NCBI GenBank assembly: GCA_963699925.1
Contig: CAVOVT010000007.1
Location: forward strand, 441,008 to 505,007
Direction: 5' to 3'
DNA: 64,000 nucleotides
From: an uncultured Gammaproteobacteria bacterium
GTDB lineage: Bacteria; Pseudomonadota; Gammaproteobacteria; Steroidobacterales; Rariloculaceae
Numbering within the stretch: position 1 is the stretch's first letter; each line of letters opens with the position of its first letter. Position numbers and translations under genes: made by a program. This document shows positions 1-64,000 of the stretch, in pieces. The notes under the pieces were generated by a model. That model made no database searches. It saw nothing but the letters and a program-made list of their open reading frames with translations, and was not told the origin of the DNA.

Positions 1-549
1 CGCCGCGTGCTCTTCGATCCAGAACGACCAAGAACGGCTCGCGTGCTACGACCGAGCGACGCGCAGCGCGCCGCGGGCGGAGCCGGCGCCGCAGGCGACC
101 CCGGCGCCGGTCCCGGCACCCGCGCCGGCCTCGGCGACGTCTGCGGCCGCGCGGCGCAGCAGCGGCCTCGGCGACGTCTGCGGCCGCGGCCCGCAGCGCC
201 GCCCGCGGCCGCGACGTCGTCGTCGACGATCAGCACCGCTCCGCACAGCCCACGCAATACGCAGCCGCCGACGCCGCCTCCGCCCGGCGCGCCGCCGAGC
301 TTCGATCCGAACACCGGAGCGCCAACCGCAGTCTTCCCCGTCGTCGTGGTGAGCGCTCGCGCGCGGCCCGGCCTCGGAACCGAGTTCACGACCGACACCG
401 CCGGCGTCTGGGTCCAGACTGAAGCGAAGCCGTTGACGTTACCGAAGACGCCGTTCGACGCGAAGCTCCAGCCCGGGACGTTCGGCAGCACGTTCCTGGT
501 CCTGCCGGAGAGCAAGCTCGGCATCCGGGTGCGCTCGCCGAACAAGTAA
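1..549 (+). CDS. hypothetical protein, 3' part (Ala/Pro-rich linker plus small C-terminal domain); 5' end outside the window
   Basis: ORF 7..549 ends in a globular-looking segment (VWVQTE...LQPGTFGSTFLVLPESKLGIRVR); upstream part is low complexity and probably frameshifted. Confidence 0.5.
   Translation, partial: RRVLFDPERPRTARVLRPSDAQRAAGGAGAAGDPGAGPGTRAGLGDVCGRAAQQRPRRRLRPRPAAPPAAATSSSTISTAPHSPRNTQPPTPPPPGAPPSFDPNTGAPTAVFPVVVVSARARPGLGTEFTTDTAGVWVQTEAKPLTLPKTPFDAKLQPGTFGSTFLVLPESKLGIRVRSPNK
126..188. repeat. 26-bp direct repeat CGGCCTCGGCGACGTCTGCGGCCGCG (126-151 and 163-188) inside a low-complexity linker
   Basis: exact repeat read from the sequence. Confidence 0.7.
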
Positions 550-627
550 GGGCGAGACCCGGCTCGGCGCCGCCCACGTCGACCCGTCCGGCCGACGTAC
601 GGCGCTAGTTCGACGCGTGCGGCACTG

Positions 628-1717
628 CTAGCGCTTGCCGAGGTGCTCGTCGAGCCGGCCGAGATCGCGAAGGTCGCGATAGTAGCTGTCGGGATCGCAC
701 GCGGACTGCTCGCCGATATCGACGATGATCGTCGCGCGCCGAGCCGCGTTTACGCACGAGCGGCTGCGTGTAGTACGGGTCGTAGATCGTGATCGTGCGC
801 TCCATCGATAGCTTGTCGGCGCTGAAGTCGTAGCGCTCGACGACGCGCGTGCCTTCGCCCTTCATCGGCAAACCGGAACCGTCGAGCCAGCCCGGCGCAA
901 GATGCGTCGTCTCGATTACGAGCGACGTGCCCTCCCAATGCCCGACCGAGAAGCCGAGCGACGAGGCGGTCGTGTCCGCCGGCGCGCTGCGGCCGTCCAT
1001 CCAGACGCGCCGCGGCGTGTTGTGCTCGGTGTAGATGAAGAGGTAGTGATTGCCCGCGTCGACGACCTCCATGTCGTACGGCGAGCCGATCAGCCGCGGC
1101 AGCCCGAGCGGCAGGCAGCGCAGCGCCGCGTCTTGCCAGTGATCGTTCGACTCGAACACGCGCCGGCCTTCGGCGGTGAACGGCGTCGGCTTCGGCTCGA
1201 GATCGTCGACCGTCAAATGCCAGTGGTACTTGTTGCGCCACGGCCCCGTGATGTCGACGGGATAGCTCGCACGCGGGGCTCCGTAGCCGTACGTCGTGCG
1301 CGTCGCGTGCACCTGGTTCGGGTCGGGGCCGGTGCTGTCGCGTCCGGTCGCGAGCTTCGAGCCGTCGGCACGCACGATCGAGCGCACGTAGAGCTTCTTC
1401 GCGCCGTCGCGGCCGAGCTGTCCGGATACGGTCACGACGTCGCCAGCCTTCAGCGTACTCGCGTTCCAGCCGAGCGCCTGCAGGGCCGTGATGCTGGACG
1501 CCTGCAGGTCCCAGTCCTCGGTCGAGCCGTCCTTCGCTTTGGTCGTGAGTCGGTAGCGGACGTGCGGGTTGTTCCACCAGACCTGCGCGATCTCGCCCTT
1601 GAGCTCGGCCGTGGCGTTCTCGTCGAACTCGGCCGCGAACGAGTGGTGCGCGCTCGCGGGCGCGGCCGCCGCGATGGCGAGACCTATGCTTGCAAGCAAC
1701 CCGAGCCGTCGGACCAT
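628..1717 (-). CDS. secreted DUF6152-like domain fused to two-Cys partner domain (frameshift near 720)
   Basis: signal peptide ending ASA|HHSFAAEFD, WNNPH; C-terminal half has CLPLGLPR..PY and GHWEGTSLVIET; alternate frame ends DIGEQSACDPDSYYRDLRDLGRLDEHLGKR* at 628. Confidence 0.8.
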
Positions 1718-1904
1718 GCGTCCCCCGCGCTTTGCTCAAGGATACGCGCGTTGGGCCCGCGCGGTCAGCACATTGCGTGCCGCGGAAGCGGGTCGAAGAG
1801 CCCGTTGCCCGCGGCGGCGGCGTTGTTGCAATCTCGCATCCGAACTGGATAGTACTTCGAGAAGGCCGCACGAGACGGCCGCACGTCAACGGGGGATCGC
1901 GATC

Positions 1905-4005
1905 ATGCCAAGCCATTGCCGGGTGCCCGTCACCGCTCCTTTCGCCACGCTCGCCTTGCTGCTCGCCGGCAGCGCCCACGCTCAAGCGCCTGCGATCGAC
2001 GCGGACGACATCGGTGGCGTCGTCACGAGCTCGAAGGGCCCCGAGGCCGGCGTCTGGGTGATCGCGGAGACGAACGCGTTCCAGACTCGCTTCGCGAAGA
2101 TCGTCGTGACCGACGACGCGGGTCGCTACGTGATCCCCGACCTGCCGCCGGCTAACTATCAGCTCTGGGTTCGCGGCTATGGGCTCTCGGACTCGGACAA
2201 GACCGCGGCGAAGCCCGGCGCGGTCGTGAACCTCACGGCGAAAATCGCGGCAACGCCCGCCGAAGCGGCCAAGGTTTATCCCGCGATCTACTGGTACTCG
2301 ATGCAAAAGCTGCCGAGCCCGAGCGAGGTCTCGAAGCTGCCGGGCGGCGTCGATCAATACGTCGCGTCGATCAAGAACCTCTCGTGCATCGGCTGTCATC
2401 AGATCGGCCAGCTCGCAACGCGCACGTTGCCGGCGCAATTCGGCCACGGCATGGAAGGCTGGGTGCGAAGGATCCAGTCCGGCCAAGCCGGCCGCGACAT
2501 GCTCGCGTCCGCGATGAACCAACTCGGCGGCGTGCCGCCGAAGTACCTCGGCGACTGGACCGACCGCGTCGCGGCCGGCGAGCTGCCGCACGCGCAGCCG
2601 CCGCGGCCGCACGGCGTCGAGCGCAACGTCGTCGCGACCGTCTACGACTGGGCGACGCCGACCGCGTACATGCACGACTTGAGCGGCACCGACAAGCGCA
2701 AACCGACCGTGAACCCGTACGGCAAGCTCTACGGCGCGCCCGAGCTCAGCACCGACGACTTCCCGATCCTCGATCCGAAGACGATGACTGCCACGTCGCT
2801 GCACGCCACGGTGCGCGACGCCGACACGCCGACGACCAAGAGCACGCCGCCGCAGATGGCGTCGAATTACTGGGGCGAGCGAGCCGATCTGGGACAGCAA
2901 AGCGAACGCGCACAACCCGATGCTCGATGAGACCGGCCGCGTCTGGTACACGGCCGTCGTGCGCGCGCCCCAGACGCAGCCCGCGTTCTGCAAGGCGGGC
3001 TCGGATCATCCGTCCGCGAAGCTGTTCCCGCTGAACCAGTCGGGGCGCCAGCTCGCGGTCTACGATCCGAAGACCGCGAAGTACACGTACATCGACACGT
3101 GCTACTCGACTCATCATCTGCAGTTCGCCGAGGACGCGAACAACACGCTCTGGACGAGCGGCGGCGGCCCGGTCGTCGGCTGGCTGAACCGCAAGGTGTT
3201 CGACGCGACCGGCGACGCGGAGAAGGCGCAGGGCTGGACCGCGCTGATCTTGGACACGAACGGCAACGGCAAGCGCGACGAGGGTTACACCGAGCCCGGG
3301 CAGCCGCTCGATCCGACCAAGGACGCGCGGATCAACGCGGCGTTCTACGCGATCATGCCGAGCCCGCTCGACGGCTCGATCTGGGGCTCGACGTACGGCT
3401 ATCCGGGCTCGATCGTGCGTATCGACCTCGGCAAGAACCCGCCCGCGACCGCGATCGCCGAGGTCTACAACGTGCCGAAGCCGGGCTTCGGCTCGCGCGG
3501 CGCCGACATCGACCGCAACGGCGTCGTCTGGGTGTCGCTCGGCAGCGGCCACTTGGGCTCGTTCGACCGGCGCAAGTGCAAGGGCCCGCTCAACGGCCCG
3601 AAGGCGACCGGCGATCAGTGCCCCGAGGGCTGGAGCCTCTATCGCTATCCGGGCCCGGGCTTCGAGGGCCGTCCCGACGAGAGCGCGGAAGCGAGCTATT
3701 ACAGCTGGGTCGACCAGCACAACGCGTCGGGTCTCGGCGCGAATACGCCGATGTCGACCGCGAACCTCGGCGACGGCGTCAATGCGCTCGTGAATGGCGA
3801 GTTCGTGACACTGCGGCTACCGTATCCGCTCGGCTTCTACACGAAAGGCTTCGAGGGCCGCATCGACGATGCTAACGCGGGCTGGAAGGGCCGCGGGCTC
3901 TGGGTGCCGAGCGGCGACCGCACGCCGTGGCTCAAGGAAGGCGGCAAGGGCACGAAGCCGCTCGTCGTGCACTTCCAGATCCGACCGGATCCGCTCGCGA
4001 AATAG
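1905..4005 (+). CDS. secreted protein: carboxypeptidase-regulatory-like N-domain, monoheme CxxCH, Vgb-like beta-propeller (frameshift near 2880)
   Basis: ORFs 1569..2930 and 2920..4005; GPEAGVWVIAET, TDDAGRYVIPDLP, CIGCHQ, repeated G-x-VW propeller blades. Confidence 0.75.
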
Positions 4006-4031
4006 CTCGCGAACGCTGAACGAGCCCGGGG

Positions 4032-4847
4032 CTAGAGTCCGGCGGGGCCTTTGAGGTGCTCGACGTCCTGGTTGTTCTCGTTGCAGATGTATTCCATCAG
4101 GTCCCAGCCGGGCCGCAGCGTGGCCGTGAATTTCACGGTGAACGGCTTCTTGTACGCGCCGGGATCGGTGATCGTGACGACGTTCTCGAGCGTCGCGGCG
4201 TCCTTGCGCGTATAGCGCTCGACCGTCTGCAGCTGCGTCGTGTGCGGGTGGCCGACGAAGTCGAACCAGAACTTGTCGTTGAAGCCGACCGTCTCGATCA
4301 CGAGCGTGTCGCCTTCCCAGTGGCCGATCGAGTGGCCGTACCAGGTCGGCTCGAGATCGTCGGGATGGCCGCGGCCGTCGACGAAGATCTGCCGGTAGCT
4401 GTGGATGTTGCCCTCGAACAGGAAGTACAGAATCGTCGCGTCGCCGTAGCTCGGCGTTTGTAGGATTCGCCACGGATACGGCGCGACCCGCGGCACGCCG
4501 GTCGGCAGGCAGCGCGCCTCGGGATCCTCGGACGATAGCCGGCTCTTCATGAGCTTCTCGGCTTCGGGCAGCATCACGATCTCTTCGCCGGGCAGCAAAC
4601 CCTCTTTGATGTCGCCGATCGGACCGCCGCCTTGCCATACGCCGGAGAGATCCGGCTTGCCGTTCGGCAAGCGCGGCGCGGGACCCTTCGGCTTTTGCGC
4701 CGCCAAGCGCGGCATTGCTCGCGCTGCCGCTGCCTGCGGGCGACGTGGCCGCGGCCGGCGTCGGCTGCGCGAGCGCTTGGAAGCTCGAGAGCGCTCAGCA
4801 GCGACGAGCGTGGCGAGGGGCATGCACGGGCTGCATAGGAAGGGCAT
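4032..4847 (-). CDS. DUF6152-associated two-Cys partner protein (N-terminus frameshifted)
   Basis: PDLSGVW, DPEARCLPTGVPR, PYP, GHSIGHWEGDTLVIETVGFND, MEYICNENN. Confidence 0.75.
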   Translation of the reverse strand: MPFLCSPCMPLATLVAAERSRASKRSRSRRRPRPRRPQAAAARAMPRLAAQKPKGPAPRLPNGKPDLSGVWQGGGPIGDIKEGLLPGEEIVMLPEAEKLMKSRLSSEDPEARCLPTGVPRVAPYPWRILQTPSYGDATILYFLFEGNIHSYRQIFVDGRGHPDDLEPTWYGHSIGHWEGDTLVIETVGFNDKFWFDFVGHPHTTQLQTVERYTRKDAATLENVVTITDPGAYKKPFTVKFTATLRPGWDLMEYICNENNQDVEHLKGPAGL

Positions 4848-4858
4848 CGCTCATCGGC

Positions 4859-5254
4859 TCAGGCTCCGCCGTCGGCGGCCGCGCGCGCGAACACGCGGCT
4901 GCCGTTCGCGAGCGTCACGACGCGCGCGTTGGCCATGTTCGCGCCGCTGCGCGCGAGCGAGCCCTCGACGGTCACGACGTCGCCTTCCTTGAGCGAGTTG
5001 CTCGCCCAACCTGCCGCTTCAGAACGTTCGGGCTCGCGAGCTCGAGGTTCCAGTTCGTCGTCTGGCCGTCGTCGCCCTTCACGTCGATGTAGAACCGCGC
5101 GTGCGGGTTCGTCCACTCGACCTTCGTGACCTTGCCCGTGAGCGTGACGGGCTTCGCGGCGTCGTACTCGCGCCGCGAACGAATGGTGCGCGAGCGCGGG
5201 CGCGGCCGCGACGAGCGACGCGCACGCGAGCAACGAGATCATCTTGATTGGCAT
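4859..5254 (-). CDS. DUF6152 family secreted protein (frameshifted)
   Basis: ALA|HHSFAA; alternate frame VEWTNPHARFYIDV; GW...LKEGDVVTVEG. Confidence 0.8.
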   Translation of the reverse strand: MPIKMISLLACASLVAAAPALAHHSFAARVRRREARHAHGQGHEGRVDEPARAVLHRREGRRRPDDELEPRAREPERSEAAGWASNSLKEGDVVTVEGSLARSGANMANARVVTLANGSRVFARAAADGGA

Positions 5255-5313
5255 CGACCCCCCTTCGGCGCAGAGCGCAGGGAAATGCTAGCCGAAGCCC
5301 CGCGGGCAGTCGA

Positions 5314-5910
5314 TCATCGCGGCCCTGCTCCGCGCATCGCGTCGTCGACTCGGGCCCGAAGCTCCCGCTCGTCCACCCCGAGCGCGACGGCCTTGCGCAC
5401 CGCGTCCTCCGCGGCGTCCGCATCGCCCATGAACCCATAGGACTGCGCGAGCAGGACCCACCCCGAAGCGTCGTCCGGATGGGCCGCGAGGCGCTGCTGG
5501 AGGCCGCCGATCAGCGACGAGATCGGAGCCGCGGGCGCCGCCGGTCCCGGCGCGTCCGGAAGCGCGGTAGCTATCTCCGGGGGCTTCACGCCGGCGACGC
5601 CCGACGGCGACGCGGGCCAAGCGATGCTCTGCAGCGCCGCGAGCCTCGGCTCGACCTCCGCTTCGCCGGCTCGGTCGATATGCGCCTTCAAACCGACGCC
5701 CACGACCCACGCGACGAGCACGAAGGCGCCGAGCCAGCTCCGGAGCCTGAGCCGCCTGCGGCTCGCGAGCCAGAGCGAGACCGCGACGAACGCGCTCGCC
5801 AGCAGGATCACGCCGACGAGCACTTGGTCCTCCGACTCGATCTGAAAAACGCCGTGTGCATCGCGGCTAGGGTCCGACGAACGCCATGCCGACGCGCGGA
5901 CGCCGTTCAC
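5314..5910 (-). CDS. membrane-anchored TPR protein, CcmI/CycH-like (start uncertain, possibly near 5861)
   Basis: two hydrophobic helices followed by RLAAHPDDASGWVLLAQSYGFMG, resembling the CycH/CcmI TPR; directly downstream of a multiheme cytochrome. Confidence 0.6.
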   Translation of the reverse strand: MNGVRASAWRSSDPSRDAHGVFQIESEDQVLVGVILLASAFVAVSLWLASRRRLRLRSWLGAFVLVAWVVGVGLKAHIDRAGEAEVEPRLAALQSIAWPASPSGVAGVKPPEIATALPDAPGPAAPAAPISSLIGGLQQRLAAHPDDASGWVLLAQSYGFMGDADAAEDAVRKAVALGVDERELRARVDDAMRGAGPR

Positions 5911-5934
5911 ATACTCGGGCTTGCTTGCAGGCGT

Positions 5935-7554
5935 TCAATGCGCGGCGAGTCTCGCGGCCGCGGACGCGAGCGGGATGGCCGAGCCGGCCGCGCTCTCGGC
6001 GTAGTAGCGGACGAAGCGCTGCGTCTCGGCCGCGTCGTACGCGCGAAGATTGTCGGCCCAACGGAAGCCGATCGATTGGTATAGCAGCGAGACCTCGACA
6101 TGCAGCGCCGACGCACGCTCGCGGCCGAGGTCGACCTGATACGACACGCGATCGCCGCCGCCGACGAAGTCGGGGTCTTGCGCCGCATCGCCGTGCACGG
6201 CGACGTCGGCGTCCGCCGTCGCCTTGTCGAACCCATGCGGCAGCAAACGGTTGTCCTTCGCGTAGCGCTCGCCGCGCAGCAGTCCCGTCGTCGGCCGCCC
6301 GTCCCGGTCCACCATGATCGATTCGTAGATCTGCACCTCGTCGGCGCGCGTAATCTCGCGATGGTGCGGCTCGAACTTGAGTGGATCCTCGTCGTTGTCG
6401 TTGCCGGCGATCGAGCCGTCGGCCCGTGCCGCGCCCGAGTCGAACAGCACGGAGCCCGCGTCGTCCGTCACGCGCACGTGCAGCCAGGCACGCCGTGCGG
6501 GATACGCGGTCGGCAGCTTGTGCCCGCCGAGGTTCTCGACACGGACGTCGAACGCGAGCGTGCGGCCCGCAACCTTCGCCGACTCGATCGCGACGCGGGC
6601 GGCGGCGGAGCCCAAGTAGGCCCTCGTCTCGCGAATCCCAGCGTCGAGCTCTTGCGGCAGCGCGGCAACGCCGAGCTCGCCGCGGTACTTGTTCAGAATT
6701 CCGAGAATGAACGCGTTGCCGCCGCGGAACGTGTGTTGCGCGAGCGGCGGACGCGAAGCGCCGAAGATCGACGCAACGGGACCGTCCTCGCCGACTTTCG
6801 GCATGTGGCAGTCCTGGCAAGTTCGCGTCTCGCGATAGTCGCTGTGCCGCCACTCTTGATAGGGCACCTGCTCCGGCAACTCGCCGCTCACCTCGCCTCG
6901 CTCGTCGAGCGTCTGCGTGAAGAGCGTGTGGCAAGTCGCGCAAAGCTCCGCCTGGCGCACGTGCGCCGACTCGGTCGACTGGAACTGCGTGGCCGAGCGC
7001 ATCACCGACGCGCGTCCCGCGTCCACGGTATGCGGGCCGTACACCGCCCGCTCGCCGAGCGCCGTGCCGCGGTCGATCTCGAATCGGCCGTCGAAGCTCG
7101 CATCGGTGCCGAGATTCGGGGCAGTAATCTGATGACATACGGTGCAGGACACGCCGTCGAACGCTTCTCGATGCGCGGGCGCTGCGGGCGAGATGTTCGC
7201 GAACACCTGCCCGTGCTCGCCGTGCGTGACGGCGTCGAAGCGTGCCATCGGCATGTGGCAGGTCGCGCACTGGTCCTCGATCGCGCTCTGCGCGCTCGGA
7301 TGGTCAATGACCTCGCGGCGCACGCCGGCATGCCAATAAGGATCGCGCGCCGAGTTCGCCATGATCGTCGAGCGCCAGTCGTAGCCGATGGAGACGTCGT
7401 CGCCAGACGAGGTGTGGAGTCCACTGTGACACGCGATGCAGCGGTCCGACGTGACGAAGGCCGTCGTGGCGGCGGGCTCGCGATGGGCAGCGGCGGGCAG
7501 CACCGCGAGCGCCAAGATCGGAACGCAAACGATTCGCAACCGCATGATTTGCAA
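5935..7554 (-). CDS. pentaheme c-type cytochrome, exported
   Basis: signal peptide; five CxxCH motifs (CIACH, CATCH, CTVCH, CATCH, CQDCH); GHKLPT..P.RRAWL motif. Confidence 0.85.
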   Translation of the reverse strand: MQIMRLRIVCVPILALAVLPAAAHREPAATTAFVTSDRCIACHSGLHTSSGDDVSIGYDWRSTIMANSARDPYWHAGVRREVIDHPSAQSAIEDQCATCHMPMARFDAVTHGEHGQVFANISPAAPAHREAFDGVSCTVCHQITAPNLGTDASFDGRFEIDRGTALGERAVYGPHTVDAGRASVMRSATQFQSTESAHVRQAELCATCHTLFTQTLDERGEVSGELPEQVPYQEWRHSDYRETRTCQDCHMPKVGEDGPVASIFGASRPPLAQHTFRGGNAFILGILNKYRGELGVAALPQELDAGIRETRAYLGSAAARVAIESAKVAGRTLAFDVRVENLGGHKLPTAYPARRAWLHVRVTDDAGSVLFDSGAARADGSIAGNDNDEDPLKFEPHHREITRADEVQIYESIMVDRDGRPTTGLLRGERYAKDNRLLPHGFDKATADADVAVHGDAAQDPDFVGGGDRVSYQVDLGRERASALHVEVSLLYQSIGFRWADNLRAYDAAETQRFVRYYAESAAGSAIPLASAAARLAAH

Positions 7555-7592
7555 GCTTTTTGCGAGGCGTGGCGCTCACTATACTGCGCGCC

Positions 7593-8717
7593 ATGCCCCG
7601 TACAACCGAGCTTCGGCGCGTTTCTGTCGCGAGCACGGTGCTTGCCTCGATCGGCGCCGCACTGATCGCGTTCGGCACGGCGGCCGCCGAGAAGCCCGAC
7701 GGCGCGCGACTCTTCGACGCCGACTGCGCCGCGTGTCATGCGAGCGACGGACGCGGCCGCAGCTCGGCAGAGGTCGGGTTCGACCTGCCGCTGCCGAACT
7801 TCACCGACTGCAGGTTCGCTACGGCCGAGCCCGACAGCGATTGGTCCGCGATCATTCATCGTGGCGGCCCGCAGCGCGGTTTCGATCGAATCATGCCCGC
7901 GTTTCAAAACGCGTTGTCCGACGAAGAAATCGACGCGCTGATCGATCATCTGCGCAAGTTCTGCACGAATCCGCGCTGGCCGCGCGGCGACCTCAACATT
8001 CCCCGCGCAATGTTCACCGAGAAGGCGTTTCCGGAGGACGAAGCCGTCGTGACGATGACCGTCGTGACCGACGGGCCCGACTCGTTCGAGAGCGAATTCT
8101 CGTGGGAGCAGCGGATCGGGCTGCTGAGCCAAATCGAGGTGAGCCTTCCGATCGAGCGCGCCGATCTCGGCGATCCGACGGGCTGGAAGACCGGCGCGGG
8201 CGACCTCGCGATCGCGTTCAAGCACGTGCTCCATCACGATCTCGAGCGCGGCTCGATCCTGAGCGTCGGCGTCGAGGTCGCGCTGCCGACCGGCGACGAG
8301 ACGAACGGCTTCGGCACCGGCACGACGGTGCTCGAGGCTCGAGTTATGTATGACAAGCTGCTGCCGCACGACTCGTTCCTCGAGGTGCAAGGGCTCGCGC
8401 GCTTTCCGCACGATTCGGAGCTCGAGAACGAAGCCGAGCTCCGGATGGCGTTCGGCCGAACCTGGACTCAAGACGGCGGCTTCGGACGGGCCTGGACGCC
8501 GATGCTCGAGGTGCTCGGCCACCGGGAGCTCGTCGGCGGCGCCGAGACCGAATGGGACGTCGTGCCGCAGTTCCAGGTCACGGTGAGTGCGCGTCAGCAC
8601 ATCATCGCGGCCGTGGGCTGGCGAATGCCGGTCACGCAGCGCGACTCGCGCGTGAACGAGCTCGTGTTCTACCTGCTATGGGACTGGTATGACGGCCGCA
8701 TTCTCGAGGGGTGGTGA
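7593..8717 (+). CDS. monoheme cytochrome c fused to probable outer-membrane beta-barrel
   Basis: signal peptide, CAACH, distal Met in IMPAF; C-terminal ~230 aa of amphipathic strands ending VFYLLWDWYDGRILEGW. Confidence 0.7.
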   Translation: MPRTTELRRVSVASTVLASIGAALIAFGTAAAEKPDGARLFDADCAACHASDGRGRSSAEVGFDLPLPNFTDCRFATAEPDSDWSAIIHRGGPQRGFDRIMPAFQNALSDEEIDALIDHLRKFCTNPRWPRGDLNIPRAMFTEKAFPEDEAVVTMTVVTDGPDSFESEFSWEQRIGLLSQIEVSLPIERADLGDPTGWKTGAGDLAIAFKHVLHHDLERGSILSVGVEVALPTGDETNGFGTGTTVLEARVMYDKLLPHDSFLEVQGLARFPHDSELENEAELRMAFGRTWTQDGGFGRAWTPMLEVLGHRELVGGAETEWDVVPQFQVTVSARQHIIAAVGWRMPVTQRDSRVNELVFYLLWDWYDGRILEGW

Positions 8718-8847
8718 CGGCCCTCGGACCGGCATGCCATGGCGCGCCACGCGGCGCTACCATTAAGGCGGTGTTCAGCTCACATCTATTAATGTCGCAT
8801 CCGGTACGGGGAAATCTCGGTTTGACACCGAGTCCCACGGAGGCGGA

Positions 8848-10395
8848 TATGGCAACTCGAGCGAACCTAGCAGTTGGGATCATCGGATCCACGGCGAAGG
8901 CCGTGATGTGGGTCGCACTGGCTGCGCTGGCACTGGGAGCCTTTGGCGGTTATGCGTTTGCACAGGAGCCCGCAGCGGCGGCGAACGACAAGGTGCTCAC
9001 GAAGGACGAGCTCAATGCGCTCGTCGGCAAGATCGCGCTCTATCCGGACGACCTCGTCGCAATCGTGCTGCCCGCGTCGACCTATCCGCTCCAAGTGGTC
9101 GAGGCTGCGCGCTTCCTCGAGGAGCGCAAGAAGGACGCGAGCCTAAAGCCGAGCGACAAGTGGGACGACTCCGTCGTCGCACTGCTGAACTATCCCGAGG
9201 TCGTGAAGCTCATGAACGACGACCTCGACTGGACGTGGAAGCTCGGCGACGCCGTGATCAACCAGCGCGGCGAGGTGCTCGATGCGATTCAGGGCTTCCG
9301 CGGTCAGGCCGCGGCCGCTGGCAACTTGCACACCGACGAGCACCAGGTCGTGCAGAACGACGACCAAGGCGAGGTCTCGATCAAGCCGGCCGACCCGCAA
9401 GTCGTGTACGTGCCGTACTACGACCCGCAGCAGGTCGTCGTTAGCAGCCGTCGCCCGTCTACTCCTACTACCCGTATGGCTATCCGCTCTACTATTACCC
9501 GTATCCGTACGGTTACCCGTTCGCCGCCGGCTATTTCTGGGGCGTGACGACCGCGTTCGTGATCGGCTGGCACAGCCACTACGTGCACGTCGTGCACTGC
9601 GGCTATCCCGGCCATCCGTACTACGGCCACTCGTACTACGGCGGTTACTACACGCGCCACGACGCGAGCCCGGCCATGAGCCATGGCAACTATGTCTGGC
9701 AGCCGCACTATCGCGCGGGCGGTCAGCCCTTCACTCGCAGCGACGGCCGACAGCTCGCGATCGCGCATCGCAACGCGAACACGGGCGGAGCGCCGAGCGG
9801 CTACCAGAACCGCGGTCCGGCGAGCGCGGGCTTGCACGGCAATCGCCCGGCCGTGGGGGCGAACGGAGCGCGCGAGGGCATGAAGCAGATTCAGCCGATT
9901 CGAAACGATGCGCCGACTCAGGCTGCCCTCCGCAACGAGCCCGCCGCGCACGGCGGTATGAAGCAGATCCAGCCGGTCCGCAACTCGCCGACTCAAGCCA
10001 CGATCCGCGACGAGCTACGCGCGCATGCGCCTAACCAGACGGCGTACACGGGGCCGGGCGCGGCCGGGGCCCACGCGACCCTGCCGGCGGCGCCTGGCGG
10101 ACGCTATCAGGCTCCGAATCAGAGCATGGCATTCCGGACCTCGCCGCAGGTCGGCTCGCCACAGTTCCACGCGCCGCAGATCAGCCCACAGGCCCACAAT
10201 GCGCCGCAAATGCGTGCGATGCCGATGCCGAGCTCGCCGGCGACGAGGGCGATGCCGCACGAAGGCGGCGCTAGCTACGCCTATCGCTCACCGTCAATGT
10301 CGATGCCGCGAACGGGGCACGCGCCCGCGGCTCACCCAGGCGGCGCGGCGCACGGTGCGCAGGGTCATGGCGGCGGCGGACACGGCTCCCGCTGA
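8848..10395 (+). CDS. DUF3300 domain protein with long disordered C-terminus (frameshift near 9445)
   Basis: IALYPDDLVAIVLPASTYPLQVVEAARF, WDDSVVAL..YPEV, VVYVPYYDP. Confidence 0.8.
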
Positions 10396-10431
10396 TCTTC
10401 TTCGACGGACCCGCGCGCGCGAGCTCGCGGG

Positions 10432-13233
10432 TCATCCATAAGCACCCACGTGTAACGCGATCAGCGCGCTGAGCTCGAGCATCAGCCCGTAAGCGCGCTC
10501 GATCGGATCGAAGATCCGCGCGTGCTCGACCGCATAGCCCGAGCTCGTGCGCGCGTAAGTGTCGCGCTCGGCGTAGACCTCCGTCTCGTCCGCGGCCTGA
10601 GCGGCCGGGAAGATTCGCCGCAGCGTCGACGACGGTATCGGGCACGTCGAGATACAACAGCCGCTCGACGAGCTCGTCGAGCGAAACCTCGGTCAGCGAG
10701 CTGAACTGCGGGATCTCCATCGCCTTCAAGTAGATGAGCTGAATCAGCGCGAGCCGCAGCGTATGCAGCCGCGTGAGCGCGTCGCCCGAGGACCACGTGC
10801 CCTCGACCTGGTGCTGCTCGAGCACGTCGTCGAGATCGGCCGCATCGCGGCGCAGCCGGCGCACGAAGCGCCGATCGAGTCGTAGTCGAAGACCTCGCCG
10901 AGCACCTCGGAGATCCGGCGCAGCACGCGGTTCCAGCCACGATCGAGCGACTGGCTCGTCCGGTCGAGCCAATAGTTCGCATTCATGAGCTGCACGTACG
11001 CCTCGAACATCGTGACGTCGGAGCGCTCGCCGCGCCGCGAGCGCGAGCGTGAGCACCCGCTCGAGCCGCTCGGAGCCTTCGAGCACCGCGAGGAACTGTC
11101 TCTGGTGATTGGTTCGTCGCGAGCCCGAGACCCGCGAAGCTGTTCACGAGATAGCCGAGCTGGTGCAGCATCGCGTTGTTCGGGATCGCGCGCAGCTCGC
11201 GCGATCGTCTCGATGCCCGCGCTCGAGCGGCCGCCGCCTTGCCGCTTCGCGGGCCGCGAGCCGGTCGGGTACAGCAGGCCGCGGCCGAGCGTATTGATCA
11301 AGCGCGAGGTAGCCGCGGTGCCGGCCCAGCCGTTCTTGAGTTGTCCTTGAGCGTCAAGAAGAAGTCGAGCGCCCAGCCGCTCTGCGCGTACAACGCGTCG
11401 GGGCGCGCGGGCGACGGCCGCGTGAGCCGTGCGCTGAGCAGATCCGTTGCGACCGCGAGCGCGGTGCGCTCGGACGCGAACCACAGATAGCCCTCTCCGC
11501 CTTGGAAGCTCACCTCGTGCTTATGCGGCGTCGCGAGCTCGTTCAAGCGCCGGCGGACCTCGCTCGAATGCGTGTACAGGAACCGATCCTCGAGGCTGCG
11601 CGGATGCGCGCCGCGGCCAATCGATTCGCCGTGCGTGTCGAAGAACAATAGCTGCACGCCCTGGAGCCCGCGCGCTTCCCAAAGCCGGATCAGCCGGAGC
11701 TTGAAGCGCTCGATCGCGAGTGTGGCGGCCGGTTGGCCGATGTAGCGGCCCGAGTCGGAGAAGCCGAGCTGGACGCAGAATCGGCCTTGGCGCTGCACAT
11801 AGTCGAGGAAATGCTGGTTGTCGAGCAGCTCGGCGATCACGCGGTCGCCGTGATGCATGCCGTCCGCGGTCTCGAACAGCGGCGAGATCTCGACTTGGGC
11901 TCTCGACGCCGAAGAGCCGAGCGTAGTAGAGCGCCGCGAGCAGCGTGAACGGCGTGTCGGACTCCGCGACCAGCATCCGCACGGGCGTGCGGGCGTCGAA
12001 GTGCTTTTGAAACTGCGCCGCGAGCATGAACACGCGCTTCGCGGTGGTCTGCTCGCGCGCGACGGTGCCGTAGTGCACGTTCACGGGCGTCACGTTGTCG
12101 AGCAGGCTCGTCACCGCGGCCAAGAAATGCCGGCGGGTCGGGCTCTCGCCGGGCGCGGCGTCGAGCGCGATGTCGGGCCGGATCGCGTTGTGCAACTGCA
12201 CCGAGTTCAGCCGAAAGTGCAGGCGCGCAAGACCGAGCCCAAGCCCTAACCATTCGGCGCGGAACACGAGCAGGTCGCGGCACTGAATTGGGGTGAGCTC
12301 GAACTCGAGCAGCGCCGCGAGCGCCGCGTCGATCGCACCGATCGCGTCCTGCTTGAGCGCGCGCTTCTCGAGCGCCAATCGATTGAGCCTGCCGAGCCGC
12401 ACGGTATCGTCCGCCTCGCGCCCGAGCGCCTCGACGCCCATCTGGAAGCACTCGCTCAATGCGCCGAGCGCGCGCGCAATCGCGTCGAACGCCTCGGCTA
12501 CCTCCGTCGTCGCATCCGCGTGCCGCTCGCGCATGTCGCGAAGGCCTTCGTGCAGCTCCTCGAGGCCCGCGAGCGCGATCTGGTACCGGCAGCTCAAACT
12601 GCGGTTCCAGCCGATGTCCGTGCGGCCATCCAAGTCGAAGCCGACCCAGGTGGCGGCCGTGAAGAAGCGCGGCACGAGCCGCCGGTAGTCGTCCGGGTAA
12701 AGCTCGGCCGCGATCTCGACCGCGACGCGCAACATCCGGCGCATCGCCTTGCGCAGGTGCCGAATCGCGACCATCGACGCATCGGCCTCCTGCTGCAGTG
12801 TCGGCGCGGACGCGCGATGCACGGTCACGCGGCGAGGCTGAGCGTGCGCGCCGTTCGCGCGCGTGCCGACTGAGCCCAAGCGCATGAGCTCGAGCGCGAT
12901 CTCGTTCGCGCCCTCCGACAACGAGAACGTCGGATGCGCCGTGAACACGATCCCCGCGAGCTCCGAGCCGAGCAACCGCTCGAACACCGTGAAATCGACG
13001 AGTCCGCGCCCGTCGTGCGCGAGGTCGCGGAACAAGCGGCGCAGCCGCGCCTCGTTGTCCTGCTCATCGTGGAAGCTCAGCTGGCGAAGCAGCCCGTCTA
13101 CACGCGCCTGCAGCGCGGGCAGCGCGGCATCGGCGATCTGCTTCGCGATGTCGTCGAGCGTGAGCCGGCCGTGCAGCAGCTGGAACACTAGCGTCCAGGA
13201 CTTGTCGAGGTGGTTGTCGCGCGGCGCGAGCAT
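10432..13233 (-). CDS. ppc: phosphoenolpyruvate carboxylase, divergent type (several frameshifts)
   Basis: FTAHPTF, WVGFDLDGRTDI, QLGFSDSGRY, FFDTHGESIGRGAHP, SFQGGEG, RAIPNNAMLHQLG spread over consecutive frames; ends LIALHVGAYG*. Confidence 0.8.
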
Positions 13234-13462
13234 TCGGTCATTGTGCGGCGACGCGTCGCCGATGGGGATGGCCGGTAAAGTACTGCAGCTTCTGTGCCAC
13301 GCGCGGCGCGGCAGGCAGAGTCTCGACCGGAAGGGCGACCCCTCTAGCGGAGCGCCGGCGACTTCAGAAAGGCCGCGCCGAACACGTGCCTGGCGCGCTC
13401 ACGAACCGCGCACCGGGAACCCAGGTTGCTCGGAGGCGGTGCACGGCCTCAGGCCTCGAAGC

Positions 13463-14314
13463 TCAGTACGCGACGCCGAGCTCCGCCGAAAGCTGCGCCT
13501 GCATCTCGGGCGGCACGTCGAGCGAGCCGATGGTGACGCCGTTCGGCGCTCCCGCGGCGATCCACCAGCGCACGATCGCAACCTGTCGATCCGTCAGCGG
13601 CGTCTTGCCCTCCGCCGGCATGAACTCCTCGTCGTCGTGCGGCAGCGAGATCCGGCGCAGCAGCTCGCTCTGCTCCGTGTCGCCCTTCACGATGACCTTA
13701 CCGCTGTCGCCGCCGCGCATCGCGGTCTTGTAAGACGTGAGATCGAGACCGTTCTCGCGCTTGTCGGAGTTGTGGCAGCCACCGCAGCGATCCTGAAAGA
13801 ATTTGCCGACGACGTCCTCGAACGGATCGGCCTCGTGCACGCTCGTGACCACGCGCCGCGGCGCGAGACCCACGAGCGCGCGCAGCGGTTGCGGCGCGTA
13901 TTCGACGAGATACGTCGAGCCGTGGGTGAGATTGCCGCCGAAGTGGCCCGTGATCGCGACGAGGAGCAGCAGCACCGCGGCCGCGGGAAAGAATACCGGC
14001 TTGTAGCTCGCGGCAAAGCTGCTCGTGCGCACCAACGCGACGACCGTCGCGATCAGGGCGACGGCCGTGCCGAAGTTGCGATGCTGCAGCCCCGACGAGC
14101 CGAAGTTGCCCTCGCTCAAGTGCAGGTAGCCGAGCGTTACCGTGACGAGCGCGGTGAGCGCCATCGCTCCCCAAAGGAACGGGGAAGCGGCCTCGAGATA
14201 TCGGTACTTCTCCTTGCGCGCGAGCCACTCGAGCACGAACAGCGCACAAATGATGCCGATCGGCAGATGGAGGACGAGTACGTGGAAACGGCCGAGAAAG
14301 TAGAGAAAGTCCAT
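13463..14314 (-). CDS. membrane protein (DUF2231-like helices) fused to Planctomycete-type cytochrome c
   Basis: GRFHVLVLHLPIG, TGHFGGNLTHG, CGGCHN, GLDL, SELLRRI.LP....MP. Confidence 0.75.
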   Translation of the reverse strand: MDFLYFLGRFHVLVLHLPIGIICALFVLEWLARKEKYRYLEAASPFLWGAMALTALVTVTLGYLHLSEGNFGSSGLQHRNFGTAVALIATVVALVRTSSFAASYKPVFFPAAAVLLLLVAITGHFGGNLTHGSTYLVEYAPQPLRALVGLAPRRVVTSVHEADPFEDVVGKFFQDRCGGCHNSDKRENGLDLTSYKTAMRGGDSGKVIVKGDTEQSELLRRISLPHDDEEFMPAEGKTPLTDRQVAIVRWWIAAGAPNGVTIGSLDVPPEMQAQLSAELGVAY

Positions 14315-14469
14315 CTGCGCGATACCCTGCCCTGAACGTGAGGGTGCGTACGATAAATCAGCGCCGCCGCGCGCTGCCAGCTTGACACGGCCGGGGCGCG
14401 CAGCGTGACCGTGGCAGCGAGCCGCGGACAATCCTTCGGCCGCGCACGACTCCTAGCTGCGCGCGGGGA

Positions 14470-16025
<1,556 letters not shown>

Positions 16026-16062
16026 TGCGCTATGCCCCCTTCCGGCGTCGGGCGGTCGCCGA

Positions 16063-17133
16063 TTAGTTCTTACAGCCCGCGCGAAACGCGCGTTCGGCCT
16101 TTTTCGGGTCCGAGCGCGTCTCGAAGAAGTCGTCGATGTATGCCGTCGCGCTCGCCGCGTTGCGCTTGTCGAGCCCCGAGCTCATCGAGAAGAGCTCGAG
16201 CAGCTGCGGCTTCACGGCGTCGAACTTCGCGAACCGCGGTTCCAAGTCCGTCAAGCTTTCGCAACTGCTGCCGCGGTAGAGCCGCTGGCGGACGGAATTG
16301 ATTTTCAGCCGCTCGTTCGGCAGCGCGTAAGGCGTGTTGACCATGCCCGAGCTGTCGAAGTCGTAGGGCACCGGCACGAGCACGCCGTCGGCGCGCTGAT
16401 AGGGCACGATGTTGTGGCAGCAGGGCGAGCTCTGCGAACCCAGCACTGCCGACCAATCCGTGTTGCCTATGAAGTACTCGAACATGTTGACCAGCCCGAG
16501 CGCGTCGCGGTCGTACTGCTTGGGCTCGATTCGCTGCAGCTCCGCCTGTGTCAACCTCTTCCGTTCGGCGAAGCGCTCCTCGTTCTCGATGAACATCCCG
16601 GGCTGCACGTCCAGCTGGCGCTTCCGCTCGGTGTCGTAGTACGTCACGGTCAGCAAGCGCGCGCGCAAGCTCATATCCGTCAATAGATTCAGAGCGCGAT
16701 AGCTCAAATACTCGAGCAGCAGGTATTGGTCGTATGCAGCAGTCGCCTTGCAATGCGTGACGAGCTTGAGCTTGTCCTCGCCCTCGAGCACGGAACCCTT
16801 GAGATCGCTCGTTTTGAAGTTCAAGAGCAGCGGCGGGAAGTCGCATAGCTCCTTACGCGAATGGCCGCGGACACGCAGGCGCACGTCGAACGCCTTTTCG
16901 ACGCCCCCTTCCTGGAGCTTGAGCGTGCCGTCCATGTACTCCGGCTTCGACTTGGTATTCTTGAGCGTGCCGAGCGGCGCCTCGAGGCGCAGTACGAGCG
17001 GCTCGTTCGACGCGAACAGGGCGTTGTCGCCGGCAAAGGCGCTGGCGCTAACCAGCAAGGTCAGCAGCGCGGCCGCGCCGACTCGTCGGGAGGCGCGACT
17101 CGAGCAACTTACAACACGCATCGTCGTTCTCAT
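16063..17133 (-). CDS. secreted CotH-like protein kinase-fold protein
   Basis: signal peptide ASAFA; VRGHSR, KLKLVTHC, EYLSY, IGNTDWS, HNI, VPVPYDFD. Confidence 0.6.
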   Translation of the reverse strand: MRTTMRVVSCSSRASRRVGAAALLTLLVSASAFAGDNALFASNEPLVLRLEAPLGTLKNTKSKPEYMDGTLKLQEGGVEKAFDVRLRVRGHSRKELCDFPPLLLNFKTSDLKGSVLEGEDKLKLVTHCKATAAYDQYLLLEYLSYRALNLLTDMSLRARLLTVTYYDTERKRQLDVQPGMFIENEERFAERKRLTQAELQRIEPKQYDRDALGLVNMFEYFIGNTDWSAVLGSQSSPCCHNIVPYQRADGVLVPVPYDFDSSGMVNTPYALPNERLKINSVRQRLYRGSSCESLTDLEPRFAKFDAVKPQLLELFSMSSGLDKRNAASATAYIDDFFETRSDPKKAERAFRAGCKN

Positions 17134-17206
17134 TTCGGCACGGGACTGAGCCGCGAAATCATAGGCGCGAGCGAAGCGGCGGGGCAACGATCGGTGCGGC
17201 CCACCT

Positions 17207-19127
17207 TCAATCGGCACGCGACGCGATCAGGAAGTCGCGACGCGCGAGAATGGCCTGTACGCGCCGAGCGTCGAGCACGTCGCCGAGCGCGGCGCCCAGG
17301 CTTTCTTCATCGAGCGCCTGAAGCCGTTCACGCAATCGCGGCGAGATTTCGAGCGGTTGCGAGCGCAAATAAGCAGGCACGCCCGTAAACGTGCCGAACA
17401 GGCGTCGATTGCCGGTGAGCGCGAGCTGCCAGCTCGCCGGCGTGTAGCGCAGCTCGGCGGCCGTGCGCCCTTCGCTGCCCGCAAGCGCGTCGAACACGTA
17501 CGACGCCGCGAGCTGGTCGACGAGCGGGCACCACGCGTCCGCCCCGGCGCGCTCCGCGGCCCGCGCGCTCTCGTCCGGCAACTTGGCCGCGTCGAGATAG
17601 ACGGCGCCGAAGTCGCCATCCACCTCGCGCAGCGCCGCGACCGGCGCGAGATCGAAGCCGAGCAGCTCGTCGAGCCGAAACGCCGCGACATCGGGCACGA
17701 AGCGCGCGGCGCGCTTCCCGGTCGCGGGCTCGAACAGCGCTTCGATCGCGCCGCCGTCGGTCGCGAGCGTGAGCCGCGTCGTGCCGTCGGCGCCTTTCGC
17801 GCGCGCGCTGATCGGGGCACTCGCGAGAACCTCCTTCAGCTTCGCGTCGTCGTAGCCGCGCGCGCGCGGCCCGACGAGGCGCGGCTGCGCCGCGATCGGC
17901 GCGGCGGCTGCGTCGCCCGCGTAGACCGCGGTCGCGGAGCCACCCTCGAGCACGAGCGCGGACGCCCGCCCGCCGCGCTGCTGCATGCCCGTGTCCACTC
18001 GCAGCACCATGCCGTCGAAACGGCTCAGCACGCGCGCGGTCGGCGTCGGCGTGTGACCTACGACGACGCGCTTCGCGCCGAGCGCGGCGAGAACGCGCGA
18101 GAGCCGGTCGCGCTCGATCGGCTCGCTGCAGCTCACGGTCCCGCGATACCAGTACACGGCGGAGACGCCGAACACGTCCGAGGCCGTGAGCTTGCGGAGC
18201 CGATCGGCGGCGGCCCGAACGGACGCCAACGCGGCCGTGCCCGCACGCTGCGGGTCGGAGAGGTAGCGATCGGCAATCGCCGGCCGCTCCCCGAACGCAT
18301 CCTCCGAGTGCAGCACGCCGGCCGCGACGAGCGATTCGAAGGCCTCGAGATAGTCGCGCAGCGCTGCGGAATACTCCGCGTTCACGTCGGCGGCCGACTT
18401 GCCCGCGAGCCCGGCGGGCAGGCCGCCGTGCACGAAGACGGTGTCACCGAGCACGAGTAGAACGGGTTGGCGCGTGAGCCATGCGCCGAAACGCCCGCCG
18501 GTCGCGAACGCGGCGCGTTGGGCGAAGAAACCGGGCGGATAGCGGCGCGCGAAGTCGGCCGCGACCGCGTCGTCGTCGCCGACGGCGCCCGCGTGCGCCG
18601 CGCGGAACCGAGCGAGCGCCGCCGCGCGCTCGGGTGCGGACTCCTCGGCCGCGTAGGCGGCGTAGTCCTCGCTCGCGACGTAGTCGAGCTCGCCGGTGAG
18701 GTTCATGATCTCGTGATTGCCGAGCACGAGTTGCGAGCGCCCGCCGGCGGCGCTCGCCTCGCGCTCGAGGCGCATCAGGAGCTCGAGCACGCGGCGCGAG
18801 CCGCTGCCTCGATCGAGCACGTCGCCGACGACGACGAGCGTCGCGCGCCCTCCGCTCCACGCGAGGCTTGTCGTCGAGGAGTCGCGTCGTCTTCAAGATG
18901 GAGACGAACGAGTCGTATGCGCCGTGCACGTCGGCGACGGCGACGATCCGACCAGGCGACGAAGCGATGGGCGACGACGACGGCGGTTGCGCGGTGAGGG
19001 CGGTGCTCGTGAGGAGTGCCACGAGAGCCGCGAGCGCGCCGGCCGTCCGCGCACGGAGCGCCGCCGCGCGCCAGCCCCGAGCGCCGCGCGCCGCGAGGTC
19101 ACTCCAGTTCGTGCGCCCGGCGCTCAT
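17207..19127 (-). CDS. secreted calcineurin-like metallophosphoesterase fused to degenerate kinase-like domain (frameshift near 18865)
   Basis: ADVHG, GDVLDRG, GNHE, VHGG, GHTP, VDTG; C-terminal DVAAFRLDELLGFDLAP...VFDAL. Confidence 0.75.
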
Positions 19128-19141
19128 TGCCGTCTAGCTCG

Positions 19142-20163
19142 TCAGAGCGCCTTCGGGAAGCGCTTGAACACCTTGCGTGCGTTGCCTTCGAAGATCTGCG
19201 CGCGCTGCGCAGCCGACAGCCTCTTGTTGCCGTCGACGTAGCGCTTCGTGTCGTCGAAGTAGTGCCCGGTCTCGGGATCGATGCCGCGCACTGCGCCGAC
19301 CATCTCGGACGCGAACAGGATGTTGTCGATCGGGATCACGTCGAGCAGCAAGTCGATGCCGGGCTGGTGGTAGACGCAGGTGTCGAAGTAGACGTTGTTC
19401 AGCACCGACTCCTTGAGCGGCGGCCGCTTCAGCATGTCGGCGAGCCCGCGGAACCGCCCCCAGTGGAACGGCACCGCGCCGCCGCCGTGCGGGATGATGA
19501 GCTTCAGGTCGGGAAAGTCCTTGAAGAGATCCGACGTCATCAGCTGCATGAACGCGACCGTGTCGGCCGCGAGGTAATAGGAGCCCGTCGTCTGGAAGTA
19601 CGGCGTGTTGCACGCCTCGCTCACGTGCACCATCGCGGGCACGCCGAGCTCGACCATCTTCTCGTAGAGCGGATACGAAGTAGCTTGTCCGCGAGGCCCG
19701 GGCCGTTGAAATAGCCGCCGCTCGTGTCGGGGTTCAGGTTGCAGCCGACGAAGCCGAGCTCCTCGACGCAGCGCACGAGCTCACGCACCGATTGGTCGAT
19801 CGCGACTCCCGGCGACTGCGGCAGCTGCGCGACGCCGACGAAGTTTTTCGGGTAGAGCTTCGTGAGCCTAAAGATCAGGTCGTTGCACTGCTCCGTCCAC
19901 GCCTTGCTGGTCGACGCGTTGCCGAGATGGTGACCCATCCAGCTCGCGCGCGGGCTGAAGATCGTGACGTCCGTGCCGCGCTCGCGCTGCAGCTTCAGCT
20001 GCGCGCCCTCCACGCTCTCGCGTAGCTGGTCGTCGCTGATCTTGAGCTCGCCTTTGACGGCCTGAGCTTGCGGATTCTTCTTGAGGTCGGCCTTCTGCTG
20101 GTCGCGATAGTCGCCGAGCGCTTTCGGCGTGGTGGTGTAGTGGCCGTGGCAGTCGATGATCAT
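19142..20163 (-). CDS. ligJ: 4-oxalomesaconate hydratase, amidohydrolase family (frameshift near 19670)
   Basis: MIIDCHGHYTT, SPRASWMGHH, LPQSPG, NLNPD, PHGGGAVPFHWGR, FASEMVGAVRGIDP. Confidence 0.8.
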
Positions 20164-20194
20164 CGCAACGCACCTGCAATCAATTGGGCCGCAA

Positions 20195-22346
20195 TCATTT
20201 GGACTGGGAGATCTCCGCGACGACGTACTCGCTCACGGCGCGGATCTGTGCGGCGCTAAGCGACGACCCGAACGCCGGCATGTTGTTGCGCCCATAGCTT
20301 ACGGTCTCGACCGCGAAATCGACGGTCGGCACCGACGTGAGCGGCATGCCGCCGCCGTGTCCGCCCTTGCCGTCCTCGCCGTGGCACGCCACGCAGACCT
20401 GCGCGTACACCTCGTGACCGTTCGCCGCCACGACCGGCTGCGCCGAGGCCGAGGCCGAGGCCGACGACGAAGGCGCCGGTTCCAAAGTCGACGTGGTCGG
20501 CGTCTCGGAGTCGCGCGGCGTCGTCGGCGGCAGCGTGCCGTCGAGGCCGAACAGCCAAACGCTGTCGCCATGCGCGGTGCCGACAAGCAGATTGCCGGCC
20601 GAATACGCGACGACGTACGGCTTGCCCGCGCGCTCGAATACCGTCACGGGCGAGTTCATGCCGGCGCCGGTCTGAAACTCCCAGCGCATCGCGCCGGTCG
20701 CGGATTCCAGCGCGGTGAGCCGGCCGTCGTTGCGGCCGACGAACACGAGCCCGCCCGCAGTCGCGACGGAGCCGCTGTAGCACTGATCGGTCCAGCGATA
20801 GCGCCACACGAGGCGATTCGTCGTCACGTCGAGCGCCGCGAAGATGCCCGAGCGCGGCAGCGCCGCGAAGCCGACGACCCCGCCCTCGTAGTGCGCGCCG
20901 TCGGGCGGAATCTCGAAGTCGCGGTCGCCGCCGACGAAATTGCCGACGACCGACGACGCACACACGAACAGCAGGTGCCGCCCGGGATCGTACGAGCTCG
21001 GCGGCCAGTTCGCGCCGCCGTAGAGGCTCGGGTTCACGATCATGCCGTCCGCGCCGACGAACGGCGTGAAGATCCGGCCTTCGTTCACGAGCTTGTACGC
21101 CTTCGGGCGGGATGTCGACGTCCTGCGGCACGATCGCGTCGCCGCGCGGATAGGGCTGCGTGGCCGCCGTCGCCTGGCGCGGCTCCTGCGGCACGGGCTT
21201 CTCGTCGATCCCGATCAGCGGCTCGCCGGTCTTGCGATCGAGAATGTAGGCCCAGCCCGTCTTGCCGACTTCGGCAAGCGCCTTGCGAGCGACCCCGCCG
21301 ATCTCGACGTCGAACAGCACGACGGGGTTCGGCGCGTCGTAGTCCCAGAGATCGTGATGCACTTGCTGGAAGTGCCAGCGGTATTTGCCCGTCTTCGCTT
21401 CCAGCGCCACGATCGAATCCGAGTAGAGATTGTCGCCCGCGCGGACGGCGCCGTTGAAGTCGGGCCCGGGGTTGCCGGTCGAGAAATAGAGCAGCCCGAG
21501 CTCGGGATCGACGGCCGGCGTGTGCCACACCGTCGCGCCGCCGTGCTTCCAGACATCGTTGTCCTTCGGCCACGTGTCGTGCCCGTGCTCGCCCGGGCCG
21601 GGCACGGTGTAGAACGTCCAGACGAGCTTGCCGCTCTTCGCGTCGAACGCCTTCACTCGGCCGCGCACGCCGATCTCTGCGCCGGAGAAGCCGGTGATCA
21701 CGAGACCGTCGTAGTAGAGCGGCGCGTTCGTGAGCGAGAACCCCTGCTCCCACCGCTCGGCCTGGACCGACCAGATTTGCTTGCCGGTCTTCTCGTCGAG
21801 CGCGAGCAGCTTGCCGTCGAGCTGGCCCACGAACACCTTGCCGGCGCCGAGGCCTACGCCGCGGCTCGTCCAGCCGCAGCACACGCTCGCAATTTTCGGA
21901 TCGAGCCCGCCCAAGTGCTGCCAGAGGATCTCGCCGGTCTCGATGCTGAGCGCGAACACGTCGTCCGCACCGGTGATCACGAGGATCCGGCCGTCGTGCA
22001 CGAGCGGCTGCGCCTCGCCCGAATACTGCGGCGCGAGCCCGGAGCCGCGCAGGTGCGTGCGCCAGACCCCTTTCAGCCCGCCGACGTTGCTCGGATCGAG
22101 CGCGCGGGTCGCGGAGTAGCGCTGGTTGTACAGGTTGCCGCCGTTGGTCCGCCAAGCGTCGCGCGGCGGCGCCACGAGCTGCGCCGGGGCGAACGCGTCG
22201 ACCTGGCCCCGCTGCGCGAAAAGGGCGCCCGGCGCGAGCAACGCGAGCAGGCCGAGGGCCCGGCACGCGCCTCCGATCCGCGCGCGGCCACGCCTGCGCG
22301 CCGGCTCGCAAAATTCGGCCGGTAGGCCGCGTCGATGCCCTTTCAT
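20195..22346 (-). CDS. quinohemoprotein (PQQ plus C-terminal cytochrome c) alcohol dehydrogenase-like enzyme (frameshift near 21100)
   Basis: NQRYS, vicinal VCCG, GAEIGVRG, TGNPGP, HHDLWDYD, C-terminal CVACHG...MPAF. Confidence 0.85.
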
Positions 22347-22579
22347 TCCGCTCCCCCTCGCCCGCTCGTCGTTCTCGTTTGCGGCCGGCTTCGCCGTTCG
22401 TTCACCCGCTAAGTATAGCGACGCGCGCGCGGGAGTCGCCGGGCGTCGCCCGGTCCTTGCGCCGGTCGCGCTTGACAGCGCTCGGGCCAGCGACTAAGAA
22501 GATTCGGTACCGGGTGGGGCCGCGCATCCTCGGCCGGACAAGAAGAACAACGACGTCAGACCTTCTCGGGGGAGGATCT

Positions 22580-23342
22580 GTGCAGACGAGTACCAAGAGC
22601 ACAGCTCACGGCGCCTATTACGACCGCGCCGCGAAGATGGTCCCAGGCTTCACGGTCTTGAACTACGGGTTCAGCAGCGAGCCCGAGGACAGCGTGCTGT
22701 CGCGCGACGAGCCCGAGTTCTACTGCCTGCGGCTCTACGAGCACACGCTGCGCGGCACGCCGCTCGCGGCCACCGACGTGCTCGAGGTCAGCTGCGGACG
22801 CGGCGGCGGCGCGTCCTTCGTCGCGCGCACCTACGGGCCGAGCCGCCTCGTCGGAGTCGACGTGAGCAGCGAGAACGTGCGCCTGGCGCGCAGCCGCGCA
22901 CGAACGCGGTCTCGAGTTTCGAGTCGGCGACGCCGAGCGGCTCGAGTTCGTGGACGCATCGTTCGACGTCGTGCTGAACATCGGTTCGTCGCACCTCTAC
23001 GACGACCGCACGCGCTTCTTCGCGGAGGCGCTCCGCGTGCTGCGTCCGGGCGGGCATTTCTTGTATACGGACGGCTGCTGGGCGGACGACGACTGCAGCG
23101 AGGACCTGCTCGCTGCGGGCTTCGAGCTGCTCGAGCGCCGCGAGATCACGACCAACGTGCTGCGCGCGCTCAAGCGCGACAGCCGCCGCCGCGAGGCGAT
23201 TTTCGATGCGCTCGAAGACCGCCAGCTTCGCGACGAGTACAAGGACTGGGGCGGCGTCGTCGGCTATCGTGCCTACCGGCGCTTCGAGGCCGGGCAAACT
23301 CGTTACTTTTCGCACCGACTCCGCCGCCCCGCCGCGGCTTGA
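22580..23342 (+). CDS. class I SAM-dependent methyltransferase (frameshift near 22900)
   Basis: LNYG, VLEVSCGRGGG, GVDVS, SFDVVLNI.SSH.Y, RVLRPGG. Confidence 0.8.
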
Positions 23343-23358
23343 GCCGGAATCCGCTGCG

Positions 23359-24166
23359 TCACCCGACGAGCCTCGCGAGCGCGGCATCGAGCGCCGCGTC
23401 CGCGGGCACGTCGATTCCGAACAGGTCGCCGAGCACGCCGCGCAGCTCCCCCACGCTACGCAACGTGCGCTCCTCGCGCGCGCCATCAAGAGGCTGGATC
23501 GCGAGCTCGGCGTCGCGGAGCTTGAGCGTTCGGCTTCCGTCGCGCCGTGCGGCCATCAGGCCGCTCTTGAACGGCGACTCGGGATGCGCCGAGACGATAG
23601 AAGTTCAGCACCTCGATGTCGAGCTGCGACTGCTGCTGAAGATCGAAGCTGTAGAGCGAGCGCCATTCCCCGCGCACCCTCGCCTGCGGCACGTGCTCGG
23701 CGCCGTCGCGCGCGATCCGGAACGTTTCATGCGGCGTGGGCTGCTCGGCCTCCGTCGCCAGCAGCAACGGACCGGTCATCGTGAGCCCGCCGAAGCCGAC
23801 GTCGCAGACGTAGTACTCGCCCTTCAGCGGCACGAGCAGCGCCATGTGCGTGCGCGGGCGCGGCGCATCGTCGCTGCGGTCCCAAATCACGCGCGCGGAC
23901 AGGCCGATCACGCGAAACCCGATGGCCGTCAACACGTGAGTGAACAGCAGGTTCTGCTCGAAGCAGTAACCGCCGCGCCGCTCGAGGACGAGCTTGCGCT
24001 GCAGCGAGTCGACGTCGAGCGGGATAGGCACGCCGCGCAGCGTATCGAGGTTCTCGAACGGGATCGCGGTCGGGTGCAGCGCGTGCAGGACGGTCAGCGT
24101 CTCGAGCGTCGGCGTGCGGTCGCCCGTATAGCCGATACGGCGAAAGTAGGCGTCGAGGTCGAGCAT
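23359..24166 (-). CDS. arylamine N-acetyltransferase (frameshift near 23600)
   Basis: IPFENLD, RRGGYCFEQN (catalytic Cys), THM (His), DVGFGG (Asp). Confidence 0.9.
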
Positions 24167-24269
24167 CGAGGGCACCGTACCCGAGACCTGAGACGCGCGC
24201 ATCCTCTCGCAGTCGCGGCCGGGAGGCAAAGCGCACCGCGTGTATAATTCGCGGCCGGAGGAAGCACCG

Positions 24270-24647
24270 ATGGTCCGCCGGTTACGAGCTCTCACCGCCT
24301 GTCTCCTCGCCGCCTTGGCGGCGCCCGCTTTCGCGCACCATTCGATCGCGCTCTACGACACCGATAACCTCACGACGGTCAAAGGCGTCGTCACGAAAAT
24401 CGAGTGGACGAGCCCGCACGTGTTCGTCTATTTCGCGGCCGCGGAGAACGGCGAGAGCGTCGATTGGTCGATGGAGCTCGACCCGCCGGTGCTTCTACGC
24501 CGCTACGGCTGGTCGAAAGAGACGGTCAGCGTCGGCGACACGATCACCTGCACCGGCGCGCCCGCGCGCTCGGGCGCGAAGACGATGCGCGGCGCGATCG
24601 TGGAGCTCAAGGACGGCACGCAACTGCGCGTCTGGTCGCGTGTCTGA
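24270..24647 (+). CDS. DUF6152 family secreted protein
   Basis: AFA|HHSIALYD, EWTSPH, W.ME, GW; TATAAT at 24243 and GGAGG RBS upstream. Confidence 0.85.
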   Translation: MVRRLRALTACLLAALAAPAFAHHSIALYDTDNLTTVKGVVTKIEWTSPHVFVYFAAAENGESVDWSMELDPPVLLRRYGWSKETVSVGDTITCTGAPARSGAKTMRGAIVELKDGTQLRVWSRV

Positions 24648-24665
24648 GGCCGCCCACCTTTTAGA

Positions 24666-25670
24666 ATGAACTTCATATCTCACGCACAGGCCTTTGTCTT
24701 AACAACACTTATATCTAGCGCGGCCTTCGCGCAGGCGCCGCCGCCGGCCGGTTTTCCAGGCAAGCCTCCCGAGGGCCCGCCCGCCGGAGATCGTGCACTT
24801 CGAGACCGCGCCCGCGGCGATCGAGCCGGGCCAGTCCGTCACCCTGCGTTGGGAAGCGCTGAACGCGTTCTCATTGTCGATTGCGCCCGGGATCGGCGCG
24901 GTGGCGACGCGAGGCAACCGCACGCTGAAACCCGCCGCGACGACGACGTACACGCTTACGGTAACCGGGTCGGGGGGCACGAAGACGGCGTCGACGATCG
25001 TCACGGTGAAAGGGACGGTCGCCAAGACCGGCAGCGCATCGGCCGGTACCGAGCAACGCGTGCCGAAGCTCGCCGACGGCCACCCCGACCTATCGGGCGT
25101 CTATCTCGGCGGCCGCGATATCAAGCTTGCGGCGCCGCCGGTCGCGAAGCCGGGGGCGGAGAGCTACCGCGTCCCGGTCCGAGCCGAGGACCTCGGCCAG
25201 GGCGCGCAGTGCCTGCCGTCGGGCGTGCCGGGCGTGACGCTGGCGCCCTATCCGCTTCAGATCGTCGCGAAGCCGGACCTCGTCGTGATCCTCTACGAGG
25301 CGTTCAACATCTTCCGGATCATTCCGATCCGCCCCGCGCACTCGGAGGACCTCGACGCGACCTGGCTAGGCAACTCGGTCGCCCACTGGGACGGCGATAC
25401 GCTCGTCGTCGACGTCGTCGGCTTCAACGACAAGACGACGCTCGCGGGGTTCAAGCACACGGAAAGCCTGCACGTCGTCGAGCGCTACCGGCGCGACGTC
25501 ATACGGCGTGATCGCCTACGAGGCGACGGCCGAGGATCCGAACGTGTTCGCACACGCCCGTGAAGTACGCCGGCAACCTCGCGCTGCACCCCGAGTGGGA
25601 GATCGGCGAATACGTCTGCGCCGAGAACAACAAGGACTATCGCGACCTCCTGGAGCCACACCAGCCTTGA
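24666..25670 (+). CDS. two-Cys partner protein with extra N-terminal Ig/PKD-like beta domain (frameshifted)
   Basis: IEPGQSVTLRW...TTTYTLTVTG, then PDLSGVY, CLPSGVPG, PYP, AHWDGDTLVVD, EYVCAENN. Confidence 0.75.
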
Positions 25671-25867
25671 GGGTTGACGGGCTGCTGGCCGGCTGGCCGG
25701 CTGCTCAGCCGATGGCGTAAGGCTTCCCGCTGCCACCGTTCGTGCGCGAGCTGCTGGAACCTCCTCCTCGCCGAGTTACACCACACCGGCGCGAATGGGG
25801 AAGTTTTATTGCGAATGTCCCCTTTTCCGGATCACAGCCCTAGCGCCCTACGTTCAGCGCTGCATCG

Positions 25868-27290
25868 CTAGTCGAAATAGAACCGCGCGGCGAAGCGGTC
25901 CGAGCGTGGAAGCTCGCCGTTCACGAAGCGCGGCCGGAACGTCTGCGCGGTGACATAGCGCTTGAGATCCTCCTCGATACCTTTCGAAACCGTGGCCGAG
26001 CGCCCGAGAACTTCCACTCGCTTGACGTCGCCGAACCGCGTGATCTCGACGGACGCGTCGATGTAGCCCCGTAGAACGCGATCTTGGACGGTGCCGACGA
26101 TGCTCTCGGGCAGCACCGGGAACGGCAGACGGAACCTCGGGCGACAAGATCTCGTCGATCGTCTCGCGGGCGACATGGCCCTTCTCGAGCAGGTCGCGCG
26201 CCTTCCGATAGGCGTCCAGCGCCGGTCCTATGACTTGCTTTGGTAGCCACCAACGCCGGCGCCTTCGTAGGATCCGAAGACCAGGTACCAATCGGCGAGC
26301 GCGAGAAGCTCCTTCGCGACCTCCACGGGGAGCGTCGAAAGCTCATGCTGTCGATGACCTTGTGCCGCAGAATCCGCCCGCCCGTGAAACCGAGCGTGGG
26401 ATACCGCGACGCGCGCTCGGCTCCGTACCATGCGCTTCGCGCGCGCCCCGGCCCGAGTATCTCGGGATTCGCAAGCTCGAAGTACACGGTGTCCGACAGC
26501 GCGTCTTGGAGCGCGAACATGTCGGCGACATTGCCCGTATGCGTCCGCACCGCCGCCTGGATCGCGGCGATATAGTCGGACTGCGCGGAATGCAGCGCGG
26601 CGAGCGAAGGTGTCGGACGCGCGATCCACAGCTCGCTGTCGACACCCGACGTGAAGCCAACTTGGCTCGGGCCGGCATGCCGACGAGCCGGCGTGCGTTG
26701 CCCATCTCTTGCGCCGCCATCTCGGTCAAGATCCCGACGACGCGTGGATCGTCCGAGTTTCGGCCGACGAGCTCGCGCAGATAGCGCCGCTTCTCGGCGG
26801 CGCCGCCGTAGTCACCGCTCGTCTGCCGCGTCGCGACAAGCGACTCGACGACCTCGGCCTGGTCGAGCGAATGGAGCCCGAAGTTGATTCGGGCGATCTC
26901 GATCGCGTGCTCGAGCGCGGCGTCAGCCGACGCCGGATCGCCGAGCTTCAGGTACGTGGAGGCGAGCGCCGTAAGCTTGGCGATCAGCTCCGGCGACCGC
27001 TCGCCGCTCTGCGCCTGCTCGGCCTCGATCCCGTCGAGCTGTGCCGCGACTGCCGCCGTGAGCTCCTCCCGGCTCTCGGGCTGCTGCGCGTCCTCGCGCG
27101 GTGCGCCCCGTTCGGACACGCCGCTCCCGTGCGTGGCGTCGGACACGGGGTTGCGCGGCCCGAGCGGCAGGACCGGCGCCGAGAGCGGCTGAGGCCAAAA
27201 CGTCAGTGCGGAGAGATCGCGCGAGTCTTCGGCGTGCCCGGCCAGGCATATCCACAGCAGCGCAACGGAAAAAACACCGAGCTTCGCCAT
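25868..27290 (-). CDS. secreted TPR protein with TonB C-terminal-like domain (multiple frameshifts)
   Basis: signal peptide; TPR-like AIEIARINFGLHSLDQ; C-terminal GYIDASVEITRFG.V..VEV...FRPRFVNGE. Confidence 0.55.
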
Positions 27291-27316
27291 CGATGTCACC
27301 TTGCGGGCCTTCGACG

Positions 27317-29176
27317 TTACTCCTTCTCTTCGAAAGCGAGCAACACGTTGCCCGGCATGCCGCCGTTGCGGGAGTAGCCCGACGTCACATAGAGCATTCC
27401 GCGCGCGACCACGGCGCCCGCGCCATCGAGCGACCCCCCGCGGCCCGGCACACTGTTCACGGTCGTGAACTCGCGCGCGGTGTCGAAATCCCAGAGCAAC
27501 TTGCCATCGGCGGCCGCGACCACGCGCAGGTGGCCGTCGACCGCGCCGGTCAGCACGGCACCCGGAATCGCGGTCACGGCCGCGGGCTGCGCCGGGCTGC
27601 ACACGGCCTGCGTCCGCGGGCACGCCGCCGGCGGCGCAAACCAGGTCCTCTCGCCGCTGCGGATGTCGAGCGCGGTCAGGCCGCCGCCGCTCGACGGGTC
27701 GACGCCCGTCGGCCGCCAATCGAACGGCGTCGCGTCGGCGCGCGTTCGGCGTGCGAGATCCGAGACGGCCGCATAAACATTGCGGCCATCGCTCGCGAGC
27801 CCCCAGACGATCCCGCCGTTGATGCCGCCGGTGCCCACGCGGGTCTGCCACACGAGCTCGCCGCGTCGTGCCGGATCGAGCCCATAGACGACGCCCGACT
27901 TCTGGCCGACGAGCAGCCGCTCGACGCCGTCGGGCAGGCGCTCGAGCACCGCGGACGCGCCGATGTCGTAATCCATTCCGGGGCAACCGCTACCGCCGCC
28001 GCGATTGCACGACAGGTTGAACTCGTCGCCCGGCGTGAGCTGCTTCGACCACGCGACCGCGCCGTCGGCGATCTTGAGCGCGACGACGGCGTCGCTCATC
28101 GCCGTCTGCCCGGTGTAGTTGTTGCCGGTCGTGACGTACAGGAGACCGCGCGCCGCGTCGAGCGTCGGCGCCGACCACGTGCCGGCGCCCGACGGACCCC
28201 ACTGGCGGACGCCTCGGGCGTCCCTCCCGCCGGCCTTCGGCGACTCGGCGACGAGGAATGACTGCCAGATTCTCGCGCCGTCCGCGATCCGATACGCAAC
28301 GACGCTGCCGCGAAACGTGCAGCACTCGTAGGCGGGATTCAGCGGCCGGCTCTCCTCCCACGACGCGACCGGCACGTAGACGACGCCGTCGCGCGCGAGC
28401 GGCGCGCCGGTGAGCTTCGCGGCCTCGTGCTCGTCGGGACGGGCGCGCCAGAGCAGAGCGCCGGTCTCGGCGCTGAGCGCGTAAAAGCGCCCGGCCTGAT
28501 CGCCGAACACGACTGCATGTCGCTCGCCTCGGTCGTCGACCGGCGCGACGAGCATCGCGGTGCGCACGGGACCGTCGGCCTGGTAATGCCAGCGGATGCA
28601 GCCGCTGCGCGCGTCGAGCGCGATAGATCGACCCGCCCGCGCTGCCGACGAAGAGGTTCGTGCCGAGCACGGCCGGCGGCGCGAACGCGTTCACGTCGCC
28701 CGGCGAAACCGAACGCCCACTTCAGCTGCAGCCGGCCGAGCTGCGCGGCGGACAGACCGGGGCGGGCCTGATAGCGCGTGTTCGTCGGCGCGGGGCTCCA
28801 ACCGTTCCAGTCGCCCGCGTCGGTCTTCGCGAGCGTCACGGTGCGCTCCGCGCAGAACGCCGACGGCGGCGGCGCGCGATCCTCGCCCGGCACGCCGAGA
28901 TACGCGGCAACGGCCTCGCGCTCGGCGCGGTCGAGCATGTAGGTGAGGCTCATCATCGCGCCGAAGTCCATCGTGCGAACGATGCGCGCGACCGACATCT
29001 GCTCGAGCAGCGCCTTCGGCGGCGCGCGGTTGTCGGCGCTCGGCGGCGCGTCGTGACACATCGCGCAGCGCGCGGCGAAGATCGCCTCGCCAGACGGCAC
29101 GGCCGCGAGAGCCTGCGCCGACGGCGGCGACCGCGAGCAAGCCGAGCGCGCCGCGCATGAAAGCCCTCGTCGTCAT
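27317..29176 (-). CDS. polyvinyl-alcohol dehydrogenase-like quinohemoprotein (N-terminal cytochrome c; frameshifted)
   Basis: CAMCH; LKWAFGF; YECCTFRGSV; GPSGAGTWSAPTLD; GQKSG; GNVLLAF. Confidence 0.8.
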
Positions 29177-29234
29177 ACCTTCCCCGCCTCATCGCCGGCC
29201 GAACCCGCGCGACCGCCGACTATACTAGCGCGCG

Positions 29235-29765
29235 ATGTCGCAACCCGATTTCCGTTACTGCCCGCGCTGCCGCACCGAGCTCGAGCCCGGGCAGCACGGC
29301 GGCCGCGAGCGGCTCGCATGTCCCGCGTGCGGGTTCGTGCACTGGCGCAATCCGGTGCCGGTCGTCGGCGCAATCGTCGAGCGTGCGGGCCGGATCGTGC
29401 TCGTGCACAGCCTCGGCAGGCCCCCGCACTGGTTCGGCCTCGTCGCCGGATTCCTCGAGCCCGCAGAGACGCCGGCGGAGTGCGCGCTCCGGGAGGTGAA
29501 GGAAGAGCTCGGGCTGGATGCGACGCTCGGCGCGTTCATCGGCGTCTACGCGTTCGAGCGGCTGAACCAGATCATCTTCGTCTACCACGTGCTCGCAGGC
29601 GCCGGCGAGATCACGCTCGCGACCGACGAGCTCGACGACTACCAGGAGATCCCGATCGAGCGGATCAAGCCGTGGCCGCAAGGCACGGGACCGGGCTTGC
29701 GAGACTGGCTGACGACGCGCGGTCTCCACCCGCCCACCGCGGAGTTCGGGACGCCGCAGGGCTGA
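29235..29765 (+). CDS. NUDIX hydrolase with N-terminal zinc ribbon
   Basis: CPRC...CPAC, NPVPV, GFLEPAETPAECALREVKEELG. Confidence 0.9.
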   Translation: MSQPDFRYCPRCRTELEPGQHGGRERLACPACGFVHWRNPVPVVGAIVERAGRIVLVHSLGRPPHWFGLVAGFLEPAETPAECALREVKEELGLDATLGAFIGVYAFERLNQIIFVYHVLAGAGEITLATDELDDYQEIPIERIKPWPQGTGPGLRDWLTTRGLHPPTAEFGTPQG

Positions 29766-29776
29766 GGTCGCCGCTG

Positions 29777-30103
29777 CTAGCCGTCGCGCTCGTCGAGCAG
29801 CGAGTCGACCTCGCTGATACGCGCAAGCGAGCGAATGTGCGCGGGAAGGTTGGTGAAAACCAGCTCGCGGCCGTCACGCTGCGCGATGCCGAGCCACACC
29901 AAGCAGACCGCGAGGCCGGCGCTGTCGGCGGCGGTCACCGCCGCGAAGTCGATGTCGAGCCGTCGGGCCGCGGACGCGCCGATGGCGCGCAAGCCCGCCG
30001 CGCTGGCGAGCCGCGCGGTGGCGAACGTCAGCGCGCCGCGGACCGCGAGCTGGTCGGCGCCGACGCTCACGACCTCCGCCGGTACCGAGGACACGGGCCT
30101 CAT
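29777..30103 (-). CDS. mlaB: STAS-domain protein of the Mla system
   Basis: GALTFATA, DSAGLA, LARIS; last gene of the mla cluster. Confidence 0.8.
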   Translation of the reverse strand: MRPVSSVPAEVVSVGADQLAVRGALTFATARLASAAGLRAIGASAARRLDIDFAAVTAADSAGLAVCLVWLGIAQRDGRELVFTNLPAHIRSLARISEVDSLLDERDG

Positions 30104-30739
30104 TGTTTCTCGCCCTTGGGCGCGACCGGGACGTTGCCCTTCTCGATCCGGTCGATCACCGCGTCGAGGCCCTGCTGATCGATCGCCGCGCCGAAGTCTT
30201 CTCGAAAGCTCTTCACGTAGCTGATGCCCTCGATCACGACGTCCCACGCTTTCCACCCGTCGTCGGTCTTGTGCAGGCTGTAGCTCACGGGCACGTGGTC
30301 CCCGTTATCGCGCGTGACCTCGGTGCGGACCGTGGCACGGTCCGCGTTCGGCTCGACCTTGGTCGGGAAAACCTTGAGCCGGTCGCTCGTGAACTCGGCA
30401 AGCGCGCTGCCGTAGTTGTCGACGAGCGTGTGATAGAACGCCTTGGAGAAACGGTCTCGCTGCTCCGGCGTCGCGGTCGCCCAATGCCTGCCGAGCACCA
30501 GGCGGGCCGCATAGGGGATGTCGAAGTGCGGCAGCAGGTACTTCTCGACGAGCGCGCCGACCTTCGAGGGGTCCTTCCGATAGGCGGCACGGTCCGCGTC
30601 GAGATCCTTGAGCATGGACTTCGCCGCGGTCTCGACAACGTCGCTCGGCCCCGGCTGCGCCTGCGCCGAGGCCGCGCCTTCGCCTGCGGCCGCGACCCCG
30701 CCCGCAATCAAGATCAGCATCGCCGAAAAGTGCCCGCAT
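30100..30739 (-). CDS. mlaC: periplasmic phospholipid-binding protein
   Basis: LPHFD...ARLVLGRHW, WKAWDVVIEGISYVKSFR. Confidence 0.85.
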
Positions 30740-30742
30740 CGG

Positions 30743-31254
30743 TTACTTCTCGGTCGCGGCGCCGCCGCCCTGCGCGGCACCGGAATCCTTGCTCACGAAG
30801 CTCGCGAACAGCTTGTTGATGAGATTTTCGAGCACGATCGCCGACTGCGTGAGCTCGATCCGTCCGCCGTCCTTGAGATACGTGTCCGAGCCGCCCGGGC
30901 CGATGCCGATGTACTTCCCACCGAGCAGCCCTGCGTCTGCACGCTCGCGTCGCTGTCGTCCGGGATCCGGTTGAACTGCGAATCGATGCGCAGCGAGACG
31001 ACGCGCCTTGTAGCTTCGCGAGTCGAAGCGAATGCGCCTCGACCTCGCCGACGCGCACGCCCGCCATCGTCACCGGCGACCCGGTCTTCAGGTCGCCGAC
31101 GTTATCGAACTCGGCGGTCAGATGATAGCCGGCCGCCGCGCCACCGAGCCTGAGCCCGCTCGACGGGCAACTGCGTGGTGAGAAAAAACAATGCGGCAAA
31201 TCCGAGCAGCACGAACAGGCCGGTGCCGATTTCGAGCGTACGTGTGGCGCGCAT
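30743..31254 (-). CDS. mlaD: MCE-domain protein (frameshifted)
   Basis: TLEIGTGLFVLLG, AEFDNVGDLKTGSPVTMAGVRVG, TQSAIVLENLI. Confidence 0.85.
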
Positions 31255-31269
31255 GATCGAATCCTTCGT

Positions 31270-32037
31270 CTAAAGAAAGGCCGCGGTCAACATGTAATCG
31301 AGCAGCAGCGTGAGCACCGAGGAGGCCACCACGGTGCGCGTCGTCGCGAGCCCCACGCCTTCGGCGGTCGGCTCGGCCGTGTAACCCGAGTGAACCGCGA
31401 TCAGGCTGCACGCCAACCCGAATACGCAGCTCTTGACGACGCCTTCCATGACGTCGTTGAGCTGGACGGAGCCCTGCATCTGCGACCAGAACGCGCCGCG
31501 ATCGACGCCCATGAGCTGCACGCCGACGAGATGCGCTCCGAGCAAGCCGACGACGTTGAACACGCACGACTAGCAGCGGCATCGCGACCACGCCGCCGAG
31601 AAACCGCGGCGCGACGACATAGCGCATCGGATCGACGGCCATGATCTGCATCGCCGTGATCTGGTCGGTCGCGCGCATGAGCCCGATCTCGGAGGTCAGC
31701 GAAGTTCCCGCGCGGCCGGCGAACAGCAGCGCCGTGACGACGGGTCCGAGCTCCTTGATCAGCCCTAGCGCCGCCGCGATTCCGAGCGCGTCCTCGGAGC
31801 CGAATCGCTGCAGCAGGTCGAAGCCCTGCAGCCCGAGCACCATGCCGACGAACAAGCCCGAGAGCATCACGATGATCAGCGAGCGCGCGCCGGCGTTGTA
31901 GATCTGAGCACGATGAGGCGCGGCCGCGCGAGCGCCGCGCCGCACTGTGCGAGCAGCGCGCAGCAGGAATAGCGCGACCTGACCGGTCGACGCGCAGGCG
32001 CGAAAGCGGCAGCGAGTCGCGCGCCGCGCGCGCTCAC
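31270..32037 (-). CDS. mlaE: ABC permease (frameshifted)
   Basis: SGLFVGMVLGLQG, ELGPVVTALLFAGRAG, GVGLATTRTVV. Confidence 0.9.
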
Positions 32038-32842
32038 TGCTCGTCCACCGACTGAAGCTGCTCTGCGCAGGTCCGGGGCCGGGATAGTGAAACGGGACCG
32101 GGCCATCGGCGATCGCCGCGCATGAACTGGCGCACGTCGGCCGAGTCGCTCTGCGAACAGCTCCTGCGGCGTGCCGTGCGCGACGACTTTGCCGCCCGGA
32201 CAGCAAGTAGCTGTCGTCGGCGATCTCGGCGAGATCGTGCGACGTCGTGCGAGACGACGATGCTCGTGATGCCGAGCCCTTCGTTCATCTGGCGGATCGA
32301 GCCGCAGTATCACGCCGCGCGAGATCGGATCGAGACCCGACGAACGGCTCGTCGTAGATCAGGATCTCCGGATCCATCACGATCGCGCGCGCGAGCGCGA
32401 CCCGCCGAGCCATGCCGCCGGAGAGCTCTGCCGGCATCAATTCGGCCGCACCGCGCAGACCGACCGCATTCAGCTTCGCGAGCACCAGCGCGACGGATCA
32501 GCGGCTCGGTCAGGTCCGTGTGCTCGCGCAGCGGGAACGCGACGTTCTCGAACACGTCCATGTCCGTGAGCAAGGCGCCGTTTTGAAACAGCATGCCCAT
32601 GCGCTTGCGCAGCGCGAACACTTGCGCGCGGTCGAGCGTCGCGAGATCCTGGCCGCATACGACGATGCGGCCGCGAGTCGGCGCGACCTCGGCCGGTGAT
32701 CAGCTTCAGAAGCGTGGTCTTGCCGGTGCCGCTCGGCCCCATGATCCCCGTGACGCGGCCGCGGCGCACCGTGAGGTCGAACCCGCGCAGAATCACGCGC
32801 GAGGCGATCTCGATATTCGACGTCGCGAACGTCGACGATCAC
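32034..32842 (-). CDS. mlaF: ABC ATPase (frameshifted)
   Basis: [43 protein letters not shown]. Confidence 0.9.
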
Positions 32843-33041
32843 GTCGGCGGCGCTCGGAGCCTCTGCGTGAGCCGTGCGGAGAATCGTTAGTCACGCGCCG
32901 TCGCGCGGCGTCCAGGCCGCCAGACTCTCCTGTTCATCAGTGGCCTCGAGTCGGTGCGCAAGAATAACAAATCGGATCGCGGAACATCCGAAGCGCTCGC
33001 GTCGCGGCTCACTGCCGGGTTCGGGCGGCGATCGGCGAGGA

Positions 33042-33802
33042 TCAGGTGACGCGTCCGGCGACTGCTGGGGACGCGTCGGCGACGGATCGAGCCGGATCGA
33101 GCACGGTCGTCCTCGGCGGTGCCCCGTCGTAGACCTGATAGCGGCGGCGCTGCAGATACGCCTTGCGGATCAGCGCGTACTCGTCGAACGAGCCCTCGAG
33201 CGCGCCCTCGCTCGGCAGCAGCGCCGCCCGGTCCGACGTATACCGCCAGAGGATGAGCCCCCACGCGGCGCCCGAGTCGTTATGCCAGAGCAGGTCGATT
33301 TGGAGGTCGACCGTCCAACCCGCCCAGTCCCGAACCGTGCCCATGCCGAGGATCGGCAGCATCAGCGGCCCGCCCGACGGCACGCCCCAGACCGCGAGCG
33401 TCTGTCCGAAGTCCTCCTCGTGTCGCTCGAGCCCGAGCTTGGCGGCCGGATCGAAGAATCCGGCGCCCGCCACGGTGTTGAGCAGGAAACGCCCGAGGTC
33501 GGAGAACCCCGGCTTGAACTTCGCTTGCAGGAAGCTGTTCAGGATGTCGATCGGCGCGGACAGGTTCGTGAAGAAGTTCCGCATGTGTCGGTCACGGGCG
33601 CAGGGCACGAATCGATCGTAGCCGCGCGCGACCGGCCTCACGACGTGTCTTGATCGAGCGCCCTATTGAACTTGTAGACGCCGCGGTTCAGGCGCTCGAA
33701 GTGATCGGGCACGTCCTCGCGCACGGCGCTCGCCGGCATGCAGCCGCTGCAACAGAGCCGGCCGCGGCAAACGACAAGCGACAGCGACAGTAGCAATCGC
33801 AT
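33042..33802 (-). CDS. mlaA: VacJ/MlaA lipoprotein (frameshifted; both ends approximate)
   Basis: FERLNRGVYKFN.ALD, NFFTNL, EDFGQTLAVWGVPSG, LPILG..TVRD. Confidence 0.85.
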
Positions 33803-33966
33803 CCAGCTCGAGCCCCCATCCATGGTCCGGCATTCTATGCGCGGTGCGATTCGCGGTACTCCGAATACCGCACAGGCGCGGCCAAGGGCACGCATTAATA
33901 CACATCCGTGCGAGCTTTGAAAATCGGCGACGCGGTGCTCCGCTCGCCTTGCCGCCGGCGGCCGCG

Positions 33967-34947
33967 CTACTTCTTCTTGTCGCCCTGCTTCGTGAACGTG
34001 AAGTCGGCGAACTGCGACGTGCCCTGTCGGTCTGGATGACCTTGTTGTTCGGGTTCTCGCCGCAGTACCAATAGCCGATGCGCAGGGAGCCGTCGGGATT
34101 CGACACGTGCTTGTACGTCTGGCGCACGTACCACGGCTCGAGCGAGCGTCTCGGGGTCGTAGGCCCAGACGTCGACGACGACCGTATCGGGATCGACCTT
34201 GTTCCAGACCTCGACCGCATCGAGCTGCTCGGAATACTTCGGGTCGTTGCGGTGGAAGATGCCGGCCGCGACCTGGCTCGTGTGGATCACGAGCGTGTGG
34301 CCCGCCCAGAAACCGATCGAGTCGCCGTAGGGAGTCGGGAACGCGTCGGCCGCGGGCGGATGGTCGCGCCCGTCGGTGTAGACGCGGCGCAGGTTGTTCA
34401 TCGTCTCGGAGAAGAGATACGTCTCGCTCAGGCGTCACGATGAACTCGCGCAGGAACGGTATCGCGAGCCAGCGCGGAAAACCCGGCGGGCTGCAATTGC
34501 TGAGCGGGTCGTACTCGATTCCTTGCGCCGAGAGCTCGCGCCGATGCTGCAGGTCCGCGAGCGCGTCGGGCTTGAGCTTCGCGGTCGTGAGCTCGCCGCG
34601 CTTCTGCTCGGGATCGAACAGCGGCGGGCCGACGCGCTGCCAGAAGCCCGTCCAGTCCGGCATGTCGTCGAGCGACAGCGGCGCGCCACCGCCGGCCTTC
34701 GCCTTCAGCGCCGCGTAGAGCTCGGCGCCGCTCTTGTACATGAGCCCTAGAGCGACCTTCGCGTCGCGATCGGTCGGCACGAGCTCGGTCTGACTCGCAG
34801 CAGCGCTCGCCGCACGAGCCGGCTCGTCACCGGCGCTCGGCGGACTCGGCGTGCACGCGGCGGCGAACGTCGCGAGTGCGAGCACCGCCGCGAGCTGCAC
34901 TTGTCGAGCGGCGCGACGCTCAGTCTGCTTCGTGCGCGCGCCGCCAT
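33967..34947 (-). CDS. lipoprotein-like, divergent member of the two-Cys partner family (frameshifted)
   Basis: FAAAC lipobox-like; PDWTGFW, DPLSNCSPPGFPRW, RRVYTDGRDHP, YGDSIGFW, WYCGENPNN. Confidence 0.7.
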
Positions 34948-34950
34948 CGG

Positions 34951-35094
34951 TCAGCGGCTCGACTGCGGCGACGGCGGCTTTGGCGTGGCCTCGTCGGGTT
35001 GCGCGGTCGCCTTGTCGAACGTGAAGTCGCGAAACTGCGACGAACCGGTGTCGGTCTTGACCGCGCCGAGCGCGACACGAGCGAGTGCGGTCAT
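34951..35094 (-). pseudogene. 47-aa remnant: start of a signal peptide joined to the C-terminus of a paralog of the downstream gene
   Basis: MTALARVALGA-VKTDTGSSQFRDFTFDK... matches IQTDxGTSQFADFTFTK at the end of 33967-34947. Confidence 0.6.
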
Positions 35095-35207
35095 TCTTCC
35101 CCGACGAAAGCGCACGAAGAGCGAACGCTAAACCCGGAGCACTCGGGCATGCAACCGGCTCGGCTTGAGCTAAGATGCGCCAAACCATAACGAATGGGGG
35201 TCTCGCG

Positions 35208-36977
35208 ATGCTTCGCGCCGCTCGTGTCTGCGCTCTGCATATTTCTGTCGCTACCAGCTCTCCTTGCTCTCTCCACGCGCTGGCGCACGCCGACGGCAAG
35301 ATCGATCAGATCAAGCCCGTCACGGACGCGATGCTCGCGAATCCCGATCCGGCCGACTGGCTGATGTGGCGGCGCACGCTGAACAACTGGGGCTACAGCC
35401 CGCTCAAGGAGATCACGCCGAGCAACGTCAAGCAGCTCCGGCTGGTCTGGACGCGGCCGCTCGCGGCCGGCGACCAGGAGGGCACGGCGCTCGTGCACGA
35501 CGGCATCCTGTACTTCCCGAACCCGAACGACATCACGCAGGCGTTCGACGCCGTGACCGGCGAGTTCATCTGGGAGTACCGGCGCGGCGTGCCCGAGGAC
35601 GTCGGCCAGTACTTCCCGGCCGCGGGCACGAACCGCAACCTCGCGATCTACGACAACCTGATCCTCGACAACGGCGCCGACGGCTACGCGTACGCGCTCG
35701 ACGCGAAGACCGGCAAGCTCGCCTGGGAAACGCACATCCTCGACTACAAGCACGGCGCGAAGAACAGCTCGGGCCCGATCGTCGCGGACGGCAAGGTGAT
35801 CTCGGGCCGCAGCTGCGAGCCCGAGGGCGGCCCCGAGGCCTGCGTCGTCACCGCGTTCGACGCGAAGACCGGCAAGGAGCTCTGGCGGCACCGCACGATC
35901 CCGAAGCCCGGCGAGCCCGGCGACGAGACCTGGGGCAACATCCCGTACGAGCAGCGCTGGCACGTCGGCATGTGGATGGTGCCGAGCTACGACCCGACGA
36001 CGAAGCGCATCTACGTCGGCACGTCGGTCGTCGCGCCCGCGCCGAAGTTCATGCTCGCGGGCAACGACAAGCAGTACCTCTACCACAACTCGACGCTCGC
36101 GCTCGACGTGAACACGGGCAAGATGATTTGGTACTTCCAGCACGTCGTCGACAGCTGGGACCTCGATCATCCGTTCGAGCGGCTGATCGTCGACACCTCG
36201 CTCACGCCGGATCCGAAGTCGGTCAAGTGGATCAACCCGAGCCTGCATCAGGGCGAGACGAAGCGCGTGATCACGGGCATCCCGGGCAAGACCGGCATCG
36301 TCTACACGCTCGACGCGGACACGGGCAAGTTCCTCTGGGCGCGCGAGACGACGCCGCAGAACGTGATCTCGAACATCAACGTCGAATCGGGCGCCGCGAC
36401 CGTGAACCCGGAGACGCTGTTCACGGCGCCGAATCAGACGAAGCTCGTCTGCCCGAGCACGTCCGGCGGCAAGAACTACCCGTCCGGCACGTACAGCCCG
36501 CTCACGGGCACGATGTACTACCCGCTGCAGAACACCTGCATGCAGGAGACCTCGGGCGAGCGCACGCTCGACCCGAACGAGAACAGCCTCTACCGCTTCA
36601 GCGCGAAGATCGAGATCTCGCCGGGCGAGAAGAACGTCGGCACGCTGCAGGCGATCAACGTCGCGACCGGCAAGACGGAATGGAAGTACGAGCAGCGCGC
36701 GGGCATGTTGTCGCTGATGTCGACCGGCAGCGGGCTGCTCTTCGGCGGCGACGTGAACGGGCACTTCCGTGCGTTCGATCAGAAGACGGGCGCGGTGCTC
36801 TGGGACATCAACCTCGGCGCCGCGGTGAACGGCTATCCGGTGACCTACTCGGTCGGCGGCAAGCAGTACGTCGCGATCAGCACGGGCGGCTCGGGCCTCG
36901 CGTACGGGCTCGCGCGCCTGAGCCCCGAGCTGCATCCGGGCATCGGCAACCAGCTGTTCGTGTTCGCGTTGCCGTAG
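35208..36977 (+). CDS. PQQ-dependent dehydrogenase, ADH-like, without the vicinal Cys-Cys motif
   Basis: WGYSPL, eight-blade PQQ propeller repeats, DSWDLDHPFE, GKQYVA; intact ORF. Confidence 0.85.
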   Translation: MLRAARVCALHISVATSSPCSLHALAHADGKIDQIKPVTDAMLANPDPADWLMWRRTLNNWGYSPLKEITPSNVKQLRLVWTRPLAAGDQEGTALVHDGILYFPNPNDITQAFDAVTGEFIWEYRRGVPEDVGQYFPAAGTNRNLAIYDNLILDNGADGYAYALDAKTGKLAWETHILDYKHGAKNSSGPIVADGKVISGRSCEPEGGPEACVVTAFDAKTGKELWRHRTIPKPGEPGDETWGNIPYEQRWHVGMWMVPSYDPTTKRIYVGTSVVAPAPKFMLAGNDKQYLYHNSTLALDVNTGKMIWYFQHVVDSWDLDHPFERLIVDTSLTPDPKSVKWINPSLHQGETKRVITGIPGKTGIVYTLDADTGKFLWARETTPQNVISNINVESGAATVNPETLFTAPNQTKLVCPSTSGGKNYPSGTYSPLTGTMYYPLQNTCMQETSGERTLDPNENSLYRFSAKIEISPGEKNVGTLQAINVATGKTEWKYEQRAGMLSLMSTGSGLLFGGDVNGHFRAFDQKTGAVLWDINLGAAVNGYPVTYSVGGKQYVAISTGGSGLAYGLARLSPELHPGIGNQLFVFALP

Positions 36978-37069
36978 CTCGCCGCGAGGCCGGCAGCAGA
37001 GCGAATCGCGACACGAAAGACGCTGCGGCAGCTACGAACGAACGACGCGATCCGGGGGGAGCGCTAAAC

Positions 37070-38344
37070 ATGGCAGCGACGGTACAGACTTCGGAGGCCA
37101 CGAGCTCCGGCATTCTCACGACCTTCGGGCGCGACGGTCGGGCTCGCGTTCGGACCGAGCGTGATCTCGACGCTCACGAGCGGCCTGTACATCCCGCCGA
37201 TCGAGAAAGAGTTCGGCTGGACGCCGCGTCGACGTGTCGTTCGCGTTCACGATCGTCGCGTACATGGTCGTCTTGATGTCGCCGCTCCAGGGCTTCCTCG
37301 TCGACCGCTTCGGCCCGCGCCGCGTGATTCTCACGTCGATTCCGCTGTTCGGCGCTGAGCCTCGCGGCGCTGTATTTCACGCCGCCGAATCTGCTCGTCT
37401 ACTACATCCTCTGGGGGCTCACGCCCGTGCTCGGCGTCGGGCTGTGGCCGATCGCGTATCTGCAAGCCGTCACGCCGTGGTTCGACCGCAAGCTCGGCCT
37501 CTCGCTCGGCTGCGCGAACGCCGGCATCGGCCTCGGCAGCACGCTGCTGCCGATGCTCGTGATCGGCCCGATGATCGCGCACTACAGCTGGCGGCACGCG
37601 CTGCTCGCGCTCGCCGCGCTCGTCGTGTTCGTGAGCTGGCCGATCGTCGCGTTTTGCTTGCGCGAGCCGTCCGCCGCCGACGCCGCCGCCGTGAAGCAGC
37701 GCGCCGCGAAGCGATCGTTCGGCATACCGTTCGATCAGGCGATGCGCGACCGCACGTTCGTGCTGCTCAACGTCGTGTTCTTCTTGCTCGGCCTCACCGC
37801 GACGAGCCTCAGCAGCCAGCAGGTCGCCGCTGCTCCGCGACGCCGGCTGGACGCGCGGCCGAGACGACCACGCTCGCGACGACGTTCGGCTTCGGCCTGC
37901 TGTTCGCGCGCGTCGCGGTCGGGTTCGTGATCGACCACGTGTTCGCGCCGCGAGTGATGATGACGGTGTCGATCGGCGGCGCCGATCGCGTGCGTCCTGT
38001 ACGCGACGCATCCGGAGCTCGGCTACATCAGCGCGCTGCTGGTCGGCTTCCTGCTCGGCGCCGAGTTCGACGTGCTCGCGTTCCTGATCAAGCGCTACTA
38101 CGGCAACGTCGCGTACGGCCGGATCTACGGCGTGATCTTCGGCGTGTTCTATCTCGGCTCGGGCATCGGCATCAACGCGTTCGCAGGGCGCTTGCACGAC
38201 GCTACGGCAACTACACGCCGCGCTCTACGCCGCGGCCGGCGTACTCACGGCGTCCGCGGTCTTGCTCGTGATGATGCCGAGGTATCGGTACGTCGTCGGC
38301 GCGGACGCCGCGTGCCCGCCGAGCCCGCGCCGCAGAGCGCGTAG
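37070..38344 (+). CDS. MFS transporter (frameshifted)
   Basis: GFLVDRFGPRRV motif A, WFDRKLGL, GAEFD, YYG..AYGRIYG. Confidence 0.85.
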
Positions 38345-38378
38345 CGCGCGCTGCGGCGCAGCGGACGAGCGTCGCTCG

Positions 38379-40012
38379 CTACTGCAAACCGACCGGCTGC
38401 GGCAAGAACGCGCCCGCGCCGGCGGGCAGCGTGTTCACGAGCGTCAGCGCGCCGGTCGTCTGGTCGACCGAGTACGACGGACACATTGGCGCCCGCGGTG
38501 CTCGTCACGTAGGCGTACCTTCCCGACGGATCGGCAATCAGGACGAACGGCAGATCGGCCGGCGTCGTGACGTCGCCGGCGAGCGTCGGCACACCGGTGG
38601 TCTGGTCGATCGAGTAGCGCTGGAGCGTTCCGTTCGAGCCGTTGACCTGGTAGAGGAACTTGCCGGACGGATGCAGCCACGGGAACAGCGTCGCGCCGTT
38701 GGAGCTATACGGCGATCCGGCGAGCGGCGTGAGCGCGCCGGTCGTCGCATTGAACGCGAACGCGGCAATCGACGGCGCCGGCGGCGAAGTGCCCGGACGG
38801 CGCGCGAGCGCGAGATAGACGACGCTCAGTCGGCGCTCGTACATGAAGATGCCGCTCGGGCGCGTTCCGGCGGCCCCGCCGCGTTGCGACCGGCGATCCG
38901 ACCATCGACAGCGTGCCGGCCGAATCCACGGCCATGACCGCGAGCGTGCTCGACGCCTGATTGACCACGATCAAGAACTTGCCGTCCGGCGTCAGCGCGG
39001 CGAGCCGGGTTGTCGCCGCCCGTCGGGACCGGCGTGCCGTTCGGCGTCAGGACGCCCGACGGCGAGCTGATTTGGTAGGCGGAGATCCTGCCGGTCGTGA
39101 CCGCGGACGCATCGGTCGCCAGGAACAGGTACTTGCCCGTCGAATCGATGGCGGGGGTTTGCCCGTCGAAGCCGACGGACAGGGGAAGCCCGGTATCTCG
39201 GCAAGATCGCCCGTCGACGTGTTGAGCGCCGCGCCGTAAAGCGGTCGCCGCCGGAATCGGGATCGACAGGTAGCCGAACAGGCCGGACGGATGCAGCGCC
39301 GGCAAATTTATCGCGAGCGAGCCCGGCGCCGGGGGGTTGGTAGCGCTGAGAGGATACGGCGAGTTCGCGAGCTCGGACAGCACACCGCTCGTTCCGTCGA
39401 GCGAGAACCCGGAGACCTGCGGCGCATTCGTGGACGATGCCCAGCGTCGTCACGTAGACGAACTTGCCGGTCGGCTCCGCCGTCACGTAGCGCGGAGCTC
39501 GGCTCCGTCGCGAACGGCGAGCCGGCGACAGCCGTGAGCGCGCCCGTGCTCGCGTTGATCGTGTAGCCGCTCACGTTGTTCGCGGTCGGATTCGTGACGT
39601 AGAGAAACTTGCTGAACTTCGTCACGCAGTTCACGGCGATGTTCGTGACCGACGCGCCCGCGACGTTGCCGTCGCCGTTCGTGACCGTGCAGACCTGGAG
39701 CGGGCCGATGTTCGGCTGCGTCTCGACCGAGACGGAGTAAACGCCGCCGTTCGGCCACGACCGTCGGGAACGTGAAGGCCGTGGGTCGAGCCGATCGTGA
39801 CTTCTTCGCCGCCATTGTTCTGCAGCACGAGGCCGGTCGACGCGAGGCCCGTCACGGTGCCTCCGACCGGAAATGACGTCTGCGTGATCATCGGGGCGCC
39901 GCTCCCGCCGCTCCGCCACCGCCACCTCCGCCGCAAGCAGCCAAGAGAAATGAGCAGAAAAGACTAGTGGCCGCTACGCGACAACGTGCTGAAAGCATGC
40001 GATCGATCCCAT
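38379..40012 (-). CDS. lipoprotein with N-terminal beta-sandwich and lactonase-family beta-propeller (multiple frameshifts)
   Basis: LAACGG lipobox; VGGTVTGL..TGLVLQNNG; repeats of P.GKFLYV and TGALT...GSP. Confidence 0.7.
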
Positions 40013-40128
40013 TCGAAAATCTCGGCGCCGGAGTGTCCAAGCTCGGACCCGCCAAGTCAAACGCGCGCGCGGGCCTGAGAAGTCCGTCCCAGCAAATGGG
40101 GTTATAAGCTGCGCGAGACGTGGTGGGG

Positions 40129-40496
40129 CTACAACCTCACCGCGGTGAACGGGGTCGGCATCGGGCCGAGATGCAGCGTGCCCGATCAACGTGCCATCCG
40201 CCCCGAGCGTCGCCTCGTACTCGACATGGTTCGTGATTGCCGTTGAACACGACGTCGTAGCCCCAGGTCGCTTTCGTGCCGCTGACCGTCCCGGTCGTGG
40301 CGCTCGGATCGAATTGCGCGGGCTTGCACGTCCCGGTCAGCGCGTCGCCGCGCTGCACGAGCGTGCATTGGATCGAGACCGGGTTGTCGCCGACCTTCGA
40401 GCTGATGTTCCAGGTGCCCGAGAAGTCCGCGGCGAACGCCGCGCCGGCAGCGAGCAACGCGCCGACCGCCAACAGACCGTGTGTCATCGTCCGCAT
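40129..40496 (-). CDS. small secreted beta-rich hypothetical protein (frameshifted)
   Basis: signal peptide AFA|ADFSGTW, two Cys, LTGTC. Confidence 0.6.
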
Positions 40497-40563
40497 GTTC
40501 GACCTCGCAGTGGCCCTCGAGAAACGCCCGCGGCCACGCGCTCGAGCGAGGTTTCGGCACGAT

Positions 40564-42221
40564 CTACTTTCGCGCGCCCTTCTTTTTCTTCGCTTTCGAG
40601 CTCGTCTTCGGAGCCGCGCGCTTCGCGCTCGGCCGCGACTTGGCTCGCCGTTGCAGCGAAAAGTCGTCCGGATTGATCAGATCCGGCACCGTCCAGCCGT
40701 CCAAGTCGTACTCGGCCATGCACTGCTCCGCGAAGCCCTTGAACTTCGCCGCGTTGCCGTTGCCGAGCGCGCCGAACAGCGCGTAGCGGCGGATCTCCTC
40801 GGTGCTGCCGCCGTAGTTGATCTCGTAGAGCTCGTGGCGTGCGCCGAACTCGGTGCCGAGGCAATCCCAGAGCAGCTTCATGAGCTTGATGCGCTGCTCG
40901 GCCGTGTAGCCGTTGCTGCCGCGCATGTAGCGGTCGATGTACGGACGGATCGCGGGATTGTCGAAGTCGCGCGCGTGCGAGTTCAGATAGATCAAGCCCG
41001 ACGCGACCGTCTGCTCGATCAGGTATTTGATCTTCGTGTACGCGATCGTCGCGAGCACCTGATACGCGTTGCCGGGATCGGGGTTCGGCAGGAGATACGG
41101 CCCCTTCCACGGCCGCGGGTCGCGGACCATCGCCTCCGTGAGCGCCCAGAACATGTTGCGCCAGGCGATCACCTCGCCGACGTTCGCCTGCACGCCGCGA
41201 TAGTCCTTCGTGCCCGCCGCCTCGACGGCCTTGAGCAGAAGCCCCGCGATGAAGTCGAGCTTCACCGCGAGCCGCGTGCAGCCGTGCACGACGAAGCGCG
41301 GCAGGAAGCCCGGTGCGCGGGAAGAAGTTGTTCGCCTTCTCGACGTCGCCGAAGACGAACACGTTCTCCCACGGCACGAACACGTTGTCCATGATGAACA
41401 CCGCGTCGTTCTCGTCGAGCCGCGACGAGAGCGGCTGATCGAACGGGCTCGACATCACGGTCGCGGTCATCTCGTACGACGTGCGGCAGAGGAACTTCAC
41501 GCCGGGCGCGTTGGTCGGCACCATGAACACGAGCGCGAACTTCTTGTCGTTCAGCGGGATCAGCCCGTGATGCGCGATGAACGTGTAGTTCGTGAGCACG
41601 GAGCCCGTCGCGACGACCTTCGCGCCCGACACGTAGATGCCGCCGTCGGTCTCTTTCTCGACGTGCACGCAGACGTCGGCGACTTGATCCGGCGGCTTGT
41701 CGCGGTCGACCGGCGGATGAATGATCGCGTGATTCACGAACGGCACGCGCTCTTGGCAGAACGTGTACCAGCGTCTCGCGTTCGCCTCGAACGGCGCGTA
41801 GAACTCCGCGTTGCCGCCGAGCGTGCCCAAGAACGCGGCCTTGTAGTCGGGCGAGCGGCCCATCCAGCCGTACGTGATCCGCTGCCATTCCGCGATCGCG
41901 TCGCGGCCCGCGATCGATTCCTCGACCGATCTTCGGCGCCTTGAAGAACGCGTGCGTCTTGCCCTTGCCGTCGGTGTCCGTCGGCAGCAGCAGCTTGTCG
42001 CGGCGCGCCGGGTCGTGCAGCGCGTCGAACAGGCGCGCGGTCATCCGCGCCGTGTTGCGAAACGCGGGATGCTTCGTGACGTCCGCGACGCGCTCGCCGT
42101 AGATGTAGACCTCGCGCCCGTCGCGCAGGGATTCGAGATACTCCGCGCCGGTCTGCGGCTTGCTGCAGCGCACGTTGCCGATCGCTTCGGGCGTCACCGC
42201 CGTCGCGCGTTTGGAAGCCAT
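40564..42221 (-). CDS. hpaB: 4-hydroxyphenylacetate 3-monooxygenase/phenol hydroxylase oxygenase subunit (frameshifted)
   Basis: [68 protein letters not shown]. Confidence 0.85.
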
Positions 42222-42293
42222 GCTTTCCCCCGTTCGTCTTTGGTCGTTCTATCGCGGCGTCGAGCGCAGCGACGTGCGTGAAAGGCCAGCGCT

Positions 42294-43175
42294 TTAGCCG
42301 AGCACCTGCGCGATCGCCTCGGGACCTTGCGCCGGCGCCATCACGTGCGCGCCGGCGACGCCGCGAATCTCGCGCAACCCCGCGATCAGCTCGGCGCAGA
42401 TCGCGCGGCCTTCCGCGGCCTGATCCTTCGCGCCCTCGAGCCGCTGGATCGTCGCGTCGGGCACGTGCACGCCGAATAGGTTCTCGTTCATCCAGCGCGC
42501 GGACTTCGCGGACCTGATCGGGCCGACGCCGATGATCACTCCGAGCTTGTCGGTGATCCCTTCGTCGCGCAGCCGGCCGATGTACGCGCGCACGACGTCG
42601 AGGTCGAAGCCGAACTGCGTCTGCGCGAAACCCGCGCCGGCTTCGATCTTCGCGAGCAGCGGACCGGGCTTCCAGTTCGCGTCGGGACGGCGCGGCACGT
42701 CGGCCGCGCCGAGGAAGAAGCGCGGCGCCGGCTCCACTTTGCGGCCCGACGGCAGCTCGCCTTTGTCGCGCAAATCGCGCGCGAGCGCGAGCAACTGACC
42801 CGATTCGAGATCGAACACCGGCTTCGCGTCGGGCTGGTCGCCGCCCTTCGGATCGTCGCCCTTGAGGATCAGCAGATTGCGGATTCCTTGCGCGGCGGCG
42901 CCGATCAAGTCGCCGGCGAGCGCGATCCGATTGCGGTCGCGGCAAGTCACCTGGAGGATCGGCTCGTAGCCGTTTCCTGCGAGAATCGCGGCGGCCGCGA
43001 AGCTGCTCATCGACGTCTTGCCCGCGGCCGCGTCGGTCACGTTGATCGCGTCGACCTTGCCCTTGAGGAGCTCGGCTTCCGCCAGCAGCTTCGTCGGCGC
43101 CGCGGACAGCGGCGGCACGATCTCCGCCGTGATCACGAATCGGCCGGACCTGACTTTTTCTTCGAGATTCGCCAT
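42294..43175 (-). CDS. metF: methylenetetrahydrofolate reductase family protein
   Basis: AEIVPP, DAINVTD, TCRDRNRIAL, GDDP, KIEAGAGFAQTQ, GAHVM. Confidence 0.8.
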   Translation of the reverse strand: MANLEEKVRSGRFVITAEIVPPLSAAPTKLLAEAELLKGKVDAINVTDAAAGKTSMSSFAAAAILAGNGYEPILQVTCRDRNRIALAGDLIGAAAQGIRNLLILKGDDPKGGDQPDAKPVFDLESGQLLALARDLRDKGELPSGRKVEPAPRFFLGAADVPRRPDANWKPGPLLAKIEAGAGFAQTQFGFDLDVVRAYIGRLRDEGITDKLGVIIGVGPIRSAKSARWMNENLFGVHVPDATIQRLEGAKDQAAEGRAICAELIAGLREIRGVAGAHVMAPAQGPEAIAQVLG

Positions 43176-43298
43176 ACATGCTCCTAACGACTGCGCCCCG
43201 CCGCTTCGGCGGGCGCGGCGCTCGATTCTACGCAAAGCGCTCGCCGAGTACTCGTCTGTCCGCGGAGGACGGTCACGCGGGTGCGTCGCGCCGTATCG

Positions 43299-45271
43299 TC
43301 ACGGCAGAGCGAACGCGACGAGCGCCTGCCCTTCCGGCGACTCGGCGCCGTCGATCGCGCTCGCGCCCGCGGCCACGATCGCAACGTACTGCTTGGCGTC
43401 CGGCCCGACGTACGTGATCGGAACCGCATGCGCGCTGAGCTCGAGCTTCCCAACCCAGAGCTCCGCACCGGTCCGCGAGCTGAATGCGCGGAAGCGCCGA
43501 TCGTTCGTCGCGCCGATGAACACGAGACCGCCGGCCGTTGCGATCGGGCCGCCGAGATTCACGCGCCCGGTGCGCCGCTTGGCCTCCGGAAGCTCCTCGG
43601 TGATGCCGAGCGGCACGGCCCAAGCGATCTCGCCGCTCGCCGCGTTGACCGCGACGAGCTGTCCCCACGGCGGTTTTTGGCATGGCCACGCGCGCTCGCC
43701 GCCGCCCGCGTCGTCGGGCGCCGTACCGCTCCACCAGAAGTGGGCGAACGGCCCCGCCACCGGGCTCGCGTGCCGGTAACGCGCGGCGTCATCCGCGGGC
43801 GCGCCCTCCCCCGCGGCTGCCGCGGCGTCGTCCGCGACCGCGTCCAGCCAGCCGAGGCTGCCGAGGTCAGACGTGTTCACGAACACGACGCCGAGCCGTC
43901 GGGTCCGCCGCCGCACCGCCCCAGTTCGCGCCGCCGATGGAGCCCGGGAACACGAGCGTCGTGCGCGGCGGCTTGCCTTCGGCGTGGAAGCGATACGGCG
44001 TGAACGGGCCGGAGCTCTGGAACCCGCCGCCGCGCTCGCGCAGCGCGCGGCAGAAGTCCGCGTGCATCGCGTTGGTGTCCTCGCGCGTCACGAGATCTTC
44101 GGGTGCAAACGAGACGCGCGCGATCGGCGGCGGCTTCAGCGGAACGGGCTGCGTCAAAGCCAAGTGCTCGCCCGGCACGTCGCTCGGGGCCACCGGCCGC
44201 TCCTCGACGCCGAACACCGGCACTCCGGTCGCGCGATTCAACACGTAGAGATAGCCGCTCTTGCCGGGCTGCGCGAGCACCGGGACCGTCGCGCCGCCGA
44301 TCGCGACGTCGAGCAGCGCGGGCGCCGCCGGCAAGTCGTAGTCCCAGACGTCGTGGTGCACCGTCTGAAAGTGCCAGCGGCGTTCGCCGGTGCGTGCGTC
44401 GAGAGCGACGACGGAGTTCGCATAGAGATTGTCGCCGGGTCGATCGCCGCCGAAGCCGTCGTCCGGCGCCGGGCCCGCGAGCGACGCGTAGAGCAGCGCG
44501 CGATCGACGTCGACGGTGAACGAGAACGACCAGCCCAGCACGCTCGCGCGCTCGGCGGACCGCGCTCCCCACGTCTCGCGACCCGGCTCGTCCGCTTGCG
44601 GCACCGCGTCGAACACCCAGACCGGCGCCCCGGTGCGCACGTCGAAGGCGCGCACGCCGCCCGGCGGACCGTTCGAGCCGACGATCAGTAGATTTTCGAA
44701 ACGAGTCGGCGCGGCGTTGTAGACGACCGGCATCTCGATCTCGCCCGTGCCGCCGAAGGAAAGCGCCTTGCGCCCGGTCGCGGCGTCGAGCGCGATCAGA
44801 CGTCGGCCGGCCGTGAAGAACACTCTGCGCGGGAGCGTCGCGGTCTCCCGGCCAATACGCGAGCCCCCGGCGCGAGGGCGAGCCGCGATCGAGCACGTGT
44901 CGCCAGAGCTCTTGACCGCTGTCGGCCTGCAACGCGACGACGCGGTCGGCGGCGGTGACGAACAAGGTCCCGGCAATCACGATCGGCGTGGCCTCGGAGC
45001 CGCCGGTGAGACTGCCCGTCGTCGTGTTGCGACCGAGCGGATAGACCCACGCTTGTTTGAGCTCCGCAACGTTGCCCGAGTCGATCTGCTCGAGCGGAGA
45101 GAAGCGCGTGCCCGCGAGATCGCGGTTGTACGAGGGCCAGTCGCCCGCGTCGAGGTGCTCTTCGACGGGCGGCGGCGCGAGCGAGGAGGTCGCGCTCGGT
45201 CCCGGCGAGCATGCCGCCAAGCCCGCGAGCGCACACGCCGCGACGACGCGCGGCGCGGTGATCCTGTGCAT
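43299..45271 (-). CDS. PQQ-dependent glucose/quinate dehydrogenase-like lipoprotein (frameshifted)
   Basis: LAAC lipobox, GTRFSPL, HHDVWDYDLP, PGSIGGANWGG, PCQKPPWG, GGPIATAGGLVF. Confidence 0.85.
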
Positions 45272-45423
45272 CGCGAGCCCTCCGGCCGTTCGGTCGCCGG
45301 AATTCTAGCACCGCGCGCACGCCGGCCCGGGCGGGAGGTAGCTCAAGTCGCGGCAGCGCTTCTCGCTCGCGACCGCGGCCGATACAATGTGGCGATTCGC
45401 TTAGGCGCCAATCGGACAGAACC

Positions 45424-45993
45424 ATGAACCGAACTCTTCGTCTCCAATTGTGGGTCGCCGCGGGGCTCGCAGGCAGCGCGTTCGCGTCGGCGGCCGAATG
45501 GAAGGTCGTCCCGGAGACGAGCAACGTATCGTTCACGGGCTCGCAGCAGGGAACGAAATTCAACGGCCGCTTCGGCACGTTCACGGCGCACATCAACCTC
45601 GACGCGAAGGACCCGACCAAGGGCACCATCGCGGGCACCGTCCAGGTCGACAGCGTCAACACACGGGATCACGACCGCGACTCGCAGTTGCTCGAGAAGG
45701 ACTGGTTCAACGCGAAGGAATTCCCCGAGGCGAAGTTCGAGTCGCAGAAGATCGAGAAGGCCGCGGACGGGTCTTATCAGGCGACCGGTAAGCTCACGCT
45801 CAAGGGCACGACGAAGCCCGCGGTCATGACGTTCACGTTCGGAACGGCACCGTCCGGCGGCGCGGGCTCCGCGCAGTTCGCGGGCACACTGAAAATCAAT
45901 CGCTTCGACTTCAACGTCGGCGAAGGCTGGAACGACACGAGCTGGGTGTCGCAGGACGTCGCTGTCGAGGTCAAGCTCGACCTGAAGCAGTAA
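45424..45993 (+). CDS. YceI family periplasmic lipid/quinone-binding protein
   Basis: signal peptide, FNGRF, VNT.D..RD..L...WF...FP, GKLTLKG, NRFDF. Confidence 0.9.
   Translation: MNRTLRLQLWVAAGLAGSAFASAAEWKVVPETSNVSFTGSQQGTKFNGRFGTFTAHINLDAKDPTKGTIAGTVQVDSVNTRDHDRDSQLLEKDWFNAKEFPEAKFESQKIEKAADGSYQATGKLTLKGTTKPAVMTFTFGTAPSGGAGSAQFAGTLKINRFDFNVGEGWNDTSWVSQDVAVEVKLDLKQ
45603..45823 (+). repeat. copy 1 of a 221-bp direct repeat (internal part of yceI)
   Basis: matches 48264-48484 with 8 mismatches by manual alignment. Confidence 0.9.
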
Positions 45994-46075
45994 CCCCGCC
46001 GGTGCGCCTCGGCGATGCGACGACAGGGAGCGTCGCCTCGACGATCCGGGATGAGTTCGACCCCCAGCGGGGTGC

Positions 46076-47260
46076 TCAATCGCACACGAACGTGCCTTGA
46101 TCGACGGTGCACTCGTCGGGTGGACCGTACTCGTGCCAGTACGCGGTCAACCCCAGCCGCTCGGCAAGCGGCAGGAAGCGTGCATCGGCACGGAAGCGTT
46201 CGAGCCCGGTTTGCCACAGTCGCCAGTCTCCATCGACCATGGCGCCCGGCGCCATTCGATCGAGACACTGGTTCGCCAACTCATAGGCTGTGTCGAGCTC
46301 TCCCAGAAGCGCGTAGTAATAGCTGCTCTGCAGGCATGGGTAGACTCGTGCGAGGGTCGTTCCGCCCCCGCGGGGCGAGCCCGGCGCGGGATAAAGTTCT
46401 CGGCGCGCGGCGAGGGCGCGTCCCCGCAGGCTCGGATCCTCGAGTGCTGCGTAGACTCGCCGCACTACTTCTGCGGTGCGCAGCTCGTCTGGATCTTCCG
46501 AATTCAGCGCAGAGAGCGAGGCCGCGGCGGCGTCCGCGTACCGGTGAGAGCGCAGCGCGGCAAGCTCGTCCACCAGCCAGAAGTCGACGCGCGGCAGCCC
46601 GAGATCCTCTGCGAAGCGGGCGGACTCGATGGCGTCGGCATCGTGCCCGAGCAGGGATGCCGCGAAAGCACGTAACTGCACGACCGCCAGATTGGCCGGC
46701 GCGAGCCCGACGGCCGTGTCCTGCTCGGCGAGCGCCTCGCGCAGGTGTCCGACCTCATCGAGCCGGTAGCCTTCGGCCAGGTGCTGAGTCGCATCGCTCG
46801 GATCGAGGGCGATGGCCGCCCTGCCCTGCGTTTCCGACTCCACGAACTGCCGGCGCTTGCTTGCGGCGTTGCCGAGGACCTTGTGCGCATCGGCCAGGGT
46901 CGGATCGAGGCGCATCGCTTCTCGGCCCGCGCTCTCGGCCGCGGCCAGGTTCGCGAGCGGCTGAATCCCGAACCCGGCGGAGATCAACTTGGCCGTGCCC
47001 ATCATGGCGAGCGCACGGGCGAACTTCGGATCGCGATCGAGCGCTTGCTGGAAGTAATCCGCAGCACGCTCGAATCCGTGCCGGGTCGGCCGGTCCATGA
47101 ACGCCTCGCCTTTGAGGTAGAGATCGTAGGCGATCACATCCGTCGTGGGCGGCGAGCGGCTGAGCGAGACACCGTTCAGGTTGATCTTGAGCGCCCTCAC
47201 GATCGCGACGGCGAGATCGTCCTGCAGCGCGAACAGATCTGTGAACTTGCGGTCGTAGCG
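46076..47260 (-). pseudogene. 5'-truncated TolB-like/TPR regulator (C-terminal part only)
   Basis: begins abruptly at RYDRKFTDLFALQDDLA; TPRs; ends YW..YGPPD.C like 48588-50354. Confidence 0.7.
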
Positions 47261-47489
47261 CGTAAGACGAGCGTGATCTTGTCGCCCGGCTTGAGAGTCC
47301 GCGGCCGCCAGCCGCCGCGGTACAGCGACGCCGTTGCGCCCATCTGCACGCTCCATTCGACGGGCTGGTCGCCCGAGGCGACGATCAGCGGATCCAGCAA
47401 TGGGGATTGGTCCACTGGAACTCCTTGACGGTCCCCTCGATCTCGACGCTCTTGTCGGTGTCGAACATCGCGTAGGAGTGGTGCGCCAT
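47261..47489 (-). pseudogene. DUF6152 fragment lacking signal peptide and C-terminus
   Basis: MAHHSYAMFD...FQWTNPH, W...GW...LKPGDKITL, then breaks into the TPR fragment. Confidence 0.7.
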
Positions 47490-47493
47490 GTCG

Positions 47494-47539
47494 TTGACCA
47501 CTTTAGTGACCATAGGCATAATAGTGGTCATATAGTCAC
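47494..47539 (+). promoter_or_regulatory. sigma-70 promoter with overlapping inverted-repeat operator of the toxin-antitoxin operon
   Basis: TTGACC-17bp-CATAAT; TGACCA (x2) facing TGGTCA and TAGTCA. Confidence 0.7.
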
Positions 47540-47552
47540 GTGAGGCGTTCGA

Positions 47553-47786
47553 GTGGCCACCATTCAAGCTTCGGAATTCAAGGCCAAGTGTCTCGCACTG
47601 ATGGACCATGTCGCGAGAACAGGCGAGACGCTCACGATCACGAAAAACGGCAAGCCGGTCGCGGAGCTACGACCGCACCGCCCACCGCGCGCCAAAACAC
47701 TCATCGGGCTGCACAAGGGGCAGATCGAGATCAGCGGAGACATCGTGTCGCCGATCGATGCCGGGCTTTGGGAAGCTGCCGGGTGA
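47553..47786 (+). CDS. Phd/YefM family antitoxin
   Basis: IQASEFKAKCLALMD.V..TGE...ITKNGKPVAEL. Confidence 0.9.
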   Translation: MATIQASEFKAKCLALMDHVARTGETLTITKNGKPVAELRPHRPPRAKTLIGLHKGQIEISGDIVSPIDAGLWEAAG

Positions 47787-48184
47787 TTGTGCTCGACACG
47801 CACGTCCTGCTCTGGGCGGACAGCGATAACCGGAAGCTTGGGCGCAAGGCGCGCGCCACGATCGAACGCCGCTGGGCGAACGGCGAGCTCGCCGTGCCGG
47901 CCATTGCATTCTGGGAAGTCGGTCTGCTGCAGGCGCACGGCCGGCTTCACCTCTCGACGACAGTGCGTGAATGGCGGAACGCCGTGCTCACGGCCGGCGC
48001 CGTGGAGCTGCCACTCGACGGCAACATCGCGTTGCGCGCGCTCGACCTTGCCGGGCTGCATGACGATCCGGCCGACCGATTCATCGTCGCCACGGCGCTC
48101 GTTCATGAGGCAACGCTGATCACGGCCGATGAACGACTGCTGCGCTGGCAGCATTCGCTCGAAAGACAGGACGCAAGAAAGTAA
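47783..48184 (+). CDS. vapC: PIN-domain toxin
   Basis: VLDTHVLLW, FWE, HDDPADRFIVATA, LITAD; GTGA overlap with the antitoxin stop. Confidence 0.9.
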   Translation: MIVLDTHVLLWADSDNRKLGRKARATIERRWANGELAVPAIAFWEVGLLQAHGRLHLSTTVREWRNAVLTAGAVELPLDGNIALRALDLAGLHDDPADRFIVATALVHEATLITADERLLRWQHSLERQDARK

Positions 48185-48263
48185 CGCAGTCCAAAAGCTC
48201 ACGCTTGCACGAAGGGCGAAGCGCGGCGCGACCACCGCGTGCGTAGGAGCCCGCGACGGCGGC

Positions 48264-48484
48264 CGCGAAGGACCCGACCAAGGGCACCATCGCCGGCAGC
48301 GTCCAGGTCGACAGCGTCAACACGCGCGATCACGACCGCGACTCGCAGTTGCTCGAGAAGGACTGGTTCAATGCGAAGGAATTCCCCGAGGCGAAGTTCG
48401 AATCGCAGAAGATCGAGAAGACCGCGGACGGGTCTTATCAGGCGACCGGTAAGTTCACGCTCAAGGGCACGACGAAGCCCGCGG
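48264..48484 (+). pseudogene. duplicated internal yceI fragment (copy 2 of the 221-bp repeat)
   Basis: about 96% identical to 45603-45823; no start or stop of yceI. Confidence 0.9.
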
Positions 48485-48587
48485 CCGAGCTCAGACTTTG
48501 ACCTTGCGTCACGGGGTCCGTCGGACTACATAATCCAATTTCGACCCGTCGCGCGCCCGCCCAACGCGAACCGAGCGCGAGTGCTGC

Positions 48588-50354
48588 ATGAACGATCCCA
48601 GACCTGTCTACGACTTCGGACGATTTCGCCTCGACCCGCAACGTCGCAGGGTGCTGCTGCGCGCCGACGGCGCGGCGCTGGCACTTCCGCCCAGGGTATT
48701 CGACACGCTTCTGTGCCTCATCGAGCATCGCGGCGAGCTGGTCGAGAAGTCGAAGCTGATGGACCTGATATGGCCGCACACTTCAGTCGAGGAGAACAGC
48801 CTCAACCGCAACATTTCGCTGCTGCGGCGGGTCCTCGGCGAGAGGCCCGATGATCACCGCTTCATCGTGACCGCGCCCGGACAGGGCTATCGATTCGTGG
48901 CGGAGGTGAGTGTCGCGCACGCCTCGAGTGAGACCTCGGGGAGTGACGTCCCCTCTGATTCGACGCCAGCGGCATCGGCCACGGATGCGCCGCGGTCGGT
49001 GGCCGTGCTGCCATTCGCGAACCTCACCGGTGATCAAGCGAAGGACTATCTGTGCTCCGGCATCGCAGAAGAGCTCATCCACCGACTTTCACGCATTGAA
49101 GGGCTCAAGATTCCGGCGCGCACCTCCTCCTTCGCCTACAAGGACCGTGACGCGGACGTGCGACTGATCGCGCGCGAGCTTGGCGTCAAATCCGTGCTCG
49201 AAGGCAGCGTGCGCGCGGCGGCAGGGAAGCTGCGCATTACCGTCAAACTCGTCGACGGCGCGACCGGCTACCACACGTGGTCACAGAGCTTCGATCGCGC
49301 CCTGAACGACCTGTTGGCCCTGCAGGACGAGATAGCGGTCAGCGTCTTGGCAGCTCTCCCCGGCGCGCGCGAATTGCGTGCCGAAAGTCCGAGCGGACCA
49401 CCGACGCATACTGTGAGCGCCTACCGGCGGCTCATGGAAGCCGAATGGCTCTTGCAGAGCATTCCCAGCGAACGCAACGTCCGACGTGCGATCGAGCTCA
49501 TGCAACAGGTCGTCGGCGAGGACCCCCATTGTGCACGCGCGTTCGCAACCCTTGCCGCTGCGCATGCGATTTGCCACGGTATGCAGTACCCGATCGCCGA
49601 TGCGCTGAACGAATCAGAGCGGTACGCGCAGCGTGCGCTCGCGCTCGACGCCAGTGAATGGGACCCTTATGTAGCACTCGCCGAGGCGAGTCGCGTCCGC
49701 GGCCACTGGGAGGCCGCGGCGAAGAGTTACGCGGCGGGGATATCCGCCGGCCCCAACGCGCCAATGGCCTACGGGCGCCGCTCGATGGCGCTCTGGCTGA
49801 ATTTGGGCTATCTGCGGCTGGCCTTCGACGACGCGTTGCAGTCTCATTTGCTCGCGCCGGCCCGCCCTATAACCGCGCTCATCGTGGCGTTGGCGACAGT
49901 CGCTGCCTCACGCAATGAGGAAGCGGGCTGGTACATCGATCTCGTCAGCGAGCTGGGCTTTCCGCCGACCTTTGGGCATCTGCCCCTGATCGGAGCCCTG
50001 CTCGCGATTCGCTCCGGTCAGTCGACCGACTCCGCAGCTTCCGTGCATCCGGCAGATGTCGCGCTCGCGGGTTCGACGCCTGCGATCGCTGAAAAATGGG
50101 AATTGATCCGTCACGCGTTGCGCGGCGCCATGGACGAGGCGTATGCCTGCGCCCGTCGACTGCTGGACGGCGCGCGCTCCGTGGGCGAGGTCGGATCGGA
50201 GTGGTGGGTCATCTGGCTCGAGGAGATGCGCAGCTTTCGCCGCGACGAACGATTCCACCAGCTCAGCGTGGATCTGGGACTCAGCGACTATTGGCTGCGT
50301 AACGGTCCACCCGACGGGCACGAGCTGCGCAACGGCCGGCTGGTCGTTCCCTGA
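48588..50354 (+). CDS. CadC/ToxR-type winged-HTH + TolB-like + TPR transcriptional regulator
   Basis: YDFGRFRLD, WP...VEENSL..NIS.LRR.LG, GQGYRF; SVAVLPFANL, ARTSSF; TPRs. Confidence 0.85.
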   Translation: MNDPRPVYDFGRFRLDPQRRRVLLRADGAALALPPRVFDTLLCLIEHRGELVEKSKLMDLIWPHTSVEENSLNRNISLLRRVLGERPDDHRFIVTAPGQGYRFVAEVSVAHASSETSGSDVPSDSTPAASATDAPRSVAVLPFANLTGDQAKDYLCSGIAEELIHRLSRIEGLKIPARTSSFAYKDRDADVRLIARELGVKSVLEGSVRAAAGKLRITVKLVDGATGYHTWSQSFDRALNDLLALQDEIAVSVLAALPGARELRAESPSGPPTHTVSAYRRLMEAEWLLQSIPSERNVRRAIELMQQVVGEDPHCARAFATLAAAHAICHGMQYPIADALNESERYAQRALALDASEWDPYVALAEASRVRGHWEAAAKSYAAGISAGPNAPMAYGRRSMALWLNLGYLRLAFDDALQSHLLAPARPITALIVALATVAASRNEEAGWYIDLVSELGFPPTFGHLPLIGALLAIRSGQSTDSAASVHPADVALAGSTPAIAEKWELIRHALRGAMDEAYACARRLLDGARSVGEVGSEWWVIWLEEMRSFRRDERFHQLSVDLGLSDYWLRNGPPDGHELRNGRLVVP

Positions 50355-50412
50355 GCCACCTCGCGCGCCACCTCGCATGCCTCCGGGACATCTCAGAGCC
50401 GCGGGACCCCAA

Positions 50413-51168
50413 TCATCGGATGAGCCAGGCCGCGAGGCCGTGAATGAGGTCCGTTCTCGCGAGCATCACCCGAACGGGCGGCGACATCAGAAGCCAGAAG
50501 CAAACGCCCCAAACGTAGACAGGATGCACGCGGCGTCGCGTAAATGCGTCGTACAACGGTCCGGCCAGAATAAATGCGAGGATGACCGGGAGAGAGGCTG
50601 CGGGTCGTTCAGCGAACACGGGCCAACGACCAACTGCAGCGGCGATGAGTCCGCCGGTAGTTGCGAGCAACATGAGCCGCTTGTGCAGCTCGGGCCTCCG
50701 CCGAAAATAGAGAGCCGCGACGAAAAACGTCGCGAATACGAACAGACTCAGGAGATTGATGACCAGGGACTCGAGCGGATCTTGATTGAGCCCTCCATCG
50801 AAATGACCGAGTCTCGCGACAGCCACGGCGGCCACGAATCCCGATACGACCATCGCAACCGCGAGCGCCGCACCTGCGACACCCAACTTCCTATGGAGGT
50901 CGGTGCGCCCGGAAGCCACCAATGATGTTTGCACGACGAAGAGCACGACCCACGACGTGAAGATGGCGGCGTGAATATGGATGATCCTCGGGAGTGGCGG
51001 CGTTCCAAAGAACTGCTTCAGATAGTACGTAGTCGCGAACCCGTAGAAAATAGCCGCGGCGATTGCGATGGCTAGCGCCCGGTAAAATACGTGATCGGCC
51101 GATCTGGCAATCCAAGCCGATCTACTCGACGCGCTGATCCTCTCCACGGTGCCGGCAGCTTCGGCCAT
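50413..51168 (-). CDS. integral membrane hypothetical protein (about 7 TM)
   Basis: HIHA..F.SW...F.VQ, HRKLG, HKRLMLLAT, RRVHPV. Confidence 0.75.
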   Translation of the reverse strand: MAEAAGTVERISASSRSAWIARSADHVFYRALAIAIAAAIFYGFATTYYLKQFFGTPPLPRIIHIHAAIFTSWVVLFVVQTSLVASGRTDLHRKLGVAGAALAVAMVVSGFVAAVAVARLGHFDGGLNQDPLESLVINLLSLFVFATFFVAALYFRRRPELHKRLMLLATTGGLIAAAVGRWPVFAERPAASLPVILAFILAGPLYDAFTRRRVHPVYVWGVCFWLLMSPPVRVMLARTDLIHGLAAWLIR

Positions 51169-51373
51169 GTGCTCTCCCGACGTCCTCCAAACCAACGCAG
51201 GGACGAACCCGTTTGCGGGGATCAAGCATCGCAGAGAGATCCTGATCTTTCCTGTGCGGCCGGTGATTTTTTCTGACCGCGGTGACTTCGCCGTCGAACG
51301 CAGAAGCGGCTCGGCTCGCATTGGGTGCCTGTTGCGTCGCAGCTCCGGCGGTCGCAAGAGCAACGAGCGTTCG

Positions 51374-52639
51374 CTAGAGGCGGATGCCGGGCGCCGGAAA
51401 CGCCCTACAGAACTCGGCGACCTCCGCCCGAATCGCGTGCAGCGCGCGTTCGTCGTCGGCGACCGTGAACACACGATCGATCCAGCCCGCGACGGCGGCC
51501 ATGTGTTCCTCTCGCATGCCGCGCGACGTGATCGACGGCGTGCCGATCCGCAGCCCGCTCGGATCGAACGGCTTGCGGGGATCGAACGGGATCGTGTTGT
51601 AGTTGCACTCGATGCCGGCCTCGTGCAGCGCCTTGGCTGCGGGTTTGCCGGTGATCCCGCGCGGCGTCACGTCGATCAGGATCAGATGGTTGTCGGTGCC
51701 GCCCGAGATCAATCGGAAGCCACGCTCCTGCAGTGCCGCGGCGAGCGCCTTCGCGTTCGCGACGATCTGGCGGCCGTACGCTCGGAAGTCGTCGGTGGCC
51801 GCCTCCTTCAGCGCGACCGCGATCGCGGCCGTCGTGTGATTGTGCGGCCCGCCCTGGAGCCCCGGAAACACGGCGCGATCGATCTCCTTCGCGTGGCTCG
51901 TATCGGACAGGATCATGCCGCCGCGCGGGCCGCGCAGCGTCTTGTGCGTCGTCGTCGTCACGATCTTCGCGTGCGGATACGGGTGTGGGTGCGCGCCCGC
52001 GACGATGAGGCCCGCGATGTGCGCGATGTCGGCGACGAGCGTAGCGCCGACCGACGCGGCGATCTGCGCGAACCCCGCGTAGTCCCAGATCCGCGGATAC
52101 GCCGTGCCGCCGCAGAAGATGATCTTCGGCTTGGTCGCGCGCGCCAGCGCCTCGACGCGGTTCAAGTCGACGCGATGCGTCTCCGGATCGACGTCGTATT
52201 GCGACGAGTGGTACAGGATGCCCGAGAAGTTCACGCCCCAGCCGTGCGTGAGATGCCCGCCGAACGGCAGGCCGAGGCCCATCACGGGATCGCCGGGCTT
52301 CGCGAGCGCGAGATAGACGGCCTGATTGGCCGGCGAGCCCGAATACGGCTGCACGTTCGCGTGCGCCATGCCGAATAGCGCCTTCGCGCGCTCGATCGCG
52401 AGCGTCTCGACCCGATCGATGTAGTCCTGCCCCTCGTAATAGCGGCGACCCGGATAACCTTCGGAGTACTTGTTGTTCAGGATCGAGCCCGTCGCTTCCA
52501 TGACCGCGGCGGACGCGTAGTTCTCCGACGGGATCAAGCGGATGGACTCGTCCTGCCGTTTCGTCTCGAGACGAATCAACTCGTGGATCTCGGGATCGGT
52601 CGCTCGCAACGCTGAATTCTCGTCCGTCTCTCGGGACAT
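51374..52639 (-). CDS. glyA: serine hydroxymethyltransferase
   Basis: LIPSENY, KYSEGYPGRRYY, GGHLTHG, TTTTHKTLRGPRGG, FPGLQGGP, GTDNHL. Confidence 0.97.
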   Translation of the reverse strand: MSRETDENSALRATDPEIHELIRLETKRQDESIRLIPSENYASAAVMEATGSILNNKYSEGYPGRRYYEGQDYIDRVETLAIERAKALFGMAHANVQPYSGSPANQAVYLALAKPGDPVMGLGLPFGGHLTHGWGVNFSGILYHSSQYDVDPETHRVDLNRVEALARATKPKIIFCGGTAYPRIWDYAGFAQIAASVGATLVADIAHIAGLIVAGAHPHPYPHAKIVTTTTHKTLRGPRGGMILSDTSHAKEIDRAVFPGLQGGPHNHTTAAIAVALKEAATDDFRAYGRQIVANAKALAAALQERGFRLISGGTDNHLILIDVTPRGITGKPAAKALHEAGIECNYNTIPFDPRKPFDPSGLRIGTPSITSRGMREEHMAAVAGWIDRVFTVADDERALHAIRAEVAEFCRAFPAPGIRL

Positions 52640-52738
52640 TCGTATGTTTCCTCGGGGCTCTCCGCAGCGCGGGGGCGAATTCGCCGGGCGCATAGTCTAC
52701 AGGAGCGGTGTCGGCGGCGGGCGAGCGCTCCCGCTAGA

Positions 52739-54010
52739 ATGCGCAGCGTGCACTGGCGCTCGAACGTCGAACATCGTGTCGGCGGGGCCTGCGCCGTCCT
52801 CGCGGCAGTGCTCGTCTGCGCGAGGACGGCGTTCGCCGCGCTCCCGCCCGTGCCCGTCCCGGCCGAGAACCCGTTGACGGAGCCGAAACGCGTGCTGGGC
52901 AAGATGCTGTTCTGGGACGAGCAACTGTCGAGCGACCGCAGCATTGCGTGCGGCACGTGTCACCGTCCGGCCCAAGGCGGCGCGGATCCGCGTGTCGGCC
53001 GAAACCCCGGCGTGGACAAGGGCACGATCGACGACGTGCTCGGCTCTCCCGGCATCGTGAGCCTCGACCGCAACGGCGTTCCTACTCCGAGCCCGCAATT
53101 CGGCGACGGCCCGCAAGTCACGCCTCGGGCCGCGCCGTCCAATTTCGGAGCGCTATGGGCGGACGAGGTCTTCTGGGACGGCCGCGCCGGCTCGAAGGTC
53201 ACCGATCCGTTGACGGGCGCGACGGCTATCGCGCGCGGCGGCGCGCTCGAGAACCAGGTCCTCACGGCGCTGGTCGCGGCCGGCGAGATGGCCAAGCGCG
53301 ATCGCTCGTGGGCGGACGTGGTCGAGACGGTGGAGCACGCTCGGCCGCTCGCGCTCGCCAGCGACTTGCCGAAGGACGTCGAGGCTGCGCGAGGCGCGCG
53401 CGCTACCTACCCGGCGCTGTTCGCGGCCGCGTTCGGCGACGCGAGGATCACGCCGCTGCGCATCGCGTTCGCGATCGCGACCTACGAGCGGACGCTCGTG
53501 AGCGATCAGACGCCGTGGGATCGATATGAAGCGGGCGACTCGAGCGCGATCTCCGGCCGAGCGCTTTACGGCTGGCGAGCGCTACAAGCGTCTCACTGCA
53601 CTGCGTGCCACGCGCCGCCGCTATTCACGAACAACGAGTTCTTCGAGATCGGCGTGCGCCGCGCCGCGCTCGATCTCGGCCGGGAGCTCGTGACTCGCGA
53701 GCCCTCCGACGCCGGCGACATGAAGGTGCCGACGCTGCGCAACGCGGCGCTGTTGCCGCGCTTCATGCACACGGGCGAGCTCGGGAACCTCGGCGCGGCG
53801 ATCGCGTTCTACATCAACGCGCCGGCGTTGCCCGAGCGCGATGGCATCCCGGGCTTCGGGCTCTATACGTTCAACATGAGTCAGATCGACGTTGCCGACA
53901 TTCGGGAGTTCATCGAGCACGCGCTCGTGGACCCGCGCGTCCGTGACGAGACCTTTCCGTTCGACCGTCCGACGCTGCGCTCCGAACGGCTCGCCGCACC
54001 GCGCCCATAA
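52739..54010 (+). CDS. diheme cytochrome c peroxidase/MauG superfamily protein
   Basis: LGKMLFWD, CGTCH, FWDGRA, CTACH, KVPTLRN, FMHTG. Confidence 0.85.
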   Translation: MRSVHWRSNVEHRVGGACAVLAAVLVCARTAFAALPPVPVPAENPLTEPKRVLGKMLFWDEQLSSDRSIACGTCHRPAQGGADPRVGRNPGVDKGTIDDVLGSPGIVSLDRNGVPTPSPQFGDGPQVTPRAAPSNFGALWADEVFWDGRAGSKVTDPLTGATAIARGGALENQVLTALVAAGEMAKRDRSWADVVETVEHARPLALASDLPKDVEAARGARATYPALFAAAFGDARITPLRIAFAIATYERTLVSDQTPWDRYEAGDSSAISGRALYGWRALQASHCTACHAPPLFTNNEFFEIGVRRAALDLGRELVTREPSDAGDMKVPTLRNAALLPRFMHTGELGNLGAAIAFYINAPALPERDGIPGFGLYTFNMSQIDVADIREFIEHALVDPRVRDETFPFDRPTLRSERLAAPRP

Positions 54011-54126
54011 AGCATCGGTCATAACGAGCCGGCACATTGCCGCAAAGTTACGAAGAAGCTGCCGAGCGCGGCTGTCACTGCGGCGATCGTTCGCATACAA
54101 TCCGGGTTTGGTTGCGAGGGCGCCCG

Positions 54127-54307
54127 ATGAGCACGGAACAAGAAGAGACGTCGGCCGACGCAGCTCGGATCCCTCAGAGCCCCTTGGAGCCGAACGACGA
54201 GCGAGTCGCTCACGGACCTCCTCGACCGGTTAGACAGGGAAGCGTTTCGCCGCTCCCTCGAGCTGCGCGACGCGCGCTTGTCCGCACACGGCGCCCGTCG
54301 CCGCTGA
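54127..54307 (+). CDS. possible small protein (about 60 aa; needs one frameshift)
   Basis: TACAAT and GAGGG upstream; MSTEQEE...LTDLLDRLDREAFRRSLELRDARL. Confidence 0.3.
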
Positions 54308-54392
54308 TCCCTAGGTCTCTGTAGCCGCTACCCGCGTGGCTTGGCGCGTGGGGCGACCACGCGTCCGCACCTCTTGGCGCCGCTTCGCGGGC

Positions 54393-54452
54393 TGCAAGAA
54401 GAAATTCAAACGAATGCAACGTGTTGTGCAAATAACTGCAAAGAAAACGTAA
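54393..54452 (+). promoter_or_regulatory. six TGCAA-like units at about 11-bp spacing, candidate OmpR/PhoB-family binding array
   Basis: TGCAA 54393, TTCAA 54405, TGCAA 54415, 54427, 54437, CGTAA 54448 in an AT-rich patch. Confidence 0.5.
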
Positions 54453-54501
54453 AGACGAGCCCCTAACCTACTCAACGTCCAGGCTAACTTCAGGGGTCGG
54501 C

Positions 54502-55284
54502 ATGACGGGTGAGGTGTTCAACACCATTTGGCTGTCGGACGTCCACTTGGGCTCGCGGGACTGTCGAATCGGCCTGTTCTTGGATTTCCTGCGCAAGACG
54601 CGCTGCGAAACCCTGTACCTGGTCGGGGACATCATCGACATCGAGAGCCTGCGACGCAGCTTTTATTGGCCCGAGACCCACACCGAGGCGCTGCGGCTGC
54701 TCTTTAAGAAAAGTCAGGAAGGGACTCGCCTGATCTACGTGCCCGGCAACCATGACGCGGACCTGCGCGCGCTGGTCGGCGTTCGATTCGGCAACATCGA
54801 GGTTCACCGGCGGGCCGTGCACACGACACGAGCCGGGCGTCGCCTGGTCGTGCTCCACGGCGACGAGTTCGACGCAGTGTTGAAGTGCAGCGCTCTCGCG
54901 GTGATCTTCGCCGGCGCGGCCTATCGGACGCTGCTCACGCTGAATCGCTTCGTGCACTGGCTGCACGAGCTGCGCCGTCGTCCGTATTGGTCTCTCGCCC
55001 AGCACATCAAGGCGCGAATCGGCAACGCGGTTCGGTACATCGAGCAATTCCAGCGAGCGTCGCTGCGAGCCGCGGCCGATGGCGGCTTCGACGGCGTCGT
55101 TTGCGGCCACATCCACAAAGCCGATCTCGTCGAGCGCGACGGCCTCGTCTACTGCAACGACGGCGACTGGGTCGAGAGCTGCACGGCACTCGTCGAAGAT
55201 CTGAGCGGCGAGCTGCGGCTGTTGAGCTGGCGGCCTACGGTCGCCGTCGACACCGTTGCGGTTCCGTTACGCGACGCCGCGTGA
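54502..55284 (+). CDS. LpxH-like metallophosphoesterase, PlcP-type phospholipase C candidate
   Basis: WLSDVHLG, YLVGDIID, YVPGNHD, HGDEFD, YWSL, CGHIH, YCNDGDWVESCTALVE. Confidence 0.85.
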   Translation: MTGEVFNTIWLSDVHLGSRDCRIGLFLDFLRKTRCETLYLVGDIIDIESLRRSFYWPETHTEALRLLFKKSQEGTRLIYVPGNHDADLRALVGVRFGNIEVHRRAVHTTRAGRRLVVLHGDEFDAVLKCSALAVIFAGAAYRTLLTLNRFVHWLHELRRRPYWSLAQHIKARIGNAVRYIEQFQRASLRAAADGGFDGVVCGHIHKADLVERDGLVYCNDGDWVESCTALVEDLSGELRLLSWRPTVAVDTVAVPLRDAA

Positions 55285-55362
55285 TCTGCCGATGGCGCGT
55301 CCGAGCCGACGCGGCGCTATATCCTGATAACATCCGCGCAGTCGCGCGCCATTCGAGCCCCG

Positions 55363-55740
55363 ATGGCCAAGCCAGGCAACACAGGCTTACGCCGAGTCGT
55401 GAACGCAATGTTCTATTCCGTCGCCGGCCTGCGCGCCGCGTGGCGGACCGAAGCCGCGTTTCGACAGGAATGCGTGGCCGTCGTCGTGCTGATTCCTATT
55501 GCGGTGTGGCTCGGACAGAGTGCCGTGCAACGCGCGCTGCTGCTCGGCTCGTGCGTGCTCGTGCTGATCGTCGAGCTGCTGAACACGGCGATCGAGTTCG
55601 TCGTCGACCGCGTCGGCACGGATCATCACGAGCTGTCGGGCCGCGCGAAGGATCTCGGCTCGGCGGCCGTCTTCACGAGCATCGCGCTTGCGATGCTCGT
55701 CTGGGGCTTGATCGCGTGGGAACGCTTCGGCGCCCGCTAG
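55363..55740 (+). CDS. dgkA: diacylglycerol kinase
   Basis: EAAFRQE, ELLNTAIE..VD, AKDLGSAAV. Confidence 0.95.
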   Translation: MAKPGNTGLRRVVNAMFYSVAGLRAAWRTEAAFRQECVAVVVLIPIAVWLGQSAVQRALLLGSCVLVLIVELLNTAIEFVVDRVGTDHHELSGRAKDLGSAAVFTSIALAMLVWGLIAWERFGAR

Positions 55741-55751
55741 CGGGAGGTCGA

Positions 55752-56300
55752 TTAGAGCGCGGCGAGCGTGAGGCTACCCATCGCGAGGGCACCGCCGAGC
55801 AGTGCGCCGGCCGCGACGTCCGTCGGATAGTGCAAGCCGAGCACCACGCGCGACAGCGCGATCAGCAACGCGAGCGCCGCGAGCGCGGGGGCCCATGCCG
55901 GGAAGTAGGCGGCGAACAGCAGCGTGAACGAGATCGCGTGCAGCGTGTGTCCCGATGGGAAACTGTACCGGTCGAGCGGCACCGAGGCGCACTGGATTAC
56001 GGAGTGCGTGATGTACGGCCGCTCGCGCACGGCACGCGTCTTCACGAGCTTGTAGATCACCACGCCGACGAGCGCGGTCGCGCCCATATGGGCTGCCGCG
56101 AGGCCGCCGTGCGCACCGTAGATCAGCGGGAGCGCGAGCAGCAGGCCGTACCAGATCCATCCGTCGCCGAGCCAGCTGATCGCGCGAAACACCTGCCGGA
56201 CGAACGTCGAGCTGCTGGACCGATTCAGGTATCGGCAGAGGCGGAGCTCCGCTTGATCGAACCGCTCGAATGCGAGTCGTCGCGCCATGCTGCCATCCAC
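55752..56300 (-). CDS. PAP2 family phosphatase
   Basis: K....RERP, SFPSGH, SRVVLGLHYPTDV. Confidence 0.9.
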   Translation of the reverse strand: MDGSMARRLAFERFDQAELRLCRYLNRSSSSTFVRQVFRAISWLGDGWIWYGLLLALPLIYGAHGGLAAAHMGATALVGVVIYKLVKTRAVRERPYITHSVIQCASVPLDRYSFPSGHTLHAISFTLLFAAYFPAWAPALAALALLIALSRVVLGLHYPTDVAAGALLGGALAMGSLTLAAL

Positions 56301-56456
56301 ACGTCCCTGAGTTGCTCCAGGATGGGTACGACAAATGAAACGGTAGTGGCCAAATCGTGAATTTTTTCTTGCGGGCCCCTGAAGTTACTTAGTCCTTAAG
56401 AACTAAAGTGTAAACAACGGCCGTTAACATCTCGCAACGATGTTGGGGGAAGGCCT

Positions 56457-57489
56457 ATGAAGCTCGCCATAGTCACCGACGCGTGGGAACCGCAGGTCAA
56501 CGGAGTCGTAACGACGCTCGGTCGTACGCGCCGCGAGCTCGAGCGCCTCGGCCACTCGGTTACGGTAATTGCGCCGCCGAACTTTCGGACCATTCCTTGT
56601 CCGACGTACCCCGAGATCAGGCTCGCGCTGCTTCCGGGCCGAAAGCTCGCGGCCGACGCTCGACGATTTCGAGCCGGACGCGATCCATGTCGCGACCGAA
56701 GGACCGCTCGGCATCGCGGCGCGCCGCCACTGCGTGCGCAACGGCCTGTCGTTCACCGCCTCGTATCACACGCAGTTTCCGCAATACGTGCGCAAGCGGG
56801 CGCCGATTCCGGAAAGCTGGTCGTACGCGTTCTTGCGCCACCATCACCGTCACGCGCGGCGCACTCTCGTGGCCACCGAGCACCAACGCCGCGACCTGAT
56901 CGTGCATGGTTTCGCCAACGTCGTGATCTGGTCGCGCGGCGTCGACGCCGAGCTCTTTCAGCCGTCCGGGCGCGACGCGCTGCCGGTCCCTCGCCCGATC
57001 TGGATGTACGCGGGCCGCGTCGCGGTGGAGAAGAATCTCGATGCGTTCTTGGCGCTCGACCTGCCGGGAACGAAGGTAGTCGTCGGCGACGGACCGGATC
57101 GCGCCGAGCTCGCGCGCCGTTATCCGAGCGCGCTGTTTCCGGGCTACCGCTTCGGAGCCGAGCTCGCGGCGCACCTTTCGGCGGCCGACGTGTTCGTGTT
57201 CCCGAGCCGCACGGACACGTTCGGGCTCGTGATGCTCGAAGCGATGGCGTGCGGCACACCGGTCGCGGCGTTCCCGGTCACCGGCCCGATCGACGTCGTG
57301 ACCCCCGGCGTCAACGGCGCGCTGAACGAAGATCTCGCCGCCGCGGCACACGCCGCGCTGCGCATCGACCGCGACGCATGCCGGCGCTCGGCGCTCACGC
57401 GCACCTGGGCGCGCGCATCCTCGCAGTTCCTCTCGCATCTCGTACGAGCCAACGACGGCATCGATCTCGTGGCCGCGCAAGCAGCTTGA
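56457..57489 (+). CDS. GT4 glycosyltransferase (Agt-like glycolipid synthase candidate; frameshift near 56650)
   Basis: TDAWEPQVNGVV, HVATEGPLG, GRVAVEKN, FPSRTDTFGLVMLEAMACG. Confidence 0.9.
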
Positions 57490-57640
57490 CGGCGATCGCG
57501 CGCGCCGCACCCCCGCTCCGCTTCACGCGAGCACACTCACGAAGTTCGTTCGAGGTGCAAAGCATCCGTGGGATGCCCGGAAACGGTGCGTGCGCGGCGC
57601 CCTCGCGGCCCGCGGACCGCGAGAACACACGATTCTCGCG

Positions 57641-57657
57641 TTGGCATGCGGCTTGCT
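57641..57657 (+). promoter_or_regulatory. sigma-54 (-24/-12) promoter
   Basis: TTGGCATGCGGCTTGCT fits TGGCAC-N5-TTGCW with canonical GG-N10-GC spacing. Confidence 0.7.
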
Positions 57658-57667
57658 AATAGATCCG

Positions 57668-57792
57668 CGGGCAGGGTCGGACCGCGTCAGCCGCACAAAT
57701 CGCGCCCCCCTTCGATTTTTCCGCTACGCGTCCGGCTCCGCCCACTAACCTCCACTCCGGCGTCTCGACCCAAGGGCGAGACGCCGGCTTCC
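57668..57792 (+). ncRNA. candidate sigma-54-dependent small RNA or structured leader
   Basis: follows the -24/-12 site; stem 57679-57733, C-rich single-stranded tracts, 11-bp hairpin 57757-57787. Confidence 0.35.
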
Positions 57793-57838
57793 GACCGAGC
57801 CGAAGGACGAACGCTCGCCGTTCCAGCACAATGCGAGC

Positions 57839-58387
57839 GTGGAAGCCGATCCCGAACAGGCTCTCGTGTGCGCTCGCGAGGCTCGCGCGCTGCTCGACCG
57901 CCATCCACGCAGCTCCTGGCGCAAGGACCCGACGCACGGCGCGCGGTTCTGGCTCGAGATTCACGACGGCTTTCGGCGCGAATCCAACGGCCTCATTGCG
58001 CTGCTCGACGATCATCGCCGCGGACAGCGAGACGCCGGCAAGCTAGCGGTCATCTCCGCGCCGCGTCTCAAACGCATGATCGCGCGGCTGCACGACCACC
58101 ATGAGATCGAGGAGTTCGAATATTTTCCGGCCTTTCGTGCGCTCGAGCCGACGCTCGCGCCGGGCTTCGACGCGCTCGCGAGCGATCACGCGCGGCTGCA
58201 GCACCATGTCGACGAGGCGGTCGCGGCGCTCGCCGAGCTGCTCGCCGCGGTCTCGAATGACGCGGCCGGAACGCTGGGATTGACGGATCGCTACGCGTCG
58301 CGAGCCGACGAGCTCTGTCGCGCACTCGTGCGTCATCTCGACGACGAGGAAGACCTGATCATCCCGCTGCTGCTCGAGCCGCGGTGA
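57839..58387 (+). CDS. hemerythrin-like (HHE) domain protein
   Basis: FWLEIH..FR, LHDHHEIEE..YFP, L.SDH, HLDDEEDLIIP. Confidence 0.8.
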   Translation: MEADPEQALVCAREARALLDRHPRSSWRKDPTHGARFWLEIHDGFRRESNGLIALLDDHRRGQRDAGKLAVISAPRLKRMIARLHDHHEIEEFEYFPAFRALEPTLAPGFDALASDHARLQHHVDEAVAALAELLAAVSNDAAGTLGLTDRYASRADELCRALVRHLDDEEDLIIPLLLEPR

Positions 58388-59018
58388 AAGCGACGGTGAG
58401 ATTGTGGGCCGGCATCGAAATGGCTTCGACGAGCGCGAAGCCGTGCTCCTCGGCGCAACGCTCGACGTCGTCGAGATCGCGCACGCCCCACTCGGCGTTG
58501 CGGGCTCGCAGACTCTCGTCGAACACTTCGTTGCTCGGCGACGTGTGACGGCCGCCGCGCTTGTACGGGCCGTAGAGGAACAACGGCGCGCCGGGCGGTA
58601 GCCATCGCGATGCGCCCGCCAACAGCGCGTTCGTCGCGGACCATGGCGCGATGTGAATCATGTTGATGCAGACGATCGCGCCCACGTCCACCGCAGGCCA
58701 GTCCGGCGCGAGCACGTCGAGGCGCAGCGGTGGACGAACGTTGCTCAAGCCCGCGGCACGGATGCGCGCAGCCGCGGCGGCAAGCAACCGCTCGTCCGCG
58801 TCGGTCGGTTGCCAAGTCAGCGTCGGTACCGCGCGGGCGAAGTGCACGACGTGCTGCCCCGTGCCGCTCGCGATCTCCAGCACGACGCCGGCGGACGGCA
58901 GTCGAGATCGTATCGCCTCCAGGATGGGGCTCTTGTTGCGCTCGGCCGCGGGGCTCTCGAGGAGTCCCTCGGCCAGCGTCTCGCCATAGCGGCCGCGCGC
59001 GGACTCCTGGGTCGTCAT
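58359..59018 (-). CDS. DUF938 family SAM-dependent methyltransferase
   Basis: SPAAERNK.PIL, LEIASGTGQH, WQPTD, INMIHIAPW, YGP, WGVRD. Confidence 0.9.
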   Translation of the reverse strand: MTTQESARGRYGETLAEGLLESPAAERNKSPILEAIRSRLPSAGVVLEIASGTGQHVVHFARAVPTLTWQPTDADERLLAAAAARIRAAGLSNVRPPLRLDVLAPDWPAVDVGAIVCINMIHIAPWSATNALLAGASRWLPPGAPLFLYGPYKRGGRHTSPSNEVFDESLRARNAEWGVRDLDDVERCAEEHGFALVEAISMPAHNLTVAFTAARAAAG

Positions 59019-59157
59019 GATCGCATCGTAAGAAAGCGCCGCGAGCGCAACAAGCAGCGCGGCGCGGTGTCCCAATGGAAGCGCGACTGCGCGGCCGCTG
59101 GCCAAGCGCGGCGCGGTCCGGCCATAATCCCGACCCCACGGCGGAGCGAAGGGACCG

Positions 59158-59628
59158 ATGAACCCGCACGACTTCTCGATCGCGTTGCGCATTCGCCATC
59201 CGAGCATCGACCCCGCGGAAGTCACGCGCAGGGTGGGCATCGATCCACAGCATGCCTGGCGAGCAGGCGAGCCGCGGCACGTCGACGACGACGCGGGCAG
59301 CGCACTGCATCGCGAGACCTATTGGGTCGGGCTGCTGCTACCGCCGCCGCTCGGACCGTCGCCGTGGAGCCCGCACGTCGATGAGAGCCTTCGCCAAGCC
59401 GTGGCTCTCCCTCAGGCCTCTCTTTACTTCACGCTCTTGAAGATGAAGCGCTCGGCCCGCTTTTGGCGCGAGTTCGCCGACGAGGGCGGCACGGTCGAGT
59501 GCCTGTTGCAAGTGCACAGGGCCGACCGCTTTCAGCTCGACTTGTCGCAGGCGCTGCTGCTCGCGCTCGTCGACTTGAGAATCACGCTGTCGATCGAGGT
59601 CGAGGGGGCGTTGCGCGCCGCCGCGTGA
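59158..59628 (+). CDS. DUF4279-like hypothetical protein
   Basis: LRIRHPSIDP.EVT..VG..P..AWRAGEPR, ETYW. Confidence 0.55.
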   Translation: MNPHDFSIALRIRHPSIDPAEVTRRVGIDPQHAWRAGEPRHVDDDAGSALHRETYWVGLLLPPPLGPSPWSPHVDESLRQAVALPQASLYFTLLKMKRSARFWREFADEGGTVECLLQVHRADRFQLDLSQALLLALVDLRITLSIEVEGALRAAA

Positions 59629-59793
59629 GGTAGGAGGCAGTCCGAACGCGCCTCGGGCCTGCCGGATACCGCAGCGGGACACGCGGCGCCACGATTTGAC
59701 AGCCGTGGCGGCGTTCACATAGAACGGCCCTTGCAGCATCGACGAGCGCTCGTCCGCCGCTCGAGGCGAACGGACGGCGAATGGGGGGAATTG

Positions 59794-60667
59794 ATGCGAG
59801 CTACACAAACGCGGAGCCAACCCGTGAGCACACCGATCCAAATTCCGTTCCTGAACCGCCGCGCAACGCTGTTCGCCGCGATCGCGGGCGCCGCCGCGGC
59901 GATCGCGGGCGTCGCAATGCTGACTCTGCACGCGAACGCAGCGGACCAGAATCCGGCAAAGATCGGCGGCAAACCGAACATGAACGGCATCTGGCAGGCC
60001 GATCGGCAGCGCGTATTGGAATCTCGAGGACCACTCGGCCTCGGGCTTGAGCAACTTTTGGCAGCTCGGCGCGATCGCCGCGATTCCGGCGGGCCAAAGC
60101 GTCGTCGAGGGCGGCACGATCCCGTACAAGCCCGAGGCGCTCGCGCAGCGAGACGAGAATCGCAAGGGCTGGCCGAAGACGGACCCCGAAGCCAAGTGCT
60201 ACATGCCCGGAATTCCGCGCGCGACGTACATGCCCTACCCGTTCCAGATCGTGCAAGGCGACGGCGACATCTTGTTCGTTTACGAGTTCGCGAGCGCGAA
60301 TCGCGTCGTGCACATGGCGAAGCACGAAGAGTCGCCGGTCGACAGCTGGATGGGCTGGTCGAATGGGCATTGGGAGGGCGACGCGCTCGTAATCGAGGTC
60401 ACGGGCTTCAACGATGGAACCTGGTTCGACCGCGCCGGGAATTATCACGGCACGTCGCTAAAAGTCACCGAACGCTACACGCTGAAGGACAAGGACCATC
60501 TTCAATACGAAGCGACGATCGAGGATCCGGAGACGTTCTCGAAGCCTTGGAAGATCTCGCTACCGCTCTATAGGTTGATCTCGCCGAACGCGCAGTTGCT
60601 CGAGTTCAAGTGCGTCGAGTTTTCTGAAGAGCTGCTCTACGGGGATCTGACGAAGAAAACCAAGTAA
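59794..60667 (+). CDS. two-Cys partner protein (frameshift near 60000)
   Basis: signal peptide; PNMNGIWQA, DPEAKCYMPGIPR, PYPFQI, GHWEGDALV, LEFKCVE. Confidence 0.8.
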
Positions 60668-60701
60668 GATTTGCCGAGCGCAAACAGGGGAGACCATCGC
60701 G

Positions 60702-61116
60702 ATGCGTAAAGTCTTGAGCGTTGTCGGCGGAGTGCTCGCCGCAGCCGCCGCACTGCCGGCGCTGGCCCACCACTCGTTCGCGGCGGAGTTCGACGCTGCC
60801 AAGCCCGTTCAAGCTCGAGGGCGTCGTGACGAAGATGGAGTGGATCAACCCGCACTCGTGGATTCATCTCGACGTGACCACCGCGAGCGGCGAAGTCCAG
60901 CATTGGATGGTCGAGGGCGGCGCGCCGAACGCGCTGCTGCGTCGCGGCTGGAACCGCAGCTCGCTGCCTGCCGGCACGAAGATCAAGGTGCAGGGCTTTC
61001 AGGCGAAGGACGGCTCGATGCGCGCCAATGGCCGCGACATCACGTTCGCGGACGGCTCGAAGCTGTTCGTCGGCTCGTCGGGCACGGGCGCGCCGGACGA
61101 GCGGCCGGAACAGTAG
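60702..61116 (+). CDS. DUF6152 family secreted protein (frameshift near 60805)
   Basis: ALA|HHSFAAEFD, MEWINPHSWIH, WMVEGG.PN.L.RRGW. Confidence 0.85.
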
Positions 61117-61160
61117 GCTTTTCGTGGCTCGCGCTCGACAGCACGAGCTCGTCTGCCGAG

Positions 61161-61196
61161 AAAAAGGCCGCGGTCCTTCCGAACCGCGGCCTTTTC
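61161..61196. terminator. bidirectional rho-independent terminator
   Basis: AAAAGGCCGCGGT-loop-ACCGCGGCCTTTT between convergent genes. Confidence 0.85.
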
Positions 61197-61241
61197 GTTA
61201 GGCGCTTCGGCCGCTGAGCGGCCGGGCGCAACCATACGGGA

Positions 61242-61904
61242 TTACTTGGTCGCGAAGCAGTAGAGCAAGCCCGCGCCGCCGGTCGGCGCGAGCTCCTTCA
61301 AGCCGCATCCCTGCGACGGGTGAATCGCAGTCCACGAGTTCAAGCCCGGATTGAGGCCCATGCGATCGGCGTGGCCGAGCATCGCCTTCGCGCTCGCGTC
61401 GCCGACCGTCCAGTCCTTGCACGTGTTCTCGTCCTTCGTGCCGTCGTCCTTCGTACCGGTCATGATGTCGTGCTGCAGCGGCTGAGCAACCGGAGCCGCC
61501 TTGCCGTCCGCGCCCATCGCGAGGTAGTTCGGCGTCGTGCCCTTCTCGGTCAGCGCCGTCTTCGCGGAGATCTTGTTCTTGTCCGGCGTCAGCAGGTCGT
61601 TGACGTTCTGCGCGATCAGATCGCCCTTGAAGTTGTACCAGGGGCCCTTGCCGATGCGCGTCTTCGCATCGACCGTGCTCGTGCTCAAGTAGGCGTGCCA
61701 AGTCTTGCCGCCCGCGCCGGCGTCCTTCGCGAGCGACTGGCACAGCGCGTCCGCGCCTTTGAGCCCGCCCAAGTTGCCGCCCTTCGGGTTCGAGCTCGTC
61801 ACGAAGAAGCTCATGTTCGCCGCCGGCTTCTGCGCGACGGCGGTGTACGTGCCGAGCGCGAGAACCGCGACACCGGCCGCCGCGATCGCTTTCTTATTGA
61901 TCAT
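61242..61904 (-). CDS. secreted C-type-lectin/endostatin-like (DUF1554-like) protein
   Basis: FFVTS, GNLGGLKGADALCQ.LA, WHAYLST, HDIMTG, C.DWT, LYCFA. Confidence 0.7.
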   Translation of the reverse strand: MINKKAIAAAGVAVLALGTYTAVAQKPAANMSFFVTSSNPKGGNLGGLKGADALCQSLAKDAGAGGKTWHAYLSTSTVDAKTRIGKGPWYNFKGDLIAQNVNDLLTPDKNKISAKTALTEKGTTPNYLAMGADGKAAPVAQPLQHDIMTGTKDDGTKDENTCKDWTVGDASAKAMLGHADRMGLNPGLNSWTAIHPSQGCGLKELAPTGGAGLLYCFATK

Positions 61905-61965
61905 TCCAAGACTCCTCTGTGGTTGAAAATTCGGCGCGACGACCGCCGCGCCGCGTTCGATTTCC

Positions 61966-63202
61966 TCAAAGCGGCGCGGGCTCGATGCGCAGCAGCGCGC
62001 CGTCGTCCTCGTCGGTGATCACGTAGATGAGCCCGTCGGGGCCCTGACGAACGTCGCGAATCCTCTGGTGCAGATCCGAAAGCAGCCGCTCGCGGCGCAG
62101 CTCCTCGAGCTTGTCGTTGACGACCACACGCTCGAGCGCCCCCGTGCGCGGTATCTCGCCGACGCGCGCGCTGCCGACGAAGAGGTTCCCTTTCCAAGTC
62201 GGGAAGCGATCGCCCGTGTAGAACGTGAGCCCGGTCGGCGCAATGGACGGCAGCCAGAGAATCAGCGGCTGCTCGATGCCCTCGCCGAGAGGCGCCGGCG
62301 AAATCCTCGGGCCGTCGTAGTTGCGGCCGAAACTGTACTTCGGCCAGCCGTAGTTGCGGCCGGGAAGCAGCAGGTTCACTTCGTCGCCCCCGTTCGGGCC
62401 GTGCTCCGCGTTCAGCACGCTGCCGGTCGCCGCGTGCACCGTGAGGCCGAGCTGGTCGCGGTGACCGTAGCGTGAAGATCTCCGGCCGAGCGCCGGGCTT
62501 GCCGACGAACGGGTTGTCCGGCGCAGGCTTGCCGTCGTCGCGCATCCGCAAGACCTTGCCGTAGACGTTCCCGAGGTTCTGCGCGGAGTCGTCGAACGGC
62601 GCGCCGGTCGTCATGTAGAGCAGGCCGTCCTTGCCGAACGCGAGCCGCGAGCCGCTGTTGCCGTTCTCCCACTCGCCGACGAACAGCTCCTGCACGCCGG
62701 TGAGCTTCTTGCCCTCGAGCTTGCCGCGCCCGAGCGCGACCGCAGCCTGGCGCCGCCCCGGCGGGTTCGAGTTCGGAATTTCCGCGCCCGGCTTGTTGTA
62801 GGTGAAGTAGACCCACTGGTTCTCGGCGAACTTCGGATGCAGCGCGACCTCGGCGATCCCCGCGCCGCGAAACGCGCCGGGCTCCGGCGCGCCCCCGATC
62901 GCGTCCGGGTCGAGCGTCGCAGCGCCCTTCCCGCTCGCGGCGCCGTGCACGAGCCGCAGCTTCGCGCCGCGCTCCGTGACGAGCGCGTCGCCGTTCGGCA
63001 GGAACGCGAGGCTGAACGGATGCGCGAGCCCGTGAACGACGACCGAGACCTTGATGCCATGCTGCTCGGCGGTGTCGAACGTATACGGCTCCGCGCGCAG
63101 CGTGACCGCCTTGATGCCGAGATCCGGCTGCTGCTGCGCCCCGACGACGAACGTGAGCGCCGCCGCGACGCCCGCGACGAGCGCTTGTCTAGTGACCTGC
63201 AT
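61966..63202 (-). CDS. PQQ-dependent soluble aldose sugar dehydrogenase (YliI/GSDH family; frameshift near 62465)
   Basis: LAHPFSLAFLP, VTER, GSRLAF, EHGPNGGDEVN, NYGWP, SIAPTG, RIRDVRQGPDG. Confidence 0.88.
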
Positions 63203-64000
63203 GTGTCTCCCAACCGGTGGGTGATTGATAGTCGGCCCTGAAGCCCATCGCCTCGATCTCGTGGATCTTGCCGCCGCTCACCTTGAAAATGTGGGCGGCC
63301 GGCAGATCGAACGCGTCGAACGGCATGTCGATCTTGTCGACGCCGGGCACGCCCTTGATCGTGACGAACTTCTGCTTCATCGAATGGTGGAAGTGCGACA
63401 GCCCCATCACGAGCCCATTCTCAGGGTCGGCGATCGTGACCCGCCGATCGTCGATCTTGTCGATGTACTGGAACGTGCCCGTGTCGATCTGCGCCTTGCA
63501 GCCGAGCGCGCCCGTGGACGCAATCCCGCCCGGCTTCGCCGGTGGCGGGTTGCCCGTGGTCTGCATGCCGTTCTCGCGGCGCACGCAGTCGTCGGCGAAC
63601 GGCGCCTTCGAGCCGTCGTTGTCGTCGAGCGCGTCGTAGTACGACGCGCCGATCTTCAACATCTCGTCGCGCATGTTGCGCTGCGCCTTCGGCACGGCGG
63701 TCGTGAACGCGGCGCGCGGCCTTTGCAGATTCGGCAAGTTGCGATCGCCTAAGCCTCGCGCGACGAGATGCTCGATCTCCGTGATCTCGCCGTTCTCGAG
63801 CTTCAAACGCACGGCGACCTCGACCGGCTTGCCGCTCTCCTCCATCACGCCGAGGAAGCCGATTTGCTGCGACACGGGATCGGGCACGTAGATCTTGAAC
63901 GTCGTCGGCACGGCCGATGCGCTCTTCCAGAGCCCTTCGCCCGGCTTCATCGGCGTGACGTTCTCGACGAACCGCGCGTTCTCGGCGATCCGAACTTTTT
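63189..64000 (-). CDS. hypothetical exported protein, 3' part (start outside the window)
   Basis: RFVEN, GEGLW, RLKLENGEITEIE, C.RRENG.QT, FKVSGGKIHEIEA. Confidence 0.7.
   Translation of the reverse strand, partial: KVRIAENARFVENVTPMKPGEGLWKSASAVPTTFKIYVPDPVSQQIGFLGVMEESGKPVEVAVRLKLENGEITEIEHLVARGLGDRNLPNLQRPRAAFTTAVPKAQRNMRDEMLKIGASYYDALDDNDGSKAPFADDCVRRENGMQTTGNPPPAKPGGIASTGALGCKAQIDTGTFQYIDKIDDRRVTIADPENGLVMGLSHFHHSMKQKFVTIKGVPGVDKIDMPFDAFDLPAAHIFKVSGGKIHEIEAMGFRADYQSPTGWETHAGH

Follow-up and report, generated by a model that had tools for sequence, protein, structure and literature searches.

Two small exported domains, DUF6152 and an unnamed partner, recur in a 64,000-nt stretch of DNA (the window) from the 4.65 Mb genome of an uncultured soil gammaproteobacterium (G000, the source genome), which raises the question of whether the two act as one system and of what such a system might do. 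The initial annotation had counted five domains of each kind, arranged as adjacent co-oriented pairs in both gene orders and one fusion. All ten domains were recovered with Pfam, tblastn and a custom HMM (Table 1), the five partner copies giving tblastn E-values of 1e-8 to 1e-29 in addition to custom HMM matches, and the arrangement was reproduced: the pairs run from 5254 to 4032 (-), from 24240 to 25670 (+) and from 59794 to 61116 (+), and the fusion lies at 605-1717 (-).

Table 1. DUF6152 and partner loci in the window. A slash marks the predicted signal-peptidase site; HMM positions are those of the custom HMM.
Feature	Coordinates	Strand	Evidence	Layout and reading frame
Natural fusion, DUF6152 then partner, one ORF	605..1717	-	Pfam (PF19649 in N-half, E 7e-21, over Pfam cut-off), tblastn, translation	Signal peptide, A-S-A/HHS, DUF6152 domain (predicted OB), linker, partner domain (predicted calycin); HMM places DUF6152 at ~1361-1651, partner at ~731-1258; final ~45 codons lie in another frame than in intact 362-aa orthologues (alignment, 93%-identical orthologue P0277)
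DUF6152 gene, first of DUF6152-then-partner pair	4859..5254	-	Translation, tblastn (frames -1 and -2), Pfam (E 3e-18 over 4975-5238, above cut-off)	Signal peptide and A-L-A/HHS in frame, mid-domain in other frame, C-terminal part back in frame; two frameshifts
Partner gene (predicted calycin-type), second of pair with DUF6152 at 4859..5254	4032..4847	-	Translation, custom HMM (positions 1-209); no Pfam or NCBIfam match	Domain intact, two Cys; N-terminal ~45 codons without signal peptide; frameshift near start likely because 82-94%-identical orthologues have Sec signal peptides
Intact DUF6152 gene, first of DUF6152-then-partner pair	24240..24647	+	Translation, Pfam (E 7e-26, above cut-off)	Probable ATG 24270; signal peptide, A-F-A/HHS, then W-T-S-P-H
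Partner of DUF6152 at 24240..24647, split over at least two frames	24666..25670	+	Translations, tblastn (pieces 25063-25494 and 25557-25658), custom HMM	Signal peptide in frame of 24666; domain in frame of 24703-25560; C-terminal Cys motif in frame of 25512-25667
Lone partner copy, no DUF6152 nearby, several frames	33967..34947	-	Translation, tblastn, custom HMM (positions 3-179 in two parts)	HMM pieces at ~34123-34669
Lone fragmentary DUF6152 copy, two frames	47236..47531	-	Only tblastn (E 1e-9 to 1e-5) and custom HMM (positions 1-84, two parts)	HHS present, no in-frame signal peptide; closest partner 12.5 kb off
Partner gene, first of partner-then-DUF6152 pair	59794..60667	+	Translation, tblastn (E 4e-29), custom HMM (positions 8-201)	Domain 60047-60634 in one frame, N-terminal part in another
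DUF6152 gene, second of partner-then-DUF6152 pair	60702..61116	+	Translations, Pfam (E 1e-26, match 60721-61116, above cut-off)	Signal peptide and A-L-A/HHSFAAEFD in frame of 60702; W-I-N-P-H onwards in frame of 60721; one frameshift

A conserved His-His terminus on a predicted OB-fold

Four window copies of DUF6152 carry an A-x-A signal-peptide end followed directly by His-His-Ser, and the same pattern runs through the source genome. All 65 copies that retain the N-terminal part have the His-His pair; of 62 copies, 61 have Ala at position -1 and 60 a small residue (A/V/S/T/C) at position -3, and the h-region of the signal peptides has a median hydropathy of 2.08. Signal-peptidase cleavage is thus predicted to expose His-His as the mature N-terminus, as the initial annotation had proposed. 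The third histidine that it had placed in an N/S-P-H motif was found 20-34 residues after His-His in every one of the 58 copies scored, 55 of which also have an Asp at +8 to +11. Across 31 orthologues and paralogues H1, H2, S3, D9, P28 and H29 are invariant, and so are H24, H25, N50, P51 and H52 across 34 DUF6152-partner fusions. The motif is kept in 4/5 distant single-copy homologues without a partner, and also in Aurantiacibacter flavus and an Acidobacteriota MAG.

In an AF2 model of the fusion, the DUF6152 part forms b1-b2-b3-helix-b4-b5 with pLDDT around 90. Its best structural match is the SSB 4dam_A (Z 9.9, rmsd 2.8 Å over 81 residues), and Foldseek returned SSB/PriB at E 4e-4; on this model DUF6152 is an OB-fold of ~100 residues, closest to SSB/PriB. 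Such a fold is not the Ig-like or cupredoxin-like sandwich of LPMOs and CopC. The link to the copper 'histidine brace' of these proteins that had been suggested for DUF6152 is therefore not one of family membership, and any brace in DUF6152 would only be analogous to theirs and built on a new scaffold. The N-terminal residues 20-24 have pLDDT <50 and the whole-model pTM is only 0.56; the model gives no confident placement of His-His against N-P-H and no confident domain orientation. In the model the b1-b2 turn carries N-P-H, and as many as 25 residues of a long strand separate it from His-His, so the three histidines may not need to cluster within one monomer.

The partner is modelled as a calycin-type barrel

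The motifs of the partner (PDLSGVW, CLPxGxP, GHSxGxWEGDTLVV and a C-terminal ExxCxEN), including the C-terminal Cys already pointed out from the window copies, match the consensus of 50 homologues. Its two conserved Cys probably form a disulfide; a conserved polar set comprises Arg, Asp, Arg, Ser, Glu-Arg, Asp-Pro and Glu-x-x-Cys-x-Glu, and the near-invariant columns hold no conserved His and no His or Met cluster. The domain is indeed unnamed, with no Pfam or NCBIfam family match and 0 PDB matches at E<=1, despite its 11,806 representative clusters. A structure model (pLDDT 84.5, pTM 0.80) matched CRBP-IV (Z 8.0), nanoKAZ (Z 7.9) and nitrobindin (Z 6.6-7.8) best, with phycobilin lyases (Z 6.6 and 4.9), a haemophore (Z 6.2), Rv2717c (Z 6.0), LBP-8 and lipocalins also among the matches; Foldseek gave FABP/CRABP at E about 1e-2 and calycins in the range E 5e-4 to 1e-2. 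At the level of fold, the partner is accordingly modelled as a calycin-type (FABP/nitrobindin-like) beta-barrel of ~210 residues. Elsewhere it is fused to CarboxypepD_reg (21/22 forms of ~335 aa) or to DUF3471 (7/11 forms of ~355 aa), and DUF6152 occurred in 0/44 scanned partner homologues.

The two domains are coupled in the genome

Removal of one duplicate from 76 raw loci left 75 DUF6152 loci in the source genome. For 63 of them a partner lies on the same strand no more than 600 bp away, whereas 500 random placements gave 1.6 on average and never more than 7. DUF6152 comes first in 39 of these pairs and the partner in 24. The coupling recurs in a 100% complete relative (G003), with 41 same-strand adjacent, 4 opposite-strand and 7 non-adjacent cases among 52 DUF6152 loci. 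Both domains also share 15 stop-to-stop ORFs of the source genome, one of them frame-garbled and 14 reading cleanly without a second signal peptide. DUF6152 is first in all 15, an order of little statistical weight because only a few fusion events (at least two) lie behind the 15. At E<=1e-3 the window fusion matches 816 homologues; PF19649 was present in all 120 listed, at ~362 aa. Moreover, pairwise distances of DUF6152 and of the partner correlate over 44 modules (r=0.377, a value reached in 0/2000 permutations), and in 11 of the 44 the nearest DUF6152 paralogue and the nearest partner paralogue belong to the same other module.

The pairing is not obligate: 42 of 107 partner loci in the source genome have no adjacent DUF6152, and no partner was found in 5/5 genomes tested, from other Gammaproteobacteria, that carry distant DUF6152 proteins. 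The earlier proposal that the two domains work together stands as far as adjacency, fusion and co-divergence go. Adjacency in both orders, the fusions and the co-divergence support DUF6152 and its partner as a recurrent, functionally coupled, exported module.

Expansion and gene neighbourhood

The family had been described as expanded on the strength of the window, and the expansion reaches far beyond five copies of each domain: the custom HMM found ~75 DUF6152 and ~107 partner copies in the whole source genome. All 18 same-genus genomes searched gave 52-113 DUF6152 matches each, and sister families gave almost none; multiplication has brought the module to ~50-110 copies per genome in a single genus of uncultured Gammaproteobacteria from soil. 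Median pairwise identity over the 44 modules is 0.32 for DUF6152 and 0.26 for the partner, and such divergence around retained invariant residues is as expected for one chemistry with many specificities.

Neighbour counts revealed no third gene consistently linked to the module, and no metal-homeostasis genes, metal transporters or regulators were noticed among its recurrent neighbours. Nominal enrichment was confined to PQQ dehydrogenases (13 vs 4.8 expected, p about 4e-4 uncorrected), whose counts are inflated by frameshift-split ORFs. A TonB-dependent receptor adjoins the pair in Aurantiacibacter flavus and Sphingobium nicotianae, which represent two alphaproteobacterial genera. The window also holds YceI-like and Mla lipid-handling genes, and a TPR_CcmH-like gene and multi-haem cytochrome genes lie at 5317-8714 beside one of the window pairs.

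Possible functions of the module

The module looks like an undescribed metal-dependent system with a putative chemistry. The reading that we tentatively prefer, as quite possible if somewhat short of probable, is a periplasmic metalloprotein built of two parts on a new scaffold, with a metal site that acts together with a molecule in the barrel. Upon export, signal peptidase would cut after A-x-A and leave DUF6152 with the free N-terminus His-His-Ser/Gly, which may chelate a 3d transition metal through its alpha-amino group and the imidazole of His1; by chemistry, Cu(II) or Ni(II) would be the likeliest metal, and the remaining ligands could come from the invariant His2, Asp9 and Asn-Pro-His29. 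According to PMC12537917 and PMC10952591, chelation of 3d metals by a mature N-terminal His does not depend on the fold, and an Asp can augment the site. The partner barrel would hold a small organic ligand, and the two domains would act jointly and in contact, whether made from neighbouring genes or as a single DUF6152-linker-partner polypeptide. The metal site could work on or with the barrel-held molecule, by oxidative catalysis or metal-dependent capture, and ligand specificity would vary among the many paralogues (~26-32% identical to one another, all sharing the invariant residues). Points against this reading are the non-obligate pairing, the failure to notice metal-homeostasis genes among the recurrent neighbours, and a copy number of ~100 per genome, which is unusual for metal handling.

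An unlikely but serious competitor is a non-catalytic periplasmic carrier, in which the barrel shuttles hydrophobic or anionic small molecules and the OB domain acts as an adaptor for docking or oligomerisation. Its cargo would be substrates or products of the many quinoprotein dehydrogenases in the periplasm, or the cargo of an outer-membrane receptor, and the His-His terminus would serve docking or hold a structural metal with no part in ligand chemistry. Carrier function is typical of the calycin fold, with FABP, CRBP, LBP-8, lipocalins and a haemophore among the top matches, and the interchangeable small domains combined with the partner (DUF6152, CarboxypepD_reg, DUF3471) are what an adaptor model predicts; the nominal PQQ dehydrogenase enrichment, the neighbouring TonB-dependent receptors, and the YceI-like and Mla genes also fit. 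However, a carrier leaves the invariant cleavage-site His-His, Asp9 and N-P-H unexplained, even in partner-less homologues, the conserved polar set of the partner resembles a fixed functional site more than a carrier's variable pocket, and no third gene is consistently linked.

We consider it rather improbable that the module handles metal alone, DUF6152 capturing or buffering periplasmic metal in the manner of CopC, CusF or other N-terminal-His proteins such as DUF4198, and the partner serving as metal receiver or chaperone, with no organic substrate and with an expansion that reflects metal-rich or metal-poor soils. The ~75 diverged DUF6152 and more than 100 partner paralogues per genome are hard to justify by a handful of metals; the partner offers only two conserved Cys and no His or Met cluster, and metal transporters and regulators are missing from the recurrent neighbours. 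Parallels do exist in the periplasmic OB-fold copper chaperone CusF and in ZinT/YodA, a calycin-like protein that binds metal in the periplasm and has a His-rich N-terminus. The retention of the motif where the partner is absent, the TonB receptors in two alphaproteobacterial genera, and the N-terminal-His logic set out for DUF4198, DUF6702 and 'anglerase' in PMC12537917 also speak for metal handling.

Handling of haem or another tetrapyrrole, by a nitrobindin-like or haemophore-like barrel with an OB domain that supplies an axial His, loosely like the OB-fold haem chaperone CcmE, is highly improbable. The nitrobindin, Rv2717c, phycobilin lyase and haemophore matches of the partner and the cytochrome-related genes beside one window pair agree with it, but the FABP and luciferase matches are at least as good, the partner has no conserved His, the copy number is far above any haem-trafficking need, and CcmE was not among the best 50 OB matches listed for DUF6152, where a similarity may nevertheless exist.

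It is extremely improbable that the module is non-functional, whether as a set of decaying pseudogenes or as a product of faulty assembly. A fully intact ORF is seen for just one window domain, the DUF6152 at 24240-24647; the other nine have at least one frameshift, which falls in the signal peptide, inside the domain or towards the C-terminus, in the tail. However, unrelated window genes (Amidohydro_2, PQQ dehydrogenases, NAT and many others) are frameshifted too, the source genome, with just 20 contigs, reaches a completeness of only 61.7%, contigs of relatives show 1-nt indel differences at the frame breaks (5154-5171), intact orthologues exist at 93-94% identity, 56/107 partner and 57/76 raw DUF6152 loci of the source genome are near-full-length in a single frame by the custom HMM, and both families are present in 18/18 same-genus genomes. 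The window frameshifts most likely arise through assembly indels.

Comparison with known systems

SSB and PriB resemble DUF6152 in structure (Z 9.9-8.0, rmsd 2.2-3.4 Å over 76-85 residues, covering residues 28-120), but in contrast to the exported DUF6152 they are cytoplasmic nucleic-acid binders, with 9-25% identity and no N-terminal His motif, and the common OB-fold says nothing on function. Calycins (FABP/CRBP, nitrobindin/THAP4, bacterial lipocalins) share with the partner a predicted 10-strand-type barrel at Z 6-8, a middling range for structure comparison, so that the likeness is one of fold only. The partner has a G-x-W motif, a lipocalin hallmark, on its first strand. It differs from calycins in the lack of a detectable sequence relationship, an extra helical N-terminal segment, the two Cys and polar residues of its own.

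CusF, a periplasmic Cu(I)/Ag(I) chaperone, is like DUF6152 a small periplasmic OB-fold with a plausible metal role, but its ligands are internal His, Met and Trp, not the N-terminus, and it is encoded by one gene of an efflux operon as opposed to an expanded paired family. Pfam CusF matched no copy at E<=0.01, and CusF was not among the best 50 structural matches listed for DUF6152, although a similarity may still exist. NlpE/CutF, which has a historical link to copper, combines the same two fold types in one envelope protein. However, it is a single-copy outer-membrane lipoprotein with a CXXC motif, its lipocalin-like barrel precedes the OB-fold barrel, it has no N-terminal His, and Pfam NlpE found no match in module copies.

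Proteins of similar logic are those in which, as in DUF6152, a signal peptide is directly followed by His: LPMOs, CopC, YcnI, DUF4198, DUF6702 and the Ang-1/Ang-2 'anglerases' of PMC12537917. DUF6152 is not among the four protein classes in the main text of that 2025 signal-strapping study (PMC12537917). It has in common with N-terminal-His metalloproteins a periplasmic or secreted location and a further conserved His and Asp as candidate ligands. It differs from the LPMO/CopC type in its predicted OB-fold in place of an Ig-like or cupredoxin-like sandwich and in an invariant His also at residue 2, and from N-terminal-His metalloproteins at large in its putative metal binding, its coupling or fusion to a predicted calycin barrel and its 50-110 copies per genome.

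The window holds five D and five P domains, in pairs, in a fusion and alone

The window derives from a 4.65 Mb genome of 68% GC in 20 contigs (G000:C7:441008-505007), hereafter the source genome. Using translation and tblastn, we located five DUF6152 domains (D; PF19649) and five copies of an unnamed partner domain (P), collected in the table, and both their number and their arrangement as adjacent pairs in either gene order plus one fusion agree with the initial annotation. Adjacent D and P genes, or a single D-P polypeptide, are called a module here. Four of the D copies score 66-93 bits against PF19649, for which the Pfam gathering cut-off is 27 bits; the fifth is a fragment detected by tblastn and a genome-derived HMM, the Pfam scan having covered the other four.

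Features of the window, by position
Feature	Position	Strand	Evidence or remark
D-P fusion	605-1717	minus	translation, tblastn
D then P pair	5254->4032	minus	translation, tblastn
Unrelated ORF, split or truncated	19145-20232		
PQQ/glucose-sorbosone dehydrogenase ORF, split or truncated	20198-22493		
Unrelated ORF, split or truncated	23362-24352		
D then P pair	24240->25670		translation, tblastn
PQQ/glucose-sorbosone dehydrogenase ORF	27320-28690		
Unrelated ORF, split or truncated	31273-31569		
Lone P	33967-34947		translation, tblastn
PQQ/glucose-sorbosone dehydrogenase ORF	35169-36974		
Unrelated ORF, split or truncated	40567-41454		
PQQ/glucose-sorbosone dehydrogenase ORF, split or truncated	43870-44976		
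Lone D	47236-47531		tblastn, genome-derived HMM
P then D pair	59794->61116		translation, tblastn
PQQ/glucose-sorbosone dehydrogenase ORF	61969-62610		
L008-family ORF	63192-63998	minus	continues past window end

Several other genes of the window deserve mention. TPR_CcmH-like, multi-haem (cytochrome c3/MtrC-like) and cbb3-type cytochrome c genes (5317-8714) adjoin the D-P pair at 4032-5254, YceI-like genes (lipocalin-type, polyisoprenoid-binding; 45262-45990 and 48247-48498) flank the lone D fragment, and the lipid-transport genes MlaA, MlaC and MlaE lie at 30103-33662. Beside the fusion gene, a 457-aa ORF (1557-2927, plus strand) has a sub-threshold CarboxypepD_reg match (28 bits; cut-off 32), and a local HMM search found no P similarity in this ORF or in ORF 2788-4002, even at E<=10. 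A PSCyt1 domain, planctomycete-type and here in a gammaproteobacterium, is encoded at 13466-14452 (minus strand); elsewhere in the genome the locus L007 (G000:C19:92024-94546) carries a planctomycete-type set of DUF1592/DUF1588/DUF1585/DUF1595/DUF1587, of a family of about 16 ORFs.

Frame breaks in the window are read as assembly indels

Translation and tblastn revealed frame breaks in the ORFs of nine of the ten D/P domains of the window. These breaks are not specific to the family, since unrelated window genes are split or truncated too, including those for Amidohydro_2, two PQQ dehydrogenases (one with a cytochrome c domain), an N-acetyltransferase, MlaE, HpaB and others. The completeness score of the source genome is 61.7% despite only 20 contigs, and orthologues at 93-94% identity are intact: a P with a normal signal peptide, and a 362-aa fusion whose C-terminus is lost from the window fusion, according to the alignment, through a frame change. 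No public sequencing run with this strain was found (best share of sampled words, 0.18), and the contigs compared over the window are relatives and paralogues piling up on conserved motifs, from which depth, expression and habitat are unreadable. Single-base indels distinguish relatives' contigs from the window at 5154-5171, and these are sites where frames break. All four runs compared show the one-base omissions at 5170/5171, each run in one or two contigs; a single X3 contig has the 5154 and 5160 changes, and one low-depth X3 contig has six further indels of this kind at 4789-4851, again at frame breaks. The assembly looks like an indel-rich one of the long-read type, and we read the frameshifts as assembly indels, strain-specific lesions being less likely. 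The D/P family was analysed through its intact copies.

D has a predicted His-His N-terminus on a modelled OB-fold

The initial annotation proposed that cleavage at an AxA site leaves a mature D beginning with His-His. His-His is present in all 65 D copies of the source genome that keep the N-terminal part. Among the 62 copies with at least 20 in-frame residues upstream, which served for the signal-peptide statistics, position -1 is Ala in 61, position -3 is A, V, S, T or C in 60, and residues -16 to -5 have a median hydropathy of 2.08, so that a hydrophobic core is present, while position +3 is Ser in 52 and Gly in seven. Since these upstream residues fit the classical (-3,-1) rule for signal-peptidase I cleavage, D should mature to NH2-His-His, and the rule-based prediction supports the proposed cleavage. 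RR occurs in the n-region of 25 of the 62 signal peptides (MVRRLGLL in the window fusion, for example), and D may be exported by Tat or by Sec; the route is of consequence, since Tat exports proteins already folded and possibly loaded with cofactors. The third conserved His that had been noted in D also held up, for in 58 copies HH is followed 20-34 residues on by NPH (53) or SPH (5), and 55 of these 58 have an Asp at +8 to +11. Residues H1, H2, S3, D9, G18, P28 and H29 are invariant in 31 D sequences, as are H24, H25, N50, P51 and H52 in 34 fusions.

An AF2 model of an intact fusion had a mean pLDDT of 78.6 and a pTM of 0.56, with the N-terminal residues 20-24 below pLDDT 50. In its D part (pLDDT about 90), DSSP gives the strand order b1-b2-b3-helix-b4-b5. 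The best structural match of D is SSB (Z 9.9, rmsd 2.8 A over 81 residues), Foldseek gave a match at E 4e-4 with probability 1.00, and the listed matches on model residues 28-120 are all OB-folds (SSB, PriB, RPA, MCM and aaRS N-domains), the other rows matching the calycin half. Judged by this model, D is an OB-fold, a five-stranded barrel. Sequence searches with D gave 0 matches in the PDB at E<=1 and no NCBIfam match for any copy, and the ESM Atlas returned DUF6152 clusters only.

P is modelled as a calycin-type beta-barrel

P orthologues carry Sec-type signal peptides. The AF2 model of P, computed from 50 sequences (pLDDT 84.5, pTM 0.80), combines a helical N-terminal segment with an antiparallel barrel, and its matches are calycins almost without exception, among them CRBP-IV (Z 8.0), nanoKAZ luciferase (7.9), LBP-8 and UnaG (7.5 each), nitrobindin and CpeS lyase (6.6 each), a haemophore (6.2) and Rv2717c (6.0); on the fusion model, the best calycin match of the P half reaches Z 8.1. 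Foldseek matched FABP/CRABP at E of about 1e-2 with the P model and 5e-4 with the fusion model, at probabilities of 0.97-1.00. At the level of the fold, the models make P a calycin-type beta-barrel; since the Z values are middling, we claim the fold and not homology. P has no family in Pfam or NCBIfam, its 50-sequence profile gave 0 matches in the PDB at E<=1, and the ESM Atlas held no named look-alike at a score >=0.9, the clusters below 0.9 being unnamed, DUF3471 or low-share.

The near-invariant residues of P are, in P0007 numbering, G64, D67, G70, W72, P110, C114, P116 and G118, followed by R153, D158, R160, G172, S174, G176 and W178 and, in the C-terminal part, by E211, R212, D229, P230, E253, C256 and E258. 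Both Cys of P are also kept in the fusions, and from the sequences they likely form a disulfide, as expected in a periplasmic protein.

D and P are amplified together, paired and co-diverging

HMMs built from the source genome's own copies and run over all six-frame ORFs detected 107 P loci and 75 D loci (76 raw, one duplicate removed), of which 56/107 P and 57/76 raw D loci are near full length in a single frame. Set against the five and five of the window, these counts establish genome-wide the expansion that had been proposed. Adjacency exceeds chance, a check that the initial annotation had named: a same-strand P lies within 600 bp of 63 of the 75 D loci, against 1.6 on average and at most 7 when loci were placed at random 500 times, while two D loci have a divergent P and ten have none. 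D comes first in 39 of the same-strand pairs and P in 24, and 42 P loci are without an adjacent D. In G003, a 100% complete relative with 52 D and 78 P matches, 41 D are accompanied on their own strand by a P no more than 700 bp away (D leading in 26, P in 15), four have one on the opposite strand and seven have none.

Among 44 modules in which both domains were well covered, D-D distances correlated with P-P distances (r=0.377; reached by 0/2000 permutations), indicating that modules were mostly duplicated as units; for 11 of the 44, a single other module supplies both the nearest D and the nearest P paralogue. Fifteen stop-to-stop ORFs of the source genome contain both domains, every one in the D-P order, and 14 of them read cleanly without a second signal peptide, the one at C10:131104-132438 being garbled by frameshifts. 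A tree built for the 44 modules groups all but one of the 15 fused forms (14) within one 18-row clade, the fused/unfused state takes five changes by parsimony with at least two forced by well-supported branches, and gene order flips repeatedly among the unfused modules. The fusions show functional linkage, yet with this concentration in one clade they are not 15 independent events, and we rejected the invariable D-first order of fusions as independent statistics. Complex prediction for the mature unfused pair L017 gave 0.07/0.08 (A4, 43 rows; A3, 31 rows) against a mark of 0.32, a result obtained without controls and neutral either way.

Distribution of the two domains

All 18 same-genus genomes have 52-113 PF19649 matches and at least 77-89 P profile matches each. 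Among 12 genomes of the order that belong to other families, PF19649 matched once, in one genome, and the P profile not at all. From the class at large, 300 further genomes were sampled evenly, each with a completeness of 90% or more; eight of them had one weak D match apiece (E 1e-8 to 1e-10), a count that rests partly on G289, an unpublished genome of the class. P was absent from all five distant D-carrying genomes tested, and four of five distant D copies have a signal peptide ending in A followed by HHG...GNPH.

The fused form is present in many uncultured gammaproteobacterial MAGs, including Candidatus Rariloculaceae, Woeseiaceae and Pseudohongiellaceae, and it also matches, at 26-41% identity, Acidobacteriota MAGs and the cultured Aurantiacibacter flavus, A. 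xanthus, A. suaedae and Sphingobium nicotianae. In A. flavus, a D gene (ASA/HHSF...FTNPH, the slash marking the cleavage site) precedes a P gene that encodes a signal peptide of its own, beside a TonB-dependent receptor; two alphaproteobacterial genera have such a receptor next to the pair. In an Acidobacteriota MAG, P precedes D.

The P family is large, with at least 7,772 matches among 8,000 candidates scored at 90% clustering and, at 50% identity, 11,806 representative clusters at E<=1e-3, 5,410 of them at E<=1e-10. A Pfam scan of 44 among 150 listed representatives found CarboxypepD_reg plus P in 21/22 forms of about 335 aa and P plus DUF3471 in 7/11 of about 355 aa, and no Pfam hit in three standalone forms or in eight longer ones (368-531 aa; seven of 454-531 aa), most of the 454-531-aa forms having two or three matched stretches, consistent with tandem P-P; DUF6152 was found in 0/44. 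Combined with CarboxypepD_reg, DUF3471 or D, P thus appears as a general module teaming with different small beta-rich domains; its partnership with D is one of these solutions, and in this genus it is hugely amplified. A local HMM search found no CarboxypepD_reg-type match in the source genome, and its only P plus DUF3471-like fusion (G000:C3:140737-141816, plus strand) is divergently paired with a D gene (C3:140336-140620).

Neighbours of the modules

PQQ dehydrogenases occur within 4 kb of modules 13 times against 4.8 expected (nominal p ~4e-4, without correction; fragmented ORFs swell the counts), and we regard this association as weak; together with the TonB-dependent receptors, it offers weak contextual hints on function. 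These PQQ-dependent dehydrogenases are a second expansion in their own right, several per 64 kb and 31 ORFs in the genome-wide cluster, besides a glucose/sorbosone dehydrogenase. An unnamed 548-aa family without a Pfam hit, L008 (G000:C3:215489-217132), has 12 ORFs in the source genome, seven of them within 4 kb of modules (nominal p ~8e-4); as a fixed third component it was rejected, since its distance varies between 158 bp and 68 kb and its strand differs from case to case. Members of an ankyrin-repeat family (L005, C19:88974-90941; about 28 ORFs) lie near modules nine times versus 4.4 expected (p 0.02).

A possible mechanism and its significance

D and P are exported proteins, an OB-fold and a calycin barrel, that are genomically coupled, co-diverge and are sometimes fused. 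We tentatively favour a joint reading from the sequences, at somewhat less than an even chance, in which D would carry a metal at its N-terminus, P would hold a small molecule, the metal site would act on or with that molecule, and paralogues would differ in specificity. The main rival, a non-catalytic carrier with an adaptor domain, strikes us as rather improbable. Pure metal handling, to which the predicted His-His terminus would be relevant, is unlikely, and haem handling, with a haemophore among the matches of P, is very unlikely. That the modules are non-functional is scarcely credible beside the intact orthologues.

The boldest reading would make D and P a new class of two-component oxygenase or peroxygenase that works in the periplasm with copper (or nickel), with a brace-like His-His on an OB-fold and the substrate in a lipocalin-type barrel; it would have radiated into about 100 paralogues per genome, each specific for a substrate, and would do for small molecules what LPMOs do for polysaccharides. 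We consider it a long shot. If it were true, abundant uncultured soil Gammaproteobacteria would carry the radiation, and cultured Aurantiacibacter and Sphingobium simpler single-pair versions.

Some 130-200 loci per genome given over to the D and P domains in one genus imply a central role in periplasmic physiology, and cultured single-pair carriers such as Aurantiacibacter flavus make the question directly testable. Defining the P family would annotate thousands of 'hypothetical' soil-metagenome proteins. If D binds metal through its N-terminus, an OB-fold scaffold with a calycin partner would join the short list of N-terminal-His metalloproteins, the class that produced the LPMOs.

Comparison with known systems

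The initial annotation had likened D to the histidine-brace proteins LPMO and CopC; of this idea the exposure of His-His stands, by rule-based prediction, and the LPMO/CopC fold does not, D being an OB-fold. LPMOs (AA9/AA10), copper enzymes that cleave polysaccharides oxidatively, have an Ig-like/fibronectin-III-like sandwich, whereas the D model has OB topology, and no LPMO was among the 50 listed structural matches of either Foldseek or a second structural search. The T-shaped Cu brace of LPMOs is formed by a mature His1 and a second His; in D the candidates for such a site would be the His1 predicted after A-x-A and further invariant His residues, in a model whose N-terminus has pLDDT <50. 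CopC is a cupredoxin-like beta-sandwich, unlike D, and Pfam gave no CopC (PF04234) match at E<=0.01 or at E<=1e-4. The Cu(II) site of CopC consists of the N-terminal His, an Asp and a His, and N-terminal Xaa-His is a strong Cu(II) motif; the candidate equivalents H1, D9 and H29, plus H2, are invariant in D. The copies scanned had no CusF_Ec Pfam match, and CusF, CcmE and BOF/YgiW were not among the 50 listed OB matches, an absence that does not exclude similarity.

It is established that an N-terminal His chelates 3d metals via NH2 and imidazole whatever the fold, further His/Asp completing the site (PMC12537917, PMC10952591), and published work supports a CopC-type N-terminal-His ligand set in general terms (PMC12537917). 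Like the secreted N-terminal-His chelators described there, D is predicted by the cleavage rule to have His as residue 1. That 2025 signal-strapping study characterises DUF4198, DUF6702, Ang-1 and Ang-2, with no mention of the D family in its main text (PMC12537917), and the literature searched held no paper naming DUF6152 or PF19649 or combining 'histidine brace' and 'OB-fold'. D is a member of Pfam DUF6152 outside the LPMO, CopC and CusF families that may work like an N-terminal-His metalloprotein; what we rate as new, for an exported protein of the N-terminal-His kind, is the scaffold, an OB-fold, and the partner, a calycin.

Follow-up and report, generated by a model that had tools for sequence, protein, structure and literature searches.

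The nearest precedents for the gene pair described here are Cyc2, ExtI/ExtKL and PtdAB. The available excerpts of the work on Cyc2 describe a 16-stranded porin-like barrel in which a short cytochrome-like domain acts as a plug (PMC13741234, PMC5566968), and in A. ferrooxidans it gives electrons to rusticyanin, a cupredoxin, and to the cytochrome Cyc1 (PMC13741234). MccSep (ExtKL) is presented, in the accessible part of its description, as a periplasmic polysulfide reductase built of a five-heme cap and an Ig-like stem that gives a catalytic residue (PMC13510729); the porin ExtI is encoded in the ExtKL cluster and, according to a source available in part, is required for selenite and tellurite reduction (PMC5877670). 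PtdA, encoded in the ptdABCDEFG cluster of marine bacteria of oxygen-deficient zones, is outlined in the available text of a preprint as a pentaheme cytochrome that bears a beta-sandwich at its C-terminus, is related to Thermochromatium tepidum c552 and is encoded beside the porin PtdB, and its authors proposed a porin-cytochrome complex (bioRxiv 10.1101/2023.11.21.568154).

The window, meaning the whole stretch of 64,000 nucleotides that was analysed, encodes a cytochrome c fused to an outer-membrane barrel and, divergently, a secreted pentaheme cytochrome (Table 1). Soil bacteria from several phyla retain the two genes as a pair, whose products probably exchange electrons with small molecules at the outer membrane.

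Table 1. Features of the fusion-pentaheme locus, in positions of the window.
Feature	Position	Strand	Basis or remark
Cytochrome c-barrel fusion gene	7593-8717	+	Open ORF, 374 aa from ATG, then stop
Putative fusion signal peptide, residues 1-32 (MPRTTELRR...GTAAA / EK)	7593-7688	+	By eye from sequence
Class I cytochrome c domain, residues 33-125	7689-7967	+	Pfam and invariant residues
CAACH, fusion residues 45-49	7725-7739	+	
Axial Met101 of RIMPAF	7893-7895	+	
Conserved linker, residues 126-150 (..RWPRGDLNIPRAMFTEKAFPEDE)	7968-8042	+	Nearly invariant; probable lumen plug
12-stranded outer-membrane beta-barrel, residues 151-374, aromatic end W374	8043-8714	+	AlphaFold2 strands, fold matches
Divergent intergenic region between the two ATGs	7546-7592	.	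47 bp
Secreted pentaheme cytochrome gene	5935-7545	-	536 aa from ATG, then stop; five CXXCH
Signal peptide and five-heme domain, residues 1-300	6646-7545	-	Heme 1 = C36-H40
C-terminal Ig-like beta-sandwich, residues 316-536	5938-6600	-	AlphaFold2 and 5ze8 match
Small membrane protein, CcmH/CycH-like TPR	5314-5910	-	Next after pentaheme; not a conserved module member

The fusion gene is present in one copy in the genome and has no internal stops; an alternative upstream TTG start is possible at 7560. A basic start, a hydrophobic core and an AAA cleavage motif suggest that the N-terminus serves as a signal peptide. Pfam class I cytochrome c models match residues 46-133 (PF13442, E 1.5e-9, 38.5 bits against a cut-off of 27; PF00034, 34.7 bits against a cut-off of 21.3), and C45, C48, H49 and M101-P102 are invariant among 31 aligned homologues, as is a Cys73/Cys124 pair. 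The domain is a His/Met class I cytochrome c, in agreement with what the first-pass annotation had read from the CAACH motif and the methionine; in the AlphaFold2 model it has low confidence, with pLDDT <50 over residues 29-102. More than 3282 matches have the same fused build, and a profile search returned 365 clusters (50% identity, E<=1e-30), the full-length ones being 360-415 aa long with both domains covered. No description of this family was found in the literature searched.

The C-terminal 224 residues were predicted by AlphaFold2 to form a beta-barrel of 12 main strand segments and one of 4 residues (pLDDT mostly 71-91, with dips to 58-65), and the chain ends in ...EGW, of which G373 and W374 are invariant among the aligned homologues. 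The top match in VIA-align is FapF (5o65; Z 19.8, 219 residues aligned), also matched by Foldseek (E 5.7e-9), together with the COG4313 channel 4rl8 (Z 18.9, 219 aligned), and the next rows include the KdgM and NanC porins, autotransporter barrels and a designed 12-stranded barrel. The 12-stranded fold is shown at the level of the model, and the beta-strand C-terminal part with an aromatic end, proposed earlier from the sequence, is borne out. PF13557 is matched only weakly (E 0.089, 13.3 bits, under the cut-off of 22) and is carried by 12-29% of members in sister clusters. Short strand connections of 3-5 residues alternate with longer ones of 5-14 residues, as expected with a periplasmic N-terminus, and the heme domain would sit on the periplasmic side. 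The alignments to FapF (starting at its residue 92) and to the COG4313 channel (starting at its residue 5) take in the model from residues 133/137 onward, and no helix is predicted by AlphaFold2 in linker residues 126-150. The N-terminal segments of FapF and of the COG4313 channel occupy their barrel lumens, and it is from this background that we infer that the conserved linker probably plugs the lumen here. The barrel itself may work as a channel.

The pentaheme cytochrome, also encoded by a single-copy gene, has at least 7999 homologues. Its five CXXCH motifs lie at residues 36, 93, 134, 202 and 243, and its cysteines are confined to these motifs and to residue 7 of the signal peptide. The five-heme domain has weak matches to PF14537, PF22113 and PF14522 and low confidence in AlphaFold2. 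The 10-residue blocks of the Ig-like domain are mostly at pLDDT 74-95, with two at 68-69, a dip to 51 at the invariant motif G-H342-K-L-P-T-A-Y-P and values <50 at residues 345-349; invariant residues are numerous in this domain, including H342, H394 and a G-N-D-N-D loop. T. tepidum c552 (5ze8) aligns over 250 residues within model residues 62-533 (Z 14.0, rmsd 3.6) and is also matched by Foldseek (E 5.8e-7), while a profile match (E 2.6e-4) places the invariant motif opposite 'PHAMPTGAP' of 5ze8, with H-x-x-P-T in common. The ExtKL model NF040886 matches weakly (E 2.4e-5, 23 bits against a cut-off of 250); the catalytic Cys and Sec of MccSep are absent from the inspected sequence, and no in-frame TGA was found in the gene. 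At 536 aa, with its Ig-like domain strongly conserved and its His motif invariant, the pentaheme is more elaborate than a mere relay would require, and its relatives include a true enzyme, MccSep; both points speak against the relay reading favoured below.

The close divergent pentaheme gene of the first-pass annotation was found as described, with five CXXCH motifs and 47 bp between the ATGs; a consensus scan of 5000-9200 identified no sigma-70-like promoter or terminator. Co-occurrence of the two cytochromes, proposed at that stage as a test, is strict: the same 23 of 61 related genomes hold both genes while the other 38 hold neither, and in 22 of these 23 the two are adjacent on one contig. 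The pentaheme gene also adjoins the fusion in 22 of 30 loci of other phyla, which span Acidobacteriota, Gemmatimonadota, Verrucomicrobiota, Rhodothermota, Balneolota and Pseudomonadota, and the conserved members at these loci are two genes only. In a sample of 201 Acidobacteriota genomes, 23 showed a strong fusion match and 15 of these a strong pentaheme match as well, and two genomes of this phylum (G277 and G311) have a pentaheme of 43% identity without a fusion. Such pairing of the two genes greatly exceeds what chance would give.

Modelling of the complex points to direct contact between the two proteins. The fusion-pentaheme model reached an ipSAE of 0.80 in each of three runs, compared to 0.00 for the best of three controls, a score that is the model's own confidence from author-built alignments; for comparison, 116 of the 157 solved complexes attained the 0.80 mark, as did 2 of the 215 mismatched pairs. 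The pLDDT of the partner is 91, and at least 98% of contacts are common to all runs. The predicted interface comprises fusion residues 43-48, 56, 59-64, 91 and 99-107 and pentaheme residues 33-42, 176-187, 259-262 and 296, so that the CAACH and Met101 loops of the fusion are predicted to dock on the heme-1 CIACH region of the pentaheme. The predicted contact on the pentaheme is limited to heme 1, and the barrel takes no part in it. Because barrels of the FapF/COG4313 type, with 12 strands, leave too little room for the heme domain, and because the barrel lies outside the predicted interface, a heme wire across the membrane is unlikely, and the outer-membrane electron conduit suggested from the sequence is, in the Mtr sense, not supported.

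Ten distinct loci lacking the pentaheme have a secreted cupredoxin gene adjoining the fusion, and the cupredoxin is present in 6 of 8 fusion-only Acidobacteriota genomes; three loci (L024, L099 and L105) have a fusion with neither partner nearby. The adjoining cupredoxins have invariant His141, Cys179, His182 and Met185 followed by a beta-sandwich domain, and a profile built from them aligns with a copper nitrite reductase in its cupredoxin domain (9cck, E 1.3e-4) and with the blue copper protein 5fc9 (E 0.0019). The fusions with this partner form one clade (support 96/89) nested among pentaheme-partnered fusions, and a cupredoxin of the same kind is absent from all pentaheme loci examined. 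Both alternative partners have plain Sec signal peptides. This substitution within one clade suggests that the barrel-tethered heme is served by a periplasmic electron relay that can be exchanged.

The data fit a channel-coupled, periplasm-facing redox module, and we tentatively favour a mechanism in which electrons move between a small solute and the cytochrome c that a narrow barrel holds at its periplasmic mouth, while the pentaheme or the cupredoxin acts as the relay. The fusion would be the constant, function-defining part of the module, its narrow 12-stranded barrel, probably plugged by the linker, holding the His/Met cytochrome c at the periplasmic mouth. A small redox-active solute may reach the tethered heme through or at the barrel and there give up or take electrons, a logic analogous to that of the iron oxidase Cyc2 with unrelated parts. 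With heme 1 of the pentaheme placed at the exposed edge of the fusion's heme, the two proteins would form a six-heme chain that could act as an electron relay linking the outer membrane to the respiratory chain in the periplasm or inner membrane, and in one clade a blue-copper protein would take over the relay job. The direction of electron flow and the substrate can only be suggested, with Fe(II), Mn(II) or another small donor or acceptor as candidates.

A somewhat less probable reading makes the pentaheme an enzyme, as in ExtKL/MccSep, acting on a small substrate at one heme beside the Ig-like domain, with the barrel as the substrate or product channel and the fused cytochrome c as a tethered donor or acceptor that holds the enzyme at the mouth. 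The fold and H-x-x-P-T motif common to the pentaheme and T. tepidum c552, the weak NF040886 match and the many invariant Ig-like residues described above are consistent with this. MccSep is a periplasmic enzyme of the same build whose substrate crosses the outer membrane by a route given as unknown in the available portions of the literature (PMC13510729 and a preprint); the requirement for the ExtI porin of the same cluster in selenite and tellurite reduction (PMC5877670) and the adjacency of the pentaheme PtdA to the porin PtdB (bioRxiv 10.1101/2023.11.21.568154), both taken from partial texts, point the same way. However, the catalytic features of MccSep are missing, the only extra Cys being residue 7 and in-frame TGA codons being absent, and the predicted contact involves heme 1 alone and leaves the barrel uninvolved. 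In addition, a whole clade replaces the pentaheme with a cupredoxin, a pure electron carrier with type-1 copper ligands only, which makes the pentaheme hard to reconcile with the role of catalytic core.

It is unlikely that the barrel is closed and a mere anchor; the module would then belong to ordinary periplasmic electron transport, as a part tethered to the outer membrane, and solutes would not cross. Small barrels such as OmpA or OmpX contain charged strand networks and no pore, and the many conserved charged residues on the strands, the conserved linker inside the stretches aligned to FapF and COG4313, and the position of the barrel outside the predicted interface would all suit an anchor. 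Anchoring by a lipid would, however, cost the cell far less. Conservation at the strand, linker and loop residues equals that at the heme site, and the closest folds (FapF, COG4313, KdgM and NanC) are transporters or channels by their entry titles.

Very unlikely is an autotransporter-like surface display, in which export would bring the cytochrome c onto the cell surface to meet extracellular minerals directly, giving a true trans-membrane electron path. The domain order is that of type Va autotransporters (N-terminal passenger, linker and C-terminal 12-stranded barrel), and the BrkA, NalP and AIDA-I barrels match at Z 15.2, yet FapF and COG4313 match better and no helix is predicted in the linker. 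In the Ccm system, heme attachment and domain folding occur in the periplasm. A folded domain of ~90 residues would thus need to cross after periplasmic folding, and both alternative partners, with their plain Sec signal peptides, would need export too.

Least probable is the view that the three genes form a unit, with the TPR protein devoted to the maturation of both cytochromes, since the linkage of its gene is not conserved: it lies near the pair in 1 of 10 related loci by tblastn, non-adjacent and ~1.7 kb off, the 30 loci of other phyla yielded no copy, and a stronger CcmH/CycH-type TPR gene is located elsewhere in the genome (67.5 bits). The first-pass annotation was right on the position of a CcmI/CycH-like gene directly after the pentaheme gene, and PF23914 (TPR_CcmH_CycH) does match (E 7.6e-9), but at 36 bits the score stays under the 42-bit cut-off, and the proposed unit with its own maturation helper is largely refuted. 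Other maturation-like neighbours occur elsewhere, namely an exported thioredoxin at L007 and, read from sequence, a TlpA-like thioredoxin ORF after the pentaheme at L095.

Among known systems, the FapF and COG4313 (Phenol_MetA_deg) channels share with the window barrel its 12 strands and alignments that reach into the linker before the first strand, at an identity of 12-14%. To our knowledge, neither of these channels carries a redox domain. T. tepidum low-potential c552 is the top structural match of the window pentaheme across both domains, at 16-19% identity, the window protein being ~100 residues longer, and through c552 the window pentaheme and ExtKL/MccSep belong to a common overall fold family. 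The ExtI/ExtKL genes of Geobacter sulfurreducens resemble the pair in that a gene for an outer-membrane barrel neighbours one for a pentaheme protein, whose five-heme domain is N-terminal and whose Ig-like domain is C-terminal, as far as the available excerpts describe them (PMC13510729, PMC5877670). The heme 2 Cys ligand of MccSep and the Sec/Cys of its Ig-like domain are absent from the window pentaheme, and while ExtI is described in those excerpts as a porin with no mention of a heme domain, the window barrel has its own cytochrome. PtdA and PtdB likewise combine a c552-related pentaheme bearing a beta-sandwich with an adjacent porin gene; in the accessible text the ptd cluster goes on with tetraheme, decaheme, flavoprotein and ferric-reductase-like genes, in contrast to the two conserved genes here, and PtdB, comparable with the window barrel by description only, is called just 'a porin', heme unmentioned. 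Cyc2, the Fe(II) oxidase of Acidithiobacillus, Zetaproteobacteria and Gallionellaceae, is like the fusion in that one polypeptide starts with a single-heme domain at the N-terminus and has an outer-membrane barrel at the C-terminus, and its electrons go to soluble periplasmic carriers in the excerpts available (PMC13741234, PMC5566968), a place taken here by the pentaheme or the cupredoxin. As had been supposed from the sequence, the fusion is nevertheless distinct from Cyc2, compared here by partial description only: its barrel has 12 strands of the FapF/COG4313 type rather than 16, and it carries a full class I cytochrome c of ~90 residues.

The window is GC-rich (66-72% per kb), and the three genes at issue are picked out by reading frames with high third-position GC (coordinates in the table below). 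One encodes a cytochrome c joined to a C-terminal barrel, referred to here as the fusion, and its ATG lies 47 bp from that of a pentaheme cytochrome gene on the opposite strand, which is followed in turn by a TPR gene. The first-pass annotation had read the three ORFs as a cytochrome c with a barrel-like C-terminus, a neighbour with five CXXCH motifs and a TPR protein, and ORF reading and Pfam searches agree with it. No promoters or terminators were found in a consensus scan of 5000-9200. A sequence-word search with a 2783-base stretch listed no RNA datasets containing it; only four metagenome DNA runs, two each from soil and mine, share small fractions (0.05-0.07) of its words. Elsewhere in the window several genes are split or frame-shifted, the DUF3300, PEP carboxylase, FAD_binding_3/Rng_hyd_C and Amidohydro_2 genes each occupying two ORFs, and a DUF6152 gene has its middle out of frame relative to its relatives. 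These split genes, together with a completeness of 61.7% for a genome of 4.65 Mb in 20 contigs, suggest an indel-rich assembly rather than real pseudogenes.

Coordinates of genes discussed in the window and in fetched loci (L numbers)
Feature	Sequence	Coordinates	Strand	Remarks
Fusion gene	window	7593-8717	+	374 residues; intact
Pentaheme gene	window	5935-7545	-	536 residues, leader, exactly five CXXCH; intact
TPR gene	window	5314-5910	-	after pentaheme gene; two hydrophobic stretches, then TPR region (read from sequence)
DUF3300 gene	window	8711-9547, continuing to about 10395	+	PF11737 E 4.3e-47; directly after fusion gene
DUF6152 protein	window	4032-5254	-	
DUF6152 protein	window	605-1717	-	
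DUF2231 and Planctomycete-type cytochrome c membrane protein	window	13463-14431	-	PSCyt1, E 6.8e-15; 5 kb from fusion-pentaheme pair
PQQ-dependent dehydrogenase gene or fragment	window	20195-21214	-	
PQQ-dependent dehydrogenase gene or fragment	window	27317-28690	-	
PQQ-dependent dehydrogenase gene or fragment	window	35169-36977	+	
Split or frame-shifted gene	window	4859-5254	-	
Split or frame-shifted gene	window	8711-10395	+	
Split or frame-shifted gene	window	11298-13233	-	
Split or frame-shifted gene	window	14470-16025	-	
Split or frame-shifted gene	window	19142-20232	-	
NtrC-type sigma-54 regulator	L001	705-2153		
NtrC-type sigma-54 regulator	L004	5667-6362		
NtrC-type sigma-54 regulator	L017	1413-2978		
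NtrC-type sigma-54 regulator	L026	14114-15166		
NtrC-type sigma-54 regulator	L030	1245-2636		
Pentaheme homologue	L107	5281-6990		43% identical; Acidobacteriota genome G277
Pentaheme homologue	L108	5346-7043		43% identical; Acidobacteriota genome G311
NtrC-type regulator and histidine kinase	L108	2977-5332		beside pentaheme homologue

The fusion begins with a basic and hydrophobic leader that, as read from the sequence, ends in AAA before EK, and the CAACH motif (residues 45-49) lies about 13 residues past the predicted signal cleavage site. This CXXCH motif, a distal Met101 (RIMPAF) and Pfam matches above cut-off (PF13442, E 1.5e-9, 38.5 bits against 27; PF00034, 34.7 bits against 21.3) mark the domain as a class I cytochrome c. 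Across an alignment of 31 homologues with identities of 57-88%, C45, C48, H49, M101-P102 and the cysteine pair C73 and C124 are invariant, as are G373-W374 and most of the linker at residues 126-150 (WPRG..N..R...TEKA.PEDE). The remaining residues, 151-374 (about 224), end in EGW. Homologues are numerous, with more than 3282 matches in a large protein collection; all 120 of those listed cover 75-100% of the query, most being 350-440 residues long, and the named ones among them are called just 'cytochrome c'. A profile search of 1.84 billion representatives returned 7395 matches at E<=1e-3 and 365 at E<=1e-30, the latter representing clusters at 50% identity, and the full-length matches (360-415 residues) cover both domains. 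Solved structures matched by sequence are generic cytochromes c only. A second weak match within the genome (locus L082) was rejected as an unrelated two-heme protein.

The AlphaFold2 model of the fusion has a mean pLDDT of 67.5, with a poorly modelled heme domain and a C-terminal part whose 10-residue blocks mostly score 71-91, forming 12 main strand segments plus one of 4 residues. Connections between strands alternate in the model between short (3-5 residues) and longer (5-14 residues), the pattern that would be expected if the N-terminus is periplasmic. Foldseek places FapF first (E 5.7e-9), followed by PcoB, a COG4313 channel and NanC/KdgM, with OprO and OprP matching at TM 0.25-0.27 only. 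VIA-align likewise ranks FapF highest (Z 19.8, 219 residues, the alignment starting at model residue 133 within the conserved linker), then the COG4313 channel 4rl8 (Z 18.9, rmsd 3.0, 219 residues; model 137-367 against chain 5-268), and lower down the porins KdgM and NanC, a related Vibrio porin, barrels of autotransporters and a designed barrel of 12 strands. FapF, COG4313, KdgM, NanC, the autotransporter barrels and the designed barrel are among the 14 best rows of this ranking, which are 12-stranded barrels throughout. At model level only, the match to 4rl8 points to a 12-stranded barrel with an N-terminal segment in the lumen, as in COG4313 channels. The C-terminal part is accordingly predicted to be a 12-stranded barrel of the FapF/COG4313 kind, and the condition under which the first-pass annotation would have been refuted, a C-terminal region that does not fold as a barrel, does not apply. 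In sequence, the Phenol_MetA_deg family PF13557 matches below cut-off (13.3 bits against 22; E 0.089); its precomputed match is present on 4 of the 120 listed homologues and, in sister ESM Atlas clusters, on 12-29% of the members. A separate ESM Atlas cluster of about 453-residue proteins carries the same cytochrome c domains with DUF5777 (PF19089) instead of a Phenol_MetA_deg-like barrel, so that class I cytochrome c may have been joined to small barrels on several occasions. DUF5777 is not mentioned in the literature searched.

The pentaheme protein has at least 7999 homologues, the few named ones being 'hypothetical protein', and Pfam and NCBIfam give weak multiheme matches only: PF22113 scores 23.2 bits (cut-off 30), and the ExtKL model NF040886 scores 23.1 bits (cut-off 250; E 2.4e-5) and matches the heme domain alone. 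In the AlphaFold2 model its heme domain is poor, and its C-terminal beta-sandwich (residues 316-533) is far better, most of the 10-residue blocks there having a pLDDT of 74-95. Its one clear structural relative is Thermochromatium tepidum c552 (5ze8), superposed at Z 14.0 and rmsd 3.6 over 250 residues spanning both domains (Foldseek E 5.8e-7). The two are also related in sequence (phmmer E 0.0011; profile E 2.6e-4), and the profile alignment pairs G-H-K-L-P-T-A-Y-P of the pentaheme protein with P-H-A-M-P-T-G-A-P of 5ze8, H-x-x-P-T being common to both. The Geobacter protein ExtKL, now MccSep, combines a five-heme cap with an Ig-like stem and is a periplasmic polysulfide reductase that works with a heme 2 ligated by Cys and a selenocysteine supplied by the stem, according to the accessible text of PMC13510729. 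MccSep is absent from the PDB matches of the pentaheme protein in sequence and structure searches, perhaps not being in the copy searched. The cysteines of the pentaheme protein are those of the five CXXCH motifs and Cys7 of the signal peptide, and its frame is open; with no extra cysteine outside these elements and no in-frame stop, the protein belongs to the wider c552/MccSep fold family and is not of the MccSep type.

The two genes travel together over wide phylogenetic distances. The fusion is present, whole or in large part, in thirty loci from other phyla. The pentaheme gene adjoins it in 22 of these, following it in the same orientation in 20 and lying divergently, as in the window, in L001 and L020. 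The other eight are four loci with a different partner, one with none (L024), two that end inside the fusion gene (L025, L029) and L030, an outlier at 30% identity with almost no DNA downstream. All-against-all ORF clustering of these loci and the window yields no third conserved gene beside the pair. Within 61 genomes of the window's order, the fusion and pentaheme profiles match an identical set of 23, covering 19 of the 22 other species of the genus and three other genera of the family; none of the 24 genomes that represent other families is among them. The two genes adjoin each other on one contig in 22 of these 23 and on two short contigs in the related genome G204. The earlier reading had offered co-occurrence of both cytochromes in other genomes as a test, and such co-occurrence is found. 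A class-wide spread sample gives one weak match in 200 other genomes, and the module is patchy, not a trait of the class. In 201 Acidobacteriota genomes a strong fusion match occurs in 23 and a strong pentaheme match in 17, with both genes in 15, the fusion alone in 8 and the pentaheme gene alone in 2, where it is divergent (43% identity). These two genomes, G277 and G311, have no fusion at E<=1e-20; a 407-residue ORF occupying the fusion's usual place upstream in one of them (L108) was rejected as unrelated to the fusion (hhalign probability 0.4) and has no family match. In five loci an NtrC-type sigma-54 regulator is encoded no more than a few kb from the module, and another, with a histidine kinase, sits beside the fusion-less pentaheme gene of L108. 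Such regulators are common paralogues, and they may control the module or be present by chance.

The TPR gene does not share this conservation. It had been proposed as a CcmI/CycH-like maturation helper in a three-gene cluster; the likeness is retained as a match to PF23914 (TPR_CcmH_CycH; E 7.6e-9, 36 bits) that falls below the cut-off of 42, TIGR03142 gives no match at the locus, and a gene on a different contig of the genome matches PF23914 more strongly (67.5 bits). The linkage itself fails, since the gene occurs in one of ten related loci, about 1.7 kb from the pair and not adjacent, and is not found in any of the 30 loci of other phyla, its place in other relatives being held by unrelated genes. 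On the other side of the pair, a DUF3300 gene follows the fusion gene in 6 of the 10 related same-family loci and not in other phyla. DUF6152 proteins, paired with a 271-residue protein of no family, are found near the cytochrome pair in 4 of the 10 related loci; the leader of the relatives' homologues ends in A before HHSFAAQYD, so that the mature N-terminus would be His-His, a hint of metal binding. Further away, the window encodes a membrane protein with DUF2231 and Planctomycete-type cytochrome c domains, and three PQQ-dependent dehydrogenase genes or fragments, one with a C-terminal cytochrome c domain as in the quinohemoprotein type. PQQ-dependent dehydrogenases are periplasmic enzymes that likewise need soluble electron acceptors.

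The partner of the fusion is not always a pentaheme protein. In the genomes of L007, L024 and L027 the fusion is present and no pentaheme match is found at E<=1e-10, and when the loci of the eight fusion-only Acidobacteriota genomes were fetched and their ORFs clustered, a neighbour common to most was recovered. This secreted protein of about 220-250 residues has an invariant His141, a C179-D-x-H182-x-W-M185 motif and a Cys65/Cys116 pair, followed by a C-terminal carboxypeptidase-regulatory-like beta-sandwich (PF13620, about 30 bits, just below the cut-off of 32.3). Eight of these proteins were combined into a profile, which recovered the C-terminal cupredoxin domain of copper nitrite reductase 9cck (E 1.3e-4), its His ligand and its Cys-His-Met ligands lining up with theirs. 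Further matches are 5fc9, a blue copper protein of type 1 (E 0.0019), and amicyanin (E 0.04). By tblastn the cupredoxin adjoins the fusion in ten loci (L007, L015, L018, L027, L098 and L100 to L104), with one copy on either side in L018 (L106 is the same place), and is found in no pentaheme-bearing locus nor in the window. It is present in six of the eight fusion-only Acidobacteriota genomes, and L024, L099 and L105 have neither partner nearby. In a maximum-likelihood tree of 47 fusions the cupredoxin-partnered rows fall into one clade (support 96/89) of 12, the ten with a cupredoxin plus L099 and L105, nested among pentaheme-partnered branches; the row for L019, labelled 'none', is an artefact of a pentaheme gene cut by the contig end.

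Binding between the fusion and the pentaheme protein is predicted by a complex model in which the mature proteins were folded together, each with its own alignment, in three runs with three controls. The pair reaches an ipSAE of 0.80 in all three runs against 0.00 in the controls, with a partner pLDDT of 91 and at least 98% of contacts common to the runs. Of 157 solved complexes 116 attain this ipSAE mark, as do 2 of 215 mismatched pairs, counts that are only rough for user-supplied alignments. The confidently predicted interface joins the heme-binding motif and Met-ligand loop of the fusion (residues 43-48, 56, 59-64, 91 and 99-107) to residues 33-42 (the heme-1 CIACH), 176-187, 259-262 and 296 of the pentaheme protein and includes no barrel residues. 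Heme-edge-to-heme-edge electron transfer would call for just this docked geometry, and the model lends support to binding of the two proteins.

In the reading favoured here, the tethered heme of the fusion would oxidise or reduce a small solute at the outer membrane, and a soluble partner, pentaheme or cupredoxin, would relay electrons to or from that heme. The heme domain would then lie in the periplasm and the barrel would be open. Electrons would be unlikely to cross the membrane on a chain of hemes, because the heme domain looks too large for a 12-stranded barrel, and the solute would instead have to reach the heme. In the main rival reading the pentaheme protein would itself be an enzyme, as MccSep is, and the barrel its substrate channel, by analogy with ExtI/ExtKL and PtdA/PtdB. 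The rich conservation of the pentaheme Ig-like domain speaks for this; however, the protein is without the MccSep residues, and a cupredoxin can take its place. A tethered heme with a soluble relay is preferred because the heme-tipped barrel is constant, its neighbour swaps, and a cupredoxin is a pure electron carrier. Each of the two readings may be partly right. The logic of the module would then resemble that of Cyc2, which works with rusticyanin and Cyc1 in the accessible part of PMC13741234, built from unrelated parts.

A bolder and rather doubtful proposal is that the module represents an unrecognised class of outer-membrane redox device, a gated 12-stranded channel with a built-in high-potential heme and an interchangeable pentaheme or cupredoxin relay. 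The heme would oxidise or reduce a small extracellular species on entry, candidates being Fe(II), Mn(II) or a soluble shuttle, and electrons would then pass to the relay. Soil members of the Acidobacteriota, Gemmatimonadota and Verrucomicrobiota, and some Proteobacteria, would carry such a device widely, which would give many aerobic heterotrophs of soil that pass for 'ordinary' a way to exchange electrons with their surroundings independently of Cyc2. Cyc2 and porin-cytochrome clusters are the genetic markers from which iron oxidation and extracellular electron transfer are inferred, and the fusion-pentaheme pair, built of different parts, would escape them. The pair is common, with 365 clusters and with about one in nine sampled Acidobacteriota genomes (23 of 201) having a strong fusion match, and it spans several phyla. 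The predicted docking and the natural exchange of pentaheme for blue-copper protein provide concrete, testable hypotheses, and since activity is known for only one member of the c552/ExtKL/PtdA superfamily, a conserved partner offers a way into that question.

Among known systems, the barrels of the porin-cytochrome conduits MtrAB, MtoAB and PioAB are about 26-stranded and sheathe a decaheme; here the modelled barrel has 12 strands, and the five-heme partner is predicted to touch the heme domain only. In type Va autotransporters an alpha-helical linker passes through a C-terminal 12-stranded barrel and the passenger domain lies outside the cell. Autotransporter barrels (BrkA, NalP and AIDA-I, Z 15.2 in VIA-align) resemble that of the fusion less than FapF and COG4313 do, and AlphaFold2 predicts no helix in residues 126-150. 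The fusion is like Cyc2 in carrying an N-terminal single-CXXCH heme domain and a C-terminal outer-membrane barrel in one polypeptide. By published description, however, the Cyc2 barrel is 16-stranded and porin-like (PMC13741234, accessible part), whereas the fusion has 12 predicted strands. The heme part of Cyc2 is described as a short cytochrome-like domain sitting as a barrel plug (PMC5566968, accessible part); that of the fusion is a full class I cytochrome c, which looks too large for a 12-stranded lumen.

The pentaheme protein resembles MccSep in its five N-terminal CXXCH motifs and C-terminal Ig-like domain, and differs in the absence of the Cys ligand on heme 2 and the Sec/Cys from the Ig-like domain that the available description of MccSep reports. 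With c552 it shares the two-domain fold, five-heme plus Ig-like; c552 is given no assigned function in the accessible portions of papers discussing it, and cable-bacteria workers group c552/MccSep-type proteins as the pentaheme cytochrome ('PHC') family (PMC11976967, in part). The literature searched, which takes in only a minority of subscription journals, contains no description of a COG4313/FapF-type barrel joined to a class I cytochrome c. The nearest precedent, going by the accessible description in a 2024 preprint, is the ptd cluster (bioRxiv 10.1101/2023.11.21.568154), in which a c552-related pentaheme protein with a beta-sandwich is likewise encoded beside an outer-membrane barrel gene. 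In contrast to ptd, no tetraheme, decaheme, flavoprotein or ferric-reductase-like genes are conserved alongside the pair in the 30 loci and the window, and no ORF with more than one CXXCH other than the fusion and pentaheme genes occurs in the loci whose flanks were examined.
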